A stretch of 64,000 nucleotides of DNA, taken from NCBI GenBank assembly GCA_039815185.1, contig JBCBZT010000027.1, forward strand, positions 1-64,000. Direction: 5' to 3'. Numbering within the stretch: the stretch's first letter is position 1; each line of letters begins with the position of its first letter. The position numbers and the translations under genes were made by a program. Positions 1 through 64,000 of the stretch are shown here, piece by piece. The notes below the pieces were generated by a model. The model saw only the letters and a program-made list of their open reading frames with translations. It did no database searches and was not told where the DNA came from. Source of the stretch: Cyanobacteria bacterium P01_A01_bin.123. Its GTDB lineage: Bacteria; Cyanobacteriota; Cyanobacteriia; Phormidesmidales; Phormidesmidaceae.

Positions 1-1
1 C

Positions 2-1939
2 GGTTATACGGGATATATTGGCAGCGAATCAACATTTGTATTTTATCAAACCTCCCATCGGGGAAAAATAGAGTTCGGCATATGCATTATTGGCCTGATC
101 TCAATATTTACTTTTGTTTATATAAAACATAAAACTAGAAACATAGAAGCGATTTCTAGAGCCTTGATCGCAGCTTTTGCTGCTTTTATTTTTATCGCAT
201 TCATTGTTGAAGCTCGATTAATCGCTGCTTCGGTAACCACAGCCTTATTCTTTGCCATTAGCGCAGCCATAACCAGTAATTTCACCGGACGTATAGCCAG
301 AGCAATTGTGGTCATCATCGCTATTGCTTTTGCTTTCTATATAGAGATAAGTCAAATCCCATATATTAGAGATATTGCTAACGGGGTAATTCCGCCTAAC
401 TTAAAAGAAAACGCTGAATATATAGTTGAGAATACAGAACTCTCACCAGAGGTTCCTCCTGAAATTTTCAGCCTTTATCAAGATTATGCCGAAGGCAAAG
501 TTCCAAGCCAAGCACAAGATAATGCTAAACTTTTGCTCAAAGCCATGCCAGTCATTATAACTTTTAGCTGTTCCACAGTAGCGATTACTATATTAATCTG
601 TAATTACGTCGTATGGAGTTATATTAGAAGTAGAAAAAATGCATTAATTAGCTCTTTAGCTATTAACTTTACATACTTTAAAGGGACAACCTTTTACAAG
701 GCGGATTTAACAGAAGCAGATTTTACGAGCGCTACACTTGAAGGTGCTGATTTTAGAGAAGCGAACCTGTTGCGCACTCGTTTTTGGCAAAATCAATTTC
801 TTGATCGCATTCGTCCAGGCCTTTCCTATCTAAGATATCCTTGCATCATTCAATTATTTACTAATCCAGCAGTATATATTGAAGAACTCAAAGGTCTCAA
901 TCTTAGAGGTATTAACCTGAGAGACGTCAACTTGAAAGGAGTTGACCTTATCGGAACAGATCTAAGCCGTGCTGATTTACAAAATGTTGATTTATCTGAA
1001 GCTTCTTTAGCTCAAACTTTCTTAGATGGCGCAGATTTAACTGGAGCAAATTTAACTGGAGCTACTATTGGCTATGGGGGAATCGGTAATACTGAAGTCA
1101 GCAGTACTACTAAGTTAGCTGAAATTAAATGTAATTTTATTTATGTTGATTCTGGCCAATCTAACAGATCAGACTCCAATCATTCACAATCGTCTCGTCG
1201 ACCCCATAATCCAAATCATGATTTTAAGCCAGGTGAATTTGAAGCTCTGATGTTGCAGGCTAGAAATGCTGTTGATCTCATCTTTGCTGATGGAATTGAC
1301 TGGAAAGCCTTCTTTGCCTCGTTTCAGAAATTACGGCAGCAGTACGATGACAATATTTCTATCCAGGCCATCGAGAAAAAAAGCAGTGATGCCTTTATAG
1401 TGCGCTTGGAAGTACCACAAGAGGCTAACAAGGCCGCAGTTGAAGTTAGTGCTAAGCAGCTCTACGAAACCCAGCTCAAAGCCCTTGAAGCTCAATATGA
1501 ACAGCAGCTTCGATTGCAAGGGGCTCACCTCGAAGATGCAAAAAAGGCGGTTAAATCTCAGCGCCGAGATAAGGCAACGTTAATGAGGATCATAGAAACC
1601 ATGGCAGATAGTCAAGTCAAGATGGAGATCGGCACTGTCCATGGCGGCGTTGCAGGCAATGTCGAAGGGGATATGAACATATATACCCCAGAACAGCAAA
1701 AGAGCCTTGCAGAAGCTGCACAGGAGATTCAGCAGCTCCTAGATCAGCTCTCAGAGACCTACTCCCTCGCAGAAGTGCCCGCCCAAGCTGAAGCTGAAAT
1801 CAAGGGGAACCCACAGCTCAAAGGTAAGGTAGTTAGCGCACTCAAAGGTGGCGGCAAGAAGGCGCTGCAAGAGTTAGTCAAACATCCAGCGATCGCGATT
1901 TTGATTGCGGCCATTGAAGGCTGGGAAAAGGGGAAGTGA
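2..1939 (+). CDS. Pentapeptide-repeat membrane protein, 5'-truncated by the window edge
   Basis: Frame is open from base 2 into the 164..1939 ORF; hydrophobic N-terminal helices, A(D/N)LxxA pentapeptide repeats, C-terminal SLAEAAQEIQQLLDQL segment. Confidence 0.85.
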   Translation, partial: GYTGYIGSESTFVFYQTSHRGKIEFGICIIGLISIFTFVYIKHKTRNIEAISRALIAAFAAFIFIAFIVEARLIAASVTTALFFAISAAITSNFTGRIARAIVVIIAIAFAFYIEISQIPYIRDIANGVIPPNLKENAEYIVENTELSPEVPPEIFSLYQDYAEGKVPSQAQDNAKLLLKAMPVIITFSCSTVAITILICNYVVWSYIRSRKNALISSLAINFTYFKGTTFYKADLTEADFTSATLEGADFREANLLRTRFWQNQFLDRIRPGLSYLRYPCIIQLFTNPAVYIEELKGLNLRGINLRDVNLKGVDLIGTDLSRADLQNVDLSEASLAQTFLDGADLTGANLTGATIGYGGIGNTEVSSTTKLAEIKCNFIYVDSGQSNRSDSNHSQSSRRPHNPNHDFKPGEFEALMLQARNAVDLIFADGIDWKAFFASFQKLRQQYDDNISIQAIEKKSSDAFIVRLEVPQEANKAAVEVSAKQLYETQLKALEAQYEQQLRLQGAHLEDAKKAVKSQRRDKATLMRIIETMADSQVKMEIGTVHGGVAGNVEGDMNIYTPEQQKSLAEAAQEIQQLLDQLSETYSLAEVPAQAEAEIKGNPQLKGKVVSALKGGGKKALQELVKHPAIAILIAAIEGWEKGK

Positions 1940-2034
1940 GCAGTTAAAGATTGCCACCACTCTAGAACGGCAAATACGGCAATTAGTTGATGCAGTCTTC
2001 AAGCGTACAAATCTTAGCGATGAGTTCTAAATCT

Positions 2035-2488
2035 GGTTGTGTTGCAAGAAATCATGAAGGAAGTAATTATGTTATGGCTATAACCTTTGTTAGGCAGTGA
2101 CTCTGAGCATGAAGTCTAGCGTCTGCCCCCTGGAATCGACAGCCCGATAGAGATAGTGATCGCGCTTTTTGACTTTAATATAGGTCTCATCCACTCGCCA
2201 GGAATCGTTGCTGGGCCTCAGATGGCAACGGCAACGCTTGTCCAGCTCTGGACTATAAGCTTGCACCCAGCGATAAATCGTGATGTGGTCAACCTCAACC
2301 CCGCGCTCGACCATCATCTCTTCTAAGTCTCGGTAGCTCAAGCCATAGCGCAGGTACCACCGGACGTTCAGTAGAATAATCTCAGCGTGAAAGTGCCGCC
2401 ACTTGAATGGAGGTGAAGTAGACATTTAGGGTTAGATGCGATGGGCCTTCCTATCAAACGATCTATGCCCTGTTTTTGCAACACAACC
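2035..2488 (-). mobile_element. Internally deleted IS6-family element (454 bp) with both terminal inverted repeats
   Basis: IR GGTTGTGTTGCAA at 2035-2047 and its reverse complement at 2476-2488 enclose a truncated transposase. Confidence 0.85.
2090..2425 (-). pseudogene. Truncated IS6-family transposase (N-terminal half)
   Basis: FKWRHF..VRWYLRYGLSYRDLEEMM..WRVDETYIKV..YLYRAVD motifs; only 111 aa. Confidence 0.9.
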
Positions 2489-2572
2489 CATCAAAGCCTT
2501 GACAGACTACCATTGGTGGCCCTCCTAAGAGAATAATCGTTTCGGGGATGAACCAAACAGATTTGGTATGAT

Positions 2573-3568
2573 TTAGAAATTCTCTTTTGTCTGGATTAGT
2601 AGATCTGAAACTGCTTTAGTAATCGGCAGATTTAAAACTTGTTCAAGCCAGTAGAATTCTCCAACTGGGTTAACTTCAAGAAAGATATAGCGATCATCGG
2701 GAGTCAGAATGATGTCCATAGCTCCGTATTGCAACTCGAAATAATCCATCAGTTGCAAGAGTTTAGCTTCTACCCCTTGGGGTAAATGATAGAGTCGCCA
2801 ACCTTGGCGTAAATCCATCTGTCCTCTGCGCCAATCATAACGAGCAGTCTGATAGCGCTGAGAGTCAACTGCAGCCGTAAAAACTTGTTTCCCAACAATC
2901 GTGATTCGTAACTCTAATGCCTTGGGAATCTGCTCCTGAAAAACCATTGGGCAAAAGCGCAATCTATCAAGATTATTCAAGATTTCTGGTGATACTGGAT
3001 TTGTGTAAAAAATCTTTTCCTGACCATGATCATCAATAATGGGACGAGAGAGCATTTTGGTAATCAGACCATGCTGACATTCCTGAGAGAAATTTCTCAC
3101 TGCCTCTGGATTGTTGGTAATGAGTGTGCGAGGGATATCGATACTCAAATTTTGTGCGGTTTGGAGCTGAAGTTGCTTATTATTTGCTCGAATTTGATTT
3201 GATAGAGGATCAACCTGAACTGTGTTGAGACTAGCCAGCATCCCTTCAAGCATCGTGCAAGATTCTTGAATTGAGGGATTTCTGAATTGCGATTCTATTG
3301 TGGGAGGAATTAGTGCTCCAGTCTCATTTTTAGCTGCATTACGCAGAAAACGATTCCAAACAGTGGACACCTCGTCCAATATCAGCTTTTCTTCATTGGC
3401 GAAGAGAATTATCTGCTCATGATCTAAGCTGTACTGAATTTCTAAACCGACCTCAGTGGGAAATGCATCAATATCAAAACGGAAAGAATTTTGGCCTCGA
3501 TCTGAAATCTCTTTCTGAAGTGCTGAAATACTCTTGTCTTTACTGTCGGTGACAATCAGAATCGTCAT
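2573..3568 (-). CDS. mvdD: MvdD/MdnC-family ATP-grasp peptide maturase (graspetide ligase)
   Basis: FRFDIDAFPTEV, KQLQLQ, TLITNNPEAV, PMVFQEQIPKALELRITIVG, DWRR, FLEVNPVGEFYWLE; probable ATG at 3568 (MTILIVT). Confidence 0.85.
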   Translation of the reverse strand: MTILIVTDSKDKSISALQKEISDRGQNSFRFDIDAFPTEVGLEIQYSLDHEQIILFANEEKLILDEVSTVWNRFLRNAAKNETGALIPPTIESQFRNPSIQESCTMLEGMLASLNTVQVDPLSNQIRANNKQLQLQTAQNLSIDIPRTLITNNPEAVRNFSQECQHGLITKMLSRPIIDDHGQEKIFYTNPVSPEILNNLDRLRFCPMVFQEQIPKALELRITIVGKQVFTAAVDSQRYQTARYDWRRGQMDLRQGWRLYHLPQGVEAKLLQLMDYFELQYGAMDIILTPDDRYIFLEVNPVGEFYWLEQVLNLPITKAVSDLLIQTKENF

Positions 3569-3887
3569 TATCAAATTTTTAATAGCAGGGTAATATAAAC
3601 CGCATCCATGTTGAGTGTAGAGTTTAAGAAAATGTTCTGTAAACTTAAAAGTCTTGATATACAAGCGTTCTAAGCAGATCTCAAAACTACGGTTTTCAAG
3701 CTAGACGCGGTTTAGCTTCTGGGTTGGATTGAATAAATCGTTTAAATCAGAAGACTTTATCAGGGATCAGTTTGGTGAATAATCTTTGAGCTTGAGGCTC
3801 CTGGCTTTCTAGTTGAGGTGTCCTTCAATAGACCGAAAAAGGCCAACTATTATTTGTTGGGTTTAGATCTTGATTTTTACCTGATAA

Positions 3888-4055
3888 TTATGCACCTCGT
3901 GGCGACTTCGACTTCTGAACTAGATCACCTCCCCTCTGGATTGCATGAAGCTGATCTGCTGGAATAGGCTCTAGCAAGAGTGTAAATAGTGGCGCGGTTG
4001 CAGTTTGAGTGACTTGCTTTTTATTCTTGGAGTTTTGATTGTTCTGATCAGGCAT
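3888..4055 (-). CDS. Small precursor peptide with microviridin-like leader (55 aa)
   Basis: Hand translation: MPDQNNQNSKNKKQVTQTATAPLFTLLLEPIPADQLHAIQRGGDLVQKSKSPRGA; tandem paralog of 4153..4314, upstream of the ATP-grasp gene. Confidence 0.7.
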   Translation of the reverse strand: MPDQNNQNSKNKKQVTQTATAPLFTLLLEPIPADQLHAIQRGGDLVQKSKSPRGA

Positions 4056-4152
4056 GACTTCTACCGTCTTGGATAGTTCAGTGAATCCTCACACCTTGGT
4101 TGGTCAGGGAAAATCTATAACTGGTTTTTAGTTTAGAGGTCGGCTTTTTAGT

Positions 4153-4314
4153 TTAGAGGTCGGCTGGCCACTTCCCAACTAGATCACTTCCCCCCTGGAT
4201 TGCATGAAGCTGATCTGCTGGAATAGGCTCTAGCAAGAGTGCAAATAGTGGCGCGGTTACAGTTGGAGTGACTTGCTTTTTATCCTTGGAGTTTTGATTG
4301 TTCTGATCAGGCAT
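4153..4314 (-). CDS. Microviridin/graspetide-like precursor peptide (53 aa)
   Basis: Hand translation: MPDQNNQNSKDKKQVTPTVTAPLFALLLEPIPADQLHAIQGG-SDLVGKWPADL; PLFALLLE resembles PFFARFL and KWPAD resembles K(Y/W)PSD. Confidence 0.75.
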   Translation of the reverse strand: MPDQNNQNSKDKKQVTPTVTAPLFALLLEPIPADQLHAIQGGSDLVGKWPADL

Positions 4315-4428
4315 GACTTCTACCTTCTTTGACAGTTCAGTAAATCCTCACACATGGGGTGGTTAGAGAAAAGTCTATGACTCAGACATATGCTCAGTTT
4401 AGGCTGATACCCTTTCCACTTAATGCAA

Positions 4429-4461
4429 ATCCTATCTTTAAATTGAGAAGAAAGTCGGAAA
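4429..4461 (-). promoter_or_regulatory. Degenerate copy of the shared island promoter motif
   Basis: TTTCCGA-CTTTC-TTCTCAATT-N6-TAGGAT upstream of the graspetide precursors. Confidence 0.5.
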
Positions 4462-4509
4462 GCAAACATAATCATGTGTTTTCATACACCGTTGTTAACT
4501 CATGCTGCT

Positions 4510-5583
4510 TTAGGATTGCCTAGCCGCATTGTTTCGACAGAGCTGCGTGTTGGGGTGTTCAGGGCCAACGGTGGCTTCAAAGCAGGCGATCGCCCGCTCA
4601 AAGAGTTCCCCTGCCTCCGTGCTCCGATCCATTTTCTGTAAGAGAGAAGCCAAATTATTGAGGCTAATGGCGACATCGGGATGTTCCGATCCCAAGAGGG
4701 TCTCTTTAAGCTCCAAGGCTCGACGATAGGCTTGCTCTGCTGACTCAAGCTCACCTTTGGCTTGCAATGAGGCGGCTAAATTATTGAGATTAATCGCAAT
4801 TTCATAGTGAATCGGGCCAAATTGCTGCTCAAAAAAGGCGATCGCGGCTTCAAAATAAGCGATCGCGTCGTCATACTGTTCCAGTCCATGCAGAATCGAA
4901 CCTAAGGCGGCTGCGTCGGCAATGGTTTTGGCATGATCAGCTCCCAGTAAATCCACATGGAGCTGATAGGACTTACGGGCATAGGGTTCGGCCTCGACAT
5001 AATGACGACGGGAATGGTTGAGCCCCCCTAAATTGTGATAAATCGTGGCGACCTCAATATGTTGCTCACCATGGCGCTCAATTAGCGCCGCCAGTGCGGT
5101 CTGGTAGAGGTCTTCCGCCGCCTCAAATTTGCCCCAGTATTTATAGACAATGGCTAAATCGTTGAGCAGCCGAATCCAAATGGGTTGATGACGTAGGCCC
5201 TGATCTTCAACGAGTTGAATGACTTGCTGAAAGACCTGTTCGGCCTGGGGATAGTGGCCCTGAATGCGGGCTAAGGTGCCTTGCTGAGACGAGAGTTTCA
5301 GCTCTAATGGCAACGAGATCTTGGCTGGATAGTTTGCTTTGATCTCGTTTAGGGCGAGTTGAGCAGCTTGGAGCTGAGTTTGGGCTTCGCCGTAGCGGGC
5401 TTGGGCTTCTAAGCTGGTAATCAAATGACTTTGCAGCTTCACCTGCAGTACCCAACCAACTGGAGTAGGGGGCAAGTCAGCCAGCAATTGCTTGCAAAGT
5501 GCTTCTGCCTCAGAGTGGTTATCTTGGGCCTGCAAGTGAGTGACTTGGTTCATTTGCAGTTGCCAATCACTTGTAGTAACCAT
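4510..5583 (-). CDS. Tetratricopeptide-repeat protein (kinesin-light-chain-like TPRs)
   Basis: Repeated HPDVAISLNNLA/IYHNLG units; start overlaps the stop of the upstream precursor (TGATG). Confidence 0.9.
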   Translation of the reverse strand: MVTTSDWQLQMNQVTHLQAQDNHSEAEALCKQLLADLPPTPVGWVLQVKLQSHLITSLEAQARYGEAQTQLQAAQLALNEIKANYPAKISLPLELKLSSQQGTLARIQGHYPQAEQVFQQVIQLVEDQGLRHQPIWIRLLNDLAIVYKYWGKFEAAEDLYQTALAALIERHGEQHIEVATIYHNLGGLNHSRRHYVEAEPYARKSYQLHVDLLGADHAKTIADAAALGSILHGLEQYDDAIAYFEAAIAFFEQQFGPIHYEIAINLNNLAASLQAKGELESAEQAYRRALELKETLLGSEHPDVAISLNNLASLLQKMDRSTEAGELFERAIACFEATVGPEHPNTQLCRNNAARQS

Positions 5584-5780
5584 CACGAATACTGTGTCTT
5601 GACCATCGTTTCATTATGGTTGCGGGGCAGACCAGCACCGACTATCTCAGTCAATGCTGCTTCACTCAGCTCCGTGATATCAAGTAGCTGCATGTCTGCA
5701 TCCCAGTCACTATCTGTTAAATCAATGTCTGAAAAAATTAACTCTAGTTGTGGTTTCTTAGCTTGGGATTGCTGTTTCAT
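5583..5780 (-). CDS. Single-cassette NHNET precursor peptide
   Basis: ITELSEAALTEIVGA-GLPR-NHNETM. Confidence 0.8.
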   Translation of the reverse strand: MKQQSQAKKPQLELIFSDIDLTDSDWDADMQLLDITELSEAALTEIVGAGLPRNHNETMVKTQYS

Positions 5781-5829
5781 CGGACTGACTCAATTAAGGA
5801 ATGTGCTAGATATATGTCGTATGCCACAT

Positions 5830-5861
5830 AGGGTATGGAGCAATCGAGAAGAATTCGGGAA
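5830..5861 (-). promoter_or_regulatory. Shared island promoter motif
   Basis: TTCCCGA-ATTC-TTCTCGATT-GCTCCA-TACCCT. Confidence 0.7.
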
Positions 5862-5864
5862 GCC

Positions 5865-5972
5865 CCCTACGAAGACATGAACATCACCGGGGTCACGGGC
5901 TTAAACGAAGCCCAAAAAGTAACACTGAAAGCCTTGGGGGCTGCGTCGGGCAACGACTTGGATAGGCTTTAA
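5865..5972 (+). pseudogene. 3'-end relic of a fourth NB-ARC-WD40 gene
   Basis: Encodes [26 protein letters not shown], matching the C-termini of the three intact paralogs. Confidence 0.8.
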
Positions 5973-5977
5973 CTCGA

Positions 5978-7228
5978 TCACTGAGCGTAATCGGCATCTT
6001 GAGTCACCTGCAGTCGGGCTGTGTTCAGGTAATGACCGATAAAGGCGTGGCTCGTGAGGCCAAAATCTGTGACCGCCAGCATAACCAGGGGCTTGTTAGC
6101 GGTATTTTTAACTTGGTGAGCGGCCCAACGCGGTACAAAAACAATATCGCCAGCGTTCACTTCCAATTGTTTCTGGCCAATCGAAGCGGTTCCTTGGCCT
6201 TGCTGAATCACTAGGAGTGCTTCGTGGGCATGACGATGACGCTCATTCGTTTTGTTGGGCGCAATCCTGACCAATCGTGGATCGAGGACTTCTGAGGGCG
6301 TCGTCAGTCGTTCAACGGTAAAATCAATGGTTTGTTTTCCCTGATTGCTTTGGTTGCGATAGAGGATAGCCCCTGACTGTCCGGCCTGATGGCGTAAGGT
6401 TTGATCACCATTACTGAGAGACTGTCGAGCCTGAATTTTTCCTAGTAATGGCTGAATTCGCCTCACCTGAAGCTGCTCATAAAGTGCAGTGAAGAACTGC
6501 TCACGCAAGTCTAAAGCTAAGGCCAACACACGATGGCAAGTTGCAAACCAGTTGGGTTCGCTAGCGTAAGAGAGCATAATGTTCTCTAAGGTCACGGCAT
6601 GGTTGTCATCACAGGCGATGTGGAGGTGAAAAAAGGTGAGATGCTCATCGGTCACTCCGGCTTGCTGTAGCCCTTGGACAAAAATTTCATACATTTGAGG
6701 CACAATGCCTTCGGTCCCCAAGGCTAAAAATGCAGCACTTGAACAGGCTGGCGATCGCAGGCAAAAACTGAGTACCTCATTCACAAACAGCTGAGTTGCT
6801 GGCTCAGGCTTTAACTCATCTAAAGCAATGCCTAAGCCCTGGGTCAAGAAGCGACGAAATAACTCAGCATGGCGTTGGTTTGGATCTGTTTCGCCACTTT
6901 CCTCCCAAAGATTTTCGACCAGTTGGGCGCGGTGTACATCGCTCTCTAAATTAGCCATTAACCCCGCTAAATAGCGCGTGAAGCTTTGAGCGTAAAAGGA
7001 GTACTGACCAAAAATAAACTGAAAATCATCGATACTCAAATGTCCTGCTTGGCACGCCCTAAAAAGAGGGTTTTGCCACAAGGAGTGGTTAGCTTGAAAC
7101 TCCCGCAGCTCTAATAATTTGGATGCAAGCTCAGTATTTGAGCAAGACTGATTGTAAAGTTGTTTGTTGTCTAATTTTAAGGATGGGAGTAACCTAGGAA
7201 ACTCTATTTTTTCAATCATCTGATCCAT
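5978..7228 (-). CDS. Heme-oxygenase-like diiron oxidase (TenA/PqqC/CADD-like) fused to a C-terminal cupin
   Basis: ENLWEESG..HAELF, LGTEG, FFHLHIACDDNHA ligand pattern; cupin HRHAHEA..GDIVFVPRWAAHQV. Confidence 0.85.
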   Translation of the reverse strand: MDQMIEKIEFPRLLPSLKLDNKQLYNQSCSNTELASKLLELREFQANHSLWQNPLFRACQAGHLSIDDFQFIFGQYSFYAQSFTRYLAGLMANLESDVHRAQLVENLWEESGETDPNQRHAELFRRFLTQGLGIALDELKPEPATQLFVNEVLSFCLRSPACSSAAFLALGTEGIVPQMYEIFVQGLQQAGVTDEHLTFFHLHIACDDNHAVTLENIMLSYASEPNWFATCHRVLALALDLREQFFTALYEQLQVRRIQPLLGKIQARQSLSNGDQTLRHQAGQSGAILYRNQSNQGKQTIDFTVERLTTPSEVLDPRLVRIAPNKTNERHRHAHEALLVIQQGQGTASIGQKQLEVNAGDIVFVPRWAAHQVKNTANKPLVMLAVTDFGLTSHAFIGHYLNTARLQVTQDADYAQ

Positions 7229-7364
7229 TATTATTGTCCTGCCACTTGAATTGATAGGGATTAAGATGCCAAATCTTAGGTTTTCTGCAAATTCAGAAAA
7301 CCTGTTGATAAAACTTCTCTCACAGAGCGCTGCAATGATACTGACTGTTTAATTAAAGACTGGT

Positions 7365-8810
7365 TTAAATGCCATACTCTTCAGGGCTGGCTTCAATACC
7401 ATTACCGACAATTGCCGCCAAATCCTCTCCACTGAGGTAAATGATCTGAGTTGATTGGGTTGGAGCAGACTCTTTGATATCGACTAGGGTTTCATTATGA
7501 TTTTCACCACAATCGTCTGGTGTGCAGCCACTACCACCACCACCACCACCTATACCGCCTACGATCGCTGCTAAATCTTTCACACCGAGTTCAATGATCT
7601 GAGTTGATTGGGCTTGAGTAGACTCTTTGATATCGACTAGCGTTTCATTATGGTTCCCACCACATGTCCACCGGGGACATTCGCTCCCACCTGCACCTGC
7701 GATCGCTTCCAAATCTTCCACACTGAGTTCAATTGGTTTTGTTTCTTGCGATTGAGTGGAGTCTTGGGTATGGATCAGCGTTTCATTGTGGTTAGTACCA
7801 CAAGTCCAAGGTGGACACTGACGATAACTGCCACCACCACCCATACCCCCAACGATCGCCTCCAAATCCTCTTCACTGAGGTAAATGATCTGAGTTGATT
7901 CGGTTTGAGTAGATTCTTTGATATCAATGAGCGTTTCGTTGTGGTTTTCACCACAATCATCTGGGGTGCAGCCATTACCACCACCACCATTACCTATACC
8001 GCCTACGATCGCATCCAAATCTTCTTCACTGAGTTCAATGATCTGGATTGATTGGATTGGAGCAGACTCTTTAATATCGACTAGCGTTTCGTTGTGGTTA
8101 ACCCCACATTCCTCTTCAGGACATGTTGTACCTCCTCTGAAACCGCCTGCGATCGCCTCCAAATCCTCTCCACTGAGATAAATGATCTGAGTTGATTGGG
8201 ATTGAGTAGAATTCGTATTGACCAACATTTCGTTATGGTTAACCCCACAGTGATCTGGAGGGCAATCAATACCACCTGCGATCGCCTCCAAATCTTCCAC
8301 ACTGAGTTCAATTGGTTCTGTTTCTTGCGATTGAGTGGAGTCTTGGGTATGGATCAGTGTTTCATTGTGGTTAGTACCACAAGTCCAAGGTGTACACTGA
8401 CGATCACCGCCACCACCCATACCCCCAAAGATCGCCTCCAAATCCTCTTCAGTGAGTTCAATGATCTGGTTTGATTCGGTTTGAGCAGCATCTGCAACAC
8501 TAATGATTGTTTCGTTGTGGTTTTCGCCACAATCATCTGGCGTGCAGCTAGTACCACCACCACCGTTACCGGCACCACCAACGATCGCCTCCAAATCTTC
8601 TTCACTGAGTTCAATGAGCTGGGTTGATTTGGATTGAGTAGCATCTGCAACACCAATGAGCGTTTCGTTGTGGTTGTCGGGCATTCCTGCGCCTACAATT
8701 GCCCCCAAATCCTCTTCGCTGAGTTCAATCAGTTCTGTATTGAGCTCAATCATTTGAGCGGGTTCAGGTTGAGTAGATTGAATCTTTAGGGGTACGTGGG
8801 TCTTTAACAT
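7365..8810 (-). CDS. Ten-module cassette precursor peptide (9 NHNE cassettes)
   Basis: Ten repeats of I(E/Y)LSxEDLxAIxG(G/A/N); eight cores carry CxxxxC; AAGGAG RBS. Confidence 0.9.
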   Translation of the reverse strand: MLKTHVPLKIQSTQPEPAQMIELNTELIELSEEDLGAIVGAGMPDNHNETLIGVADATQSKSTQLIELSEEDLEAIVGGAGNGGGGTSCTPDDCGENHNETIISVADAAQTESNQIIELTEEDLEAIFGGMGGGGDRQCTPWTCGTNHNETLIHTQDSTQSQETEPIELSVEDLEAIAGGIDCPPDHCGVNHNEMLVNTNSTQSQSTQIIYLSGEDLEAIAGGFRGGTTCPEEECGVNHNETLVDIKESAPIQSIQIIELSEEDLDAIVGGIGNGGGGNGCTPDDCGENHNETLIDIKESTQTESTQIIYLSEEDLEAIVGGMGGGGSYRQCPPWTCGTNHNETLIHTQDSTQSQETKPIELSVEDLEAIAGAGGSECPRWTCGGNHNETLVDIKESTQAQSTQIIELGVKDLAAIVGGIGGGGGGSGCTPDDCGENHNETLVDIKESAPTQSTQIIYLSGEDLAAIVGNGIEASPEEYGI

Positions 8811-8986
8811 CTGTCTTCTCCTTGTAAGGCTTGATTGGGATGATTAAATAATCGAAAAAATGAGGATGGGCTCTCAAACAGTATTGAGGCATTAGTTAAT
8901 AGTGCGATGGGTATTGGCGTAGCCCCTCCTGAGGGACTCGACCGACCCAAAAGAGCCATCGCACGTATTTGTTCTGTAAGTGATGA

Positions 8987-9427
8987 CTAACCCTCACTTA
9001 CAGGCTCATCATCTTCTTTACTTCTGCCACCACAGATCAGGGTTAAGTCCTCTGCTGAGAGTTTGACCAGCTTTGGCTGAGCAGAATTAGTTTTTTGGGT
9101 AGTCTCCAGTAGCGTTTCATTATGATTGAGCAGGATACCGTCGCCATGCTCGTTGTCATTTCCGCTACTATAGCCACCGACAATCGCCGCCAAATCTTCC
9201 ACACTGAGTTCAACAATCTGTGTTGATTGGGTTGGAGTAGACTCTTTAATATCGACTAGCGTTTCGTTGTGGTTGGCACTTACCGCATCACCACTAATAT
9301 CATCGCTGCCTTTACTTTCACTACTACCACCAACAATTACTTCCAGATTCTCCATACTGAGTTCTATGATTTGAGTGGGTTCAAGTTGAGTAGATTGAAT
9401 CTTTAGGGGTACGTGGGTCTTTAACAT
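8987..9427 (-). CDS. Three-module precursor (2 NHNET cassettes + terminal RSKEDDEPVSEG core)
   Basis: Leader repeats; N-terminus nearly identical to 7365..8810. Confidence 0.9.
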   Translation of the reverse strand: MLKTHVPLKIQSTQLEPTQIIELSMENLEVIVGGSSESKGSDDISGDAVSANHNETLVDIKESTPTQSTQIVELSVEDLAAIVGGYSSGNDNEHGDGILLNHNETLLETTQKTNSAQPKLVKLSAEDLTLICGGRSKEDDEPVSEG

Positions 9428-9602
9428 CTATCTTCTCCTTGTAAGGTTTGATTGGGATGATTAAATAATCGAAAAATGAGGATGGGCTCTCAATCAGTAT
9501 TGAGGCGTTAGTTAATAGTGCGACGGGTATTGGCGTAGCCACTCCTGAGGGACTCGACCGACCTAAAAGAGCCACCGCACTGATTTGTTCTGTCAGTGAT
9601 GA

Positions 9603-10031
9603 CTAACCCTCACCTATAGGCTCATCATCTTCTTTCCCTCTACCACCACAGATCAGGGTTAAGTCCTCTGCGGAGAGTGTGACAAGCTTAGGTTGGTCAG
9701 AAGCAGGTTTTGAAGGAGTACTCATGAGGGTTTCGTTGTGGTTCATACTGACACCATCACCATTTTCTGCTTCATAACTACCCTGGACACCGCCCAAAAT
9801 TTCTCCCAAGTCCTCCACACTCAGTTCAACGATTTCTTTTGATTTAGTTTGAGCAGGCTTTGCTTTGCTAATGATCGTTTCATTGTGGTTAAAGGCTACT
9901 TGACCGCCTGAGATTTCGGCCAAGTCTTCCTGGGTTAATTTAAGCAAATCTGCACTTGTGATCAAGTCACTTTCTGCTGGCTTAGCCTCTTCAAAAAGTA
10001 ACGCTAGTTCTTGCCGTAATTGATTGTTCAT
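9603..10031 (-). CDS. Three-module precursor (2 NHNET cassettes + terminal RGKEDDEPIGEG core)
   Basis: Leader repeats; AAGGAG RBS. Confidence 0.9.
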   Translation of the reverse strand: MNNQLRQELALLFEEAKPAESDLITSADLLKLTQEDLAEISGGQVAFNHNETIISKAKPAQTKSKEIVELSVEDLGEILGGVQGSYEAENGDGVSMNHNETLMSTPSKPASDQPKLVTLSAEDLTLICGGRGKEDDEPIGEG

Positions 10032-10089
10032 GGATCTTCTCCTTAATTGGAATTTGGTAAGTGAAAGCTTTGTCTTTCAACTTGCTATT

Positions 10090-10121
10090 ACCCTAAACTT
10101 AAATCGGGAAGATCTAGGGAA
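10090..10121 (-). promoter_or_regulatory. Shared island promoter motif
   Basis: TTCCCTA-GATC-TTCCCGATT-TAAGTT-TAGGGT. Confidence 0.7.
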
Positions 10122-10575
10122 TAAATATTAGTAAATATCTCATTTTTTTTGAGACTAAATTATTGATTATAAACGCAAAAAATCACATCCAAAAACATTT
10201 GAATGTGGCCATTTGAGATTTTTATTTGTATTAGCTGCCGCTGTATTTATCTAGGTTCTACGGCAGGTTATTTCGACTTTTTTGGCAGAGATAAAAGAGA
10301 GCCGACTGACTCAATTCAGTTCAAATTAGATGGTTCAACATGATGAATTCAGTGTGCAGGAATCCCATCATCTTGACCACTCAAGATCGCACCTTAAAGC
10401 TGCAACTTAAGCGCAATTTAAGCAAAACACCGCTAACGCTCTAGCCATCAGGCATCGGTGGGCGTTCAGTTACCGAACATTACTCCCATCGCAACTTAAG
10501 CTCAGCTCAGCGTAAAATGCTGCCAGCAGCAGGGTTTCTTGCCCCTGACTTATTGATTGCGATGCTCATTGCCCA

Positions 10576-13500
10576 ATGCCTAGATCTGCCAAACAGTCGA
10601 AACGTAAACGCGGAGTGATTCTCTCTGTGACTGGTTGGCAGCGACTCCAAGCAGCACAGCATCAATCTGAGCACGCGCACAACGGCGGCAACCCCTACAC
10701 AATTGAGCACCTTAACGAACTGACTCAACTCAGTCCCAATACCCTAACCAAGGTGCGATCGCGCCAAGCCCCCGTCGATCACCAAACCTTAAAGGCTTAT
10801 TTCAAGAGCTTTGGGCTCACCCTTGCGCCCACCGACTATGAGCAACCTGACGCTCCAACCCATCAGACCGAGCCACCGGCAAGTCAACCCCCCTTATACT
10901 CAGCTTCCAATCCCCAGCAAGATTGGGGCGAAGCCATCGATGTCTCTGTCTTCCATGGGCGCACCCAAGAACTAGCCACCTTGAGCCAGTGGGTAACGCA
11001 AGATCACTGCCGTCTAATTGGCATCCTGGGTATGGGTGGCATCGGTAAAACGGCCCTGTCTGTGAAGTTGGCAGAACAGCTCCAAGCCCAGTTTGACTTG
11101 ATCATTTGGCGATCGCTGCGTAATGCCCCCACCCTAGAGTCCCTGCTGGGTGAGTTAGTGCCTTTTCTCTCCCATCAGCAAGCAACCGAGCCCACGGTTC
11201 GGCAGTTACTCCGATGTTTGCAAAACACTCGCTGTCTGGTGATTTTAGACAATGCAGAAACGATCTTGCAGGCCGGTAAAACCGGCTATTATCGCCCTGG
11301 CTACGAAAACTACGGTGACCTGCTGCGGGTAGTAGGCGAATCAGGGCATCACAGTTGCCTGATCCTCACCAGTCGTGAGAAGCCCAAAGAGATTGCCATG
11401 TTTGAAGGGGTGGAGCTGTCGGTGCGATCGCTCCCTTTGAGGGGCTCTCTAGAAATTGCTTTGGCGCTGATTGAGGCCACGGGCTTAGGAGGGACTACTG
11501 AGCAAAAACAAGCCCTTTGTCATCAATATGGATGCAGTCCGTTAGCGTTAAAGATTGTTGCCAGCTCGATTCAAGACTTATTTGAAGGCGATATTACGCA
11601 GTTTTTAGCCGAAGACGCCATTGTTTTTAACGGGGTGCGCCAATTGCTCGACCAGCAATTTGAGCGTCTCTCAGCGCTAGAACACAGTCTCATGTATTGG
11701 CTAGCGATTAATCGAGACTGGACTTTGATTTCAGAACTCGCTACCGATATCGTGCCCCAGATCCCCCGGTCTAAATTATTGGAGTCATTGGAATCACTCA
11801 GTTGGCGATCGCTGATTGAGAAACAATCCGGTCGCTACACCCAGCAGCCAGTGGTGATGGAATATGTGAGCGATCGCCTGATTGAACAAGTGTTTCGGGA
11901 CTTAACTGAACCCCATTCTCTGCTGCCCAGCAGCCTATTTAACCGCCACGCGCTATTAAAAACCACCGTCAAAGACTATGTCCGAGAAAGTCAGGTGAGG
12001 CTGATTTTGCAGCCGGTCATTCGTCAGTTAAAAACGACGATTGGTTTTTCCCCGGCGCTTGAACAACAACTCCAGACCGTCTTAACAGCCCTAAAAACAG
12101 CTCGCAGTCCTGGCTATGGCGGCGGCAATTTGATTAACCTGCTTCACTACCTCGGGGTTGACCTAACCGGCTACGACTTTTCTGAGCTGACTGTTTGGCA
12201 GGCCTATTTGCAGAGCGTTGAGTTACATCAGGTCAACTTTCAGAATGCCGACTTGACCCGCTGTGTCTTTACCCAAACTTTTGAAAGCCTGATTGCCCTC
12301 GCCTTTAGCCCCGATGGTCAATTATTAGCCACAGGCGATATGGATGGTGAACCTCGCCTGTGGCAGGTTTCTGACGGTCAGCCCATACAAACCTTTGAGC
12401 GGCATAAAGAAGCCATCTGGAGCGTTGCCTGGGCTCCCAATGGTCAAATGCTGGCCACCGGGAGCGAAGATCGAACCATTAAACTCTGGGACATCAAGAG
12501 TGGAGCCTGTTTGCGCACTTTGAAAAGTGCCTTGGCCATTCGGGCGATCGATTGGTCCCCTAATGGCCAGTGGTTAGCGAGCGGCGGGGATGATCAGCAG
12601 GTGCGGTTGTGGCAGGTTGCGACAGGGGAATGCGTTAGTACCCTGTCGGGACATATCGGTTGGGTCTATGCTGTGGCCTTTAGCCCCACCACCATCGAAG
12701 ACAGCAGCCCACTATTGGCTAGTGGGTCTTTTGATCAAACGATTCGTGTGTGGGATGTCACGACCCGTCGGTGTATTAATACCTTACAAGGTCATACCAG
12801 GGGCATTTGGTCAATCACCTGGAGCCCTGACAGTCAGCGCTTAGCCAGCGGCGGCGAAGATGCTCAGATTAAAGTATGGGACATCCCTAGCGGCCAATGC
12901 CTGATGACCCTATCAGGACATAAAAGCACTGTCGTCTCCGTCGCGTGGAGTCCCGATGGAAAAATCCTGGCGAGCGCTTCCTATGATCAAACCATTCGCC
13001 TGTGGGATGCTGCTAGTGGTCAATGTCTGGCTACTTTGCAAAGAGGCGATAACTTTGTCTGGGCCGTGGCCTGGCACCCTCTAAGCAATCTGTTTGCCAC
13101 TGGCTCCCATGATCGAACAATCAGATTTTGGGAACTTCGGAGTCGAGAATGTCGCCGCACGTTAGAGAGCTATACCAATCGGATTTGGGCTGTGGTTTGG
13201 AGCCCCGACGGCAAAAGCCTAGCGAGTTGCAGCAACGATTGCACCATTCGCTTGTGGCATCCCAGTAGTGGCCAGTGCCTAAAAACGCTACGAGGCCACA
13301 CCGGCTGGATCATAGGGTTAGATTGGAGCCCCGATGGCCAGACCCTAGTCAGCTGCTCAGATGACTGCACCATTCGTTTGTGGCAAGCCAGCACAGGGCA
13401 GTGTGTACAAATTTTAGAAGGCCATAGTTCTTGGATCTGGTCTGTAGCCTGGAGCCCAGATGGTCAACGCCTTGCCAGTGGCTCTGCCGATCAAACCGTG

Positions 13501-14172
13501 CGCATCTGGGATGTCGATAGCGGCCAATGCCTTTTGTGTCTTGAAGGACACAAAAACTGGGTGTGGGCTGTTGCTTGGAGTCCCGACGGTCAAGTCTTAG
13601 CCAGTGGTTGCGACGATCAAAAAATTCGCCTCTGGGATAGCCAGCAAGGGACTTGCCTTCAAGTCCTAGAAGGACATCGCAACTTCGTACGAACGGTTGC
13701 ATGGCAACCGGTTTGCCCAACCTCCCCAATAGAGACGGGACGTTTGCTCGCCAGCGGCAGTGATGACCTCGATATTCGCCTTTGGGACACCGATACGGGC
13801 ACCTGCCTGAACACCTTAACAGGGCATTCCGTCCACGTTCGAAAAGTGACCTGGCATCCGGACGGGGTGTTGTTGGCCAGCGGTAGCGCTGATTGCACCG
13901 TCAGGGTATGGGATACCGCCAGCGGTGAATGCCTCAACGTTCTGCAAGGTCACCAGGGAACTGTCTGGGCCGTTGCCTGGAGCCCAGATGGTCAAACGCT
14001 GGCCAGCAGTAGTACCGATGAAACAATCAAGCTGTGGGATACCGCTACAGGACAATGCCTGCAAACCCTTCGTTCCATGCGCCCCTATGAAGGCATGAAC
14101 ATTACCGGCGTCACGGGCCTCACAGCGGCCCAAAAAGCGACGCTGAAAGCCTTAGGGGCTGTCGAGTGCTAG
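10576..14172 (+). CDS. HTH-NB-ARC-pentapeptide-WD40 (STAND) protein
   Basis: N-terminal [24 protein letters not shown]-like region, Walker A GMGGIGKT, Walker B LVILDN, many WD40 repeats. Confidence 0.92.
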
Positions 14173-15219
14173 GCCGTGCATGCAAGGTTGATTTTCTAAC
14201 TGTCGCAAATTTGCCACCTGTCGGGCGGCTTCAACAGTAGAGATATCGCCATCTCTGGCACAGTCGAAAATGTCGATTAAGGTGCTATGAATGCCGTGAA
14301 TGTGCCCTTTGGCTCTGGCCGCTTGATAGCCAATCAGTTCGTGATAGACATTAATTAATCCACCCGCATTAATCACAAAATCAGGACAATAAAGCATCCC
14401 TTGCTGCTTGAGCAAATTAGTATCCCGACGTTCGTCCGCTAGCTGGTTGTTTGCACAGCCAGCAATAATGGGGGCTTGAATCTGACGTAGTGTCGCCGGG
14501 TTAATCACACCCCCTAACGCGCAGGGTGAAAAGACATCCACGGCCAACCCATAAATCTGATCTGGCGGGACAACTGTGGCCCGATAGCGCTGCTGGGCCA
14601 AGGCTGTTTTTTGTGCATCTAAATCACTCACAAAGAGCTGAGCACCGTGTAAACATAAATAATCACAGAGGGTTTGCCCGACGTTGCCTAAGCCTTGAAT
14701 GGCAACTTTTAAGTCACTCAGCGATCGCCCTGGCCAACGAAATGCCACGGCGGCTTTAATCCCCAATAAAACCCCTTGGGCTGTGGCGATCGCAGGCCCA
14801 CCCCCTTTGTCTTGCACGCCAACGACATAGTTGGTCACCTGATGCATAGTGCGGACATCCGCTGGGCCGAGGTTAACGTCTTGCCCGGTGATGAAGCGAC
14901 CGCCAAGACTCTCGACAACACGAGCGTAGGCTTGGAGTAGGGCTGCTGTTTTGGCCTCAGGATGGGCGATGATCACGCCTTTTGCACCGCCGACTGGGAT
15001 ATTGGCACAGGCGGCTTTATCGGTCATGCCTCGACTCAGACGCAAGACATCAGTCAGGGCCTCGGCTTCATTTTGGTAGGGCCAGAGTCGTGTGGCGCCC
15101 ATGGCCCGCCCAGGGGTGGTGTCATGCAAAGCGATGAAGGCCTTGAGCCCAGTTGTTTGGTCGTGGCAGTAAAGGACCTGCTCGTGGTCTAAGCTTTGAA
15201 TTGTTTGGACGCGTGTCAT
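14152..15219 (-). CDS. Glu/Leu/Phe/Val-family amino acid dehydrogenase, ScyB (tryptophan dehydrogenase)-like
   Basis: [56 protein letters not shown]; probable ATG 15219. Confidence 0.85.
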
Positions 15220-15290
15220 GGGTTTGAGGGGTTTTTGCAGGTAACGGTTGATGTTGGCGTAGCCTCTCCACCGGAGAGGCGCTTGTGGCG

Positions 15291-16703
15291 TTAGGCGCGG
15301 GCGCAAATCAATGACACCAGAGGCACGCCCTCGTAGTCGAAGTTGAGATAGCGATCGGCTTGCTTGTGGATACTGAGAATGGGGGAAATGATCAGGTCAT
15401 CGATGAAGGGCGTCTGCAAGGTATAGCCACTCTGCTTTAAGCGGTTGACCCACGATGCAGCGGTCTCATGGCGTTCAACTCGGGTTGTGTTGTCAACTTT
15501 GAGCACATCAATCACTTCACGGCCAAAAAAGCAGGTTTTTAAGCCAGCTTTGCTCTGCTCATCGATACCCAGCGCATCAATCATGTTGAACACGCTGCTG
15601 TAGTGACGCCAGCAATTGTGAAACCGAGTGCGAAAATCAGGCTCCAGATGATCGGTATTGGGTTCTGACAACACAATCAGGGTTGGGTTGAGCTGATGCA
15701 ATCGCTGCAGCACAGCGGTGCGAACGTCTTGTCTCGCAATATCGCAGATATGGTGGAGGGCAAAGGAGGCATTGATAATGGGGCAATTGCATTGGTGACT
15801 CAGTTGCTGCCAGGCTTGATTGTCGAGATCTTCAATGCCGTTGCAAAACGGGGTGAAGGTAACCTCAAATGGCAACCCATGGGCGGTGGCTAAAATCGCT
15901 TTTTGGGCCAGGGATAAACTTTGGATGGAGGGTTCGATGCCGATGATGTGAACCCGTTGGGGGCTTCTGCGCTTATGGGCTAGATGGTAGAGCAGCTCCA
16001 CCATTTGCCGCCCAGTGCCAATGCCAATATCAATCAGCGTGACGTCGTCGCGTCCGTCGCAGGCATCGATCATGAGACCCGTGGCCAGTTCGCTGACCAG
16101 TGAAACCAGGGGCACTTTGCTAGCCAACAGGTTGAACAGTTGAATTTGAGGGATTTGGTAGGGTTGCAGATAAAGGTTGGCTTTGTCGGCGATAGTGCCG
16201 GAGAGGTGCTCTGCCAGCGCACGGGCAAACACTAAGTGGTTGACTGCCTCGGGATGGGTGGCGGCGTTGAGCCTATCTAATAGTTGGTTTAATAGTTGTT
16301 GTGCCGTTCGCGTTTTGTGTTGAGCAATCAAATCTACCAGGTTGAAGAGCTGGGTCTCAGCGATTCTCTGTAGGAGAGGCTCCGCCAACGCTGCCAACTC
16401 ATCTTCTGTTAGCTCAATAAGTTGAAGCTTTTCAAGCTGAGAAGTCTCTACGGCATTGACTACCGTTTCATTGTGATTTTGACCACATTCCCAAGGCAGA
16501 CAATGATCTCCATCGCCTGGTTCACCACCCGCGATTCTCTGTAGGAGAGGCTCCGCCAACGCAGCTAATTCATCTTCCGTTAGCTCAATAGAAGTTGGTG
16601 ATGGTTCTAGATGATTTGACGGGGTCTGGCTAGCTGGTATCACAGCCATTTTGTTTGAGGGAACTTCTGTATTTGGGGCTAATGTTTTCAGGATCGGTTT
16701 CAT
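15291..16703 (-). CDS. Bacterial GRAS-domain protein fused to an N-terminal precursor cassette
   Basis: IDIGIGTGRQ, VHIIGIE, FALHH, LNPTLIVLSE, FFGREV, RVERHE..W GRAS motifs; N-terminus is leader-GG-EPGDGDHCLPWECGQ-NHNET-leader. Confidence 0.85.
   Translation of the reverse strand: MKPILKTLAPNTEVPSNKMAVIPASQTPSNHLEPSPTSIELTEDELAALAEPLLQRIAGGEPGDGDHCLPWECGQNHNETVVNAVETSQLEKLQLIELTEDELAALAEPLLQRIAETQLFNLVDLIAQHKTRTAQQLLNQLLDRLNAATHPEAVNHLVFARALAEHLSGTIADKANLYLQPYQIPQIQLFNLLASKVPLVSLVSELATGLMIDACDGRDDVTLIDIGIGTGRQMVELLYHLAHKRRSPQRVHIIGIEPSIQSLSLAQKAILATAHGLPFEVTFTPFCNGIEDLDNQAWQQLSHQCNCPIINASFALHHICDIARQDVRTAVLQRLHQLNPTLIVLSEPNTDHLEPDFRTRFHNCWRHYSSVFNMIDALGIDEQSKAGLKTCFFGREVIDVLKVDNTTRVERHETAASWVNRLKQSGYTLQTPFIDDLIISPILSIHKQADRYLNFDYEGVPLVSLICARA
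16365..16388. repeat. 24-nt small dispersed repeat inserted in a HIP1 site (in frame)
   Basis: GCGAT-[TCTCTGTAGGAGAGGCTCCGCCAA]-CGC; further copies at 16536, 19760, 38816 and a variant at 42915. Confidence 0.75.
16536..16559. repeat. 24-nt small dispersed repeat inserted in a HIP1 site (in frame)
   Basis: GCGAT-[insert]-CGC, adds LAEPLLQR to the leader. Confidence 0.75.
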
Positions 16704-16746
16704 GATTTCTATTTCCAGGTTGGGGGGTATCTATTGGTGGTTTGGT

Positions 16747-16839
16747 GGTAACCGTCCCCTGAGCGGAGTCGAAGGGGACATTCTGCTTGGGTTTTGGCTT
16801 CGACTTCGCTCAGCCAGCATAGTCTCTGGGACGGTTACC
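16747..16839. mobile_element. 93-bp MITE/REP-like palindromic insertion
   Basis: 12-bp TIR GGTAACCGTCCC/GGGACGGTTACC, flanking TTTGGT direct repeat, internal inverted CTGAGCG(G/A)AGTCGAAG pair; empty paralogous site near 18980-19000. Confidence 0.7.
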
Positions 16840-16890
16840 TTTGGTGAAGCAACAGGAAACCTGTCGCGTCACTTTCTTGCTCTTTTAACG

Positions 16891-17064
16891 TTATTTAGGT
16901 TCTGGTGTCCCACCGTGGCCATCACCACCATTACGAACGATATTGATTGGACCGCCAGCTATTAGCTCCAGTTCTGCGTTGGTCAACTGGATCAAGGTCT
17001 GAGATTGATCTGTTTTGCCTGAGGCTGCATAAGCAGCGAGTCGTTCTGTTTTTTGTTTAGTCAT
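16891..17064 (-). CDS. Small precursor, PINIVRNG class (57 aa)
   Basis: MTKQKTERLAAYAASGKTDQSQTLIQLTNAELELIAGG-PINIVRNGGDGHGGTPEPK. Confidence 0.8.
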   Translation of the reverse strand: MTKQKTERLAAYAASGKTDQSQTLIQLTNAELELIAGGPINIVRNGGDGHGGTPEPK

Positions 17065-17097
17065 GGAGGTAAAATTTATCTTTTCTAGATGTTTGTT

Positions 17098-17241
17098 TTA
17101 ACCGCCATTCCCAGGTTTTTCCCTTACGATGAAGCCCCCGACTATGCCATCTAGCTGTACTAAACTGAGTGACTGAAGTTTTGATAGGTGTTTTGGGTTC
17201 TGCGATTGTGAGTCTATTGCTTTTGGTTTGTTTTTGTTCAT
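17098..17241 (-). CDS. Small double-Gly precursor (47 aa)
   Basis: MNKNKPKAIDSQSQNPKHLSKLQSLSLVQLDGIVGG-FIVREKPGNGG; GAGG RBS. Confidence 0.75.
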   Translation of the reverse strand: MNKNKPKAIDSQSQNPKHLSKLQSLSLVQLDGIVGGFIVREKPGNGG

Positions 17242-17344
17242 CTTGATAACCTCTAAAAAATCTAAATCTAGCTGAAAATTTGGCTCAATACTTGAGGGAG
17301 ACTAAGAATTATTAGACTTCAAATCAACTCAGAATCTCTTCTCG

Positions 17345-17512
17345 CTATTCAGGTACTGGTGCTCCACCGTGGCCACCAGTACCATTACGAACGATATTGA
17401 TTGGGCCACCAGCTATTAGCTCCAGCTCTGCGTCGGTTAGCTGGATTAAAGATTCTAGGAGAGGAGTAGATTGGACTTGATTGAGTTGTGGTTTGCTTGT
17501 GTTTTTAGGCAT
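17345..17512 (-). CDS. Small precursor, PINIVRNG class (55 aa)
   Basis: MPKNTSKPQLNQVQSTPLLESLIQLTDAELELIAGG-PINIVRNGTGGHGGAPVPE. Confidence 0.8.
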   Translation of the reverse strand: MPKNTSKPQLNQVQSTPLLESLIQLTDAELELIAGGPINIVRNGTGGHGGAPVPE

Positions 17513-17630
17513 GATCTTTCTCCCTGAGGTGTAGAGTCTTTGTGCCTGAAACTGGCTGTTGATTGAAAATTTTTGCGATGTGATGGCCCAAAAGGGCCAC
17601 CGCGGCCATCTACTCTAGCCAAGATTTAGA

Positions 17631-17768
17631 TTAATCAGCATCTACGGGGTCATCATCCTCTTTTGGCCTACCGCCAGCTATTAGCTCTAGGTCAGCTTCT
17701 GAGAGTTTTTGCGGCAGATTATTGGCTGACTTAGCAGATTGGATTGGAGTAAGTTTTGGGTTGTTCAT
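17631..17768 (-). CDS. Small precursor, KEDD class (45 aa)
   Basis: MNNPKLTPIQSAKSANNLPQKLSEADLELIAGG-RPKEDDDPVDAD. Confidence 0.85.
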   Translation of the reverse strand: MNNPKLTPIQSAKSANNLPQKLSEADLELIAGGRPKEDDDPVDAD

Positions 17769-17801
17769 GAGAATTTATCCTGAGTCATAAACAGATCAGT
17801 T

Positions 17802-17939
17802 TTAACCTTCGTCTATAGGCTGATTATCCTCCTTTGGCTTACCACCAGCGATCAAGCTAAGGTCAGCTTCTGAGAGTTTTTCCAGCAGATTATTTGCTGA
17901 TTTATCAGATTGATTTGGAGTGGGTTTTGTGTTTTTCAT
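17802..17939 (-). CDS. Small precursor, KEDD class (45 aa)
   Basis: MKNTKPTPNQSDKSANNLLEKLSEADLSLIAGG-KPKEDNQPIDEG. Confidence 0.85.
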   Translation of the reverse strand: MKNTKPTPNQSDKSANNLLEKLSEADLSLIAGGKPKEDNQPIDEG

Positions 17940-18012
17940 GAGTAATTTTTCCTGAGTCATAAATGGACAGAACGGACGCTTTTATTGTCAAATCTGGATC
18001 ACTTTCAATCCA

Positions 18013-18043
18013 GTCCCCTCCAAGCTTGGGGGGTTAGGGGGGC
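18013..18043. repeat. Dispersed GC-rich palindromic repeat (CCCC..TTGGGGGGxTAGGGGGGC)
   Basis: Related copies near 20414-20506, 39025-39122 and, inverted, inside lanM at about 47928-47954. Confidence 0.6.
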
Positions 18044-18084
18044 ACGCTAGATGGAACGCCCGAATACTTAGATATCGTTGCGAA

Positions 18085-18222
18085 TTACTCGCCATCTATG
18101 GGCTGATCATCTTCTTTGGGCTTACCGCCAGCAATCAAGGAAAGATCAGCTTCTGAGAGTTCTTGAATGGTCTTGCTGATGAGCTTTGTTGTTTCAGTTT
18201 GCTTAGATTTTGGGTTGTTCAT
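18085..18222 (-). CDS. Small precursor, KEDD class (45 aa)
   Basis: MNNPKSKQTETTKLISKTIQELSEADLSLIAGG-KPKEDDQPIDGE; GGAG RBS. Confidence 0.85.
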   Translation of the reverse strand: MNNPKSKQTETTKLISKTIQELSEADLSLIAGGKPKEDDQPIDGE

Positions 18223-18253
18223 GGGTCATTTCTCCAAATGTTGTTGTTGCCGA

Positions 18254-18391
18254 TTATTCTTCACCAATGGGTCTATCATCCTCTTTGGATTTACTACCAC
18301 AGATGAGAGATAAGTCATCTCCTGAGAGTTCTTGTAGCAATTCGGAAGGAAAAGTTTTGGGTTGAATATGTGTGGGTTTTGTATTGTGCAT
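18254..18391 (-). CDS. Small precursor, KEDD class (45 aa)
   Basis: MHNTKPTHIQPKTFPSELLQELSGDDLSLICGS-KSKEDDRPIGEE; AGGAG RBS. Confidence 0.85.
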   Translation of the reverse strand: MHNTKPTHIQPKTFPSELLQELSGDDLSLICGSKSKEDDRPIGEE

Positions 18392-18520
18392 GAGTTGTTT
18401 CTCCTGAGTAATAAATGAATCTGTTTCAGCTTTAATTCTTCTAGATTAGGCAGGGGCGGTTGCACTTTAAAGATAGAGTGCGATCACCTTGTTCTGCCCT
18501 AGTTTGAATGCCGTTGCAGA

Positions 18521-18658
18521 TTAATCACTGTCTATGGGGTCATCATCCTCTTTGGGCTTGCCACCAGCAATAAGAGCTAGGTCCTCTGCTGAGAGTTCTT
18601 GAAGCAACTCTGCCGGGAGAGTTGGGGGTTGGGTTTGCATAGGTTTTGGATTGTTCAT
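18521..18658 (-). CDS. Small precursor, KEDD class (45 aa)
   Basis: MNNPKPMQTQPPTLPAELLQELSAEDLALIAGG-KPKEDDDPIDSD; GGAG RBS. Confidence 0.85.
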   Translation of the reverse strand: MNNPKPMQTQPPTLPAELLQELSAEDLALIAGGKPKEDDDPIDSD

Positions 18659-18689
18659 AGTTCATTTCTCCAAATGTTGTTGTTGCCAA

Positions 18690-18827
18690 TTATTCTTCAC
18701 CAATGGGTTCATCATCCTCTTTGGTTTTCCCGCCACAGATGAGGGCTAAGTCATCTTCTGGGAGTTTTTGGATAGCTCTGATTTTAGACATTGCAGATTG
18801 ATCTTTGATGTGTTTTTCGTTCTTCAT
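18690..18827 (-). CDS. Small precursor, KEDD class (45 aa)
   Basis: MKNEKHIKDQSAMSKIRAIQKLPEDDLALICGG-KTKEDDEPIGEE. Confidence 0.85.
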   Translation of the reverse strand: MKNEKHIKDQSAMSKIRAIQKLPEDDLALICGGKTKEDDEPIGEE

Positions 18828-19148
18828 GGATTACTTCTCATAAGTTGTGAGGGGGTTGCTTGAATCTTGATTTTTCTGGGTTTCTCAGGCGCGATCGCGC
18901 CTGGAGAGAATTTCTGCATTTGAGACTGATATTTTCACGATCAGTTTTATAATTTCTATTCTCAGGTTGGAGTTTATCTATTGGTGGTTTAGTGAAGCAA
19001 CGCGAAACGTGTCACGTCACTTTCTTGCTCTTTTAGCGTTATTTAGGTGACACACCGGGGGTAGTACTAAAGGGTTAATGGTGCATTGTAATGACGACAC
19101 TGCGCATGGCTGAGGAAGCGCTTCACGATTACTTTAGGAGACTTATCA

Positions 19149-19316
19149 TTACTTCTCGGGATCTACCGAACCGTGGCCACCAGCACCATTACGAACGATA
19201 TTGATTGGGCCGCCGGCTATTAGCTCTAGTTCTGCGTTGGTCAACTGAATTAAAGATTCTAGGAGAGGAGTAGATTGGACTTGATTGAGTTGTGGTTTTC
19301 TTGTGTTTTTAGGCAT
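19149..19316 (-). CDS. Small precursor, PINIVRNG class (55 aa)
   Basis: MPKNTRKPQLNQVQSTPLLESLIQLTNAELELIAGG-PINIVRNGAGGHGSVDPEK. Confidence 0.8.
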   Translation of the reverse strand: MPKNTRKPQLNQVQSTPLLESLIQLTNAELELIAGGPINIVRNGAGGHGSVDPEK

Positions 19317-19434
19317 GATCTTTCTCTCTGAGGTGTAGAGTCTTTGTGCCTGAAACTGGCTGTTGATTGAAAATTTTTGCGATGCGATGGCCCTTTTGGA
19401 CCATCGCGACTATCTACTCTAGCCAAGATTTAGA

Positions 19435-19572
19435 TTAATCAGCATCTACGGGGTCATCATCCTCTTTGGGCTTACCGCCAGCTATTAGCTCCAGGTCAGC
19501 TTCTGAGAGTTCTTGAATGGTCTTGCTAGTGAGCATCTTAGTTTCAGTTTGCCTAGATTTTAGGTTTTTCAT
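19435..19572 (-). CDS. Small precursor, KEDD class (45 aa)
   Basis: MKNLKSRQTETKMLTSKTIQELSEADLELIAGG-KPKEDDDPVDAD. Confidence 0.85.
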   Translation of the reverse strand: MKNLKSRQTETKMLTSKTIQELSEADLELIAGGKPKEDDDPVDAD

Positions 19573-19603
19573 GGGTTATTCTTCCAAATGTTGTTGTTGC
19601 AAA

Positions 19604-20308
19604 TTAGTTTTCAGCTAGAGGCTCATCATCCTCTTTGGTTCTCCCGCCACAGATGAGGGTTAAGTCATCTTCTAAGAATTTTTGAATGGTCTGGTTGTTA
19701 ATAGCCGTACTTGCCATCGTTTCATTGTGGTTTGCCGGGTCAACACCTGCACCTACGATTCCCCGTAGGAGAGGCTCCGCCAAAGCTTCTAGATCCGTCT
19801 CCATTAATCCAACAATTTGCATTAATTCAGATTGAGCGCCAACCTGAGAGGAATTATCAACATTAACTATTGTTTCATTGTGGTTGCCACCGCATTGATC
19901 GATAGGGCAACCACCATCGATAGGACGACCACTTGAAATGCCAGCTGCAATTGCTGCTAAATCTTCCCTCGTCAATTCAACGATTTGCACTAACTCAGAT
20001 TGAGCGTCAACCTGAGAGGAGTTCTCAACATTGACTATTGTTTCATTGTGGTTGGCACCGCATAATTCCCAGGGACAAGTCATACCACCTCCAATTGCTG
20101 CTAAATCTTCTTTCGTCAATTCAAAGATTTTTGATGACTCAGATTCAGAAAAAAACTGAGAGGAATTGACCGCACTGACCGTCGTTTTGTTGTGGTTAAA
20201 AGCAATTTTCTCGCCTGCGATTGCTGCCAAATCTTTCTCACCCAGTTCAATAATCTTAACGGGCTTAGAAGCTATCGTTTTTGGATTCCGTTTAGAATTC
20301 TCCTGCAT
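19604..20308 (-). CDS. Five-module precursor (4 NHN cassettes + terminal RTKEDDEPLAEN core)
   Basis: Probable ATG 20308 (MQENSK) with AGGAG RBS; cores include CPWELC and CPIDQC. Confidence 0.88.
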   Translation of the reverse strand: MQENSKRNPKTIASKPVKIIELGEKDLAAIAGEKIAFNHNKTTVSAVNSSQFFSESESSKIFELTKEDLAAIGGGMTCPWELCGANHNETIVNVENSSQVDAQSELVQIVELTREDLAAIAAGISSGRPIDGGCPIDQCGGNHNETIVNVDNSSQVGAQSELMQIVGLMETDLEALAEPLLRGIVGAGVDPANHNETMASTAINNQTIQKFLEDDLTLICGGRTKEDDEPLAEN

Positions 20309-20542
20309 GGTTTTTCTCCTTGATTGAGACGTTAATTTAGTGTTGCTGAATCGAGAGATGAATTTGCCAAAGTGGTGCACTCTGAATTGTCCCTTTTCAT
20401 GCATGTCTAGAGGACTTTAAGCCCCCTTTCTGGTATGCCCCTTGGGCTATATTCTGGGGGACTTTGAAAGGTTTATTCCCCCCAGAATTGGGGGGCTAGG
20501 GGGGCTAAGTCATACCGCTATTCAGTAATGCCAGAAATTGAA

Positions 20543-20782
20543 TCACCCCTCAAGACATCGTGGGCTACCAGACCAGCCCCCTGATATTGCCAAAAGATCT
20601 GTTTCGCTTAGTGGTTCTAACTGGTTTTGCAGTAGTTGGTAGAGGCAATCACTAGAGAACTGATAGCCCTTTTCAGCGCCAGCGCTTTTAATCAGCACGA
20701 TCGCTTCTAATAGACTATTCGTTTCCTTGATTTTCTGTCTCAATTGCGCGTCACTGAGCAACGCTTTGATTTGGCTTAGCAT
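20543..20782 (-). CDS. Nif11-leader lanthipeptide-type precursor (79 aa)
   Basis: MLSQIKALLSDAQLRQKIK..AEKGYQFS..LSETDLLAISGG-WSGSPRCLEG; AAGGAG RBS before ATG 20782. Confidence 0.85.
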   Translation of the reverse strand: MLSQIKALLSDAQLRQKIKETNSLLEAIVLIKSAGAEKGYQFSSDCLYQLLQNQLEPLSETDLLAISGGWSGSPRCLEG

Positions 20783-20898
20783 AATGCTTATCTCCTTTTG
20801 CAATGAAGGTAAGACTGTACGGATTCTGAATGATTTTGCGAGGCACGATCGCGCCCTAAAGGCAGCGCGCGATCGCCCTGCTCTAGCCAAGATATAAA

Positions 20899-21144
20899 TT
20901 AATTATCTTCACCAATGGGATCATCATCCTCTTTAGATCTCCCGCCACAGATGAGGGCTAAGTCATCTTCTGAGAGTTTTTGAATGGACTGGTTGTTGAT
21001 AGCCGTACCCACCATCGTTTCATTGTGATTTGCCAGGTCAACACCTGCACCGACAATCGCTTCTAAATCCTTCTCCATCAATTCAACAATTCCAGGGGAT
21101 TTAGGGAGCGTTTTTTGAGGCTTTTGCTTTGACTTCTTCTTCAT
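20899..21144 (-). CDS. Two-module precursor (NHNET cassette + RSKEDDDPIGEDN core)
   Basis: Leader repeats; AAGGAG RBS. Confidence 0.88.
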   Translation of the reverse strand: MKKKSKQKPQKTLPKSPGIVELMEKDLEAIVGAGVDLANHNETMVGTAINNQSIQKLSEDDLALICGGRSKEDDDPIGEDN

Positions 21145-21208
21145 GATTTTTTCTCCTTAATAGAAGGTTATTTTTTAAGCCTAGGACTTGCCTTTTCGAC
21201 TTACTTTT

Positions 21209-21240
21209 ACTGTATTCAATAATCGAGAATAAGTAGGGAA
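21209..21240 (-). promoter_or_regulatory. Shared island promoter motif
   Basis: TTCCCTA-CTTA-TTCTCGATT-ATTGAA-TACAGT. Confidence 0.75.
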
Positions 21241-21396
21241 TAAAAATGCTTTTAGAGCAGGTTTTTGAGCTATTTTTTAATATAAAAAGCGATCGCATTC
21301 CATTAAAAAATAGATGCGATCGCTTTCGTTATTTATGACAATAATTAATGACGATTGACCTGGCCATCAGCCATTGTCAATCCAAAATCCTTAACC

Positions 21397-22245
21397 TTAT
21401 ACTGCCGCCTGAAAAACCTTGCAGCTAAGTGCAAGCATCTCATCTAAAAAACTGTCGTAGGCATCCCAAACGGCCTGCATCTTTAAGTTGACCAGATCGC
21501 GGGGCGCACTCAGTTGTTCCAGTCGGCGCGTTAACTGTGTCGCATCGCCAGTATGATCGGTCTCAACTGCAATATATTGCCTCAGCCAAGCCAAATCATA
21601 GGCAGAAATTGCCTGAGTTCGTTCGATTTGGGCTTGAATTGCTAACGCCAATTGATAGGCATAAATCTTGCCCGCGAGTAACGCCCCCAGGGCTAAGAAT
21701 GGCTCTTGATCGGTGTAGTAACCTTCAAGTTGTTGCTTTAGATTTGTTCCTGGACTCTTAATCGCAACGGTATCAAACTGACTAGCTGGGACAGGTTGCA
21801 ATCGCCGCCAGGGCTTGAGGGCGTAATAAAGCCGATCAAACAACACGCGATTAATTCGTTCAGGCTTGCCATGGCCTAGCTCATCGTAGAGCTGCCGGAC
21901 CAAAACACAGCTAATGATTTCATCGTCAATGCGGCAGAGCATCGTTGAGAGCCACTGGGCCATATTGCTGTGGACCTGCCGCAGATTATGGAAAAGCAAC
22001 CATAGGCTGTTGAGATCCAGCGGTTTGGACTGGAGCCACTCAAAGTAAGGATGGGTGGCAACCTCCCTGTGCTCGAAGGACTTGATCAGGATTTCTAAAC
22101 GTTGGGGGTAATCCATAGACGGGTGCCCATTCATGAGCTGACCTGTCACAACACCGGAGGGCTGGGGTTCAATTAGGGTTAAGGTTTGATGGGCCATCTT
22201 GTTTTCCTGATGTGCAGACACGCGATTGATCTTTGAAGGGCACAA
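21397..22245 (-). CDS. Heme-oxygenase-like (iron-containing redox enzyme family) protein with degenerate metal ligands
   Basis: HPYF, YDELGHG, ALGALLAG, IAVETDH; alternative ATG at 22197. Confidence 0.75.
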   Translation of the reverse strand: MCPSKINRVSAHQENKMAHQTLTLIEPQPSGVVTGQLMNGHPSMDYPQRLEILIKSFEHREVATHPYFEWLQSKPLDLNSLWLLFHNLRQVHSNMAQWLSTMLCRIDDEIISCVLVRQLYDELGHGKPERINRVLFDRLYYALKPWRRLQPVPASQFDTVAIKSPGTNLKQQLEGYYTDQEPFLALGALLAGKIYAYQLALAIQAQIERTQAISAYDLAWLRQYIAVETDHTGDATQLTRRLEQLSAPRDLVNLKMQAVWDAYDSFLDEMLALSCKVFQAAV

Positions 22246-23133
22246 CTATTGCTCAATTCTGCTCATCATCGTTTCATTGTGGTTTACACCACAGTTGTCA
22301 ATCTCGGTACAATCATCTCCGCGACCACCCCCAGCGATCGCCGCTAGATCTTCCTCACTTAGTTCAACGATCTGAGCTGACTTGGATTGAGTAGAGGCTG
22401 TTGTATGGACTATCGTTTCGTTATGATTAGCTCCTAACGCAGGGTCTGTACTATGACCAGAACCGCTTGCGATCGCCGCTAAGTTTTCCCCACTTAGTTC
22501 AACGATTTGGACTGACATAGGTTTAGTATCAGCCTGCAAATTTTTAACCGCATTCACCATCGTTTCATTGTGGTTTAGCTCAATTCCAGGCGGAGGTGGC
22601 CCATCGTTACGCTCTCCACCCCCTGCGATCGCCGCTAAGTCTTCTTCACTTAGTTCAACGATTTGGGCTGGCTTAGAGCTAGGGGTAGCCTGCAAATTTT
22701 TAACCGCATTCACCATCGTTTCATTGTGATTAACACTAATGCCTCGTGTTGAGATATTGGCATTATCGTTATTACTCCCACCATATATGGCTTCTAAGGC
22801 CTTTTCACTGAGTTCAACTATTGCCAATGGTTTAGGCTGAGTATCTTTGTCAAACTCAACCAGTGTTTCATTATGATTAATCTGAATGCCTGCACCTGAA
22901 ATATTCGCCAGATCTTCCTTACTTAATTCAAAGATTTTGGCTGGTTCATCTTGAGAGTTAGCTTGTAAAGTCTCTCTTTGATTAACCAGCATTTCATTGT
23001 GGTTCATCCTGACGCCAGCACCAACAATGGCCTGCAAATCTTTCTCGCTCAATTCAACTAGCTTTGGCAATGAAGATTGACTAGCAGAGGGGTGTTGAGG
23101 GGATGGACGTCGATGGGGTTGGGGCATAGTCAT
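22246..23133 (-). CDS. Six-cassette NHNE precursor
   Basis: Six leader-core-NHNE(T/M) repeats. Confidence 0.9.
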   Translation of the reverse strand: MTMPQPHRRPSPQHPSASQSSLPKLVELSEKDLQAIVGAGVRMNHNEMLVNQRETLQANSQDEPAKIFELSKEDLANISGAGIQINHNETLVEFDKDTQPKPLAIVELSEKALEAIYGGSNNDNANISTRGISVNHNETMVNAVKNLQATPSSKPAQIVELSEEDLAAIAGGGERNDGPPPPGIELNHNETMVNAVKNLQADTKPMSVQIVELSGENLAAIASGSGHSTDPALGANHNETIVHTTASTQSKSAQIVELSEEDLAAIAGGGRGDDCTEIDNCGVNHNETMMSRIEQ

Positions 23134-23484
23134 GGGTTTATTTCCTTGGGGGCCGAGTATTGCTTAGCGATCATCATTAACCCGGGAGACGGAATGTGGA
23201 TAAGACATCCCTTAGGCGATCGCTAGACGGTTGCACAGTCATGAGCTGACCTGTGACGGTAGCAACAAGTGATGCATTAATTGGATGCTCCTAATGTGCG
23301 TTACCTATCCAGAAAACGCCAGGGAAGATAGACAGTTAAGCCAGTCACTTAAGCAGACACTTAAGGCTAAAACTGTCTGCCAGTCAGCCTTCTCGAGATC
23401 TCCCCGATTGTGTGTTGGGCTGTCGCGCCCGCGGATGCGGTGTGCCCTATAATGCCGCTATGCAGTCCTTTTCACTGAGTTAGG

Positions 23485-26400
23485 GTGAAACAACCTCAAC
23501 GGTCTCGACGTAGGCGGGGTGTCCTTTTGTCACCCCAGGGTTGGCAGCGTTTACAAGACGTATTAGAACAATCCGCCAGGCAACATAATGGGGGATATCC
23601 TTACACGCTTACCCAGCTTGTTGACTTGACCGGGCTGAGTTCAAAAACCCTGACGCGCATCCACAGCCGGAAAACCCCAATCGATCGGAAGACCCTGGAG
23701 GAGTATTTCAGTGCGTTTGACTTGCGGTTAACTGCTCAAGACTGTGCAGCACCAGAGGCAGACCCTCAAGCGGTTAAAGATGCAGCCCCCCCGGCAGAGG
23801 CTGCAACCGATGAGGAGAGCACGCCAGCCGCCCCTGCCAAAATTAGCTGGGGCGCTGCCCCAGATGTGTCTACCTTTTATGGCCGCACCACTGAACTCTC
23901 AACGCTAGCCAGTTGGATTGCCCCAGCGTCTCCTACAGATCGTTGTCGGTTAGTGGCAGTGCTGGGGATTGGCGGGGTTGGCAAGACGACGTTGGTGGTC
24001 AAAGTCGTGGAGCAGTTGCTGGCCGCAATAGAAGGGGAAAAGACAGCCCCAGCGTTCCCCTTTGACTTTGTGATCTGGCGCAGCCTCAGCAATGCCCCTC
24101 CCCTGGACACATTACTGGGCGAAATCATCCCGATTATTTCCCATCAGCAGGAAACCCAGACCGACCGTCAGCGGGTCTTTCAGTATCTCCGTACGCGCCG
24201 CTGTCTGTTGATTTTGGATAACTTGGAAACCATTTTGCAGCCCCAACAGCCTGGGCGTTTTCGAGTGGGCTATGAAGACTACGGTCAGTTCTTGCGACAG
24301 ATTGGGGAAACCGCCCACCAAAGCTGCCTGATTTTCACCAGTCGGGAAAAACCGATGGCGATCGCGTCTTTAGAAGGGGTTGAATTGCCGGTGCGATCGC
24401 TGCAATTGGGTGGTCTCCAAACCGAGGCAACCGTGCTGCTGACAGCAAAGGGACTATCGGGTTCCGTGCAAGACCACAATACCCTCATCCAAAGCTATGA
24501 CGGTAATCCCTTGGCCCTCAAAATTGTGGCGACCTCTATTTTGGATTTGTTTGAAGGGGACATCCAAGCATTTTTAAGCCACGATAGTTTGCTGTTTAAT
24601 GGCGTGCGTCGACTGCTCAATGAGCAATTCGCTCGGATTTCGCCATTGCAGCAAAGCATCATGTATTGGCTGGCAATTAACCGGGAGTGGACAACGGTTC
24701 TCCAACTCGAAGAAGACTTGGTGCCTGCGGTCTCTAGGGGGCGACTCTTAGAAGCGTTGGAAGCGCTGTGTTGGCGCAGCCTAGTGGAGAAGCAAGCCCG
24801 CGCTTACAGTCAGCAACCCGTGGTGATGGAATATGTCACCAGCCGCTGGGTTGAGCAAGTGGGTGACGAATTAACCACCCTAGACTTTGAATTATTTATC
24901 CGGCATCCGCTGATCAAAACCACGGTGGCAGAATACATCAACCAAAGCCAGACCCGGCTGATTCTCATGCCCGTGCTCACTCAATTTCAGAGCAATTTCA
25001 GAGCGATCGCCACCCTAGAACAACAAATCCTTAGAAGTTTGACCGCACTGCGGCAAATGGAACCTCATTTGTCAGGCTATGGCGGCGGTAATCTGATTAA
25101 TCTCTGTATTCATCTGGATGTGGATTTGACTCAGTTTGACTTTTCTGGTTTAAATCTCTGGCACACCTGTTTACAGGGGGTAGAACTGCACCAAGTCAAT
25201 TTTGAAAATTCAAATCTGGCGAAATCTATTTTTACGCAAACCTTTGGAGTCGTGTTCTCCGTTGCCTTTAGTCCTGATAGTCAACGCCTGGTTACAGGCG
25301 ATGATAATGGCAACCTCTATCTATGGAACATCGCCGATGGGCAGCTCCATTGGATGTTACAAGGCCATGGCACCTGGGTGTGGTGCTTAGCCTGGAGCCC
25401 TGACGGTGAAACGATTGCCAGTGGCAGTGCCGATCAAACTATCAAACTTTGGCACCCCGAAACGGGTGAATGTCTCCAAACGTTTCAGGGTCATAGCAAT
25501 TGGGTGCGATCGATTGCCTGGCACCCGGATGGGCACATGCTTGCCAGTGGCTCTATGGATCAAACCATCAAGCTTTGGGATGTTAGCAATGGAAACTGCT
25601 TGCAAACCCTGCAGATGACCGATGATTCGGCCTGGTCGGTGGCTTGGAGCCCGGATGGTCAAACCCTGGCCAGTGGAGGGCATGGTCAGGTTGTTAGACT
25701 TTGGCAGTTGGAGACGGGAAACTGTGTGCAACTGTTGGCAGGACATACCTCCTGGATACGTGCCGTGGATTGGCGTCCGGATGGGCAACAGTTGGCTAGC
25801 GGCAGCGATGATCAAACGGTGAAAGTTTGGGATGCCCAAACAGGGACTTGCCTGCAAACCTTTGAGGGCCATAGCAATGCCATTTGGCATGTCAAATGGA
25901 GCCCGGATGGTCAAACCCTGGCGAGTAGTGCCCATGATCACCACGTTAGAATTTGGCATCCCCAAACGGGTCAATGCCGCCAGCTATTACAAAACCATAC
26001 CAACTGGGTTTGGTCAGCCGCCTGGAGCCCGAATGGTCAGGCCCTGGCCAGCGTATCCCATGATCGCACTATTCGACTGTGGGAGACCCAAACTTGGCAT
26101 TGTCTAAAAACCTGGCAGGGGTATACCAGCGTCCCCATGGCTGTAGATTGGAATCCTGACGGACAGACTCTAGCGACCTGTAGCGATGACCAAACCGTCC
26201 GCCTCTGGGATGTGCAAACGCGACGGTGTACGCAAATCCTTCCAGGTCATGCCAATGTGGTTTGGACAGTGGCCTGGAGCCCGGATGGTCAAACCCTGGC
26301 CAGCGGCAGTGACGATTGCACCGTCAGGCTCTGGCATGCCCAGACCGGAGATTGCCTCAGGGTTCTCACCCATCAAAGTTGGGTCTGGTCCGTGGCTTGG

Positions 26401-27117
26401 AGCCCCGATAGTCAAACCCTGGCCAGTGGCGTCCATGGCCAAACGGTGAATTTGTGGGACGTTCAAACCGGGCAGTGCTTGAAAACTTGGCAAGGCCATG
26501 ACAACTCGATTCGGTCGGTGCGGTGGAGTCCGGATGGCCGGATGCTGGCCACCGGCAGTGATGATCAAACCGTCAAGATCTGGGATGTCGCGACAGTCAC
26601 CTGCCTGCTCACGCTGCCCCATGCCAATTGGGTGTGGTCAGTCGCCTGGAGCCCGCAGGCAACAATCGTAGTAACGGGCTGCGCCGATCACACGGTTAAC
26701 CTGTGGAATGCTGAGACGGGTGAATGTTTAGCAACTTGGAAAGGGCACAACAACTCGGTTCGTTCTGTAGCTTGGAGCCCGATTCACGCAGCATCCCCAG
26801 AGGGGGCTGGACAGATCATCGCCAGTGGGAGTGATGACCAAACGGTGAAACTATGGGATGTCAAAACAGGGCACTGTTTACAGACCTTGCAGGGCCATAT
26901 TAATGCGGTGGTATCGGTTGCCTGGAGTCCTAACGGTAAAACTCTCATCAGCAGCAGTGCTGATGAAACCATGAGAATTTGGCATCCTGACTCGGGCGAG
27001 TGTTTGGCAACGCTCCGCGCCGATCGCCCCTACGAAGGCATGAACATTACCGGCGTCACAGGTCTCACAGAAGCACAGAAAGCGACCCTGAAAGCTTTGG
27101 GGGCTGTTGAGAGTTGA
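23485..27117 (+). CDS. HTH-NB-ARC-pentapeptide-WD40 (STAND) protein
   Basis: RRRRGVLLS N-terminus, GIGGVGKT, LLILDN, WD40 repeats. Confidence 0.92.
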   Translation: MKQPQRSRRRRGVLLSPQGWQRLQDVLEQSARQHNGGYPYTLTQLVDLTGLSSKTLTRIHSRKTPIDRKTLEEYFSAFDLRLTAQDCAAPEADPQAVKDAAPPAEAATDEESTPAAPAKISWGAAPDVSTFYGRTTELSTLASWIAPASPTDRCRLVAVLGIGGVGKTTLVVKVVEQLLAAIEGEKTAPAFPFDFVIWRSLSNAPPLDTLLGEIIPIISHQQETQTDRQRVFQYLRTRRCLLILDNLETILQPQQPGRFRVGYEDYGQFLRQIGETAHQSCLIFTSREKPMAIASLEGVELPVRSLQLGGLQTEATVLLTAKGLSGSVQDHNTLIQSYDGNPLALKIVATSILDLFEGDIQAFLSHDSLLFNGVRRLLNEQFARISPLQQSIMYWLAINREWTTVLQLEEDLVPAVSRGRLLEALEALCWRSLVEKQARAYSQQPVVMEYVTSRWVEQVGDELTTLDFELFIRHPLIKTTVAEYINQSQTRLILMPVLTQFQSNFRAIATLEQQILRSLTALRQMEPHLSGYGGGNLINLCIHLDVDLTQFDFSGLNLWHTCLQGVELHQVNFENSNLAKSIFTQTFGVVFSVAFSPDSQRLVTGDDNGNLYLWNIADGQLHWMLQGHGTWVWCLAWSPDGETIASGSADQTIKLWHPETGECLQTFQGHSNWVRSIAWHPDGHMLASGSMDQTIKLWDVSNGNCLQTLQMTDDSAWSVAWSPDGQTLASGGHGQVVRLWQLETGNCVQLLAGHTSWIRAVDWRPDGQQLASGSDDQTVKVWDAQTGTCLQTFEGHSNAIWHVKWSPDGQTLASSAHDHHVRIWHPQTGQCRQLLQNHTNWVWSAAWSPNGQALASVSHDRTIRLWETQTWHCLKTWQGYTSVPMAVDWNPDGQTLATCSDDQTVRLWDVQTRRCTQILPGHANVVWTVAWSPDGQTLASGSDDCTVRLWHAQTGDCLRVLTHQSWVWSVAWSPDSQTLASGVHGQTVNLWDVQTGQCLKTWQGHDNSIRSVRWSPDGRMLATGSDDQTVKIWDVATVTCLLTLPHANWVWSVAWSPQATIVVTGCADHTVNLWNAETGECLATWKGHNNSVRSVAWSPIHAASPEGAGQIIASGSDDQTVKLWDVKTGHCLQTLQGHINAVVSVAWSPNGKTLISSSADETMRIWHPDSGECLATLRADRPYEGMNITGVTGLTEAQKATLKALGAVES

Positions 27118-27204
27118 GGAAGAAATAATGTGCGATGTTGACCGATAAAGTCAGTCCAGATTGATTGTTTTTCCTAACGCCTACGGTGACGCTGTGCAGG
27201 GCAA

Positions 27205-27516
27205 CTACTCGGATAGGGTTGAACTCAATAACTGAGCGTAATCGGCATCCTGAGTCACATGCATCCGAGCTGTTTTCAGGTAATGACCGATGAAAGCTTG
27301 ACTTGTTAAACCAAAATCTGTGATAGCCAGCATGACTAGTGTCTCATTACCAGTGTTTTTAACTTGGTGAGCTGCCCAACGCGGTACAAAAATAATATCG
27401 CCAGCATTCACATTCAATTGGGTATGGTCAATCGAAGCGGTTCCTTTGCCTTGCTGAATAATCAGCAGTGCTTCGTGGGCATGGCGATGACGCTCATTCG
27501 TTTTGTTGGGGGCAAT
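27205..27516 (-). pseudogene. 3' relic (cupin part) of a second HDO-cupin gene, truncated next to an IS
   Basis: IAPNKTNERHRHAHEALL..GDIIFVPRWAAHQVKN..TQDADYAQ matches 5978..7228. Confidence 0.88.
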
Positions 27517-27593
27517 GCAGCACGTGCGTGAAAACTGACTTGAATATTGGGTTAATTAGCAGCTATCAACCGACCTCAGAGCTGGTAAGCCCT

Positions 27594-28709
27594 TTAAACA
27601 GCAGCATCCGTGCTGATCTCTTGCTTTTGCCAGAATACGAAACGCTTGAGGTTGTAGGTTAAGTTTTTGAGCCCTAACATCACCTTCGCCCTAGCTAGGC
27701 CAATTGTCCGAATCGCCTTGCCACCCATCTCATTGACCATCGTGCCAAAGACATGTTCTACCTTGGCTCTGGTCTTCGAACGCTCCCGGTTGTCTGCTCT
27801 CTGCGCTTCACTCAAAGGGCGGTTACGGTAGGCGCGCTCGTTGATGTGGCTGATAAATCCCATCCAACTCAGAACTTCGACTATCGCTGCTGATAGGTAA
27901 GCACTATCTGCCCACAATTCATCGTCGCTGTTGTCAGCCTCGAGCAGGTGCCCGAGAACCTGTGAATCATGCACTGCTGCATCGGTGACCTGATAGCGAC
28001 GGATGAAGCCGTACCCAGCATCGCGATTGATGTGGTTCTTGTAACCGTAGTGAGACAACCCCATTCTTCTTGGCCCACCGCGCGTCCATGTCCTTTTGCA
28101 ACAGCTTATGCGGCTTATCTTGCCAGTCTTCGGGTACCTCGCCCTGCTTAATTTGTGCATTCTCTGCTTTGTTATTGCGCTGCTTAGGCACCGGCACCAG
28201 CGTTGCATCGATAATCTGACCGCACTGGGCTTGATAGCCTGCCGTATTCAGATATGCCCCAAATTGCTCAAACAATCCTTCGACGAGCCCCTGCCGTCGA
28301 AGCTCGTCCTTGAACGACCACACCGTCTTGGCATCAGGAACCCTATCTTCGAGTCCCAGGTGCAGAAATCGCATAAATGAAAGCCGGTCGTTGACCTGAT
28401 ACTCCAGTTCATCATCGGAGATGTTGTACATTTGCTGGAGTATCAGAAGCTTGAACATCAAGATGATATCTATCGGCTTGCGGCCTGCCCGACTCTTGCG
28501 AGGCTTAGCGTAGATGCTCTCAAGCGTGGGGCGGAACGTTTCCCACGGCACCAACTCATCGAGGTCGACCAGAAATTCTTTTTTCTCTGCCAGTTTTTGA
28601 TGTCGCTCACTAAAGTCCCAGAACCCTTGTTGACCCATTGGCTTGAACACTGCATGAATGCCGATACAATCTCATATTTAGACTGCTTTCGCAATTAATC
28701 GAGGTGCCC
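27594..28709 (-). mobile_element. IS5-family element with frameshifted transposase
   Basis: ORFs 27967..28650 and 27594..28208 join to one transposase (DRLSFMRFL, IIDATLV, HYGYKNH, ADSAY, RAKVEHVFG) with one extra base at 28059-28062; probable end GAGGTGCCC at 28701-28709, opposite IR not seen. Confidence 0.88.
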
Positions 28710-28893
28710 TATTGTCTATAGCGCGATCGCCCTTTAGACCTTTTAATAGATAGCTGATTGAAATCGATCAATTAACGGCATCTAAAAACAAAGAAATCAA
28801 GACAGTTGTATTTATTTTTAGAGTGCGATCGCTTCTTCGTGTTTGATTGCCAAGCAAAAAACATATTTGAAAATATGCTAAATAATTCTCGCA

Positions 28894-28925
28894 TTCCCGA
28901 CTTATTCTCGATTAGAAAATATAGT
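28894..28925 (+). promoter_or_regulatory. Shared island promoter motif (plus strand, upstream of the men operon)
   Basis: TTCCCGA-CTTA-TTCTCGATT-AGAAAA-TATAGT. Confidence 0.75.
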
Positions 28926-29234
28926 GATTAATAAGTTGGAGAGATGAAGTCTCGAATCTCAATCAAATTCCAGAACAAAGATTCATGAGAAATGATATTA
29001 GAGAATCCAGGTGATTCTAGAGGTCATTTGGCTTTGTAGTTGTTTGGCTTGTGCGTCAAGCGGCTGCCTAATATTTCCGATGCTAGACCTGGATTTCTGT
29101 CTGTAGAAAAACTCTAGATCTTGACTTAATCACAATTAATTTCTGCTATTGAAGCGGAAGCTTCTACTTGCATACTTTCCAAGCAAAGCGCAAAACAACC
29201 TATTCGATGATTACGTTATCCATTAATACAAACC

Positions 29235-29984
29235 ATGACTTCTCATCAAACCTCTCTCAATCCACAACAAGTTGTTCAACTCAACGGCAACAGTAAGCGG
29301 CAATATGTGCGAACCTTATTTGACAATATTGCGACTCGCTACGATTTTCTCAGAACAATCGTATTTCTAGGCCACACCAGTCTTTGGTATCGGCAAGCCC
29401 TGAAAGATCTGGCCCTGCAGGCGGGAGATCACATCCTAGACGTAGGGTGTGGTACCGGAGAATCCACCCGCTATCTGAGTCAGGCCTATCCAGGTATCAC
29501 CGTTGAAGGCATGGATCTCTCTCCAGGAATGCTCTCAGAAGCCCGCCGTTTAGACCCCGATGGCACCTATTTTGAAGGAGATGTGTGCGCGATTGATTGC
29601 CCTGATAGCATCTACGACTGGGTGATCACAGCTTTCACCTTTCGTAACTTTTCAGACAAGGAAAAATCCTTAACCGAAATGTTGCGGATCTTACGCCCCG
29701 GCGGCCACCTGCTAATTCTGGATCATTTCTATCCCCAAGCCCCCCACTGGTGGCAGCAACTCTACACCCTCTGGATGCGTCGGGTAATGCCTGAACTGTT
29801 GCGACCCTTAATTGATGATGTGACGCCTTACCGCTACTTGGCAGAGAGCATCATCAACCAGCTTAATCTTGCTGATTTTGCCAACTTGCTCGAAAGTTTC
29901 AATGCCGAGGTGATCCAAACCAATACCTACACGGGTGGCGCAGCGGGACGATTGATTGCTGTCCGAAAGTTAGACGTTTTCTAA
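29235..29984 (+). CDS. menG: UbiE/MenG-family quinone methyltransferase
   Basis: VRTLFDNIATRYD, LDVGCGTG, FTFRNF, RILRPGG; context of men genes. Confidence 0.75.
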   Translation: MTSHQTSLNPQQVVQLNGNSKRQYVRTLFDNIATRYDFLRTIVFLGHTSLWYRQALKDLALQAGDHILDVGCGTGESTRYLSQAYPGITVEGMDLSPGMLSEARRLDPDGTYFEGDVCAIDCPDSIYDWVITAFTFRNFSDKEKSLTEMLRILRPGGHLLILDHFYPQAPHWWQQLYTLWMRRVMPELLRPLIDDVTPYRYLAESIINQLNLADFANLLESFNAEVIQTNTYTGGAAGRLIAVRKLDVF

Positions 29985-30000
29985 AGGGAGTGGATGCAAA

Positions 30001-31416
30001 ATGACCAGTACCTCACGTATTAAGCGGCTGGCTCCGCACCAGCAGTTGCAACGCCAACTTAAGTCTTTTTTTCGGACAGACCTCCCTCAACTACCCGCTG
30101 CGGTAAAGTCCAACATTATTCGCATTCAGGTTGCCATAGACAGCCACGATCCTCTGACTTGGCTCTCGCAACAAACTGCCGATCTCAAAACCTACTGGTC
30201 CGATCGAGAAGGTCAGTTTGCCATGGCAGGAGTAGGAGCCGCAGATATTGTCCATAGCCAATCTGCCCCCGACTTTGCGGCAGTCTTTGCTCGCCTGCAA
30301 CAGCGATTGCCTGAGCATTCTGCAGCCCGTTACTATGGCGGCTTTAGCTTTCAGCCAACGCCCCCCTTAACGGAGGGATGGCAACAGTTTGGCACCTATC
30401 GTTTTGTGGTGCCCCAGTTTGAAGTCTATGTTGAAGCGGGGCAAACTTACCTGGCCTGCAACATGCTGCTCTCTACAACGACGCCCTATCCGCAACAATT
30501 AGCCCTTCTCTTAAAAGGCTTGGAGCAACTATCGTTTAAGCGAGTTCGTCGCCCCCAGTCTCTACCCACCGTGGTTAACCGCCAAGATTTTCCGAGTCAA
30601 CCGGGCTGGCATCAGATGCTACACACGGCATTGCAAACCCTATCCACGGGCGAACTGGCCAAAATTGTCCTAGCTCGTCAGTCTGACTTTACGCTGTCCC
30701 AAACCGTAGATCCGCTGTCGGTACTGTTGGCCATGCGATGCGGGAAAGCCCGTCTATTTCGATTTTGCTTTCAACTCACTGCCGGACAAGCATTTATTGG
30801 GGCTTCGCCAGAACGTCTTTATCTACGGCGCGATCGCACATTGCATACTGAAGCCGTTGCCGGAACCCGCCCCAGGGGGGCTTCTAGGGCTGACGATCAA
30901 GCCCTGGGACAAACGCTGCTCAACTCTGAAAAAGATAACCGAGAACACCAGTTTGTGGTGCAGAGTCTCCGTACCGCCCTGGCCCAACTGTGCAAATTAG
31001 TCGGACTGGATCAAGAGCCCGTGTTGCTGAAATTAAACCAAGTGCAACATCTCCATACGGCTTGCCATGGCATTCTGACCGATGGGGTCACGGATGGAGA
31101 GATTTTACCCCGGTTGCATCCCACACCTGCGGTGGGTGGCTTTCCTAAGCGGCCTGCACGAGAGGCGATCGATCAGCTCGAACCCTTTGAACGGGGTTGG
31201 TACGCTGCGCCTGTGGGTTGGGTTAGCCGCAGCGCCGCTGAATTTGCTGTGGCCATCCGTTCAGGACTCGTGGTCAACCATCAACTCACCCTCTTCTCAG
31301 GCGCTGGGATTGTGCCCGGCTCGAACCCCAGCGATGAATGGCAAGAGATTGAAAATAAGCTGCGTGCCTTTACGACCGTGTTGAACGAGGTTGAGGATGA
31401 GCGTGCGCTGGCCTGA
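30001..31416 (+). CDS. menF: Isochorismate synthase
   Basis: KIVLAR, GASPERL, EAVAGT, LHPTPAVGG, FAVAIRS, GAGIV. Confidence 0.9.
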   Translation: MTSTSRIKRLAPHQQLQRQLKSFFRTDLPQLPAAVKSNIIRIQVAIDSHDPLTWLSQQTADLKTYWSDREGQFAMAGVGAADIVHSQSAPDFAAVFARLQQRLPEHSAARYYGGFSFQPTPPLTEGWQQFGTYRFVVPQFEVYVEAGQTYLACNMLLSTTTPYPQQLALLLKGLEQLSFKRVRRPQSLPTVVNRQDFPSQPGWHQMLHTALQTLSTGELAKIVLARQSDFTLSQTVDPLSVLLAMRCGKARLFRFCFQLTAGQAFIGASPERLYLRRDRTLHTEAVAGTRPRGASRADDQALGQTLLNSEKDNREHQFVVQSLRTALAQLCKLVGLDQEPVLLKLNQVQHLHTACHGILTDGVTDGEILPRLHPTPAVGGFPKRPAREAIDQLEPFERGWYAAPVGWVSRSAAEFAVAIRSGLVVNHQLTLFSGAGIVPGSNPSDEWQEIENKLRAFTTVLNEVEDERALA

Positions 31417-31484
31417 CCGGAGTAATGTCACCTGTCAATTAGTCTTCGTTGACCTTTGATCGAATCGCCAAACACCCAAATATC

Positions 31485-33251
31485 ATGACCATTAATACTG
31501 TTAACATCAATAGTCTTTGGGGCGCTTTACTGGTTGAAGAACTCGTCAGAAACGGGGTGGATTATTTTGTTGTCTCGCCGGGGTCGCGTTCAACACCACT
31601 GACGGTTGCGATCGCCCGCCATCCCCAAGCCCAGAGTATTGTTTGCTTTGATGAACGGGCCGCTGCCTTCCATGCCCTGGGCTATACCCGCGCTACGGGT
31701 CAGCCCGCGGTGCTGGTTTGTACGTCAGGAACGGCTGCCGCCAACTATTATCCAGCGGTCATCGAAGCCGCCGTCGATAAGCTGCCTTTGATTATCATGT
31801 CTGCTGACCGTCCCCCAGAGCTGCGCCACACCGGGGCGAATCAAACCATTCAACAAACTCAGTTGTATGGGCGCTATGCCCAATGGGAGTTTGAGCTGCC
31901 TTGCCCAGATCTCCAAATCTCTCCCCAAATGGTGTTAACCACCGTTGACCAGGCGGTCTATCGTGCCCACAGCTTCCCTGGTGGGCCAGTCCATCTCAAC
32001 TGCCTATTTCGAGAGCCCCTGGCACCCATTGCCCAAGCCTTTGAACTCGATTATCTCGCCCCTTTGCAGGACTGGCGAACCCGATTTACGCCCTATACCT
32101 ACTATGGTAAATCAGCTGCGATACCCAGTGGATCAGAGATTGCAGCTCTCGCAGACATCCTCAACCAAAGTCAGCGAGGGCTACTAGTGGTGGGGCAATT
32201 GGCAAATGAGGTGGAACAGCAGGCCATGCTAACCCTGGCGCGTCACCTGAACTGGCCTGTTTTTGCCGATGTACAGTCCGGTCTGCGGCTGAATGCCTCT
32301 CTACCGACGATCATTCCTTATTTTGATCAGCTTTGGCCGCTAGAAGGCAATCCCCATTGGACGGTCGAAACTGTGGTGCAAATTGGCGTGCGGCTCGTAT
32401 CTAAGCGATTCCTTCAGTGGCTAGAGGCTGATCCCCCGCGTCATCACATTGTGGTTGCGGATGATCCTTGTCGTCATGATCCAGTTCATACCGTTTCTCT
32501 GCGACTGGAAGCTCGTTTGAGTGATCTGGTGTCTCCCCTGCTTCCCCAGCTTCAACCTCGTACCATTGGCCCCTGGGTGGCAGAACTAATTGACGCATCT
32601 CAAAAAATTGATCAGGTGGTGGATACGGTACTCTGCCAACCCACCCTCAATGAACCCGGGATTGTGCGATCAGTGTCTCGCCAATTGCCCCCCGACCACG
32701 GCCTGTATATCTCCAACAGTATGCCGATCCGCGATCTGGACATGTATGGTGCGCCGGAGGGCGGAGTGACTGCGATTGGTTGCGATCGTGGTACCAGTGG
32801 CATTGAAGGCACGATTGCAGCAGCAGCCGGATTCGCCGTGGGGCGGCGATCGCCCGTGACGCTACTCGTGGGGGATTTGTCTCTGCTCCACGACTTGAAT
32901 TCCCTGGCGATGCTCAAAGATCTGGCCCAGCCTGTGATTGTCGTGGTGATTAACAACAGTGGCGGTGGCATTTTCTCCTTCTTGCCCGTCGCCCAGTTTG
33001 AGGATGTCTTTGAACCCTATTTTGGCATTGCCCATGGTTTTGCCTTTAAGGCTGCGAGCCAGATGTTTGGCCTCGATTACTACCACCCCAATACACCAAC
33101 AGAATTCACTCAGGTTTACCAAACAGCTCTAAGCCATCAACAATCTGCCGTGATCGAAGTGGTCACCGATCGTAATCAGAACTTGGCTCTACACCAAGTC
33201 CTGCAAGAGCAGATCGTGAAAACCCTGCAACCGACTGCGGTTTTAGTTTGA
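31485..33251 (+). CDS. menD: SEPHCHC synthase
   Basis: SPGSRSTPL, DERAAAFHALG, CTSGTA, ADRPPEL, SNSMPIRD, GDLSLLHDLNSL, NNSGGGIF. Confidence 0.95.
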   Translation: MTINTVNINSLWGALLVEELVRNGVDYFVVSPGSRSTPLTVAIARHPQAQSIVCFDERAAAFHALGYTRATGQPAVLVCTSGTAAANYYPAVIEAAVDKLPLIIMSADRPPELRHTGANQTIQQTQLYGRYAQWEFELPCPDLQISPQMVLTTVDQAVYRAHSFPGGPVHLNCLFREPLAPIAQAFELDYLAPLQDWRTRFTPYTYYGKSAAIPSGSEIAALADILNQSQRGLLVVGQLANEVEQQAMLTLARHLNWPVFADVQSGLRLNASLPTIIPYFDQLWPLEGNPHWTVETVVQIGVRLVSKRFLQWLEADPPRHHIVVADDPCRHDPVHTVSLRLEARLSDLVSPLLPQLQPRTIGPWVAELIDASQKIDQVVDTVLCQPTLNEPGIVRSVSRQLPPDHGLYISNSMPIRDLDMYGAPEGGVTAIGCDRGTSGIEGTIAAAAGFAVGRRSPVTLLVGDLSLLHDLNSLAMLKDLAQPVIVVVINNSGGGIFSFLPVAQFEDVFEPYFGIAHGFAFKAASQMFGLDYYHPNTPTEFTQVYQTALSHQQSAVIEVVTDRNQNLALHQVLQEQIVKTLQPTAVLV

Positions 33252-33278
33252 GTTTGATCCATCTTCAATAGGAAACCG

Positions 33279-34157
33279 ATGATGATTACATCCCCACCTG
33301 CCGCTACAACACCCCCCGCCTTTGCCTCCAGGCCATGGCAATCCGTCAAAACGTACGAAGATATCCTTTATCACAAAGCCGAAGGCATCGCCAAAATTAC
33401 GATCAACCGCCCCCACAAACGTAATGCGTTTCGGCCCCAAACCGTGTTTGAACTGTACGATGCTTTCCTCGATGCCCGCGAAGATAACCATATTGGCGTC
33501 GTGTTGTTGACCGGGGCAGGCCCTCACAGCGATGGGAAGTATGCCTTTTGTGCCGGGGGCGATGTCAGTGTCCGGGGGCATGGAGGTTATGTCGGTGCCG
33601 ATGGCGTGCCTCGATTGAATGTGTTGGATCTGCAACGGCTGATCCGCTCAATGCCTAAAGTCGTGATTGCCCTGGTGGCGGGTTATGCCATTGGTGGGGG
33701 GCATGTGCTGCATGTCGTTTGCGATCTCACCATCGCTGCCGATAATGCCATATTTGGTCAGACTGGCCCCAAGGTTGGTAGCTTTGATGGCGGCTTTGGC
33801 GCTAGCTATTTGGCGCGCATTGTGGGGCAAAAGAAAGCCCGAGAGATTTGGTACCTCTGCCGCCAATACAACAGCACCGAAGCTTTGGAAATGGGCCTAG
33901 TGAACCATGTTGTCCCCGTGGCGCAACTGGAAGCCGAAGGCATTCAATGGGCTCAGGAGATTTTGGCCAAAAGTCCCCTGGCGATTCGCTGCCTTAAAGC
34001 GGCCTTCAATGCAGACTGCGATGGTCAAGCTGGTATTCAAGAACTGGCAGGCAATGCAACCCTGTTGTACTACATGACCGAGGAAGGCAAAGAGGGAAAA
34101 GACGCCTTCTTAGAAAAACGACCCCCTGATTTTGGCCCCTATCCTTGGCTGCCCTAA
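33279..34157 (+). CDS. menB: 1,4-dihydroxy-2-naphthoyl-CoA synthase
   Basis: [43 protein letters not shown]. Confidence 0.97.
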
Positions 34158-34264
34158 GCCAATCCATGTTGGATTTTAGCTTTGGGATGGCGAAACCCTG
34201 CCTATCCAGCAAGTTTGAACTGGCGATGGGTAACCAGACTGACCCCAAACCGTAACCTCAATCG

Positions 34265-35722
34265 ATGAATACGCTGCAATTGCTCAAACAACGAACCCAG
34301 GACAACTGGCTCATTGGTCAAGACAGTCAGGCTTTCTTGGCGTTGACAGAGGCCCTGACCCAAGAATTTGCCGCTGCCAATGCGGCAATGCGGGGGCAAT
34401 CTATTCTGATTGCAGAATCTGACCCGATCCGGTTTCTGGCTGGATTTCTAGCAGCTCAGGTCACCACTCAGCGCGTTTTTCTGGGAAATCCCCACTGGGG
34501 AGCAACGGAGTGGCAGCAGGCCATGGCGATCGCCCAGCCCGATCGAGTCTGGGGCAATGGGGCTGACCTCAAGCAGTGTGATTGCCCCCCCAATTGCCAC
34601 AATCACGACGTAGACTCGGTCTCCCATGACCTGCTTATGCCTTCCACTCAGCCACTGATCCTGATTCCGACGGGTGGCTCCTCCGGCACAATCCAATTTG
34701 CCATGCATAGTTGGGAAACCCTTGCAGCCGCAGTGACTGGCTTTCAAGCTTACTTTCAATTAGCCGCGATCAATTCCATCTGTACGTTGCCGCTACATCA
34801 CGTCAGTGGCCTCATGCAGTTCATCCGGTCTTTCCTCTCGGGGGGAAGATTCTGGTTAGTGCCCTTTAAAGCCCTCAAAACAGGACAGGCTCCTACCATT
34901 GCTCCCTTGGATGACCCCTCGGATTGGTTCATCTCGCTGGTGCCGACCCAACTACAAGTACTGCTAGAACAACCCGCTGTGGCTCAATGGTTGGCTCGGT
35001 GCAAGACGGTTTTTATCGGCGGCGCACCCAGTTGGCCAGAACTGCTCAGTCGAGCGCGTGCTCAGCGCATTCCCCTGGCTCCCTGCTATGGCATGACAGA
35101 AACCGCTGCTCAGATTGCCACGCTGAATCCAGCAGATTTTTTAAGCGGAAATCAGAGTGTCGGACAGATTCTGCCCCATGCCCAGGTCACCATTGTGAAT
35201 GATCAAGGGCAATCAGTCGCCTCTGGCACCCTGGGTCAGGTTCAGATTGCGGCGGAGTCCTTAGCATTGGGCTACTACCCCACGGAGTCGTTTGATGCAA
35301 AGACTGGTGAAAGTTCCCAACCACCAACAATCTTCCCAACCGATGATGTGGGTTATCTGGATAACCAGGGCTATCTGACGCTAGTGGGTCGCCTCAGCAG
35401 CAAAATTATTACTGGTGGTGAAAATGTTTTTCCAAGTGAGGTGGAAGCTGCCATTTGGGCGACCGATCTGGTAGCCGATGTGGCGGTATTGGGCATGCCC
35501 GATGCCTATTGGGGCCAATGTGTGACGGCGGTTTATGTGCCCCGTGACTCAGCCCCACTATCCCCAGCTCTGGTCACCACGCTACAGGACAACATTGCTC
35601 GTTTTAAGTGCCCCAAGCTCTGGGTGCCCGTTGACTCGTTGCCTCGAAATGCCCAAGGCAAGCTCAACCGACAAACTCTAGAAGCGATCGCCAGCCAGTG
35701 GAGACAAGACCATGGTGTATAA
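34265..35722 (+). CDS. menE: o-succinylbenzoate-CoA ligase, cyanobacterial type
   Basis: IPTGGSSG, LPLHHVSGLMQ, SLVPTQL, YGMTETA, IITGGENV. Confidence 0.88.
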   Translation: MNTLQLLKQRTQDNWLIGQDSQAFLALTEALTQEFAAANAAMRGQSILIAESDPIRFLAGFLAAQVTTQRVFLGNPHWGATEWQQAMAIAQPDRVWGNGADLKQCDCPPNCHNHDVDSVSHDLLMPSTQPLILIPTGGSSGTIQFAMHSWETLAAAVTGFQAYFQLAAINSICTLPLHHVSGLMQFIRSFLSGGRFWLVPFKALKTGQAPTIAPLDDPSDWFISLVPTQLQVLLEQPAVAQWLARCKTVFIGGAPSWPELLSRARAQRIPLAPCYGMTETAAQIATLNPADFLSGNQSVGQILPHAQVTIVNDQGQSVASGTLGQVQIAAESLALGYYPTESFDAKTGESSQPPTIFPTDDVGYLDNQGYLTLVGRLSSKIITGGENVFPSEVEAAIWATDLVADVAVLGMPDAYWGQCVTAVYVPRDSAPLSPALVTTLQDNIARFKCPKLWVPVDSLPRNAQGKLNRQTLEAIASQWRQDHGV

Positions 35723-36326
35723 GCTCTATGGCTATCCTGAATCCGGGAATTGCTACAAGGTTCAACTGTTATTGCAACAGTTAGCGATTACGGTTGAGTG
35801 GGTCACTATTGATCTGCTCAAGCAAGAAAATCGTAGCCCAAATTATCTCTCCAAAAATCCCAGTGGCAAGGTGCCGCTGTTGGAAATTCAACCCGGTATT
35901 TTTCTAGCTGAATCCAATGCCATTTTGCAGTACCTCAGTCGAGGTACCCCGTTGTGGCCGTCAGACCCCCTGGCGCAGGCGCAAACATTGCAATGGCTCT
36001 TTTTTGAGCAATACAGCCATGCCCCCAATATTGCGATCGCGCGTTACATGGTGCGATTTCTAGACATTCCTGCAAACGATCAATCCAGTCTGGCAATCAA
36101 ACATGCATCAGGCTATGCCGCCCTTAATCTTATGGAACAGCATTTGACGACAAGTGCTTTTTTGGTGGGCGATCGCTACACGATTGCAGATATCAGCCTT
36201 TATGCCTATACCCATGTCGCGCATGAAGGGGCATTCGACTTAAGCCCTTATCCCGCCATTAATACGTGGTTGAGTCGAGTCAAAGCTCAACCGAACTATA
36301 TGCCGATGGGTGGCTGTTTTTCGTAA
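35712..36326 (+). CDS. Glutathione S-transferase family protein
   Basis: SGNCYKV, NPSGKVP, ESNAIL, WLFFEQYSH, TIADISLYAYTH. Confidence 0.92.
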   Translation: MVYKLYGYPESGNCYKVQLLLQQLAITVEWVTIDLLKQENRSPNYLSKNPSGKVPLLEIQPGIFLAESNAILQYLSRGTPLWPSDPLAQAQTLQWLFFEQYSHAPNIAIARYMVRFLDIPANDQSSLAIKHASGYAALNLMEQHLTTSAFLVGDRYTIADISLYAYTHVAHEGAFDLSPYPAINTWLSRVKAQPNYMPMGGCFS

Positions 36327-36395
36327 ATTTCAGCTGAAATTTTCAGCTTCCGTTATCACACTATCCCCACGCTTGTCATTCAGGAGCCAACCCCC

Positions 36396-37343
36396 ATGCA
36401 GATCTCAAACTCACCTTCAGAAATTATTCAGGAGCAAGGAATCATCCAGGATGTTTCCACCGCTCAACTCTGGCGACAGGCGATCAAACTGCCGCTATAC
36501 AGTGTGGTGCTCATTCCCGTTGGGGTTGCCACTGCAACCGTCTATGCCGATACGGGTACTGTGAATTGGGTTAACTTTTTCCTGTTCTTCTTATCTATTT
36601 TGTTGATTCAGATTTGGATCAACCTCAGCAACGATGTCTTCGATGCCGAAACTGGTGTTGATGTGCATAAATTCCACTCTATTGTGAAACTCACCGGCCA
36701 AAAGAACACGATTTTTTGGATTGCCAATGCCTTTTTAGCAAGTGGACTTTTAGCCCTAGCCTATCTTGCCTGGCAGCAACAAGATATCACCCTGCTGGTG
36801 TTGATGAGTTTAGGCTGTCTGCTGGGCTATAGCTACCAAGGCCCACCCTTCCGTTTGAGCTACCAGGGTATCGGCGAGATCATCTGCTTTATTGCCTACG
36901 GCCCCCTGCTAATGGGCACCGCCTATTATGCGCAAACCCAAGACTGGTCTGTGACCTGTCTGGCTGTTTCCACAATCATCGGTCTCGCCACCAGCTTGAT
37001 TCTATTTTGTGCCCACTTTCATCAGGTAGAAGATGACCTAGCGGGGGGTAAACTCTCCCCTGTTGTTCGGCTGGGTACAGCTCGCTCGGCCCAACTGCTG
37101 CCCTGGTGGCAGGCAAGCATCTATGGTCTGGTGTGTCTGTTTGTCGGGCTGGCGGTACTCTCGCCGTTGACACTACTCAGCTTGCTGAGTCTGGGTTATG
37201 CCGTCAAACTGTCTCTCCATGTTCAGCGCTATCACGATCAGCCCGAACGAGTGCGCAACTGTAAATTCATTGCGATCGCCCTGTATTGCTCTTTGGGTTT
37301 ACTACTCACCCTTGGGTTGTTATTACCGCAAGCATTGCTCTGA
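36396..37343 (+). CDS. menA: DHNA prenyl(phytyl)transferase
   Basis: AIKLPLYSV, NLSNDVFD, YQGPPFRL, HFHQVEDD. Confidence 0.92.
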   Translation: MQISNSPSEIIQEQGIIQDVSTAQLWRQAIKLPLYSVVLIPVGVATATVYADTGTVNWVNFFLFFLSILLIQIWINLSNDVFDAETGVDVHKFHSIVKLTGQKNTIFWIANAFLASGLLALAYLAWQQQDITLLVLMSLGCLLGYSYQGPPFRLSYQGIGEIICFIAYGPLLMGTAYYAQTQDWSVTCLAVSTIIGLATSLILFCAHFHQVEDDLAGGKLSPVVRLGTARSAQLLPWWQASIYGLVCLFVGLAVLSPLTLLSLLSLGYAVKLSLHVQRYHDQPERVRNCKFIAIALYCSLGLLLTLGLLLPQALL

Positions 37344-37417
37344 TTGCAGCCTTAGCTTTGCTAACACGCGTTTGATCTGCTCTATTTTGCCTACCCCAAC
37401 CTACCTGTGAATGCACC

Positions 37418-38620
37418 ATGGAGACACAATCTCTGACAGAACAGTTTCGGCATTCAACCTTAGCCCGCCGAAAATATTTTGGTCTGAATAACCCCAGACG
37501 CACCGATTACTATCTCGCCTATTGGCAAAAACATCCTGAAATCACTTGGGCGCTTCTGGCCAATCTTGTGTCTCGCAACACGGGTTGGATGATGTCGGAT
37601 TTGGTCAGAGCCTCAAAATTTACGCCCCATAGCCCTAAAATTCCTGGTTTTCCACCTGCTCACTATCAAGCTTTTTTTGCTTTCTTAGAAACAGGTAACT
37701 TCTTAATCTTTAGAGATGTCTTTCCTCAATTGGAGGCCTATGACTGGGCCAAGCGCCATCCAGGCCAAAGCGATGATTTTTTTAACGCTTTACAGGCCGA
37801 TTCAGAATTTGAAGCAGATCCCTTCATGATTAAACATTGGCAGGTATTTTTCAATCAGGCCAAAAATAATCACTGGTTTCCAGAAAATTGGCAAGAACCG
37901 GCTGTGCAGCGACTCGCCTTTGCTCAAGTGGCTAATGAACAAAATCAAATTCATGATCGACTGGTTCATGATCCACAGCATCGATACTTAGGCTGCTTAT
38001 TCTCCTGGATTACGCAGAAGATTTTCATTGCCACGACCCAACTCGACTTGATGAAAATTTGCTTCCCTGTAGCCAGATCTGAAACAGATCCCACGACCGA
38101 CCATGTCTTGACCTATACGCTCTACGATTTTAATCCCTATGCAAACCGGGTCAACTTTGGGCGTGATCTCTATGTGGAATTATTTGGAGATGCAACCCGA
38201 CGGAAACGAGTGATTGCCTCAGCCCTTGCCCATCCCCGTTTTCGAGGCAGCCGGGCCCAGTATAATCCCCAAAACTATTGCCTCCATCCACGGCAGGCTC
38301 ATGCTGAGATCAAGTACAGTCCCCCTCTGGTTCCCTGGCGAGGGTATGCCCCGGCTTGGCCTTTTAATCCCACCCATGTGCGGCCTTATTCCCATTTGCA
38401 AGATACGCCTGTATCGCTAGCTATGAGTGCTAACCAAAGGGAAGGCATTAACGATCTACTAGCACCTCTAACGTTGGCCAGTCGTCCGCTGAAGCAACAC
38501 GCGCTCTCTGATTTGGCTGAGCTTGTCATTGGCAAATCTTCAGCAATGCAACTTTCCATTCTCCTGCAGAAAATGTTAGGTCAGGGAGATCCAGATCCAG
38601 TATTTTCCTTGAGAAGTTAA
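37418..38620 (+). CDS. DUF2515-like protein of unknown function
   Basis: NNPRRTDYY..HPEITWALLANLVSRNTGWMMSDL, FLETGNFLIFRD, NEQN motifs recalled from DUF2515. Confidence 0.6.
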   Translation: METQSLTEQFRHSTLARRKYFGLNNPRRTDYYLAYWQKHPEITWALLANLVSRNTGWMMSDLVRASKFTPHSPKIPGFPPAHYQAFFAFLETGNFLIFRDVFPQLEAYDWAKRHPGQSDDFFNALQADSEFEADPFMIKHWQVFFNQAKNNHWFPENWQEPAVQRLAFAQVANEQNQIHDRLVHDPQHRYLGCLFSWITQKIFIATTQLDLMKICFPVARSETDPTTDHVLTYTLYDFNPYANRVNFGRDLYVELFGDATRRKRVIASALAHPRFRGSRAQYNPQNYCLHPRQAHAEIKYSPPLVPWRGYAPAWPFNPTHVRPYSHLQDTPVSLAMSANQREGINDLLAPLTLASRPLKQHALSDLAELVIGKSSAMQLSILLQKMLGQGDPDPVFSLRS

Positions 38621-38650
38621 GTTTCAAACCTGAGTCATATCCAGATGCAT

Positions 38651-38926
38651 TTATTCGAGTGAACGGGGCGTGGTGCTATCTCTAGCGGGACTCTGACAAT
38701 TTAGTTGAAGTTTTTCAAGCTGAGAAGTCTTTACGGTGTTGACTACTGTTTCATTGTGGTTAGTACCACACATCCAAGAAGGACAACCGCCATCATAATT
38801 AACACCGCCCGCGATTCTCTGTAGGAGAGGCTCCGCCAGCGGCTTCAAATCTTTCTCACTCAGTTCAATAATCTGAACAGGCTTGGAAGCTGTCGGTTTT
38901 GGATTCCGTTTAGAATTTTTCTGCAT
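38651..38926 (-). CDS. Truncated/chimeric single-cassette NHNET precursor
   Basis: ATG 38926 with AGGAG RBS; core VNYDGGCPSWMCGT-NHNET; breaks off at start of a second leader. Confidence 0.75.
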   Translation of the reverse strand: MQKNSKRNPKPTASKPVQIIELSEKDLKPLAEPLLQRIAGGVNYDGGCPSWMCGTNHNETVVNTVKTSQLEKLQLNCQSPARDSTTPRSLE

Positions 38927-39159
38927 AGTTTTTCTCCTTAATTGAGACGTTAATTGGGTGTTGCTGAATCGAGAGATGAATTTGCCAAAGTGGTGCACTC
39001 TGCTTTGTCCCTTTTCATATATTCCTGGGGGGCTTTAAGCCCCCTTTCTGGTATGCCCCTTGGGCTATATTCTGGGGGACTTTGAAAGGTTTATTCCCCC
39101 AGAATGGGGGGGCTAGGGGGGTTAAGTCATACCGCTATTCAGCAACGCCAGAAGTTGAA

Positions 39160-39399
39160 TCATCCCTCAAGACATCGTGGGCTACCAGACCAGCCCCCTG
39201 ATATTGCCAAAAGATCTGTTTCGCTTAGCGGCTCTAACTGGTTTTGCAGTAGTTGGTAGAGGCAATCATTAGAGAACTGATAGCCCTTTTCAGCGCCAGC
39301 GCTTTTAATCAGCGCGATCACTTCTAGTAGACTATTCGTTTCCTTGATTTTCTGTCGCAATTGCGCGTCACTGAGCAACGCTTTGATTTGGCTTAGCAT
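39160..39399 (-). CDS. Nif11-leader lanthipeptide-type precursor (79 aa), copy 2
   Basis: Same WSGSPRCLEG core as 20543..20782. Confidence 0.85.
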   Translation of the reverse strand: MLSQIKALLSDAQLRQKIKETNSLLEVIALIKSAGAEKGYQFSNDCLYQLLQNQLEPLSETDLLAISGGWSGSPRCLEG

Positions 39400-39519
39400 A
39401 ATGCTTATCTCCTTTTGCAATGAAGGTAAAATTGTACAAATCTTGATTGATTTTGTGAGGCGCGATCGTGTGCTAAAGGCAGCGCGCGATCGCCCGCTCT
39501 GCTCTAGCCAAGACGCGAA

Positions 39520-39762
39520 TTATTCTTCACCAATGGGGTCATCATCCTCTTTGGATTTCCCACCACAGATGAGGGCTAAGTCATCTTCTGAGAGTTCTTG
39601 AATGGACTTGTTGTTGATAGCTTTACTCGCCATCGTTTCATTGTGGTTTGCCAAGTCAACACCTGCACCGACGATCGCTTCTAAATCCTTCTCCATCAAT
39701 TCAACAATTTCAGGGGATTTAGGGGGCGTTTTTTGAGGCTTTTGCTTTGATTTCTTCTTCAT
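39520..39762 (-). CDS. Two-module precursor (NHNET cassette + KSKEDDDPIGEE core)
   Basis: Paralog of 20899..21144. Confidence 0.88.
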   Translation of the reverse strand: MKKKSKQKPQKTPPKSPEIVELMEKDLEAIVGAGVDLANHNETMASKAINNKSIQELSEDDLALICGGKSKEDDDPIGEE

Positions 39763-39826
39763 GATTTTTTCTCCTTAATAGAAGGTTTTTTTCTAAGTCT
39801 AAGAATTGCCTTCTTGACTTGGTTTT

Positions 39827-39858
39827 ACTGTATTAAATAATCGGGAATAAGTAGGGAA
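39827..39858 (-). promoter_or_regulatory. Shared island promoter motif
   Basis: TTCCCTA-CTTA-TTCCCGATT-ATTTAA-TACAGT. Confidence 0.75.
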
Positions 39859-40023
39859 GAAAAATGCTTTTAGAGCAGGTTTTTTGAGCTATTTTTCCAT
39901 ATAAAAAGCGATCGCATTTAGCAAATCAATAATGCGATTGCTTTCGTTATTTATGACAATGATTAATGATGATTGACCTGGCCACCAGCCATTGTCAATC
40001 CGAAATCCTTAACCTTATGCCGC

Positions 40024-40860
40024 CTAAAAAACCTTGCAACTAAGTGCAAGCATCTCATCTAGAAAACTGTCATAGGCATCCCAAACGGCCTGCATCTTTA
40101 AGTTGATTAGATCGTGGGGCGCACTCAGTTGTTCTAATCGGCGCGTTAACTGCATCACATCGCCAGCATGATCAGCCTCAACTGCGATATATCGCCTCAG
40201 CCAAGCTAAATCATAGGCAGAAATTGCCTGGGTTCGTTCGATTTGGGCTTGAATTGCTAATGCTAATTGATAGGCACAAATCTTGCCCGCGAGTAACGCC
40301 CCCAGGGCTAAGAACGGCTCTTGATCGGTGTAGTAACCTTCAAGTTGTTGCTTTAGATTTGTCCCTGGACTCTTAATCGCAACGGTATCAAACTGACTAG
40401 CTGGAACAGGTTGCAATCGCCGCCAGGGATTGAGGGCGTAATAAAGCCGATCAAACAACACGCGATGAATTCGTTCAGGCTTGCCATGGCCCAGCTCATC
40501 GTAGAGCTGCCGGACCAAAACACAGCTAATGATTTCATCGTCAATGTGGCAGAGCATCGTTGAGAGCCACTGGGCCATATTGCTGTGGACCTGCCGCAGA
40601 TTATGGAAAAGCAACCATAGGCTGGTGAGATCCAGCGGTTTGGCCTGGAGCCACTCAAAGTAAGGATGGGTGGCAACCTCCCTGTGCTCGAAGGACTTGA
40701 TCAGGATTTCTAAACTTTGGGGGTAATCCATAGACGGGTGCCCATTCATGAGCTGGCCTGTCACAACACCGGAGGGCTGGGGTTCAATTAGGGTTAAGGT
40801 TTGATGGGCCATCTTGTTTTCCTGATGTGCAGATACGCGATTGATCTTTGGAGGGCACAA
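40024..40860 (-). CDS. Heme-oxygenase-like protein with degenerate ligands, copy 2
   Basis: Near-identical to 21397..22245; alternative ATG at 40812. Confidence 0.75.
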   Translation of the reverse strand: MCPPKINRVSAHQENKMAHQTLTLIEPQPSGVVTGQLMNGHPSMDYPQSLEILIKSFEHREVATHPYFEWLQAKPLDLTSLWLLFHNLRQVHSNMAQWLSTMLCHIDDEIISCVLVRQLYDELGHGKPERIHRVLFDRLYYALNPWRRLQPVPASQFDTVAIKSPGTNLKQQLEGYYTDQEPFLALGALLAGKICAYQLALAIQAQIERTQAISAYDLAWLRRYIAVEADHAGDVMQLTRRLEQLSAPHDLINLKMQAVWDAYDSFLDEMLALSCKVF

Positions 40861-41319
40861 CTATTGCTCAATTCTGCTCATCATCGTTTCATTGTGGTTT
40901 AGGCCGCAGTTGTCAATCTCGCCACACTCATCTCCGCAACCACCACCTGCGATCTTTTCTAGATCTTCTTCACCTAGTTCAGCGATCTGAGCTGACCCGG
41001 ATTGAATAGATGCTGTTGTATTGACTATCGTTTCGTTATGATTAGCTCCTAACTCAGGGTCTGTACTATGACCAGAACCACTTGCGATCGCCGCTAAGTC
41101 TTCCTCACTTAGTTCAATGATTTGGACTGACTTAGATTGAGTGGTGGCTTGCAAATTTTTAACCGCATTAACCATCGTTTCATTATGGTTATAGCCTAAA
41201 GCACCTCCTGCAATTCCCTCTAGATCTTCTTCTGCTAATTCAATTAGTTTTTGTGGTGAGATTTGAGCAGCAGAGGGCTGTTTTTTAGGCTTGGTTTGAT
41301 GTTGTTTAAGAATTGTCAT
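40861..41319 (-). CDS. Three-cassette NHNET precursor
   Basis: Probable ATG 41319; cores ALGY, GHSTDPELGA, GCGDECGEIDNCGL. Confidence 0.88.
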   Translation of the reverse strand: MTILKQHQTKPKKQPSAAQISPQKLIELAEEDLEGIAGGALGYNHNETMVNAVKNLQATTQSKSVQIIELSEEDLAAIASGSGHSTDPELGANHNETIVNTTASIQSGSAQIAELGEEDLEKIAGGGCGDECGEIDNCGLNHNETMMSRIEQ

Positions 41320-41641
41320 GGGTTTGTCTCTGTAGGGTTTCATAGATGTGTCGGCTGTGTGACACTCATGTCTCAAGCCTATTGAATTAGATGGTATTTG
41401 TCGCTACAAAAAAGTCACGGATTTAGTCATGTGACCTCATAAGCTATCCTGAGCTGGACCTTATTGATGGGAGATAACCCTGACAGAATCTGGCATCTAG
41501 ACATGCCTCAATCACAAAGAAAATTGAAAAAAAAATCAAGCAGAGCCCTGTTGGACAACTGCAACCTCATGTCATCTCATACAATCCTAGGGACGACTAG
41601 TGTTAGCCGTCTTCCTCCCGCTGTACCTCCGTTGCCCTAGA

Positions 41642-44600
41642 ATGGACCTTGAAACCATTCTCACCCTTGTGAATGATGCGATGTCTGCAAAGATTGGTAG
41701 ACCGCTGAATGATGCCGAGCGGGTGCTGTTCAAGGGGGCCTGGTACGGGCAAACCTATGGGGTCATTGCGGCTGAATCCGGCTATGCGTCCAGCTATCTC
41801 ACCCGAGTGGTGGGGCCAAAGTTCTGGAAAGATCTCAGTCAGACGCTGGATGAAAATGTCAGCAAGACCAGCTTTCGGCCTGTTATTGAGCAACGCTATG
41901 CCCAGATGGCAAGCAGGTCATCCCATGACACATTGCCTTTGCCGTCGATTTCGCCAACCGCTTCTCCGACCGCGATCGCTGCCTTTAGATCCAGCCAATT
42001 CCCCCAAATTGATTGGGGAGAAGCTCCCAATGTCTCTCACTTTTATGGTCGACAGACCGAACTTGAGACATTGATCCAATGGGTTGTAAACGATGGCTGC
42101 CACCTGGCGGCGATCTTAGGCATGGGGGGCATTGGCAAAACCGCCCTGACCGCTAAGTTCGTAGAAACGTTGGCAGAACAGACAGACTGTCCGTTCGCAC
42201 ACATTATTTGGCGATCGCTACGCAATGCCCCCTCTCTGGAGTCGTTGTTGGCAGAACTGGTGCCGTTTCTGTCCCATCAGCAGGCAACTGAACCCACGAT
42301 TCGGCAACTCCTGCAATGCTTGCAGGAGTCCCGCTGCTTGCTGATTCTTGATAACACGGAAACGATTTTGCAGTCAGGCAGTCAAGCCGGATATTATCGT
42401 TCGGGCTACGAGGACTATGGTGAACTGCTGCGAGTGATGGGTGAATTGCGTCATCAAAGCTGCCTGATTCTGACCAGCCGCGAGAAACCAGCTGAAATTG
42501 CGATGTTTGGAGGGTTGGAGTTGTCTGTGCGATCGCTCACCCTTAGCGGTTCGCTAGAGACAGCTTTGGCACTGGTTGACGCCACGGACTTAGTGGGCAC
42601 CGCCGAGCAAAAACAGGACCTCTGTAAACACTACGGATGCAGTCCGCTGGCCTTGAAGATTGTCGTCAGTTCGATTCAAGACTTATTTGAGGGCCATATT
42701 TCGCCGTTTTTAGCCGAAGAAACGATCGTCTTTAATGGCGTGCGTCGTTTGCTTGACCAACAATTTGAACGTCTTTCTGAGCTAGAACAGACCATCATGT
42801 ATTGGCTAGCCATTAATCGCGATTGGACCTCAATTTCAGAGTTCGCCACTGATATCCTGCCTAAGGTCGCCCGGTCTCAGTTATTGGCCTCTTTGGAATC
42901 GCTCAGTTGGCGATGTCTCCTTGAGACGGCTTCGCCAACGCTGATCGAAAAACAATCCGGCAAATATACACAACAACCTGTCGTCATGGAGTACTTCACC
43001 GAATCCCTGACGCAGCAGATTGCTCAAGAACTGAGCAATCAAGAGTTCTCACTATTGACCCACCATGCACTACTCAAAACCACGGCAAAAGACTTCGTCC
43101 GTGACAGTCAATGCCGATTGATACTAGAGCCCATCCTGGATAATTTGCAAACCCGGCTGCGATCGCCCTCAGCGTTAGCGGGTCACATCCAGGAAATTTT
43201 AGAAACCCTCCGCACCAAAGACGCTTATCGCCTGAGCTATGCAGGGGGGAACTTACTCAACCTGTGCCGCCAACGTCAACTTGATATCACTGGCTATGAC
43301 TTCTCTAGACTGGCTATCTGGCACGCTTGTCTTCAAGATGTTAACCTGCGCCAGGTCAATTTTGCCCAGGCAGAATTTGCCCAAACTGCCTTTGCCCAAA
43401 CCTTTAGCAGTATTTTAGCGATCGCTTTTAGCCCCGATGGTGAGCTAATAGCGACAGGAGATAACAATCTTGAAATTCGCCTATGGCGGGTAGTCGATGG
43501 TCAACTCCTGTTAACGTTGCAAGGACATATGGACTGGGTGCGGACTGTCGCGTTTAGTCCCGATGGGCAGACGCTGGCCAGTGGCAGTGATGACAACACG
43601 ATACGCCTATGGGATGTGCAAACCGGGAAATCTCTTAAAACCCTGGAAGCCCATACAGGCCGAGTCTGTGCCGTCATGTTTAGTCCGAATGGCCTTACCC
43701 TAGCCAGCAGCAGCGAAGATCAAACCCTGCGCTTGTGGGATATCCGTAGCGGTGAGTGCCTGAATGTGTTGACAGGCCATACTCAACAGATCTGGTCTGT
43801 TCAGTTTGACGCTGAAGGCAAACGACTGGTCAGCGCAGGGGAAGATAATACTATCAAGCTCTGGGATGTGCAGACTGGCCATGGTCTCAAAACCCTGAAA
43901 GGGCATACCAATTGGATCGGGTCGGTTGCTTTTAGCCCGGATGGGCAACTGGTAGCAAGCGGCAGTCATGATCAAACAGTGCGTCTTTGGGATGTTGGGA
44001 CTGGGCAATGCCTTAAAACCTTGAGCGGTCACACCAACTGGATTTGGACTGTAGCTTTCAGCCCAGATGGGCAGATCCTCGCTAGTGGCAGTGAAGATCG
44101 TGCAGTGCGGCTGTGGGATGTTGATACGGGCCAATGTCTCAAGATTCTAGAAGGGCATACCCATCGAGTATGGGCCATTGCTTTCAGTCCTAATAATGCA
44201 ATGCTGGCCAGTGGTGGCGGCGATCAGACCGTGCGCTTTTGGGAGATATCTCAATTAGGGGCGGTGCTGTCCTATCCAGGAGTTGGTTCAGATAGCGGTT
44301 CAACTAAGCCACAACTCATTTCTGGTCAGTGCTTGAGAACACTGCAAGGCTATACCCGTCAGGTGTGGACGGTGACCTTTAGTCCCGATGGGCAGTCTCT
44401 TGCCAGTGGCGGTGACGAAACGTTTATTCGGCTCTGGCAGGTTGATAACAGCCAATGCTACAAAACCTTAACCGGTCATACCCATCGCGTCACTGCCGTT
44501 GCCTGGAGCCCCGATGGTACGATGCTGGCTAGTTGTGGGGAAGATCAAACCATTCGACTCTGGAATGCGCACACCGGGCAATGCCTTAAAACCTTGAGCG

Positions 44601-45376
44601 GGCATACCAAGCAACTCTGGTCCGTGGCCTTTAGCCCCGATGGTGCCCTCCTGGCCAGTGGGGGGGAAGATCAAACAATCAAATTGTGGCAGGTTGAAAC
44701 AGGAGACTGCTTAAGAACCATTGAAGGGCATACCAACTGGATCTGGACCCTCGAATTCAGTCCTACTGCCCCATTGTTGGTCAGCAGTAGTTTTGACCAC
44801 ACCGTGAAACTCTGGGATATCCAAACCGGCGATTGTGTCAGAATCCTGGCAGGTCACCAGGGCTCGGTAATGGGCGTGGCTTTTAGCCCCGATGGCACCC
44901 GCCTGGCCAGTGGCAGCATGTACGATCAGACCGTCCGAATGTGGGATGTGCAGACAGGAGATTGCTTAAACGTTTTGACGGATCAGCTGGTTATGTGTCT
45001 TGCCTTCTCTCCACCAAACAGCGCATCATCCTCAACGCAAGCCTCCATTCTCGCCGTAGGGGGGGTGGATCAGAGCTTAAAGTTTTTGCATCCTGACACT
45101 GGCAAAGGGATCAGCCTGCCGCAAGCCCACCAGCGTTGGCTCTTTGACCTGGGATTTAGTCCAGATGGTCAAACCCTGGCCAGTAGTAGTGCCGATGAGA
45201 CAATTAAGTTGTGGGATGTGAATACAGGAGAGTGCCTGAAAACCCTCAGACCCGATCGCCCCTACGAAGGTATGAACATCACTGGGGCAATTGGTTTAAC
45301 CCAAGCCCAAAAGGCGGCTTTACAAAGCTTGGGAGCAATCGATCAAGACGAAAATGCAGGTGCTGTCCTCCAATAA
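41642..45376 (+). CDS. HTH-NB-ARC-pentapeptide-WD40 (STAND) protein with a different N-terminal HTH
   Basis: [43 protein letters not shown]40 repeats; probable ATG 41642. Confidence 0.92.
42915..42938. repeat. 24-nt small dispersed repeat inserted in a HIP1 site inside the STAND gene
   Basis: GCGAT-[GTCTCCTTGAGACGGCTTCGCCAA]-CGC; paralog 10576..14172 has intact GCGATCGC here. Confidence 0.75.
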
Positions 45377-45424
45377 TCTTGTTAAAGAAACAATCTTTCA
45401 GCGACCACTTATGCTTGCTTTTGT

Positions 45425-48400
45425 TTACTCCCAAAGCAACACGGAAGGCAGTTCATCCTGGGCTAACCGCAACAGTTCATAACCAATCCCAGTGGTGCCT
45501 TGGAAAAAGCCAGGGTTAAAGACAGAATTGGGCAGGTTAGCAAACAATTGGTATGCGCCGGATTGGTTGGCGCGGGCAACCACGGCAGCAGCTTTTTGTG
45601 AAGCAGCTTGTCGCCAATCTGGGCGATTGCAGCGTTGGGCTCCTACTAAAAGGACTTCAGCCACACCCAAATTACCGCAACAGAGATGATCAATGCCTTT
45701 TAGGCCTTGTTGTTGGGTAGTTTCTAGGGCAATTTGCAGGTCTTGCACCAGGGCTTCTGTCGGCCAAACATCCAGGCTACCCAGGCGTCCTAAGCCAATG
45801 CCAGCCGCGCCGTGGCACCATTGCACCGGAAAGGTAGGGCGACTTTCTGGATTGAGGTCGCGCAGGTCAGGCCAGTTTGCCTGAGTAGGAGAAAACACAC
45901 TGCGTTCGTAGGCCATCCCCTCTAGGGCGGCTTCTCGATAGTCTGGGTCATCGGTAATGGCGTAGAGGCGCAAGAGGGCGTAGGCAATCCCAGTGGCCCC
46001 ATGGGAGAAACCCGTCAGGGGTTTTTCGGCCAAGTTTTTCCAGGCTTTGGGGCCTGACGCTGGGTGGGTTTGTTGGCTGAGCAGGTGTTGTCCACAGGCG
46101 ATGGCTTTTTCTAAAACGGTGATCTCTCCTGTCACCTGATAGAGCGACAGCGATCCTAAAATGCTGCCCGCCGCACCGCTGATGATGTCCAAGGCTTGGT
46201 CAGCGGCAATCATCTCTGGTGTGATCATGGTTGCCAGGGTTTGCGCCTCCGTCAGGAAGGTTTCATCTTCTAAAAACTGACCCACCTTCACAAAGGTATA
46301 GATCATCGCAGTGATGCCAGTGGCAATGCCGATGCCCATCCGTCGCGCAAAGCGTTGGCGCGCGTCTGAAGTCATGCTGTTCAACTGTCGCCGTAGGGGG
46401 TGCAACACTCGCAGGGTCAGATCGCGGTAATGGGGCTCCTGGGTAACGTGGTACAGCCCCGCCAGGAACAGCGCTACGCCACAGCGCCCATCGTAGAGAC
46501 TGTCATTGAGGAGCTGGAGTTGATAGCGATTAGCTTGGGGGACAAACCCCAGGCTGATCCAGTTGAGGCTGCCGTCGGTATCTTGCAAGGCTCTGACCTC
46601 AAGGTCGGCTGCGATCGCACGGGCAGCCTGGATGAGTTGTTCGCGACTGAGCAGGGGCAGCTCGTTTGCCTGCCAGGGCCGGGCCTCATCGACGGACGGT
46701 TGGGCCACCCTGGCATAAAAGGCTCCCTGGATAATAGCCACCTGCTGGGCCAGGTTGGTTTCATTCAGGGCCTGGATTTGTGAGATGACATAGTCATAGC
46801 TGGGGCGCTTAAAATACTGAGAAATGGTCTGGATGTTTCTCAAAATCAAAGCATCGTTGCTGGTATTGGCGGTAAAAAAAGGAATATCCAGCTGCTCCAT
46901 AGCCCGCAGCTCAGCCTGGACAATGGGCCAGGCATTGGGCTGTTGTTGAGCTAACACAAAAGCCCGACTGAGGTAGTCCAACTCAATGCTATAGTCCACC
47001 CCATGCTTGAGATGATCTGGTGTCCAGGCTTTATTTAACAGAATGTAGTAGATGCGAGTGGCGCGCATAATAAACCGCACCTGCTGATTTTGTAACCCTG
47101 CCAATGGCCCCCCGGCGGCCAGCAGCAGACTTTGCTGCTGCATCAGGAACCGATACATGCACTCAAACCCGGTCACAATATGGACTTGATAGTCGTTGGG
47201 TGACAGGGGCGTATCGCCCAAATGGGGCACATTCTTGGCAATGGGTGCGGTGACTGTCTCGGCGCGCAAATGCATGTCGTCGGTATTCACCGCCTGCCAG
47301 CGGAGCACCTTGCAGGGGGCGGGTTGTGGGTCAGTACTGCCCAGGCCACTGATGTCAAAGGCAAGCCGCTGATCGGGGCTAAAATCCCACTGGGGCAGCA
47401 ACCCTGTACGCAAGACAGAGTCGCCAAACAGCTGGGTAGATTCTGTCTCTAGGGCCAGGGCATCCGGTGAATTTTCGATCAGGTGGACATCGTGTTGCAG
47501 CAGAGATTCTATATCAATCAGCACTAAATGCTCACCGCTGGCGATCAGGTTTTCATGGTGGCAGTCGGTGCCCCGCAACACATAGATTAAGCACGACAAC
47601 ATGCCTGCCCGTTGGTAAAAGCGCTCAACGGCGGCTTCATCATGGCAGGGCAACTGTTCAACATATTCGACCCAGCCATATCCATCGCGATTAAGCACCT
47701 GGATGACTTTGAAATCGAGCAGTTGATTGTGTTGATTACACCAGGTCAGTAGATGATTCCAGGCCACCTCTAAACCGGAATCTTTGGGTTTGTAGACCAG
47801 TGTGAGGCCCGACTCAAAGGTGAGCAGCAGCACCGTACGCCCCTGGTTGTGCGGGTCAGACAGGGATGCCTGGAGGTCAGTCACTTTGCCCAGGGGCGCA
47901 TTCTGACACTCAGAGTTAGATGCTTGAGCCCCCCCTACCCCCCAATATGGGGTGTTGTTGAGGCTAAAATCTCCTGAGCTTGGAGAAAATCGCTGCTGAA
48001 TGTCAGTTTGGTCTTGGGCCAGCCGCTGGATGAATTCAGCCGTGGCATCGACCCACAGATCAACCGCCACCGCAATCAGCCGCCCCAGGACAGGATAGGT
48101 TTGCAAGAAACTGAGCAATCCATCTGCCAGTAAGTCCGTCACAAATTGATGGTACTGGGTTTGGCTATGACCTGTTTCAGCCTCTTCGATACCCAAAAGA
48201 TTCAGTAAGTTTTGCCCCAGAGATCGTCCTTTAGAAAACTCAAAATCGAGGGTTTTGTTAGAAATTTGGGTGAGCCGTTGCAACAGGCTACGTTCTAGCG
48301 TGGTGTAAGCTTTCTCTGAAAGCAGAGAAAGCGACAGGATCTTGCCAGTGAGTTGGGTCACTCCCAGGCGCGTGAGCAAGTTTTGTCTGGCGACTTGCAG

Positions 48401-48817
48401 GGTGGGGAGCCAGATGTCTTCAAAGGGAGTGGGATGGTCAGGATCGCTCAGCCAGACCAGATCAGGGTTGGGGGTGAACCCTGCGCCAGTTTGGATCATT
48501 TGTCGCAGGGTCTCGGCCCAGGCGGGTAATGGCTGCCCCGCTGCAAACTTCACGGTACCCAGATAAGGCCGAACTTCGTCCAGGCTGAGTCCGTCCCATT
48601 CTAAGCGTTTCTGCAAAATCTCTAGCCTGTTTTCATGGGCGACGGTTTGACACCACCGCTCGCAGCGGCGATCCATGGCTGATGGGTTGCTCTGGTGGGG
48701 AGCAACCGTAAAGCGATCAGCATCGAGTCGCTCCCACAGGAAGCTAGCCTCGGCAACGATCGTGGCTAAATCGCCGTCGGTGAGTTGAGGGGATTTTGCA
48801 ATTAGGGTTGTAGACAT
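45425..48817 (-). CDS. lanM: Class II lanthipeptide synthetase (ProcM/CyanoLanM type)
   Basis: YKPKD, TDCHHENLIA, IDIESL, GFSHGATG, WCHGAAG, HLCCG. Confidence 0.95.
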   Translation of the reverse strand: MSTTLIAKSPQLTDGDLATIVAEASFLWERLDADRFTVAPHQSNPSAMDRRCERWCQTVAHENRLEILQKRLEWDGLSLDEVRPYLGTVKFAAGQPLPAWAETLRQMIQTGAGFTPNPDLVWLSDPDHPTPFEDIWLPTLQVARQNLLTRLGVTQLTGKILSLSLLSEKAYTTLERSLLQRLTQISNKTLDFEFSKGRSLGQNLLNLLGIEEAETGHSQTQYHQFVTDLLADGLLSFLQTYPVLGRLIAVAVDLWVDATAEFIQRLAQDQTDIQQRFSPSSGDFSLNNTPYWGVGGAQASNSECQNAPLGKVTDLQASLSDPHNQGRTVLLLTFESGLTLVYKPKDSGLEVAWNHLLTWCNQHNQLLDFKVIQVLNRDGYGWVEYVEQLPCHDEAAVERFYQRAGMLSCLIYVLRGTDCHHENLIASGEHLVLIDIESLLQHDVHLIENSPDALALETESTQLFGDSVLRTGLLPQWDFSPDQRLAFDISGLGSTDPQPAPCKVLRWQAVNTDDMHLRAETVTAPIAKNVPHLGDTPLSPNDYQVHIVTGFECMYRFLMQQQSLLLAAGGPLAGLQNQQVRFIMRATRIYYILLNKAWTPDHLKHGVDYSIELDYLSRAFVLAQQQPNAWPIVQAELRAMEQLDIPFFTANTSNDALILRNIQTISQYFKRPSYDYVISQIQALNETNLAQQVAIIQGAFYARVAQPSVDEARPWQANELPLLSREQLIQAARAIAADLEVRALQDTDGSLNWISLGFVPQANRYQLQLLNDSLYDGRCGVALFLAGLYHVTQEPHYRDLTLRVLHPLRRQLNSMTSDARQRFARRMGIGIATGITAMIYTFVKVGQFLEDETFLTEAQTLATMITPEMIAADQALDIISGAAGSILGSLSLYQVTGEITVLEKAIACGQHLLSQQTHPASGPKAWKNLAEKPLTGFSHGATGIAYALLRLYAITDDPDYREAALEGMAYERSVFSPTQANWPDLRDLNPESRPTFPVQWCHGAAGIGLGRLGSLDVWPTEALVQDLQIALETTQQQGLKGIDHLCCGNLGVAEVLLVGAQRCNRPDWRQAASQKAAAVVARANQSGAYQLFANLPNSVFNPGFFQGTTGIGYELLRLAQDELPSVLLWE

Positions 48818-49866
48818 GGGGGCGACGCTGAAGGTGTTGGGGGCGGTTGATTCTGGAGGGGAGGGGGCGACAGAGGTCGCTTCTGTCCTCGGTAAAGTCG
48901 CTGTAGTCGTTTGCGATATTCCACTAGAATTTGGTCAAAACGGCCAAGGCACATGCCAGTCAAATCCACCCGCAGATCGGCAATTTTTTCCAGCATTTGC
49001 TTGTCGCGTTTCACCTCATGATCGAGTACCCATCGCAAAATATGCTTCTGCACTAGATGGAAGATCAAACGCCCCCAGCGAGGGTTGGCTAGGTAATGCA
49101 ACGAGATGCACTGGGTTTGATGGTCATTGATCGGGTTGAAGAAAAAGACTGAGCGTAACCGTTCCTGACGAGGTTGACCGGTTTTGGAATTTTCCCAATA
49201 CATTTCGTAGGTGTGGTAAACCGGGGAGAAGTGCATGGTCAGGTGATTGAAAAAGCGATCGCCGCCGTACATCCCAAATAACTTTTCTAGGAGCCAAGGG
49301 AGGGGGCGTTGGGGCACAATCGACAATAGCTGGATACGATCCTCATGGCTAAAGTCAAAGATCGGCTCGACTACAGCCGTGTCGGCCAGGTTATACCCAA
49401 AGAAGGTATGGCTGGTGGGGGCATGCTCCATCTCGGCAAAGATATCCACCACCAGCTCCAGGGGCACATCAATCCGATGCTCTAGGGTGCAGCTAAACTC
49501 ATATTCAGGAAAATTTAGCTCGGGGAGTTGGGCCTTGCTGTCTGATGCTTTAACCCAGATCCACCTATACTGCTCTGTTGTTTCCAGGCTATGGGCACAA
49601 GGCCTGAGGTTAGGGGTACTCAGACTCTGGCCCTGACCATTGGGGGCATAGCACCAGCCATGGAAAGGACACACTAAGCGATCGCCCTCGACCCAGCCTT
49701 GACTCAGGCGCATCCGACGGTGGGGGCAGCTATCCTTGAGGGCACCAATCTCACCAGTCTGGGTGCGAAACAGAACAAATTCTTGTCCGCAGAGCTGGAT
49801 GGCAACCGGCTGCTGCGTTAACGCCTGACTTTGCAGGACAGGATGCCAGTGATCGAGTTCAGTCAT
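48802..49866 (-). CDS. Rieske non-heme iron oxygenase
   Basis: CPHR..CPFHGW Rieske motif; EMEHAPTSH mononuclear iron motif. Confidence 0.9.
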   Translation of the reverse strand: MTELDHWHPVLQSQALTQQPVAIQLCGQEFVLFRTQTGEIGALKDSCPHRRMRLSQGWVEGDRLVCPFHGWCYAPNGQGQSLSTPNLRPCAHSLETTEQYRWIWVKASDSKAQLPELNFPEYEFSCTLEHRIDVPLELVVDIFAEMEHAPTSHTFFGYNLADTAVVEPIFDFSHEDRIQLLSIVPQRPLPWLLEKLFGMYGGDRFFNHLTMHFSPVYHTYEMYWENSKTGQPRQERLRSVFFFNPINDHQTQCISLHYLANPRWGRLIFHLVQKHILRWVLDHEVKRDKQMLEKIADLRVDLTGMCLGRFDQILVEYRKRLQRLYRGQKRPLSPPPLQNQPPPTPSASPPCLQP

Positions 49867-51539
49867 GAGATCCCTCCTAGGGTTAAATACTGGGAGTTGG
49901 AACGGTCTGGGGTGGTTTGGTATAGATCATCAATCGCGGTCTGAAAATAAGCCTGAATTGCAGTACGGCGCAGCTTGCCATTGGCGGTGAGCAAGCCATT
50001 GGCCTGACTGAAGGGCTCACGGGTGAGGTAGAATTTGCGAATTTTTTGATAGTGGGGAACGGTCTCGTTGAAGTGGTGAATGGCGATCGCTAACGTAGAC
50101 TCATCGACTGAACCCGTAAGAATGGCACAGAGAAAGGGTCGCCCATGACCCACCAGCACAGCTTGTTCCATGCCGTCACAAGCCTCGATCAGTCGTTGTT
50201 CTAAGGGTTCTGGGGCAATGTTGTGGCCTGAGGTCGGCACCAAGAGATGTTTGAGACGACCAATGATCCGCCAATGACCTGAGGCACTGACTTCGGCTTG
50301 ATCACCGGTATGGAACCAGCCCTCGCGGATGACTTGAGCCGTTGCTGCTGGATTGTTCCAGTACCCGGCAAAGATATTGGGCCCCCGGCAAACCAGTTCG
50401 CCTTGCGGCGTTAAGCGCACTTCACAGTCTTGAATAGCATGACCGACGTAGCCCGGTATGGGTGATTGAAGGGGATCGAGGGTAACCAGACCTGTGGTTT
50501 CAGTGAGGCCATAGCCCTGGTAGATCGGGATGCCAATCATGGCAAACCAGCGTTGGGTTTCGATCCGCAAGGGGGCCGAGCCACAGATAATCAGTTGGAG
50601 ATGGGGGGCGATCGCCCGTTTGATTTGGGCCAATAGGGTTAGGCTCACGCCTTTAAAGATCAAGGCGTCAACCCAGCGGTGTCCTGTCAGCGAGCGGTCA
50701 TAAGCCTGCTGGCCAACTGTAAACAGCCATTGGGCAATACGCCCCTGCTGTTTTAAGGCTTGCTCAATGCCACTGCGGAACCGCTCCAGCACCATGGGCA
50801 CGGTCAAAAAGAACGCCGGATCGGCATAGCGGAGATCCGCTGCCAGATTGTCTAACTGGGTGCATAGGGTTAACGGACGCCCTTGATACAGCTGGGCCCA
50901 AAGGATGAGATGGGCGGGGGCAAAGCAAAAGGGTAAAAAGTGAAAGGCACCGCCTTTGTCGGTTGACGGCTGGGTTGCAGCTTCAAGCCGCTGGCTGATT
51001 AAGGGAATCATGTAGTCAAAGTTGGCGCGGGTGAGCATCACCCCCTTAGATGCCCCGCTAGTGCCCGAGGTATAGATCAAGGCGATCACTGCATCCGCTG
51101 GAATGGGGTAAGGCGCTGCCTGGGTGGGTTCAGCGTCAAATGCGTCATCGACTAAGGCGATCGCACCGGGAGTAAGCCAGATCTCCGTCATTGCTTCCCC
51201 AAGCGCTGAATCCCCGACCAGTAGCAATTTGGGTTGGCAGTCTGCCAGCATTTTGGCTAGTTCTGGCAGACTCTGGCGGCTATATAGCGGTACTACAATT
51301 GCCCCTTCTGCCAAAATCGCCAGCTCCAGGGCAACCCAGCGAGCTGAGTTGGGGGCCAGTAATGCCACGCGATCGCCGGGACATACCCCCTGATTTGCAA
51401 TAAAGGTACGGGCACGACGAATCTGCAGCGCTAACGCTGCCGCTGAGATATCGACCCATTGTTGATCATGGATTTCCCTGAGAATCGGTTGATTCTGCAG
51501 CTGATGTAAGTTTTGGACAATCGTTTCCAGAAAGTTCAT
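49863..51539 (-). CDS. Long-chain fatty acid-CoA ligase / AMP-binding protein
   Basis: IYTSGTSGASKGVML, QGYGLTET, GWFHTGD; ATG 51539 with GGAG RBS. Confidence 0.9.
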   Translation of the reverse strand: MNFLETIVQNLHQLQNQPILREIHDQQWVDISAAALALQIRRARTFIANQGVCPGDRVALLAPNSARWVALELAILAEGAIVVPLYSRQSLPELAKMLADCQPKLLLVGDSALGEAMTEIWLTPGAIALVDDAFDAEPTQAAPYPIPADAVIALIYTSGTSGASKGVMLTRANFDYMIPLISQRLEAATQPSTDKGGAFHFLPFCFAPAHLILWAQLYQGRPLTLCTQLDNLAADLRYADPAFFLTVPMVLERFRSGIEQALKQQGRIAQWLFTVGQQAYDRSLTGHRWVDALIFKGVSLTLLAQIKRAIAPHLQLIICGSAPLRIETQRWFAMIGIPIYQGYGLTETTGLVTLDPLQSPIPGYVGHAIQDCEVRLTPQGELVCRGPNIFAGYWNNPAATAQVIREGWFHTGDQAEVSASGHWRIIGRLKHLLVPTSGHNIAPEPLEQRLIEACDGMEQAVLVGHGRPFLCAILTGSVDESTLAIAIHHFNETVPHYQKIRKFYLTREPFSQANGLLTANGKLRRTAIQAYFQTAIDDLYQTTPDRSNSQYLTLGGIS

Positions 51540-51591
51540 GGGTTGTTCTCCGAGTAGGCGGTTCTCTGGGTCTCCAACCAAATAGAAAGAC

Positions 51592-53019
51592 CTAGGCATA
51601 TTGCATCAGCAACTGAGTCGTGGTTGCCGATAGTGGGGGCAAATAGGCGTACCAAGCAGGCGATCGCTCAATTTGAGGAAAATCTGGATACACACGAGCC
51701 ACTTCGCCCATAAAGTCGCGCCCCATTTGTCCCATCAACCGCAGTTGCCGAACCACGGTTTGGGCAATCCTTTGGGCAATCGCTTCCCGGTCTTGATCCA
51801 GGCGATGCAGCATAGGTAGCAATTTCTCTCCCAGACCGGGATCGTCAACCTCCAGCAGTAGGTCGAGATGGTGGCGATCGCTCATCAAATTGCGAATGCG
51901 TTCATCCATCGTCACGCCTACAGAGGGCACCAGCCCCGGCATAGAGGTAACAATCGCGTGGAAACGGGAACTCACAAGAAATGCGCTCTGGCGCAAAATA
52001 CCGACCAGTTCATGCAGGGTGTATTGATCACTGATGAAACAGGGCGCTGGTGATGAAAGCTGGGCATTGAGGTCATAGCAAGCCCGTCGATCCAGGCGCT
52101 CCATACCCACCACCACGGTGAAAATATCCCGCTGCTGGCTAAAGGCATTCACGGCCTGGGCCAACCCCTGAATATAGGTGCGATATTGACGATCCGCTGT
52201 GGCTGAATGGTGGTGAAAATAAAGGGATTTGTAATGCTGTTCCCGATATTTGCCAGTCAAACCCTGGTGAATAAACTTGCGCAGACTGGGCTTGATTGGC
52301 CACCAAAAGGGATTGATGGGACAAAGGGTTAGAACCGGACGAGTTCCATCCCAACCAGCCTGTTTGAGTAAATCGACGCCCCGTTGCGGCAAGTCGGGTT
52401 CAAACGTCCAGGCGGTGTCGGCTCCCGCCGTGCTGCGAATCCTTAACTGTTGACTGAGTAAGGTTTGAGAGGGCTGATTTCGGCAAAGGATGAGCGAATT
52501 TTGGCATTGGCGGCGAACGAAATGTTGCAAACTGGCATTCATCGCCCCTGCTTCGGCCCCGTAACCAACGCTGAGTTTTTCCTCAATGGCAGCCAACCCC
52601 AAGGCGGCTGACATCATTGTGGACAAACTATCGGCAAATTTTGATTTAAACATCGAGCCCTCACAAGCAATCACCCCATGGTGTTGAGGGCACTCGCGAG
52701 CAAGAAACTGCGGAAAAATATGGGGCAATCGCACCTGCTTGGCACCCTGAAAATAGTCTGCCGTTAGAGTCGGATCAAGGGTTGTCACCGTTAGGTCTGT
52801 GGATTGACCCAGGAGGTGCTGGAGTTGCCGCACAATCTCACTAACCCGCACATCAGCCCCGGTATTACGAGCCCCGTTGTAACCTGCTAGCAAGAGTTTG
52901 AGTGGTTTTCCCGGTCGCCATTGTTCTTGGGGCCATCCCAGGGTGCGCTTGATGCGAGTCGCTTGGGTATAGCCTGTGCAGAGGAGTTGTAGGGTTTGGT
53001 CAAGGTCAAGGGGGTTCAT
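51592..53019 (-). CDS. Polysaccharide pyruvyl-transferase-family protein
   Basis: LAGYNGARNTGAD, CEGSMF, ILCRN, ADTAW, SSRFHA; alternative TTG start at 53142. Confidence 0.7.
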   Translation of the reverse strand: MNPLDLDQTLQLLCTGYTQATRIKRTLGWPQEQWRPGKPLKLLLAGYNGARNTGADVRVSEIVRQLQHLLGQSTDLTVTTLDPTLTADYFQGAKQVRLPHIFPQFLARECPQHHGVIACEGSMFKSKFADSLSTMMSAALGLAAIEEKLSVGYGAEAGAMNASLQHFVRRQCQNSLILCRNQPSQTLLSQQLRIRSTAGADTAWTFEPDLPQRGVDLLKQAGWDGTRPVLTLCPINPFWWPIKPSLRKFIHQGLTGKYREQHYKSLYFHHHSATADRQYRTYIQGLAQAVNAFSQQRDIFTVVVGMERLDRRACYDLNAQLSSPAPCFISDQYTLHELVGILRQSAFLVSSRFHAIVTSMPGLVPSVGVTMDERIRNLMSDRHHLDLLLEVDDPGLGEKLLPMLHRLDQDREAIAQRIAQTVVRQLRLMGQMGRDFMGEVARVYPDFPQIERSPAWYAYLPPLSATTTQLLMQYA

Positions 53020-53138
53020 TGTGGGGGAGGGGGGGATGGAGATGAGGGGGAGCAATAGTGGCAGGAGGGACGGGGGAGCGAGTCGTAAACGGCAACAAAG
53101 ATAGCTTGCTCCCCCGCTCCCCTTGCCCAAAAACACGC

Positions 53139-54281
53139 TCAATCGACCAAAGCATAACCAGTGTCAGTTTCAGGCCAGGGCTGATAAGGGAACTGGCAGT
53201 TGTGTTCTACTAAAAAGCGATGGAGGGGGGCTGCGTAGGTAATGAAGGGGGATGGAGCGGTTCCGAGTTCTTGGGTAATGCGGGTGTTGTCAAAAACGGT
53301 ATTGAACGTCAAGTAGGGCATAAATACTTTGAGTCGGGTGGCTGATCGGGCGATTCCCCACTGACGGGGAGTGGCGGCTAAGGCTTGGAGTAACCATGTC
53401 AAAGGCGATCGTAGTGGTGGCAAAAATAGGGGGGATACCCCTTGGGTGGCCGTGGCTAGACATTGGACAATCTGTTGGTAGGTGGGAGAGTGTATGCCTG
53501 CACTCAGGTGATAAATGGTGTGGGAGAGTTGTGCTTTTTGATGCAGGGTGGCGATCGCTTGGCCGACATAATCGGCAGGCACAATGTCAATTTGCCAGTC
53601 TGGCTGTAGCGGTATCACCCCAACTTGGTTGAGTAGGGCAAAGGCTCTGGCTGTGTCGAACTGAGTTGTTTGGGGAAAGCGGCTATCCCCGAGGACTGTA
53701 CTAGGGCGAAAGATGACATGGGGAACATCTGGCAATAATTCTTGGATGAGGTGCTCACAGAGTTTTTTGGTGGCGCCGTAGGGGTCGTAGTCTGGTCTGT
53801 CCCATTGAATCGCGTCAGTCTCGGTCACGACTTCGTTTTGGCGAATTCCAGCAACGGAGGTAGTGGAGATAGCACTGAAGCGGCGGAGGCCATGATCGCA
53901 GTGAGCGGCGCGGGCCAATTTCAAGACGGCAAGCGTACCGCGCACATTTACGTTGTGACACGCTTGAAGTGATTTGCGATTCAAGATCGCGGCGGCATGA
54001 ATCACAGACTCTGTGGAACCGACTAGTCGATCCCAGTTCTGCAGGGACAATCCCAAGCGGGGTTGGGTCATGTCTCCTAAATAGAGATCTATACGGTTGA
54101 GTGCCTGATGAAATTGCGTCGGGGTCATGTGCAATTGGAAGGCCTGCCACAACCGCGATCGCGCTGCATCAGTAGAGGTTGCCCGGACTAATAGGGCCAG
54201 GCGATCGCAGGTCGTATTTAAGAGTTCATTGGCAACGTAGGCACCGATATAGCCCGTTGCACCGGTCAATACAATCGTCAT
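53139..54281 (-). CDS. Extended SDR / male-sterility-type (thioester reductase-like) oxidoreductase
   Basis: LTGATGYIG, HAAA, YGATK, FRPSTVLGDS, VPADYV. Confidence 0.85.
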   Translation of the reverse strand: MTIVLTGATGYIGAYVANELLNTTCDRLALLVRATSTDAARSRLWQAFQLHMTPTQFHQALNRIDLYLGDMTQPRLGLSLQNWDRLVGSTESVIHAAAILNRKSLQACHNVNVRGTLAVLKLARAAHCDHGLRRFSAISTTSVAGIRQNEVVTETDAIQWDRPDYDPYGATKKLCEHLIQELLPDVPHVIFRPSTVLGDSRFPQTTQFDTARAFALLNQVGVIPLQPDWQIDIVPADYVGQAIATLHQKAQLSHTIYHLSAGIHSPTYQQIVQCLATATQGVSPLFLPPLRSPLTWLLQALAATPRQWGIARSATRLKVFMPYLTFNTVFDNTRITQELGTAPSPFITYAAPLHRFLVEHNCQFPYQPWPETDTGYALVD

Positions 54282-54294
54282 GGGATGCTCACAT

Positions 54295-55752
54295 CTATAG
54301 CTCAGGCTGTAAGGCGTTCAATAAAGTCCGTTTGGGCAAGGTGCATTTGAGCTGCTGCCGAGTATCAACCAAAAACCCTGTCCGCAGAAAATACGCGAAA
54401 TAGGTGTGTAGGAGCTGCTCATTAACGCTGGGACAGTAGATAGCCGCTCTATCTAGGACGGTTTGGGTCTGTTGGCTATCGAATTTGGGGCGTCTAGCCT
54501 GCTGATATAACTCTGGTAAGGTCAGATCTGTGTCTGGCAGTTGCCGTCGAAAGAATGGCCGCAGCGGCACTAGGGGATTGTCCTGGGAATAGAGTTGGTG
54601 GAGCTGATCGAGCCAGTCATGGTAAGCAATTTGCTTCACAGCAAACCCAAAGGATTGTATCCAGCTAACCAACTGATGCCAGGGGTAGGGTTTGGGATTG
54701 GTGAGATGGAAGGTTTGACCGATGGCGTCTGGCTGCTGTGACAGATAAATAATGCTGCGGCTGACATAGTCTACCGGGGCTAAATCGAGCTGGTAATCCA
54801 GGTCAGGGGCAGTGCCCATCTGCAGACAACCCTTGATCAGGCGACAGATCAGATCATCGGTGTTGACGACCCCTGTTTGGCTGTGGCCAGAAATAAAAGG
54901 CGCTCGGTAAATGCAGACGGGCAAGCCGCGATCGCGGGCGCTGATCATTAGTTTTTCGGCGACCCACTTACTTTGGGAATAGCCCAGGCCAATGCCCTCG
55001 CTATGGATTAACGGGTCTGACTCCAGGATTTGTTTGTGGGCATAGGCCGGGGAGTCAAACACCGCAACGCTGGAAACATAGTGAACGGGTGCGTCCTGAC
55101 TGCAACTCGCCAACCGTAAGACTTCCTGGGTACCTTGAACATTCACTGATCGCAAGCGGGCGTAATCATAAACGTAGTTCAACAATGCGCCACTGTGGTA
55201 AATGCAGCCAATTTGATCCGCGAGGTGCTGAAATTGCTCGGGTGAGAGTCCGAAGTAGGGCTGACCTAAATCGCCAATGACGGGCATAATGCGATCGCAA
55301 TTAGTCTCATGCCAGAGACCATAGGCTTGGAGATTAGTCTGAATACGCTGCTTTCCTGAAGACACATCAGCAGCTCTCACCAGGCAGTAACAGTTAGCCT
55401 GAGTCCGCTGCAGCAGCTCTTGGAGGATAAAAGCCCCTAAGAACCCAGTAGCTCCGGTCAAGAAAATTGCCGATGGGCGGTGCTGCGAGTCTGGGGGCGT
55501 TGCTTTGGGTTGAATACTGGAATCCAGCACAACTTCTGAGGTTAAATCTCCCAGGAAAAAACCGTCTGATTCGGTTGCAATGGCAGACTGCTGTTGAACT
55601 AATGCCAAAAGTGTGGGTTTATGTTGGCGTAGCGTCTGTTGCAGCTTTGGGGTTAAAACCCCTTTGGGGGCTTTAATGTGGAGCTGATCCTGCTTAGCCC
55701 AGAGCGTTGCCCCCCGTTGGCGGAGAGCACTTAGCAATTGATCAGGGGTCAT
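54295..55752 (-). CDS. Stand-alone thioester reductase with TubC-like N-terminal docking domain
   Basis: LLSALRQRGATLW..LHIKAPKGVLT..HKPTLL; FLTGATGFLG, GYSQSKWVAE, PVDYVS. Confidence 0.88.
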   Translation of the reverse strand: MTPDQLLSALRQRGATLWAKQDQLHIKAPKGVLTPKLQQTLRQHKPTLLALVQQQSAIATESDGFFLGDLTSEVVLDSSIQPKATPPDSQHRPSAIFLTGATGFLGAFILQELLQRTQANCYCLVRAADVSSGKQRIQTNLQAYGLWHETNCDRIMPVIGDLGQPYFGLSPEQFQHLADQIGCIYHSGALLNYVYDYARLRSVNVQGTQEVLRLASCSQDAPVHYVSSVAVFDSPAYAHKQILESDPLIHSEGIGLGYSQSKWVAEKLMISARDRGLPVCIYRAPFISGHSQTGVVNTDDLICRLIKGCLQMGTAPDLDYQLDLAPVDYVSRSIIYLSQQPDAIGQTFHLTNPKPYPWHQLVSWIQSFGFAVKQIAYHDWLDQLHQLYSQDNPLVPLRPFFRRQLPDTDLTLPELYQQARRPKFDSQQTQTVLDRAAIYCPSVNEQLLHTYFAYFLRTGFLVDTRQQLKCTLPKRTLLNALQPEL

Positions 55753-56087
55753 AGGACGATTTCCTCCTCCTCCATTTCCCTAGCGTTGCCACAATATTGT
55801 GCTAGGGCCGCGATCGTGGGATAGGTGTAGGGTAGGGTGGGCTCTAGTTTATGGCCTAGCCAGTTTTCTAAATCTCCGGCCATACCAAAAACCACGACTG
55901 AATCCAAGCCATAACTGTCAAAGGTGGCATGACTGTCGATGTCATCGTTGGTCACCTCCAAAAGTTCAGCCAGGTAGGCAACTAACCACTTCTGAATGTC
56001 ATCGGGTGTTTGAGACGGGAGACTAGCACGATGGTTGTTAGCCAGCGGAGAAACCTGTTGAGGACTTTGAAGTTGTAAGCGATTCAT
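55749..56087 (-). CDS. Acyl carrier protein
   Basis: FDSYGLDSV phosphopantetheine motif, YPTIAALA; probable ATG 56087. Confidence 0.9.
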   Translation of the reverse strand: MNRLQLQSPQQVSPLANNHRASLPSQTPDDIQKWLVAYLAELLEVTNDDIDSHATFDSYGLDSVVVFGMAGDLENWLGHKLEPTLPYTYPTIAALAQYCGNAREMEEEEIVL

Positions 56088-56157
56088 GATCTTAATGTTT
56101 GGAGCATTGGGTCTAGACAATGAAAATTGGGTATTGTGGTTGCGAATTCGTTGGTTA

Positions 56158-58806
56158 TCAGACTCGGCATTTCGCAGTTTCCACGGTTGCCGCCGAAGGC
56201 ACTTTGACATCCCACACCAGACCTAACCGAGTTAATGCCCGAATCAGCCAACCGCCAATGTCAATTTGCCACCATGCCAGTCCGAAAAGTGCTGAATAGG
56301 CAAAGGCGTGATGATTGTTGTGCCATGCTTCTCCCAGCGTAGGGATTGCCAGCCAGACATTGTTAGTACTCTGCTCTCGGGTCACAAAAGGACGTTGACC
56401 GAAGCAATGACAAATAGAATTGATGCTGAACGTGGATTGTTGCACAAGCCAGATACGAACTAGCCCACCCCATAAAAATCCTTCCCATGCCCCCGACCAT
56501 GAGACACTGAGTCCACCCCCGAGGAGGGTAGGGATAATCAGCCCTAATGCCGTCCAGAGATAGTATCTGCTACTCAGCCAATTGACTAAGGCATCTTGCA
56601 TCAGATCCTTAGCAAAGGCATGAGTATTGGTGATTTCTGGAATTAGAATCCACCCACTATGCGCATGCCATAAACCCTGGATCAATCCTCGCAATCCTGG
56701 CCCACTGAGATGGGGAGAATGGGGATCACCAGGACTATCCGTATAGCTATGGTGCCGCCGATGCTGCGCAACCCAATAAATCAAAGGGGCTTGGGCTGCC
56801 ATTGATCCGAGAATGGCCAAGCTGGTTTTGACCGACCGATGGGCTTTGAACGCTCTGTGGGCAAAGTATCGGTGGAAACCTACCGTGATGCCAACCATGG
56901 TGGCCAGATACATGCTGCCTAAAAGACTCAGGTCTAAACCGCTAACGCCCCACTTCCAGCTCCACGCCAATGCCACGATGCAGCCCAGTAAGGGCAGCAA
57001 ATTCGTAACCATGAGGTGATGCCGCTGGCGCTGTACGAGATGGCTATGCTTAAACGTGAGGGGTGCTTTTTTGGGTGATGTCTGTAAAGCGCCTGGTGCT
57101 CCAGCAATGCTCCGTAAGTCATTGGTCAAGAAGGCGGCCCGACAAGCCCGTCGCTGAATTTTGCCGCTCGATGTCTTGGGAATACTGCCGGGTCGCACCA
57201 AGACAGCACGGTGCAAATCTAGGGCATGGTGAGTTGCGATCGCCTGCCGGATTGCAACCATCACTGCCTTGACATCCAGTTTCCTCAAGTGGCTACGTTC
57301 TATTTCTTGGACAACCACTAACCGCTCTGCCCCCTCAACATCAATGGCAAAGGCTGCACCTGCATTGGCTTGCAAAGCTGGATGACTGGCCGCTACTGTG
57401 TGCTCAATATCCTGGGGATAGTGGTTTTGCCCCCGGATGATGATCAAATCTTTGAGTCGCCCCGTTACGAAGAGTTGGCCATTGAGCTCAAACCCTAAAT
57501 CGCCGGTGCGGAGGAAGGGGCCAACGCCCGTATCCGCGAGATCAGCCTGGAAGGTTTGGGCCGTGGCTTCAGGCTGTTGCCAATACCCCTGAGCCACACT
57601 CGGCCCTGAAATCCAGATCTCACCGACTTGGCCGATAGAACATGGGGTTAGGGTTTCGGGATGCACAATGTAAAGTTGATGGTCAGGGGTAGTTTGGCCA
57701 CAGCTAACAATGGTGCGATCGCTAGCGGATACTTCAACCGCCGGCACCACCTGATGCTGCTCTAAGGCAGCTCCATCAACCGGTTGCACAATCGGCTGGG
57801 TGCCCTTGTGGCCACCAGCTATCAGCAGCGTAGCCTCCGCCATGCCATAACACGGATAAAAAGCCGTCTGTCGAAAACCATAGGGGGCAAAGGTTTGACT
57901 AAATTGCGATAACGTCTCTGGCCGAATGAGCTCGGCTCCCGTAAAGGCAATATCCCAATTACTCAAATCGAGATCGGCCATCTGGTCAGGTCGAATTTTA
58001 CGGACGCAGAGGTCATAGGCAAAATTAGGCCCACCACTGATGGTGGCTCGATGCTGAGAAATTGCATGCAGCCAGCGCATCGGTTTTTGCAAAAACATTA
58101 CTGGCGACATTAGCGTTATCGGGAAACCCGCGTAGAGGGGTTGGAGCACGCCGCCAATCAGCCCCATGTCGTGATACGGTGGCAACCAAATGACACCCCG
58201 GCTTTCCGAGGTATGTCCAAAGGCTTGCTGAATTCCCTGCAAGTTGTTGAGCAAATTGCCATGACTCACCATAACGCCCTTGGGTTTGCCAGTGGACCCA
58301 GAGGTATACTGCAGAAACGCTAAGGTGTCGCTGGTGATCGGCGGCGCTTGCCAATTAATTGCTTGCTCAAGGGCCAGCTGATCCGTGGAGAACCATGCCA
58401 GGGTGGCAAGATCAGGAACCTGAGCGGCTTGGTGACTCATGGTGGCCCAGGCTGCGGTAGTCGTCAAGGCCACTGCCGCTTCAGCGTCGGCTGCGATCGC
58501 CCTAAGTCTTTCCAGGGTTTGATTGCGGCGTGGAGGATAGGCTGGCACCGGGATCAGGTTGGCGTATAAGCAGCCAAAGAAGGCGGCAATGAATGCTAAC
58601 CCTGGCGGATAAATCAACAATGCCCGAGTCCCGGCTGGGTATTGAGATTGGAGTTGAGCTGCGATCGTTCGGGCTTGCAGATCCAGTGCTTGATAGGTCA
58701 AAGATTCAGACTTTGCTTCCCCATCTGTCAAAAAGGTATAGGCAATTTGATCGGGTTGGTGCAAAGCGCGATCGCTCAAAAGTTCAATTAAGGTTGAGTA
58801 ATGCAT
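56158..58806 (-). CDS. Fatty acyl-AMP ligase fused to a membrane acyl desaturase
   Basis: AFLQYTSGSTGKPKG, WLPPYHDMGLIG, YGMAEATL, LRTGDLG, PKTSSGKIQR; His boxes HRYFAH, HRRHH, HNNHH. Confidence 0.92.
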   Translation of the reverse strand: MHYSTLIELLSDRALHQPDQIAYTFLTDGEAKSESLTYQALDLQARTIAAQLQSQYPAGTRALLIYPPGLAFIAAFFGCLYANLIPVPAYPPRRNQTLERLRAIAADAEAAVALTTTAAWATMSHQAAQVPDLATLAWFSTDQLALEQAINWQAPPITSDTLAFLQYTSGSTGKPKGVMVSHGNLLNNLQGIQQAFGHTSESRGVIWLPPYHDMGLIGGVLQPLYAGFPITLMSPVMFLQKPMRWLHAISQHRATISGGPNFAYDLCVRKIRPDQMADLDLSNWDIAFTGAELIRPETLSQFSQTFAPYGFRQTAFYPCYGMAEATLLIAGGHKGTQPIVQPVDGAALEQHQVVPAVEVSASDRTIVSCGQTTPDHQLYIVHPETLTPCSIGQVGEIWISGPSVAQGYWQQPEATAQTFQADLADTGVGPFLRTGDLGFELNGQLFVTGRLKDLIIIRGQNHYPQDIEHTVAASHPALQANAGAAFAIDVEGAERLVVVQEIERSHLRKLDVKAVMVAIRQAIATHHALDLHRAVLVRPGSIPKTSSGKIQRRACRAAFLTNDLRSIAGAPGALQTSPKKAPLTFKHSHLVQRQRHHLMVTNLLPLLGCIVALAWSWKWGVSGLDLSLLGSMYLATMVGITVGFHRYFAHRAFKAHRSVKTSLAILGSMAAQAPLIYWVAQHRRHHSYTDSPGDPHSPHLSGPGLRGLIQGLWHAHSGWILIPEITNTHAFAKDLMQDALVNWLSSRYYLWTALGLIIPTLLGGGLSVSWSGAWEGFLWGGLVRIWLVQQSTFSINSICHCFGQRPFVTREQSTNNVWLAIPTLGEAWHNNHHAFAYSALFGLAWWQIDIGGWLIRALTRLGLVWDVKVPSAATVETAKCRV

Positions 58807-58961
58807 AAGATCAAACTCGCTATCCAAAATCTGGCAGTTATCTCATCATCAAATTCAATCCAGCCAGCAAAATTGTGTTGCTAAAGATATGCACTATGAG
58901 GCTAGGGTCGAAAGATTTGTAGTCGCAAAAATCATAAAGAAGATGGCGTTGTATAGCTGTT

Positions 58962-58993
58962 AATGTATGAGGAAATCGAGAAGAAGTCGGGAA
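58962..58993 (-). promoter_or_regulatory. Shared island promoter motif upstream of the FAAL-LanM operon
   Basis: TTCCCGA-CTTC-TTCTCGATT-TCCTCA-TACATT. Confidence 0.75.
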
Positions 58994-59111
58994 GGATATA
59001 GATTCCTATCTTCTCAGCTCTATCATTTATTTGAATCTTGAAAGGGGGGTGACATTTAAGCCAGGAAACCTGTTAATTAAAAGAGATTAGAATGATACTT
59101 TCTCTGTGAAT

Positions 59112-59351
59112 GACGTCATCAATCTCTGGTTCGCCTGGGGAAAACTCATGTATTGTAGCTGCTTGATCGTACTCACGATACGACTGGACGTAAGCTGCCC
59201 GCCCGCGAATACGTCCATCGAAGTCAGGCGGCGCGATCACAGCCTGCTCGGAGACCCCGATATCATCATCCTATTGACTTAACCAGAGTTCATTGATCCG
59301 CCGAACCATACGCCGAATAACCGCTTCATCGGACGCTTCTTGATGACGCAT
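59112..59351 (-). pseudogene. Probable NTF2/SnoaL-like gene fragment with internal stop
   Basis: MRHQEASDEAVIRRMVRRINELWLSQ*DDDIG..VIAPPDFDGRIRGRAAYVQSY; TAG at 59271-59273; left boundary approximate. Confidence 0.4.
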
Positions 59352-59549
59352 GATGTTCTCCACGACCGACTAACTATGATTAGATTGAATCTGTCTGCCT
59401 AGTATCCCCAACGGGCCAAGCATTCAACGCGATCACCTTGGACTGTTTGCAGAAATCGCAACTATGCAGGGGTATGAGACTACCCAAACTATGCAAAGAC
59501 ATAAGGTTACTCAGGACTCATAAAGGTGATTCTGAGACGATCCCTAAAA

Positions 59550-59600
59550 TGCCAGGAGGCGGACTTGAATCGCCGACACGAGGATTTTCAGTCCCCCTGC
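59550..59600 (-). other. 3' fragment of tRNA-Phe(GAA), probable att-site relic
   Basis: GGACTGAAAATCCTCGTGTCGGCGATTCAAGTCCGCCTCCTGGCA = anticodon arm, T arm and acceptor 3' strand; 5' part absent. Confidence 0.85.
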
Positions 59601-59632
59601 GCAGAAGATTTTGAATCGTAATTAATGGATCG

Positions 59633-59947
59633 CTAAGCCACTTGCAGCGCCAAAGTCTCTGAGAAGTCTGGCTCGGGAAGCTCAGGATGAGAAAGCAGGT
59701 GAATCGCGAGGGGCGTTTTTAAATTTACCCAGGCAACGTAGCGATGCTTAGAGGCTGTGATCACCATATCTGATGCACTCGAATTAAATCGATCAAATTG
59801 TTCGAAGAACCCTGCCCTTTCCTCCGCTGGAGAGACTAGCACCTGCACGAATAGTTCATTGCGGAAACGCATCCCGGTGGTAATTTGGCTATCGTGCCAA
59901 AAACTAAAGGGTTTGATGAAAGCTTCTGTAATGACTAAGGTATCCAT
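59633..59947 (-). CDS. Hypothetical protein
   Basis: 104-aa ORF with ATG start; no function recognised. Confidence 0.7.
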   Translation of the reverse strand: MDTLVITEAFIKPFSFWHDSQITTGMRFRNELFVQVLVSPAEERAGFFEQFDRFNSSASDMVITASKHRYVAWVNLKTPLAIHLLSHPELPEPDFSETLALQVA

Positions 59948-60355
59948 CTGTATCTATATCTCGCTGTTCACATCGGACTGGGTAAACGCGGCTGTTAAAA
60001 CAGCTCCCCTTACTTGATATAACTCATGTGAGCAAAGCTCTTATGCCTTAAAGTTAAGGTTGTTCAGAAGCTTAAAAAATAATGCGTTCTTAGCACCAAT
60101 GACTTTATAAGGCTAGGTGATCTTACAGGTTTTCTGGACTAGGTTTCTATCTGTAATTGTCTACGCTTGGTCGTTAACGCGTAGTTGCAGAGGTGAATCC
60201 AGCGCCTATTGATACTTTGTACCGAGTGCTGCGGATTAATTGCTTAGTTGATTGTGCAGGGAGTCGGTATTGAAATTAGATGCGTTATTTACCCTGGCTG
60301 CATTTTCAAGCAAGCGACTCAGTAAAAGACTGAGAATCACTAGCAGAAATAGCTG

Positions 60356-60535
60356 ATGGATACGAGCGGGCTCTGTTGCAAAAACAGGGTATCGATCGTT
60401 ATCAAAGACGAGCAGCGCGGCCCTGACTTTCGGTGGTGCAACATTCCCCAACTCAAAGCGATCGCGTCGCTGTACCGAGTGCCAAAGTACAACCGCCTGC
60501 GTAAGGCCGAACTGGTGGCAGCACTGAGCGGGTGA
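60356..60535 (+). CDS. Small protein or fragment with Rho N-terminal (HeH)-like motif
   Basis: Hand translation ends NIPQLKAIASLYRVPKYNRLRKAELVAALSG. Confidence 0.45.
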   Translation: MDTSGLCCKNRVSIVIKDEQRGPDFRWCNIPQLKAIASLYRVPKYNRLRKAELVAALSG

Positions 60536-60865
60536 GTCTACCGGGGTGGGCAAGTGGCGCAGTTAAACCCCGTGACCGATGCCAGTACATCCAATCGTGA
60601 CCGATACCAGTACATCTAATAACGAGGACTAGAAATGACTTCAACAACCCACAAGCAACCTACATAATCCAGGGGCAACCACAGCACTGAGCTGAGGACC
60701 ATGACGGTTCAGAGTTACTGCGGCTCTACCACGTGCATCGAATTCGAGGGGCGTCTTATCAGTATCGATTAAGGGCCAAGCCGAAGCCTAACCCCATTTG
60801 AAAACGGCGATCGCGCCACGCGACCAAACGAACGCGATCGCCATCACGCACTAAGGATTCTAGCC

Positions 60866-61465
60866 ATGATTTCCATTCAACAGAAACCATCCCCTCTGCA
60901 TCTAGCAAAGGTTGAGGTAGCTCAGTTACGGAGAGAGTTACAGCTAGTTAGGCTGAGAAACAAGGAATTAGAGGAACAAGCAGGGTTAGACCCCCTCACC
61001 CAAATTGCTAACCGGGGCACCTTCGATCGGTTTTTAAGTCGGGAATGGTCACGGGCAATGCGAGATGGTCACCCCATCTCGATATTGATGATCGACATTG
61101 ACCATTTCAAACGGTTTAACGACACCCACGGTCATATCGAAGGCGATCGTTTGCTCAAGAGACTAGCTAAGGCGTGGTCGTCGGTACCAGAGCGGGCGTG
61201 TGACTTGGTAGCTCGGTATGGCGTTGAAGAGTTCGCAGTCATCCTCCCTGGGACAACTAGCCGGGGTGGCCGCAAAGTTGCCAGGGACATCCTGGCGGTT
61301 ACAAGGCGCATCATTGACCCCATGGGCCAATCCCTCACCTGTTCGATTGGCGTGGCTGCGTGCGTACCCATTAAAGAGATTCAGCCAAAATCCCTCGTTA
61401 GCCTTGCAGACCAACGCTTGCACCGGGCAAAGGCAAAAGGGCGCGATCGCGTGTGGGCCAACTAA
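60866..61465 (+). CDS. GGDEF-domain protein with degenerate active site (GVEEF)
   Basis: DPLTQIANR, IDIDHFKRFNDTHGH, RACD, ARYGVEEF, SIGVA. Confidence 0.9.
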   Translation: MISIQQKPSPLHLAKVEVAQLRRELQLVRLRNKELEEQAGLDPLTQIANRGTFDRFLSREWSRAMRDGHPISILMIDIDHFKRFNDTHGHIEGDRLLKRLAKAWSSVPERACDLVARYGVEEFAVILPGTTSRGGRKVARDILAVTRRIIDPMGQSLTCSIGVAACVPIKEIQPKSLVSLADQRLHRAKAKGRDRVWAN

Positions 61466-61671
61466 ACAATTCCCTGGGTGCCTCTATTTAATAGTTATTA
61501 ATAGTTAGCCCTCCAATTCTCGGTTAGGGCAGTGCATCAAGTTTTCCTTTTCGATTTTGAACTCATTGGGTCGCAAAGTTATCTCTAGCACGCAGTTTGC
61601 CTCAAGTCGAAAGTAGTCAGAATTCATATTTGTTCCTGATAGTATGTACAGGCGTGCATACTATAATTGAG

Positions 61672-61938
61672 ATGGTCTACCAATGGAATAGTGATAAGGC
61701 AGTCGCTAACCTGCGTAAACATGGTGTTGACTTCGCTGATGCGGTGTCAGTTTTCTCAGATGACCTGGCAATTACCATTCCAGATGAGCGATTTGATGAA
61801 GAGCGGTTTGTCACTATCGGTCTTGATGTTTTTGGCAGGGCCTTGGTGGTTGTCTACACGCTACGTGGGGACGAAATTCGAGTCATCTCAGCTCGCAAAG
61901 CAACTCGACAAGAGCGCCGACAATACGAGGAGGGGTAG
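61672..61938 (+). CDS. brnT: BrnT-family toxin
   Basis: YQWNSDKAVANLRKHGVDFADA..EERFVTIG..IRVISARKA. Confidence 0.92.
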   Translation: MVYQWNSDKAVANLRKHGVDFADAVSVFSDDLAITIPDERFDEERFVTIGLDVFGRALVVVYTLRGDEIRVISARKATRQERRQYEEG

Positions 61939-61940
61939 TT

Positions 61941-62198
61941 ATGGAAGCAGAATATGATTTCAGCCAAGGCAGGCGAGGAGCAATCGATTCAACGCCATCA
62001 GGTAAAACCCGCATCACTATTCGGCTAGATGATGAAGTTCTGGCGTGGTTTCGTGAGCAAGTTCATATTGCTGGCGGAGGAAACTACCAGACCTTGATCA
62101 ATGAAGCCCTGCGCCAGCATATTCAGGCAAGTCGTGAACCCCTTGAGGAAATCCTACGAAAAGTTGTTCGTGAAGAGCTTGAACGTATTGAAAGGTAA
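61941..62198 (+). CDS. brnA: BrnA-family antitoxin
   Basis: EYDFSQG..KTRITIRLDDEVLAWF..YQTLINEALR. Confidence 0.92.
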   Translation: MEAEYDFSQGRRGAIDSTPSGKTRITIRLDDEVLAWFREQVHIAGGGNYQTLINEALRQHIQASREPLEEILRKVVREELERIER

Positions 62199-62752
62199 GG
62201 CGTTTGCTAAGGGCTATGAAATGTCAAGCGTTTAGCGTGACGCGACAGCTAGATAGTCGAGTTGCCATCTTTGTGAGCGCGATCGCGTGTGGGCCAACTA
62301 AACAATTCCCTGGGTGCCTCTATCGTTCCGAAAATCAATCACTAAGGTAAACGCTATGACGATTCTGAGTAGACGCGGCGACATGCACCTTAACCGCAAG
62401 ATGGGGAGAAATGTCTCAATTTCTAGAACTCCCATCTCATTGGGATGACGCTTGTTATGAAAAGACCACCAGCAAGGATGATAAACAAACCGTAAGCAAT
62501 TCCAGGCGTGCAACGGCGGGATGATTATACTGATCTCGTCTACCTAATCACCCATATAGGGGTATTAGGCTGACGTATTTCCACCTAAACGCCCAAATCA
62601 GGGAATTAGGCTGAAAAGTTTCTACCTAAACACCTATTTAAGGGAGTTATATGGGACAGTTCTATCTAATTAATAGTTAGGCGCACGCCCTGCGATACTT
62701 TTTGGCTGAGTTAGAATGCTGATAATTATCCGTTTTAGTCTGATAATTTCAA

Positions 62753-64000
62753 ATGTCTAGAGAAAACTCCAAAAATACAGAAAAGTCTGACTCTGAATGC
62801 AAACGTGAAATCTTTAATGAGCTTGATGCTACCATTGGTATTCAAAGTATCTGGGGAGTTTATGGATATACCTATGGTGGGAATGACATGGTCAGCAGTC
62901 ACTTTGAAGCATTAGGTATTTTTTTGAATAGGGTTCTAGATAGTGGGTTAGCGACTTCAAAGTTTCATCGTGAAGAAATAGATGTACATTCTATCCTTAA
63001 CACCGAGCAAGAGATTAGAAATATAATTCAAGCGAATAAGAAGGCAGATGAGCTATTTCTTGCTGCCCTGAGGCAGGAAATGTTATTTGTCGATCACATA
63101 TATGTGCCAGATATAGAATACTCGACTTTACTCAATGAAGGGATAGAAGAACTTTCTACCCTCCATGATGAGGGAATTATAAAATTAGCAACACTTGGGG
63201 ATGTCGATCAATCAGAATACTCTTTGCAGGATGATGGAATACTAAGAGTAACCAGCACTTTCTCTATGGACGGCCATGAATTATATGAGGCTGTCCAAAA
63301 AGCTGATGATGAGATGATGGATTATCAGTATTGCTTGATGATGCTCCTTTTAGGTCTGAGCGAAGAAAATATTAGAACAGAATATAGAAATGAAAGGAAA
63401 AAGGAAATATTCCGAAACATGAAATCCTGGGGTATTCCAAGAGCAACCAAAGAGTATCTCAATGCTGGCAGTCTTATGCATGATCTTCAAACAAGATTAT
63501 GGTGCCAACTAGCGTTTGATCGATATGGAGTAATGCCTATTCCGCTCGTCAATACATTTTCACAATATGACAAGCTCCCTAAAAAGATTAAAGGTAAACA
63601 GGTAGGATATCAAGATGTTGTTCACTTAGTCTTAAAACAGATTCCAATGCCTAGTCTTGAGATGCCTCTTGATGAGTTCATTGACTTTCGAAGATCTGCT
63701 GAGCATAGAAATAGTTTTTATTCCTTGAAAAGATGGATGCGAAAAATCGGGAAAAGTAACATTACTCTTATTGAGTTGGAAGAAGAGTTAGAATACCTAA
63801 TTTCAGAATATGAATCTTTTATGAGGCTTCAGAAACTAAAAATAGAAACTGGAGCTTTTCAGACGATCCTTACGACCGGAGGAGATATCGTTGAGAATAT
63901 AATTAAGCTCAACTTTAGTAAAGCAGCAAAAGGCGCCTTTGATCTGAAAAGAAGAAAAATTGCACTAATGGAAGTAGAAAAAGAAGCGCCGGGAAGAGAA
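62753..64000 (+). CDS. Hypothetical AT-rich protein, 3'-truncated by the window edge
   Basis: Frame from ATG 62753 (MSRENSKN..) reads to the edge (..EVEKEAPGRE); no family recognised. Confidence 0.7.
   Translation, partial: MSRENSKNTEKSDSECKREIFNELDATIGIQSIWGVYGYTYGGNDMVSSHFEALGIFLNRVLDSGLATSKFHREEIDVHSILNTEQEIRNIIQANKKADELFLAALRQEMLFVDHIYVPDIEYSTLLNEGIEELSTLHDEGIIKLATLGDVDQSEYSLQDDGILRVTSTFSMDGHELYEAVQKADDEMMDYQYCLMMLLLGLSEENIRTEYRNERKKEIFRNMKSWGIPRATKEYLNAGSLMHDLQTRLWCQLAFDRYGVMPIPLVNTFSQYDKLPKKIKGKQVGYQDVVHLVLKQIPMPSLEMPLDEFIDFRRSAEHRNSFYSLKRWMRKIGKSNITLIELEEELEYLISEYESFMRLQKLKIETGAFQTILTTGGDIVENIIKLNFSKAAKGAFDLKRRKIALMEVEKEAPGRE

Follow-up and report, generated by a model that had tools for sequence, protein, structure and literature searches.

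The box and the genes behind it

The window, by which we mean the whole 64,000-nucleotide stretch of the Cyanobacteria bacterium P01_A01_bin.123 genome analysed here, carries peptide-precursor arrays, a men-type operon and an operon running from a FAAL-desaturase gene to a LanM gene, and these are preceded by copies of a 32-bp element, TTCCC(G/T)A-N4-TTC(C/T)CGATT-N6-TAN3T, which we call the box (Table 1). The pattern matched exactly at all six positions and strands given in the initial annotation, and the claim that the copies are oriented with the downstream gene also held, as a co-oriented gene lies 49-309 nt downstream of the six exact boxes and of the 4429 copy. The six exact boxes score 25.4-41.8 bits on our matrix; when the window was shuffled 100 times, the top score averaged 8.0 bits and never rose above 17.8. 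The degenerate copy at 4429 is present, with four mismatches, but because it scores only 6.7 bits it is indistinguishable from chance by score alone. A seventh window site, absent from the initial list, lies at 23390 and has a good repeat with TGGGCT where TAN3T is expected. The matrix scan of the window placed no box before the two precursor units that begin at 23133 and 41376, and the 58962 site was not among the reports of a sigma-70 consensus scan.

Two copies had been ascribed to a segmental duplication. This is correct for the 21209 and 39827 boxes, which share a 2.36-kb repeat of 92% identity, but the count is three rather than two, since the flanks of the 10090 box are related to those of this pair (z 5.4-5.5), indicating common descent of all three. 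The flank similarity of the 28894 box to the 10090 box is borderline (z 2.9).

Behind the 21209 box, the 81-aa precursor gene is the first of a long double-glycine precursor array that ends at the leader-GRAS and ScyB-like genes. Intergene gaps range from -10 to 108 nt in the men-type operon, whose menB, menA and menD have further copies elsewhere in the genome, and from -52 to 14 nt in the FAAL-LanM operon. A search of 400 other genomes of the class at E 1e-40 gave no match to the pyruvyl-transferase-like gene, and the redox/cupin gene had seven homologs, all in other contexts and without a box; these two gene searches yielded no orthologous cluster for footprinting the window's own operons.

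Table 1. Boxes and predicted target genes in the window
Feature	Position	Strand	Details
Exact box with TAN3T	5830-5861	-	41.8 bits; 49 nt before 65-aa NHNET precursor gene
Exact box with TAN3T	10090-10121	-	58 nt before precursor array 10031 to 7365
Exact box with TAN3T	21209-21240	-	64 nt before 81-aa precursor gene
Exact box with TAN3T	28894-28925	+	309 nt before men-type operon
Exact box with TAN3T	39827-39858	-	64 nt to gene; duplicate of 21209 box
Exact box with TAN3T	58962-58993	-	134 nt before FAAL-to-LanM operon
Variant box	23390-23421	+	3 mismatches; 24.2 bits; 63 nt before STAND-WD40 gene 23485-27117
Degenerate box	4429-4460	-	4 mismatches; 6.7 bits; 114 nt before two small precursor genes
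Predicted targets	2573-10031	-	NHNET multi-core precursors, iron-containing redox enzyme with cupin, TPR protein, MvdD-like ATP-grasp
Small precursor genes behind 4429 box	4153-4314, 3888-4055	-	ORFs; followed by ATP-grasp gene
Precursor and TPR unit behind 5830 box	5583-5780, 4510-5586	-	65-aa NHNET precursor, then TPR gene
Iron-redox/cupin gene	5978-7228	-	after array 10031 to 7365; downstream of 10090 box
Predicted targets	14152-21144	-	small double-glycine precursor array, Nif11-like precursor, leader-GRAS fusion, ScyB-like dehydrogenase
Predicted target operon	29235-38620	+	UbiE/MenG-type methyltransferase, menF, menD, menB, menE-like, GST, menA, DUF2515
Predicted target operon	45425-58827	-	FAAL-desaturase, ACP, two thioester reductases, pyruvyl-transferase-like, acyl-CoA ligase, Rieske oxygenase, LanM

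Spacing and distribution of the box

Genome-wide, the pattern occurs in eight exact copies, six of them within the window, and in eight further copies with one mismatch and six with two. A matrix scan, using a matrix built from sites that had themselves been picked with an own-genome matrix, returned 28 sites at 20 bits or more in the genome and none in the reversed genome, and therefore points to a genome-wide regulon that is not private to the cluster. When the genome was scanned with a matrix built on the repeat only, 15 of the 19 strong sites outside the window had TAN3T at +6, with at most one per score bin at any other offset. The two 11-bp units, of consensus CTTCYCGAYTK, end 8 nt before the predicted -10 hexamer, and 100 sites taken from other genomes show the 11-bp period in their column counts. 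The heptamer direct repeat with an 11-bp period at a fixed distance from TAN3T, as initially described, is thus borne out both by these sites and by 20 of 22 repeat-only hits at the regulator loci considered below, and TAN3T would represent the -10 element.

Among 62 sites in cyanobacterial GTDB genomes, none fell within a long ORF and 49 had a co-oriented gene start within 450 nt. The commonest first downstream gene was a PAS/GAF kinase gene (13 of 147 targets).

It is very improbable that the element simply serves an alternative sigma factor as its promoter, or is a repeat that has spread without a protein partner. Three window copies do share common descent, and a sigma promoter has the same form of an upstream element at a fixed spacing to the -10; however, the flanks of most copies are unrelated, two direct-repeat units make up the upstream part, and the box is concentrated beside a single response-regulator clade.

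Candidate regulators

The regulators that adjoin box sites in about ten genomes best match one protein of our genome, encoded at G000:C13:125091-127646, at 68-77%, versus at most 57% for seven paralogs. This C13 protein has 851 aa and the domain order REC-wHTH-Hpt-REC-REC-GGDEF, with conserved D51, H356 and D616; its GGDEF domain has the sequence GNGEF and probably lacks activity. Database names for the family are generic. An RppA identity for protein P0002 (NCBIfam NF041734; score 294 against a cut-off of 250) was rejected, as RppA is a single REC-wHTH protein of about 229 aa whereas P0002, at 851 aa, contains three REC domains along with Hpt and GGDEF domains.

In a quick-search tree of 56 regulators the C13 clade (n=25) had an SH-aLRT support of 97, and its recognition helix reads DPP[LQ]E.SVK.H[IV]KGLR. 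A site of at least 20 bits was found at 16 of 24 clade loci other than our own but at none of 24 other regulator loci, 19 loci having been examined with site positions already known from the genome pattern scan. In a blind test, in which loci were fetched by regulator similarity alone, seven of eight had a site, including those of G007 and G024, where the pattern search had found none or one. Scanned with the repeat alone, the clade loci (293 kb) gave 22 hits, of which 20 have TAN3T at +6, versus none in 270 kb around 24 paralog loci. Across 220 genomes of the class, at least one site was present in 16 of 24 with the regulator versus 12 of 196 without it, and at least five sites in 7 of 24 versus 0 of 196, although these counts overstate independence because the genomes are related. 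We show by this sequence comparison that the box is associated with one regulator clade across cyanobacteria, and the box is likely bound by a C13-clade regulator encoded outside the window. The spacing, the genome scan and the regulator-clade loci also support, as the most likely reading, the initial proposal that the apparently unrelated operons form one regulon; this regulon would reach well beyond the cluster, with about twenty further sites.

The pairing has exceptions. Our own C13 gene is unlinked to the window, and no site lies within 5 kb of it. By pattern scan at one mismatch, 8 of the 24 regulator-bearing genomes lacked a site; of these, three fall outside the C13 clade and two have weaker variant sites. 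Conversely, sites occur without a clade member in G011 (three sites; 850 contigs), in G068 (two, one adjoining a single-domain CcaR-like regulator), in G083 and G110 (a variant site, together with a regulator whose helix differs) and in G137 and G202, so that related wHTH proteins may read near-identical boxes. A metagenome scan for regulator loci confirmed none.

It is unlikely that the box is read mainly by a CcaR/RcaC-like paralog (single-domain G000:C16:90713 or C49:36365, CcaR, or multi-domain C101:107766), alone or sharing it with the C13 protein. The published G-box of CcaS/CcaR, a green-light system, CTTTCCGATTTCTTTACGATTT (PMC8256508), also consists of two 11-bp direct-repeat units and has 14-18 of 22 bases in common with the window sites, and CcaR, like the predicted regulator, belongs to the same broad group of OmpR-family wHTH proteins. 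Moreover, arrays of similar 11-bp units adjoin C16:90713 and C49:36365, single-domain CcaR-like genes in G068 and G049 are followed by a box-like site, and one site lies 4.5 kb upstream of C101:107766. However, the paralog loci gave no repeat hits, the six closest C16-type orthologs (78-89% identity) had sites in G006 only, and the C16-type single-domain regulator, profiled in 221 genomes, failed to explain the site pattern and was dropped. The box is similar to the G-box but appears distinct from it, the unit core being TTCYCGA here and TTTCCGA/TTTACGA in the G-box. Our genome has a separate CcaR-like gene and, before a CpcG2 gene, a G-box-like site that lacks TAN3T at +6, scores about 0 on the full matrix, and reaches 7.6 on the repeat matrix versus 28-33 for the six exact window sites. 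Unlike CcaR, the predicted regulator is multi-domain, and no phycobilisome genes were found among the recurring targets or the own-genome targets scanned.

Still less probable is a SARP-family activator (BTAD-AAA-TPR, G000:C115:187419-190580) that switches on its own gene by binding the box. This was an early lead: the operators of the Streptomyces SARPs AfsR, ActII-ORF4 and PimR, which act on biosynthetic clusters, consist of repeated heptamers, set 4 nt apart, that cover the -35 region (PMC10972967), a geometry that the box shares, and a SARP gene lies directly behind a box in G000, G040 and G011. It was dropped since, with every candidate scored, 7 of 10 multi-site genomes, one closed genome among them, yielded no BTAD, and since the SARP loci of G005, G006, G014, G034, G035, G038 and G039 had no site (best 8.5 bits). 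The box also differs in sequence from the SARP operators described there, and the SARP genes, which do not co-occur with it, are better read as targets.

Least credible is binding by the window STAND-WD40 proteins through N-terminal helix-turn-helix domains, as the initial annotation had suggested, for although the cyanobacterial STAND protein XssQ of Synechocystis, with an XRE domain, offers a precedent of a DNA-binding activator of biosynthetic cluster genes (PMC8205485), two window STANDs have weak XRE-like matches (E 0.04-0.25), STAND genes adjoin the 10090 and 23390 sites and sites in some other genomes, and six of the eight exact copies lie in this STAND-bearing window, neither N-terminal domain tracks the box across 50 profiled genomes, most sites elsewhere have no STAND gene nearby, the box is directed towards a STAND gene, as its target, at three further loci, and the XssQ consensus AAGTTXXAC is unrelated to the box and had no match in nine intergenic regions checked. 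The 10576-type domain occurs in four of the nine genomes with at least five sites and the 41642-type (35-52% identity) in seven of the nine, but each also occurs in 12 genomes without an exact site.

Proposed mechanism and significance

We consider it quite probable, judging from sequence, that the 32-bp element is an activator-dependent promoter bound by the C13 OmpR-family regulator. In the OmpR/PhoB family, the phosphorylated regulator binds head-to-tail on a repeat, replaces the -35 element and recruits sigma-70 polymerase. By analogy, the phosphorylated C13 regulator would bind head-to-tail over about -38 to -21, stand in for the -35 element and recruit sigma-70 polymerase. As gene neighbourhood suggests, its phosphate may come from a hybrid kinase with multiple PAS/GAF domains (own copy G000:C104:9253-12441), and since the kinase gene itself bears a box, we propose positive feedback. 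In this strain the window's arrays of peptide precursors, its second men operon and its FAAL-LanM operon would belong to the regulon, so that one signal would turn on most of the cluster, and box-bearing SARP and STAND genes would be second-tier targets. Our best guess, held with low confidence, is that the signal is an intracellular stress or redox cue sensed through the PAS/GAF domains.

This class of mechanism is itself well known. Compared with RcaC, the C13 regulator has extra REC and degenerate GGDEF domains, and the repeat it is predicted to bind differs in sequence from the L-box. The predicted partner kinases have PAS and GAF matches but no PHY domain in Pfam. Unlike in the RcaC and RfpB systems, no phycobiliprotein, far-red photosystem or light-harvesting genes were found among the recurring or scanned targets. 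The predicted system resembles RcaE-RcaF-RcaC and RfpA-RfpC-RfpB in its multi-domain OmpR-type regulator, its phosphorelay, which runs through a hybrid kinase and in some cases a CheY-like partner, and, as with RcaC at the L-box and RfpB, in activation from a direct repeat near the promoter (PMC8256508, PMC4658448). Dgc4/6/8/9 of Leptolyngbya boryana combine REC, Trans_reg_C, Hpt and GGDEF in one protein (bioRxiv 10.1101/2022.01.10.475764) and are likened to the C13 regulator by this domain list alone, the source passage containing no site or regulon. Passages of the literature on all5174 of Anabaena likewise give neither, and CdgS/CdgK of Anabaena, as described in the part consulted (PMC9927289), form a different system. 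Titles and the beginnings of abstracts, a scope that leaves out most subscription journals and bioRxiv supplements, contained no description of the motif or of a binding site for the regulator.

The finding matches a DNA site to an unnamed family of cyanobacterial regulators and supplies a testable list of targets. It names a likely switch for a large and unusual cluster with multi-core precursors, LanM, FAAL and a second men set, and this switch is likely none of the cluster's internal regulators. A further gain is a close relative of the CcaR G-box, which may help in studying how wHTH proteins discriminate between similar boxes and in predicting cross-talk. More speculatively, and with considerable doubt, the C13-type regulator could act in filamentous cyanobacteria as a master switch for secondary metabolism: FAAL-type and PKS-like genes of other lineages also lie behind the box, as do SARP and STAND regulators, which would make up a cascade like the AfsR/SARP hierarchy of Streptomyces. 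If so, silent clusters in several families would be woken by a phosphomimetic allele, and which of them respond would be predictable from the box.

The 32-bp promoter box and its copies

The box consists of a direct repeat with an 11-bp period, TTCCC(G/T)A-N4-TTC(C/T)CGATT, followed after six nucleotides by TAN3T, a predicted -10 element. A first matrix, derived from the 20-bp repeat alone at five window sites and so free of -10 information, gave 19 matches of at least 18 bits outside the window, and in 15 of these TAN3T stood exactly 6 nt after the repeat, while any other offset occurred at most once per score bin. The genome-wide scan proposed in the initial annotation was carried out with a second matrix, made from 21 sites of other genomes that had themselves been picked via an own-genome matrix and hence not a fully independent check; it returned 28 sites of at least 20 bits in the 8.09-Mb genome, cyanobacterial in its genes and relatives, versus none in the reversed genome. 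Across 100 shuffled windows, scores peaked at 17.8. We conclude that the promoter box is real and that its regulon is genome-wide. A literature search of limited coverage found no description of the motif, which is apparently previously undescribed.

All six copies originally listed for the window proved to be exact pattern matches (second-matrix scores 25.4-41.8), whereas the degenerate copy reported at 4429 was found with four mismatches but scores just 6.7 bits. As had been claimed, these seven copies all face a co-oriented gene, 49-309 nt downstream. Duplication had been proposed for only two copies, the others being assigned unrelated flanks; the 21209 and 39827 copies do lie inside a 2.36-kb duplication of 92% identity, but the 10090 copy has flanks related to both (z 5.4-5.5) and the 28894 copy is borderline, leaving 5830 and 58962 with unrelated flanks. 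Since 10090, 21209 and 39827 share flanks, the window holds about four independent box origins, not five.

Box copies and associated features in the window and elsewhere
Position (strand)	Feature	Observation
5830 (-), 10090 (-), 21209 (-), 28894 (+), 39827 (-), 58962 (-)	Exact box copies	
4429 (-)	Degenerate box copy	
23390 (+)	Further box copy	3 mismatches in window pattern search; 24.2 bits
63369 (-)	Further pattern match	4 mismatches
5862-5950 (+)	STAND-WD40 gene 3'-end remnant	Directly abuts the 5830-5861 box (read by eye)
15291-16703 (-)	NHNET precursor/leader-like segment fused to bacterial GRAS domain (Pfam E 5e-42)	May be an enzyme that modifies peptides under leader guidance
16891-21144 (-)	13 double-glycine precursors, either small or multi-core	Core types KPKEDDDP and PINIVRNG; mostly under usual ORF cut-offs
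27232-28650	Redox/cupin gene remnant	82% identical to 5978-7228; adjoins frameshifted transposase, just upstream of men promoter
29235-38620 (+)	men-type operon	No annotated menC or menH; last gene DUF2515
51592-53142 (-)	Pyruvyl-transferase-like gene	
G000:C13:125091-127646	C13 regulator	
G000:C3:22157-26725 and 29001-33554 (-)	Two STAND-WD40 proteins with C-terminal BTAD (SARP) domain	Related to the window's 41600 gene
L153 (G000:C95:99000-107000)	CcaS/CcaR-like pair	G-box-like site ahead of CpcG2 gene; kinase also has LOV-like stretch
L018:5339 (G000:C16:93338), L215, L221, L222, L223	Arrays in which a similar 11-bp unit repeats perfectly two to three times, ahead of ABC-transporter operons	Probably a sister regulon; some adjoin a single-domain CcaR-like regulator
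L005 (G000:C16:58995), L039, L118	Conserved unit in three genomes, box facing away from XRE-STAND-WD40 gene	Small double-glycine peptide downstream in two
L160:7107, L164, L169, L173, L179	Box just upstream of clade regulator	Often faces a divergent small gene, or one for a secreted-looking or peptidoglycan-binding-like protein

Genes behind the box

In the window the box precedes arrays of NHNET double-glycine precursors, a TPR gene, a men-type operon and a FAAL-to-LanM operon, both operons comprising eight tightly spaced genes; the precursor units that begin at 23133 and 41376 had no box in the second-matrix scan. Other copies of menB, menA and menD are present elsewhere in the genome, so that the men set of the window looks like a second one, and the operon may feed a naphthoquinone-type product. 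The FAAL-LanM operon seems to be rare; across 400 other genomes of the class, nothing matched its pyruvyl-transferase-like gene at E 1e-40. We found no orthologous cluster for footprinting the window's operons; a box does lie upstream of a homolog of the TPR gene (L106) and of FAAL-type genes at four loci (L097, L113, L128, L133).

Elsewhere in the genome, first genes behind the box encode, among others, a PAS/GAF hybrid kinase, a SARP-type regulator, a kinase-cyclase, a homocysteine S-methyltransferase, GNAT, Usp, phosphate-binding-type and acyl-CoA-dehydrogenase-like proteins and a small double-glycine peptide. The exact pattern occurred in 8 of 41 genomes, several copies apiece, against none in the reversed control. 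A GTDB scan gave 98 loci, with cyanobacterial titles from several families in 68 among the 80 loci listed. None of the 62 cyanobacterial sites with enough flank fell within a long ORF; a co-oriented gene started within 450 nt at 49 of them and a divergent one at 18. When 147 first-downstream proteins were clustered, the PAS/GAF kinase appeared 13 times, the methyltransferase, one Cache-type kinase and FAAL-type proteins five times each, STAND-type four times and SARP three times, with 66 singletons.

Candidate readers of the box

Multi-domain regulators adjoin box sites in about ten genomes, and their best own-genome match among eight paralogs is the C13 protein, an OmpR-family regulator encoded outside the window (REC-Trans_reg_C-Hpt-REC-REC-GGDEF) and carrying generic database names only. 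Loci chosen by similarity to its wHTH domain alone had a site in seven of eight cases, the eighth lying outside the clade. In a quick-search tree of 56 regulators, made with all rows kept, 25 formed a clade (SH-aLRT 97) with a common recognition-helix sequence. Sites of at least 20 bits were found at 16 of 24 non-own clade loci versus 0 of 24 other loci (best 19.1), the boundaries of 19 of the fetched loci having been set with site positions already known. A repeat-only scan gave 22 matches at clade loci, 20 with exact spacing, and none at the others. The sites of at least 20 bits often lie 30-80 nt upstream of the regulator gene, facing away from it, or else right after it, ahead of the kinase. 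Of 220 class genomes, those with a regulator match had at least one site in 16/24 cases versus 12/196 for those without, and at least five sites in 7/24 versus 0/196, associations whose Fisher values are overstated because the genomes are related. Judged from sequence, a regulator of the C13 clade is thus a well-supported candidate from outside the cluster and probably the cognate reader of the box.

The correspondence has exceptions. The own C13 gene has no site within 5 kb, and 8 of the 24 genomes with a regulator match have none at one mismatch. Three sites occur in G011 (850 contigs), where no clade member was found, and two each in G137 and G202, again with no clade match; one of two sites in G068 adjoins a single-domain CcaR-like gene, and G083 and G110 combine a variant site with a regulator having a different helix. 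Related proteins may read near-identical boxes.

Such a single-domain CcaR-like regulator was itself considered as the binder, as 14-18 of 22 positions match the published G-box (PMC8256508); however, the own G-box-like site ahead of the CpcG2 gene scores about 0, and the C16 regulator's six nearest orthologs come with sites in just one genome. The box system works like those of CcaR, RcaC and RfpB but differs in targets or co-occurrence. Proteins with the C13 domain set are on record in L. boryana, in a by-domain listing that gives no site. Binding by a SARP protein would agree with the SARP gene directly behind the box in three genomes and with the geometry described for SARP sites (PMC10972967), but no BTAD turned up in 7 of 10 multi-site genomes, and a site was lacking at the SARP loci of seven other genomes; the box works like SARP operators but departs from them in targets or co-occurrence. 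Of the STAND N-termini initially proposed as binders, the 10576-type was found in 4 and the 41642-type in 7 of the 9 genomes with at least five sites, and each turned up as well in 12 genomes that lacked an exact site. The consensus of XssQ, a known STAND activator (PMC8205485), differs from the box. That consensus was absent from the nine intergenic regions checked.

Proposed mode of action

OmpR/PhoB activators are the basis of the analogy for head-to-tail binding at the repeats, which span approximately -38 to -21 if TAN3T is taken as -12 to -7. By this analogy, the phosphorylated C13-clade regulator would bind head-to-tail over the repeats and would recruit polymerase to a promoter without a -35 element. 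All of 21 homologs share the phospho-acceptor aspartates and the Hpt histidine; the GGDEF domain, with the motif GNGEF, is probably inactive. The partner kinases contain PAS and GAF domains, and a search for a PHY domain in them gave no match. The kinase that usually adjoins the regulator gene lies on another contig in the own genome but has retained the box, a persistence that suggests positive feedback.

Follow-up and report, generated by a model that had tools for sequence, protein, structure and literature searches.

Which gene product acts on, or responds to, the NHNET motif that recurs throughout a cyanobacterial peptide island is the question raised by the window analyzed here, a stretch of 64,000 nucleotides of contig JBCBZT010000027.1 from Cyanobacteria bacterium P01_A01_bin.123. 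A total of 31 leader-core-NHNET cassettes are spread over 11 minus-strand open reading frames between positions 5583 and 41319 (Table 1). The original prediction of 31 cassettes in 11 genes, 30 with NHNE and one with NHNK, was reproduced by a recount that yielded 28 NHNET, two NHNEM and one NHNKT. As it had also proposed, each cassette carries its own leader, of the [EKGY]LxxxxL...Ix[GAS][GAE] type. The leaders end in GG (19), GA (8), SG (2), AG (1) or GE (1), which bears out the expected GG and GA ends, while the expected GS end occurs in none of the 31. The cores are indeed highly variable (30 distinct sequences among 31 cassettes), with a length range of 4–18 aa in place of the anticipated 4–17; 14 of them contain a Cys pair and 17 contain no Cys.

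In the six reading frames of the window NHNE occurs 31 times, 30 times in cassettes and once in an unrelated context, whereas the remainder of the genome predicts 0.13 occurrences. The motif codons are synonymously mixed (AAC/AAT 23/8, CAC/CAT 22/9, and AAT/AAC 21/10), and amino-acid changes affect 3 of 155 codons. Scans of the window reading frames revealed no NCBIfam or Pfam model covering the motif. The precursors match only leader-type bacteriocin models, several of them above the cut-off in two long repeat precursors, and the search of the ESM Atlas placed a precursor in no named cluster (best 0.89). The window also contains 16 additional cassettes with the same leader and without NHNET, which the original prediction had not covered; the cores of the mini-genes among them are of the types K/R-x-KEDD/N-x-P (seven), PINIVRNG (three), and FIVREK (one). 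The duplication noted in Table 1 is 92% identical to positions 20228–22579.

Table 1. Genes and cassettes of the NHNET island (positions in the window).
Feature	Position	Strand	Support
Kinesin-light-chain-like TPR protein, about 357 aa	4510..5586	-	Pfam TPR_12/TPR_10, model, association, complex
Single-cassette precursor GA-GLPR-NHNETMV, 65 aa, immediately 5' of TPR gene	5583..5780	-	
HDO (PF14518)-cupin fusion within operon	5978..7228	-	Pfam
Nine-cassette precursor, eight cores of CxxxxCGx type	7365..8810	-	
Precursor, two NHNET cassettes, then terminal RSKEDDEP cassette	8987..9427	-	
Precursor, two NHNET cassettes, then terminal RGKEDDEP cassette	9603..10031	-	
ScyB-like amino-acid dehydrogenase behind GRAS fusion, cyanobacterial accessory	14152..15306	-	
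One cassette (CLPWECGQ-NHNET) fused to bacterial GRAS (methyltransferase-fold) domain	15291..16703	-	Pfam GRAS E 4.8e-42
Eleven stand-alone mini-genes, same leader, other cores, without NHNET	16891..19569	-	
Four-cassette precursor (one NHNKT), then terminal RTKEDDEP cassette (P0125)	19604..20308	-	
One NHNET cassette, then terminal RSKEDDDP cassette	20899..21144	-	
Divergent second HDO-like protein (rare accessory gene; another copy at 40024-40860)	21397..22245	-	
Six-cassette precursor (one NHNEM)	22246..23133	-	
Truncated precursor, one cassette	38651..38998	-	
One NHNET cassette, then terminal KSKEDDDP cassette; inside 2.36 kb duplication	39520..39762	-	
Three-cassette precursor (P0128)	40861..41319	-	

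The original prediction implied that classical tailoring enzymes encoded in the span are the partners of the motif. Genes for HDO, LanM, ATP-grasp and GRAS do sit among the window precursors; LanM, GRAS and ScyB recur in two other genomes (G900 and G901), the second of which repeats the order GRAS-ScyB-precursor, and P0127 and P0137 are fusions resembling the cassette-GRAS gene. Against this account, tblastn searches with GRAS, both HDOs, ScyB, ATP-grasp and LanM gave no match in any non-cyanobacterial motif locus. HDO was rejected as the NHNET enzyme, since none of 80 related HDO-cupin loci contains the motif; these loci also lack the TPR signature, GRAS, ScyB and LanM, and the second HDO has only one homologue outside. 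In relatives, LanM is adjoined by its own Nif11-type Cys/Thr precursors, and the Cys-free cores likewise do not suit a class II lanthipeptide. The MvdD-like ATP-grasp gene (2573–3664) has two PLFxxxL-leader genes of its own beside it, and motif loci elsewhere contain no ATP-grasp match, at variance with a graspetide. It is thus very improbable that one of these enzymes has NHNET as its substrate or follower, and as a general explanation this account is largely refuted; the genes for HDO, GRAS, ScyB, LanM and ATP-grasp co-reside with the precursors in particular lineages, and the gene linked to the motif outside cyanobacteria is instead that of the TPR protein.

The ATG of the TPR gene overlaps the stop codon of the adjoining precursor (TGATG), an arrangement outside the original prediction. 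The protein, with the family signature HNLGGLxH...ADAAAL, is modeled as all-helical (pLDDT 96) with extra N-terminal helices, and its best sequence and fold matches are KLC/APPBP2-like. In 21 of 33 metagenomic precursor loci whose flank extends for 1 kb or more, the TPR gene lies no more than 2 kb downstream of the precursor, compared to none of 11 chance loci, and 37 of 45 places with the TPR signature also have the motif. By hand count, at least two motif matches are present in 25 of 39 genomes with the TPR and in 3 of 160 without it. This genome contains 11 similar TPR loci, one of which has the signature, and only there are motifs found nearby. NHNET precursors usually have the TPR protein as their constant partner. 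The TPR signature occurs in roughly one in five of the searched Blastocatellia genomes, in none of 201 genomes of a phylum-wide Acidobacteriota sample (strict pattern), and in one of 251 Myxococcota, the centre genome, at its own NHNET array. Named carriers of TPR matches include Moorena producens JHB and Nostoc sp. TCL26-01, and in Minicystis rosea precursor and TPR gene are both present. Only generic TPRs (29–39% identity) were found on plasmids among the 25 matches listed, the search of the ESM Atlas assigned the partner to generic TPR clusters, and pattern matches in genome G327 are chance-like.

Elsewhere, NHNET follows unrelated leaders (double-Gly, ELEEVIAP, KVKxxVKAG and Sec signals) and also stands at the ends of folded proteins, including secreted ones. 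The motif is carried by 143 of the best 150 profile matches, with the consensus G-hydrophobic-small-x-[N/Q]-H-N-[E/Q]-T-hydrophobic-V, and is unchanged across phyla. Judged from these sequences, NHNET behaves as a portable recognition element behind a hypervariable core, in line with the follower-type signal of an undescribed family that had been predicted. The double-Gly leader repeated with each core, regarded earlier as the hallmark of the family, does not define it, because at least four leader/export types with no relation to each other bear the motif.

The kit recurring outside cyanobacteria consists of precursor, TPR protein and exporter/peptidase; the recurring neighbors in 45 Blastocatellia places are exporters and peptidases, with no widely shared tailoring enzyme. 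Gene linkage connects GG and KVK leaders to C39-ABC and HlyD, and ELEEVIAP leaders to an M50-type peptidase-HlyD fusion. The M50-type HExxH neighbor matches NF041824 below the cut-off and in this resembles the daptide M50 peptidase, whereas daptide tailoring genes were not seen among the recurring neighbors.

The TPR protein folded with the last 36 aa of the 5583..5780 precursor gave a complex score of 0.81 (best control, 0.01), a value possibly aided by likeness to solved KLC-peptide complexes; the score mark is reached by 116 of 157 solved pairs vs. 2 of 215 mismatched pairs. Between runs, at least 96% of the contacts coincide, and the partner pLDDT is at least 69. In the predicted complex, NHNET lies along a groove lined by near-invariant Lys, His and His residues, with its central Asn contacting H187, A223, A226, and G184. 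K145, H180, H187, and D220 are kept in 115–117 of 117 family rows, which were retrieved with a profile already containing these residues, while other groove positions vary; both the TPR and the precursor alignments are motif-selected. D220 does not appear in the contact list, which would suit a residue of the second shell. Covariation of the motif E/Q position with TPR residues is limited to one clade and therefore not interpretable. Gene linkage and the predicted complex together indicate that the TPR protein very probably binds the motif.

The function that we tentatively favor, without rating it as probable, is maturation: the TPR protein would act, without a cofactor, at the His-Asn pair of NHNET. 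The arrays would yield multi-cassette precursors, whose motifs, right behind the variable cores, would be read by the single dedicated TPR protein serving all cassettes of the genome. As modeled, and consistent with gene linkage, each motif would be held as an extended strand with both Asn side chains in groove pockets. His187 and the pair His180-Asp220 could then drive cyclization of the central Asn, analogous to His-Asn cleavage in inteins, severing the follower and releasing core-NHN, possibly with a succinimide that is hydrolyzed or closed onto the new N terminus. A leader-matched peptidase/exporter (C39-ABC with HlyD, M50-type peptidase-HlyD, or Sec) would strip the leader and secrete the peptides. 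A wider proposal is possible but more doubtful; in it a TPR fold would be a cofactor-free, trans-acting asparagine peptide lyase/ligase that reads a portable tag, the leaders and export routes of the new class of peptides so defined would be interchangeable, and bacteria would add the tag to folded proteins as well.

One TPR protein facing 30 different cores, and precursors dispersed over several loci in other genomes, recall by analogy the pattern of promiscuous RiPP enzymes. Also counted for a maturation factor are the fixed His-Asn pair (98–99%), while the first Asn is replaced by Gln in 15%, and the recurrence of exporters/peptidases without a shared tailoring enzyme, together with the bare precursor-TPR pair L336. 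Against it, TPR folds are, to our knowledge, known as binders and not as catalysts, the family has no invariant Cys or Ser nucleophile, and an invariant ligand explains the invariant groove residues equally well. Moreover, the TPR gene is absent nearby in 12 of 33 precursor loci, the motif is absent in 8 of 45 TPR places, two of four close TPR orthologues have no NHNET neighbor (G985 and G026, genomes 76 and 83% complete), and the island lacks a C39 transporter, the two of this genome being on other contigs.

Of the other functions considered, an RRNPP-style receptor is rather unlikely; peptides would be exported, trimmed, and re-imported or sensed at the membrane, with the TPR protein acting via protein contacts or a fused output such as SET. 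RRNPP propeptides of 10–100 aa adjoin TPR-containing receptors of 250–500 aa (PMC10075063, in part), and in RRNPP(A) systems (Rap-Phr, NprR-NprX, PlcR-PapR, AimR-AimP, Rgg-SHP) a small exported propeptide is encoded beside a groove-binding TPR of that size (PMC10075063 and PMC9765709, both in part). The window pair has matching sizes and adjacency, most other window precursors being longer and non-adjacent. One subgroup (L100, L103, L126, L135, L152, L168) combines a 40-aa precursor bearing a Sec-like signal, judged by hydropathy alone, with a TPR protein lacking one, and such loci appear to fit the five-point RRNPP signature, including small propeptide, Sec signal, 250–500-aa TPR, and adjacency (PMC10075063, in part). 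Rap-Phr also has tandem pheromone copies (PMC11343458, in part), SET fusions (15 of 120 TPR matches) could serve as outputs, and the predicted binding suits a receptor. Unlike RRNPP(A) pairs, however, the NHNET system has KLC-type repeats, an invariant motif shared by 30 cores per TPR protein, a peptide gene that comes first with the exporter after it, and dedicated C39/M50 exporters. Its window precursors have double-Gly-type leaders in place of Sec (or PptAB/SHP) export, Pfam and NCBIfam scans of the TPR protein detected no HTH for an N-terminal HTH/3-helix output, AP-type TPR proteins consist solely of repeats (about 290 aa), and the hosts are diderms (cyanobacteria, Blastocatellia, Myxococcota), not Firmicutes. 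The tag at the ends of folded secreted proteins also speaks against a pheromone.

A non-catalytic role as adaptor, chaperone or anchor is unlikely; the TPR protein would hold and protect tagged cargo and hand it over to an exporter or a tailoring enzyme, or it would fix secreted proteins with the tag at the membrane. Such a role fits the SET and GT2 (1 of 120) fusions, which retain K145/H180/H187, the cassette-GRAS fusions, and the N-terminal hydrophobic segment of TPR proteins whose partners are exported by Sec or end in the tag (L101, L116, L129, L146, L156, L306). KLC-type TPRs bind cargo motifs (PMC5450233, in part), and a peptide-binding groove with an Asn ladder is common to KLC/APPBP2 and the TPR protein of the window; the KLC2 cargo residues N287 and R251 would map to N265 and position 229 here, although H180/G184/H187/D220/A222-A223 replace the generic Asn pair of KLC/APPBP2, and the protein is bacterial and encoded in a peptide operon. 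The pair L336 offers no delivery target, and a search run without a positive control found no SET-fused TPR gene among motif loci. Still less probable are unmodified bacteriocin-type inhibitors sequestered by the TPR protein as immunity factor. Class II bacteriocin operons comprise precursor, small gene, HlyD and C39 transporter, or exist as two-gene Sec versions; some NHNET loci have the same layouts, and strain variants seem to contain reshuffled cassettes (contigs at 85% likeness, weak), but the short cores lack amphipathicity and are in many cases acidic or rich in Gly, and a target is not evident. Double-Gly leaders and C39-ABC with HlyD are shared with class II bacteriocin/microcin and NHLP export operons, in contrast to the multi-leader polyproteins, constant motif and soluble TPR partner. 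An amyloid or structural-repeat protein has a low probability, given the peptidases and exporters, matched to the leaders, that are found with the arrays.

In cyanobactin precursors the core precedes an AYDG recognition sequence, with PatG as its partner. NHNET precursors resemble them in hypervariable cores beside a constant follower and in many cores per processing protein; unlike them, each core has its own leader and the constant partner is a TPR protein, and PatA/PatG subtilisin protease or heterocyclase domains are absent among the 39 reading frames scanned. TPR genes beside precursors are also found in the RiPP clusters of FxsT, HaaT, AmmC2 and BipC; for AmmC2 a probably non-chemical role is described (PMC12424672, in part) and BipC is annotated as TPR (PMC12707348, in part). 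FxsT and HaaT are much longer, and their models match the TPR protein below the cut-off only, whereas in the NHNET system the TPR gene is the one constant gene.

NHNET precursors and the TPR protein apparently form an undescribed two-part system that may process or sense peptides. Full-text (NHNET, NHNE) and topic searches of the literature retrieved, among the papers listed, no description of it within their coverage, to which supplementary tables and most subscription papers are external, so RiPP-mining precursor tables could contain such peptides. The module is invisible to present annotation, with precursors unnamed and the partner labeled just "TPR protein." Either leading outcome would be new: a catalytic TPR protein would bring an enzyme fold new to peptide maturation, and tag and enzyme together would form a compact tool tolerant of almost any core, while a receptor would carry TPR-peptide signaling beyond the Firmicutes, for which it is described, into cyanobacteria, Acidobacteriota and myxobacteria. 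Contig C16 of the same genome encodes two more NHNET-like precursors, likewise outside the original prediction.

Eleven minus-strand ORFs of the window, which makes up the first 64 kb of a 107-kb contig of the 8.1-Mb genome, encode 31 cassettes ending in NHNET (28), NHNEM (2) or NHNKT (1). The original prediction of 30 NHNE-type cassettes and one NHNK-type cassette in 11 genes, each core behind its own leader, holds, and the core lengths of 4–18 aa, 30 cores being distinct, nearly match the expected range of about 4–17 aa. NHNE occurs 31 times in the six frames of the window, against 0.13 expected, one occurrence being unrelated to the cassettes; the motif codons vary mainly synonymously. A Cys pair (C-x4/5-C-G-x) is present in 14 of the 31 cores. 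Sixteen further cassettes carry other cores on the same leader, five of them as the terminal module of NHNET genes, and another contig of the source genome (C16) encodes two additional NHNET-like precursors, one interrupted by a stop codon. A further conserved type of core, K/R-x-KEDD-x-P (12 copies; 16891–19569 and the ends of five NHNET genes), and PINIVRNG cores (3 copies; 16891–19569) are likewise borne on the NHNET-cassette leader; neither pattern matched any other locus or protein that was checked.

A profile built from 28 cassettes, three of the 31 being excluded for long leader insertions, gave 274 matches among 1.84 billion representatives. [NQ]HN[EQ]T is present in 143 of the best 150, with at least two copies in 121 of these 143. 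Their leaders are mutually unrelated: double-Gly, ELEEVIAP/LEERIAP, KVKxxVKAG and Sec-like signals. Since NHNET rides on unrelated leaders elsewhere, the repeated GG leader is, judged from sequence, a local form of tagged precursors. The core measures 4 aa after the leader end in 116 of 181 scored motifs. The matches listed from a metagenome DNA scan include 40-aa signal-peptide precursors with an x4-NHNETLVRD end and larger proteins tagged at the end. The C-terminally tagged larger proteins (L145, L166, L217, L218; L329, 10276–10818) are presumably Hcp-like and ComFB-like; the L145 protein has no Pfam match. The constant cassette motifs FNPQP[DE]PP, TPSIPIPPP and LLPAVQKVREAAAR occur alongside NHNET in precursors or tagged proteins (L101, L132, L284, L287, L299, L306, L122, L128, L160, L268, L271). 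The NHNET system is rare in cyanobacteria: source genome aside, the strict pattern matched 1 of 400 genomes, in a chance-like manner.

Clustering of genes neighbouring motif loci placed first a TPR family homologous to the kinesin-light-chain-like protein encoded at 4510–5586 (−). Among 77 loci with flanks, reduced to 63 by excluding 14 chance matches by eye, the TPR gene follows on the same strand, at most 2 kb away, in 21 of 33 precursor loci with at least 1 kb downstream, versus none of 11 comparable chance loci, and also in 9 of 30 loci with shorter flanks. In the reverse direction, a TPR-signature pattern independent of the motif was found in 40 of 201 Blastocatellia genomes (the class of G418), with none in reversed-pattern controls. 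At the 45 signature places examined, one in an unpublished genome being excluded, the motif is upstream in 36, downstream in 1 and absent from 8, one of which has just 546 nt of upstream sequence. By a hand count excluding two unpublished genomes, at least two motif matches occur in 25 of 39 genomes with the TPR versus 3 of 160 without it, these genomes being kin and incomplete. The single signature-bearing genome among 251 Myxococcota carries the TPR about 1 kb behind its NHNET array. Of 11 similar TPR loci in the source genome, a single one bears the signature, and it alone has motifs nearby. TPR orthologues occur in 4 of 172 other genomes of the source organism's family: in two (G900, G901) the TPR gene immediately follows an NHNET precursor, in G985 this upstream position is taken by a GG peptide lacking the motif, one tagged ORF lying elsewhere, and G026 contains no convincing NHNET copy. 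TPR clades broadly track leader class (FastTree, supports not shown).

Near the Blastocatellia places, an M50-type peptidase-HlyD fusion (16 loci, mostly ELEEVIAP leaders; NF041824 match below cut-off), HlyD neighbours (14 loci), C39-type ABC transporters (15 loci, predominantly with KVK and GG leaders) and an SdpB-like pair (3 loci) recur. ECF sigma/kinase genes are also recurrent, as possible associates of the TPR-NHNET system. One locus (L336) comprises the precursor and TPR alone.

The TPR protein is modelled as entirely helical (pLDDT 96); its closest matches are kinesin light chain (KLC) and APPBP2, and its NCBIfam matches are all below cut-off. In 117 family rows (113 distinct), K145 (116), H180 (117), H187 (115) and D220 (115) are conserved, counts that are partly circular as rows were defined by H180/G184 or D220; the full set is absent from nine generic TPRs. 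Positions 189, 229, 257, 258 and 262 are variable. The predicted complex with the C-terminal 36 aa of the overlapping precursor (5583–5780, −) scores 0.81, the best of three controls 0.01; this mark, which 116 of 157 complexes of solved structure and 2 of 215 mismatched pairs attain, is roughly applicable, own alignments having been used. At least 96% of contacts agree between runs, partner pLDDT is at least 69, and the most certain contacts fall on NHNET itself. As a prediction, the model supports binding of the motif by the TPR. The score may partly reflect likeness to solved KLC-peptide complexes. N287 and R251, named as KLC2 cargo residues (PMC5450233), would map to TPR N265 and position 229 by our reading of the alignment.

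Predicted contacts of the precursor C-terminus with the TPR protein
Precursor element	TPR residues	Source
First Asn of NHNET	I142/H180/N181/G184	predicted complex
His of NHNET	G184/I261	predicted complex
Central Asn of NHNET	H187/A223/A226/N265	predicted complex
Thr of NHNET	N264/N265/A268	predicted complex
Residues after NHNET	N306/N307	predicted complex
Hydrophobic residue at −3	N138/T177	predicted complex

The cassette arrays, the gene linkage and the conserved groove are observed directly, and the function is inferred. The TPR protein may be a maturase, a function we favour with less than even confidence because one TPR serves 30 cores in the source genome, other genomes spread their precursors over several loci, the recurring neighbours include no widely shared tailoring enzyme, the invariant Lys/His/His/Asp set surrounds His-Asn, and this pair is 98–99% fixed whereas Gln can replace the first Asn. 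Intein C-termini undergo His-assisted Asn cyclisation, and by analogy the same reaction could take place at His-Asn of NHNET. Against this, the TPR lacks a nucleophile, we know of no precedent for TPR catalysis, Sec precursors are paired with apparently cytoplasmic TPRs, and 120 TPR matches include 15 SET fusions and one GT2 fusion. These same points keep three other functions alive: an RRNPP-like peptide receptor, which is somewhat unlikely, a non-catalytic adaptor, less probable still, and an immunity protein sequestering bacteriocin-type peptides, which is improbable. RRNPP systems are described by five criteria (PMC10075063), HTH/3HB domains and a Firmicutes range (PMC9765709), and tandem pheromones (PMC11343458). 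The likeness of the NHNET-TPR module to them is partial, the window precursor-TPR pair differing in Sec export, output domain and host.

The SET domain is C-terminal on the same TPR (P0273–P0278, P0299, P0301, P0307, P0330, P0331, P0335, P0353, P0363, P0372), and R189 is replaced by Ala, Ser or Val in SET-fused TPRs.

NHNET partly resembles cyanobactin followers, but its system is devoid of cyanobactin enzymes. Two papers mention TPR genes of other RiPP clusters without chemistry (PMC12424672, PMC12707348), and no description of the NHNET motif or TPR module was found in the openly accessible main texts searched. The peptide-tag/TPR module is real and apparently undescribed; the span originally predicted to hold an undescribed peptide family contained the tag but missed the partner TPR, just left of it.

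Regarding other candidate partners, the HDO-cupin encoded within the operon was rejected, as the best 80 of 290 related loci contain neither motif nor TPR signature. No non-cyanobacterial motif locus has a match to GRAS, either HDO, ScyB, ATP-grasp or LanM. A bacterial GRAS domain and a ScyB-like dehydrogenase are fused to or beside CxPWxCG-core cassettes (15291–16703; P0127, P0137; L328), and GRAS, as a peptide methyltransferase, may methylate the cores N-terminal to itself. The MvdD-like ATP-grasp and two small PLFxLLL-leader peptides (3888–4055 and 4153–4314, within 2573–4314) probably form a graspetide pair with unusual cores. Two leader peptides with a short one-Cys core (20543–20779, 39160–39420), which we take to be Nif11-like, have no NCBIfam match.

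A single run (45425–58827) encodes FAAL-desaturase, ACP, two reductases, pyruvyl-transferase-like protein, acyl-CoA ligase, Rieske protein and LanM; comparable genes, together with men genes and DUF2515, likewise border the NHNET loci of G900 and G901. Divergent STAND-type WD40 proteins, probably regulators, are encoded ahead of every precursor block (10576–14172, 23485–27117, 41600–45376; C16 54269–57859). Segment 20228–22579 is duplicated at 38846–41195, and a fragment with 85% likeness to the 3′ end of the HDO-cupin gene lies beside an IS5 transposase (27191–28650). In contigs of a related sample (run X3, window 7500–9750; 85% likeness, weak), cassette order differs and new core letters appear, weakly suggesting strain-level shuffling of cassettes.

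What the first reader, a model, noticed from the sequence alone, without database searches (positions are those of the whole stretch)
16891..19572. Eleven unannotated mini-genes fill the apparent 2.7-kb gap
Hand translation gives 11 co-oriented ORFs of 45-57 aa, most with an RBS. Seven are exactly 45 aa (33-aa leader, 12-aa core) despite divergent N-termini, which suggests selection on length. The block grew by tandem duplication (17345-17700 resembles 19149-19500).
Basis: seen in the sequence. Interest (0 to 1): 0.82.

Follow-up and report, generated by a model that had tools for sequence, protein, structure and literature searches.

The report
Eleven tiny peptide-precursor genes in tandem
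Eleven tiny genes in a row in a cyanobacterium encode short proteins with a shared export-type leader, and seven of them end in the same conserved acidic 12-residue tail, which is likely cut off, likely exported unmodified and may act as a signal between cells.

Summary
Observation confirmed: 11 minus-strand ORFs (45-57 aa) cover 60% of 16891-19572; seven are 45 aa (33+12). They behave as real genes: dN/dS 0.37 overall and 0.22 in the core, with 43-45-aa homologues elsewhere. All carry a double-glycine leader box. Seven have an acidic [KR]xKED[DN]xP core, three a PINIVRNG core, one is divergent. Both core types also end multi-cassette NHNET precursors. In two other genomes the KEDD gene sits directly behind the HlyD gene of an NHLM exporter. 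Of the neighbours tested, only LanM occurs in all three genomes. The core has no Cys, and the TPR partner, GRAS and ATP-grasp are each missing from one carrier. Best reading: cut at Gly-Gly, exported unmodified, likely a signal; function untested. Against it: this assembly lacks the cluster-type exporter, and no receptor kinase was seen nearby. Selection for exactly 45 aa is not supported: 4 of 7 outside homologues are 43-44 aa, and the copies are mosaics recombined in register at the leader box. New variant of a known kind.

The parts
16891..17064 (-). Mini-gene, 57 aa: 38-aa double-Gly leader + 19-aa PINIVRNG-type core
   Evidence: front half 55% identical over 38 aa to NHNET precursor P0108, whose last cassette has the same core type
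17098..17241 (-). Mini-gene, 47 aa: divergent member, 36-aa leader + 11-aa core; weakest-supported of the 11
   Evidence: weak likeness to the last cassette of P0146 (E 2e-4 pairwise); not in the protein collection
17345..17512 (-). Mini-gene, 55 aa: 36-aa leader + 19-aa PINIVRNG-type core
   Evidence: in-frame +3 nt variant in one marine metagenome contig
17631..17768 (-). KEDD mini-gene, 45 aa (33+12); mosaic of a 17802-type front and a 19435-type box+core
   Evidence: close homologue P0048 three accession numbers from the GRAS homologue P0002 in a named MAG
17802..17939 (-). KEDD mini-gene, 45 aa from the second ATG (an upstream ATG gives 52 aa)
   Evidence: second ATG aligns with the starts of all paralogues
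18085..18222 (-). KEDD mini-gene, 45 aa
18254..18391 (-). KEDD mini-gene, 45 aa; GS instead of GG at the predicted cut site
18521..18658 (-). KEDD mini-gene, 45 aa
18690..18827 (-). KEDD mini-gene, 45 aa
19149..19316 (-). Mini-gene, 55 aa: PINIVRNG-type core; duplicate of 17345
   Evidence: (pN 0.12, pS 0.26 against 17345)
19435..19572 (-). KEDD mini-gene, 45 aa
17366..17711 (.). Duplicated segment, copy 1; its upstream edge lies in the leader box of 17631, its other edge in the core of 17345
   Evidence: 93% to 19170-19515 over 346 nt, no gaps
19170..19515 (.). Duplicated segment, copy 2
19604..20308 (-). Multi-cassette precursor (234 aa from the ATG at 20308): leader+NHNET cassettes, last cassette KEDD; 31 nt upstream of the array
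   Evidence: P0056
20899..21144 (-). Two-cassette precursor, 81 aa: NHNET cassette + KEDD cassette
8987..9427 (-). Multi-cassette precursor ending in a KEDD cassette
9603..10031 (-). Multi-cassette precursor ending in a KEDD cassette
39520..39762 (-). Two-cassette precursor ending in a KEDD cassette (paralogue of 20899)
16745..16890 (-). Strong stem-loops between the last mini-gene and the GRAS gene (predicted RNA structure; may end or stabilise the array transcript)
   Evidence: z -6.9, 0 of 200 shuffles as stable
15291..16703 (-). Context: bacterial GRAS-domain gene with a fused leader+NHNET cassette; not required for KEDD genes
   Evidence: no PF03514 match in KEDD-bearing G081
45425..48817 (-). 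Context: LanM lanthipeptide synthetase with a CCG motif; the one modifying enzyme tested that is shared by all three KEDD-bearing genomes

Best explanation
The 2.7 kb holds 11 protein-coding mini-genes under purifying selection, each a double-glycine-type leader joined to a short core, whose products are likely cut after Gly-Gly by the C39 peptidase of an NHLM-type ABC exporter, likely released unmodified, and probably act as a diffusible signal for the surrounding peptide gene cluster. Shown: the ORFs, the leader box, selection on leader box and core, conservation in other genomes, position right behind the exporter's HlyD gene in two other genomes, and mosaic structure from exchange at the leader box. 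Inferred: expression, cleavage and export (about 0.7); no modification of the KEDD core (about 0.65); a signalling role (about 0.4). The genes are stand-alone forms of the last cassette of the multi-cassette NHNET precursors. The array likely grew by duplication plus in-register recombination at the leader box, which swaps leader fronts against cores and keeps the length.
For: Coding: pooled dN/dS among the 7 paralogues is 0.37 (front 0.47, leader box 0.30, core 0.22, core positions 34-41 0.17); pN/pS 0.52, codon bootstrap 0.38-0.70. In marine metagenome contigs, of 6 indel rows inside the array 3 single-base ones fall in spacers, 1 is in frame and 2 compensate each other. Leader: [KE]LxxxDLxxIxG[GS] fits the cyanobacterial double-glycine consensus M(R/K)ELX3E(I/L)X2(I/V)XG(G/A) quoted in PMC3140520 (passages), with D for the second E and without the opening M(R/K). 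Export: in G091 (L042) and G081/G532 (L050, L066) KEDD genes lie directly downstream of an NHLP-system HlyD and ABC2, and the matching C39 ABC1 lies elsewhere on the same contig (G091) or beside LanM on another contig (G081). PMC2887384 describes this three-gene cassette as the leader-cleaving exporter (passages). Unmodified: 0 of 15 KEDD-type cores contain Cys, and Ser/Thr is not conserved. G081 (97% complete) has KEDD but no NHNET cassette, TPR orthologue or GRAS; G091 (75% complete) has KEDD but no MvdD match. Specific function: the core is as constrained as the leader box, the reverse of NHLP/Nif11 precursors, whose cores are described as hypervariable (PMC2887384, PMC10783134, passages). 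Unmodified double-glycine pheromones encoded beside their exporter are known from Gram-positive bacteria (recalled).
Against: No expression data (one search listed no RNA run). The cluster-type NHLM trio (80-87% identical among G090, G091 and G081) was not found in this assembly; the only NHLM system is on contig C92 at 50-56% identity, with a short 204-aa HlyD-like protein that has no Pfam match. The window starts at a contig end, so the trio may be unassembled or lost. No histidine kinase or response regulator was among the 39 window proteins scanned, so no receptor is identified. Twelve copies is more than a signal would obviously need. G090 has the exporter, LanM and NHNET genes but no KEDD gene, so the peptide is dispensable for this cluster type. 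The dN/dS pairs are not independent and the genes are mosaics. The exporter link rests on two related genomes of one genus. The 47-aa gene has little support of its own, and the PINIVRNG motif was found in 1 of 173 genomes of the order (only this one).
Confidence: 0.45

Rival explanations
1. The exported acidic cores bind metal ions or mineral surfaces (Ca, Fe, Mn) outside the cell; the many copies raise the dose.
For: The 14 typical KEDD cores have net charge -2 to -4 with a run of Glu/Asp; 12 copies in this genome; marine source; an RTX calcium-binding protein is encoded about 5 kb upstream in G081.
Against: The fixed Lys and Pro and the spacing are not explained by chelation; relatives have only 1-2 copies; short linear acidic peptides usually bind weakly (general knowledge).
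Confidence: 0.15
2. The cores are enzymatically modified: a Lys-to-Glu/Asp lactam made by the MvdD-like ATP-grasp enzyme (graspetide-like), or dehydration by LanM.
For: Invariant Lys, Glu, Asp; an MvdD-like ligase at 2573-3664 and one in G081; LanM in all three KEDD genomes. The G081 microviridin precursor shares the leader box and a DDP[IV]T-like stretch with the KEDD peptide (43% over 42 aa with a 9-residue gap).
Against: KEDD precursors lack the PFFARFL-type motif that PMC8939145 gives as needed to start catalysis (passages); both ATP-grasp genes have their own adjacent precursors with such a motif; no MvdD match in G091, 75% complete; no Cys, and Ser/Thr in only 7 of 14 typical cores at unfixed positions; no DNA-level match to the microviridin precursor.
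Confidence: 0.15
3. The peptides act inside the cell or at the exporter as leader decoys or trans-acting leaders that tune LanM or the C39 peptidase; the core matters little.
For: LanM and an NHLM exporter are the only partners shared by the carriers; the leader box is the most repeated element of the cluster (30 NHNET cassettes plus these genes).
Against: The core is under selection at least as strong as the leader box (0.17-0.22 against 0.30) and is kept across genera.
Confidence: 0.12
4. The array is mostly recombination debris from multi-cassette NHNET genes; one or two copies function and the rest are tolerated.
For: Mosaic paralogues; a truncated GRAS-like 5' end and pseudogene-like remains at 18904-19048; degenerate HDO-like genes and a truncated precursor at 38651; one metagenome contig joins 17379 to 19181.
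Against: All 11 frames are intact; synonymous change exceeds non-synonymous in every region; G081 has a stand-alone KEDD gene without any NHNET gene.
Confidence: 0.13

Closest known systems
Double-glycine-leader precursors exported by the NHLM three-gene cassette (TIGR03794/03796/03797; NHLP and Nif11-type precursors; PMC2887384, PMC3140520, passages seen)
   Same: Leader box ending in Gly-Gly; paralogous expansion; LanM in the cluster; homologues directly behind the NHLM HlyD gene in two genomes.
   Different: Leader only 32-38 aa with no NHLP or Nif11 domain; core short, acidic, Cys-free and conserved instead of hypervariable and Cys/Ser/Thr-rich; the variable part is the leader front; no family model matches.
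Prochlorosin (ProcA/SyncA) tandem arrays with a CCG-type LanM (PMC10783134, passages seen)
   Same: Many tandem precursor genes (up to 16 there) near one CCG-motif LanM.
   Different: Prochlorosins have a conserved Nif11 leader and hypervariable Cys-containing cores; here the cores cannot form lanthionine and are under purifying selection.
Unmodified double-glycine peptide pheromones and class II bacteriocin induction factors (ComC, plantaricin A type; recalled)
   Same: About 45-aa precursor, Gly-Gly site, short unmodified core, gene beside a C39 exporter in relatives.
   Different: Gram-negative host; acidic core; up to 12 copies; no adjacent two-component receptor seen; no ComC or bacteriocin model matches the mini-genes.
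Microviridin/graspetide precursors (PF12559; PMC8939145, passages seen)
   Same: Gly-Gly leader box; Lys and acidic residues in the core; an MvdD-like ligase in two of the three genomes.
   Different: No PFFARFL-type motif, no TxKYPSD-type core (motif recalled); the ligases have their own adjacent precursors.
Multi-cassette NHNET precursor family
   Same: Same leader box; KEDD and PINIVRNG cores occur as the last cassette of such proteins (5 in the window, P0108 elsewhere).
   Different: The mini-genes are single cassettes without NHNET and occur in a genome where neither NHNET nor its co-occurring TPR gene was found.

Membership tests
Double-glycine-leader peptide precursors (C39/NHLM substrates) | Leader box ELxxxE/DLxxI/VxG(G/A) before the core | tested here: met
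   All 11 match a box pattern; one has GS, one has Q for the acidic residue; consensus from PMC3140520
Double-glycine-leader peptide precursors (C39/NHLM substrates) | Cognate C39 ABC exporter in the cluster or genome | tested here: inconclusive
   Exporter genes adjacent in G091 and G081; in this assembly only the unlinked C92 system at 50-56% identity
Double-glycine-leader peptide precursors (C39/NHLM substrates) | Cleavage at Gly-Gly and export | not testable with these tools
   needs biochemistry or peptidomics
NHLP / Nif11 (N11P) precursors | Long nitrile-hydratase-like or Nif11 leader domain (TIGR03793, TIGR03798) | tested here: not met
   No NCBIfam or Pfam match; leaders are 33-38 aa
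NHLP / Nif11 (N11P) precursors | Hypervariable Cys/Ser/Thr/Gly-rich core | tested here: not met
   KEDD core dN/dS 0.17-0.22, no Cys
Class II lanthipeptides | Cys plus Ser/Thr in the core | tested here: not met
   0 Cys in all 19 cores listed
Class II lanthipeptides | LanM in the cluster | tested here: met
   TIGR03897 at 45425-48817 and in G081, G091; Nif11-type precursors are separately present
Microviridin-type graspetides | PFFARFL-type leader motif | tested here: not met
   Absent from all 11; present in the ligases' own neighbours
Microviridin-type graspetides | ATP-grasp ligase co-occurring with the precursor | tested here: inconclusive
   Present in G000 and G081, not found in G091 (75% complete)
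Double-glycine peptide pheromones | Cognate receptor (histidine kinase) and an induced regulon | tested here: inconclusive
   No kinase among 39 window proteins scanned; the rest of the genome was not searched for one; activity untestable here
NHNET multi-cassette precursors | NHNET motif after the core | tested here: not met
   Absent from all 11 mini-genes; present in 30 cassettes elsewhere in the window

The most novel reading that the evidence does not exclude
An undescribed cyanobacterial peptide-pheromone family: a Cys-free acidic KEDDxP peptide, exported with the lanthipeptides by the NHLM system, that controls a hybrid biosynthetic cluster. Its genes form a self-shuffling cassette array in which crossing-over at the leader box moves cores between stand-alone genes, multi-cassette precursors and enzyme N-termini. 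This would be prochlorosin logic reversed (fixed core, variable leader) and a peptide quorum signal in a filamentous cyanobacterium.
Probability: 0.25. Interest if true: 0.72.

Novelty: new variant of a known kind. Interest (0 to 1): 0.45.

Why it matters
Small double-glycine precursors are routinely missed or unnamed, and cyanobacterial arrays are usually read as libraries of variable lanthipeptides. Here the core is the conserved part and cannot be cyclised by LanM, which points to one specific partner and gives cheap, directly testable 11-12-residue synthetic peptides; a cultured strain (record L046) carries two of the genes. If they are signals, they would give a handle on how filamentous marine cyanobacteria switch on large biosynthetic clusters. 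The array also shows, at sequence level, how precursor cassettes are shuffled at the leader box. If the function proves mundane, it remains an ordinary new precursor family of narrow range.

Tried and rejected
Selection for exactly 45 aa: rejected as unproven. GRAS, TPR, HDO or ATP-grasp as the dedicated KEDD enzyme: GRAS and TPR not found in G081; MvdD not found in G091; no HDO on the G091 cluster contig; HDOs were not searched in G081. GRAS as bait in genome contigs gave no loci. A single 45-aa query in 60 relatives: 0. KEDD profile: 2 of 172 other genomes of the order, 0 of 400 sampled from the class (only up to 17 candidates scored per genome). Metagenome scan with alignment A1: 2 loci from 310 pattern matches, both leader-only look-alikes, dropped; its patterns would have missed the RGKEDD variants, so it is no evidence of absence. 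Pattern scan of genome contigs: 6 stretches, 2 real, 4 dropped because my script found no ORF with the motif in frame. PINIVRNG pattern: 0 of 172 other genomes. ESM Atlas: best hits 0.88 (mini-gene) and 0.80 (295-aa precursor), below the 0.9 lead level. Promoter and terminator scans at chance level. No RNA holder listed; this says nothing about expression. Spacer folds: 2 of 6 significant (16745-16890, z -6.9; 19317-19434, z -4.0), 4 not. Origin from a microviridin precursor: protein likeness mostly in the leader box, no DNA match; kept as a lead only. Literature: searches for NHNE (top 30 of 652 listed), NHNET (top 10 of 18), KEDDEP/KEDDDP/PINIVR (5 of 5) and topic searches showed no paper on these peptides; PMC8225149 mentions a lanthipeptide cluster in Le. 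spongobia, and the word 'precursor' does not occur in its main text (passages). PMC5934393 gave no hits for my terms and PMC13108848 nothing on this system (passages). Supplements were not read, and subscription papers are not covered. No structure or complex prediction was run.
Full report
Observation. The window is the first 64 kb of a 107-kb contig of a cyanobacterium, judged by the named relatives of its proteins. Between 16891 and 19572 the minus strand carries 11 ATG-started ORFs of 57, 47, 55, 45, 45, 45, 45, 45, 45, 55 and 45 aa. They cover 60% of the stretch, with spacers of 31-321 nt. Resampled sequence gives a mean of 2.3 and at most 7 such ORFs in 1000 trials. Seven of 11 have a clear Shine-Dalgarno-like site. 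The duplication is real: 17366-17711 matches 19170-19515 at 93% over 346 nt without gaps. Contigs of a marine metagenome run cover 16789-20369, in six pieces with one hole, with no differing letters; this may be the source sample. Two other runs of the same study hold identical pieces.

Anatomy. Every ORF has a leader box [KEQS]LxxxD/E/QLxxIxG[GS] followed by a short core. It fits the cyanobacterial double-glycine consensus quoted in PMC3140520 (passages) apart from its opening residues. Seven genes have a 33-aa leader and a 12-aa acidic core [KR]xKED[DN]xP[IV]xxx (net charge -2 to -4, no Cys). Three have a 36-38-aa leader and a 19-aa PINIVRNG core. One 47-aa gene is divergent. The same leader box begins 30 cassettes in the window that end in NHNE(T/M), in multi-cassette precursors and at the N-terminus of the GRAS gene. 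Five of those longer genes end in a KEDD cassette, giving 12 KEDD cores, all on this contig. The NHNET family is widespread: 262 clusters at E <= 0.001, and 147 of the 148 newly returned proteins examined carry NHN[EQ]. One of them, P0108, ends in a PINIVR-type cassette, and several have K[PS]E[DN][DE] inside NHNET cores. The mini-genes are therefore best seen as stand-alone last cassettes of that family.

Are they genes? Pooled pairwise dN/dS among the seven paralogues is 0.37: 0.47 for codons 2-19, 0.30 for the leader box, 0.22 for the core and 0.17 for core positions 34-41. pN/pS is 0.52 with a codon bootstrap of 0.38-0.70; the pairs are not independent. The PINIVRNG genes also show pN below pS in all three comparisons. 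In related metagenome contigs no net frameshift falls in a mini-gene among 6 indel rows, a small sample. A profile search returned 13 proteins of 182 candidates: 5 from this contig, 7 strong homologues of 43-45 aa from five other contigs, and 1 weak 60-aa one. In whole genomes the KEDD profile rang in 2 of 172 others of the order (G091, G081) and in 0 of 400 sampled from the class. The family is real and narrow. Expression is untested.

Length. Four of 7 outside homologues are 43-44 aa. The paralogues are mosaics: front and back halves have different closest relatives (83% against 96% for 17631; 86% front match of 19435 to 18085; 73% against 86% for 18254), and the duplication edge falls in the leader box. 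Exchange in register at this box keeps the length by itself, and the short spacers are equally constant. A loose 32-33-aa constraint on the leader remains possible.

Context and partners. The window is a large hybrid cluster: LanM, Nif11-type precursors, HDO-like genes, a TPR gene, GRAS, a ScyB-like dehydrogenase, an MvdD-like ATP-grasp ligase with two adjacent precursors of its own, menaquinone-pathway genes and fatty-acyl/reductase genes. G091 holds a syntenic cluster with two KEDD genes (45 and 43 aa) directly downstream of an NHLP-system HlyD and ABC2, and the C39-bearing ABC1 on the same contig; the named record L046 (Leptothoe spongobia TAU-MAC 1115) carries the same two peptides and is counted once with it. 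G081 (reached as G532 through L050) has one 44-aa KEDD gene in the same position behind HlyD. Across five genomes (G000, G091, G081, G090, G193): the TPR gene is found in the 4 with an NHNET match and not in G081. GRAS is not found in G081, MvdD not in G091 (75% complete), and LanM is in all three KEDD carriers. G090 has exporter, LanM, NHNET and TPR but no KEDD gene. So KEDD genes travel with the exporter and LanM, not with NHNET, TPR, GRAS or ATP-grasp. In this assembly the cluster-type exporter was not found; only an unlinked NHLM system on contig C92 (50-56% identity, C39 domain present, short HlyD-like protein) is there.

Mechanism. Shown: coding, leader type, selection on the core, link to the exporter in relatives, mosaic growth. 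Inferred: cleavage at Gly-Gly and export by an NHLM system, as PMC2887384 proposes for that cassette (passages); release of an unmodified 11-12-mer, since there is no Cys, no fixed Ser/Thr and no PFFARFL-type motif (PMC8939145, passages); and a role needing a specific partner, because the core is conserved where NHLP/Nif11 and prochlorosin cores are described as hypervariable. I commit to a diffusible signal as the likeliest role, by analogy with unmodified double-glycine pheromones (recalled), at about 0.4 for that step and 0.45 for the reading as a whole. No receptor was identified, and the 12-fold dosage fits a bulk role such as ion binding as well. Rivals: metal or mineral binding, a modified product, leader decoy, recombination debris.

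Earlier notes. The scan's notes on the GRAS fusion and the NHNET-TPR pairing gave leads. I tested only co-occurrence, which agrees with the TPR going with NHNET and shows that KEDD genes do not need either neighbour. I did not test their structural predictions.

Novelty and verdict. The kind is known: double-glycine precursors beside an NHLM exporter, in tandem arrays. The variant is not matched by Pfam, NCBIfam or the papers searched (supplements and subscription papers not seen): short leaders with variable fronts, a fixed Cys-free acidic core, and cassettes exchanged at the leader box. Real, well supported as genes, function open. Interest 0.45; new variant of a known kind.

Noticed in passing
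window 21397-22245 and 40024-40860: The two 280-aa HDO-like (PF14518) genes lack several residues that look like iron ligands in the 5978-7228 HDO-cupin and in homologue P0031 (Lys and Tyr at aligned Glu and His positions), so they may be inactive. P0031 itself starts with a fused leader+NHNET cassette, like the GRAS protein.
   Followed up: partly
window 10576-14172, 23485-27117, 41600-45376: Three NB-ARC/AAA-WD40 genes each lie head to head with an NHNET precursor gene; candidates for regulators of the precursor operons. No full-length match on the G091 cluster contig.
   Followed up: no
window 3888-4055 and 4153-4314, with 2573-3664: Two small ORFs with a PLFxLLLE motif and Gly-Gly/Gly-Ser sites lie just upstream of the MvdD-like ligase; likely its own degenerate graspetide precursors.
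   Followed up: partly
window 16366, 16537, 19761, 38817 (27 nt): A short in-frame DNA element adds about eight residues inside the leader box of four cassettes; it occurs 4 times in the genome, all on this contig.
   Followed up: partly
window 18904-19048 against 16657-16900: The region downstream of the 19149 gene repeats the sequence downstream of the 16891 gene and the 5' end of the GRAS gene (81-90%), suggesting an older duplication that once included the GRAS start.
   Followed up: partly
window 17379 to 19181, run X4: One metagenome contig joins the two duplicated segments and skips 1.8 kb: a shorter array allele or an assembly collapse.
   Followed up: no
window 20543-23133 and 38651-41376: The block NHNET gene, HDO-like gene, 80-aa precursor, Nif11-type precursor is present twice, the second followed by a truncated precursor.
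   Followed up: partly
window 29235-37343; L041: A menaquinone/phylloquinone-pathway gene set with DUF2515 lies inside the peptide cluster, also in G091, there with a DXP synthase gene added; its link to the cluster is unexplained.
   Followed up: no
L052:9138-12772; L066:352-1707: AAA_35 genes (one with a CHASE2 sensor domain in G091) lie on the cluster contigs of both other KEDD carriers; a possible receptor lead, but such genes are common in cyanobacteria.
   Followed up: no
L064:10769-10981: G081 has a two-core microviridin precursor (PF12559) between an NRPS and an MvdD-like ligase, next to the NHLM ABC1, in the same cluster type.
   Followed up: partly
L037:3402-3599; L038:4189-5117: Unrelated metagenome loci with double-glycine or Nif11-type precursors came up as leader-only matches: one beside acyl-carrier and synthase-like genes, one with three tandem precursors beside an ABC transporter.
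   Followed up: no
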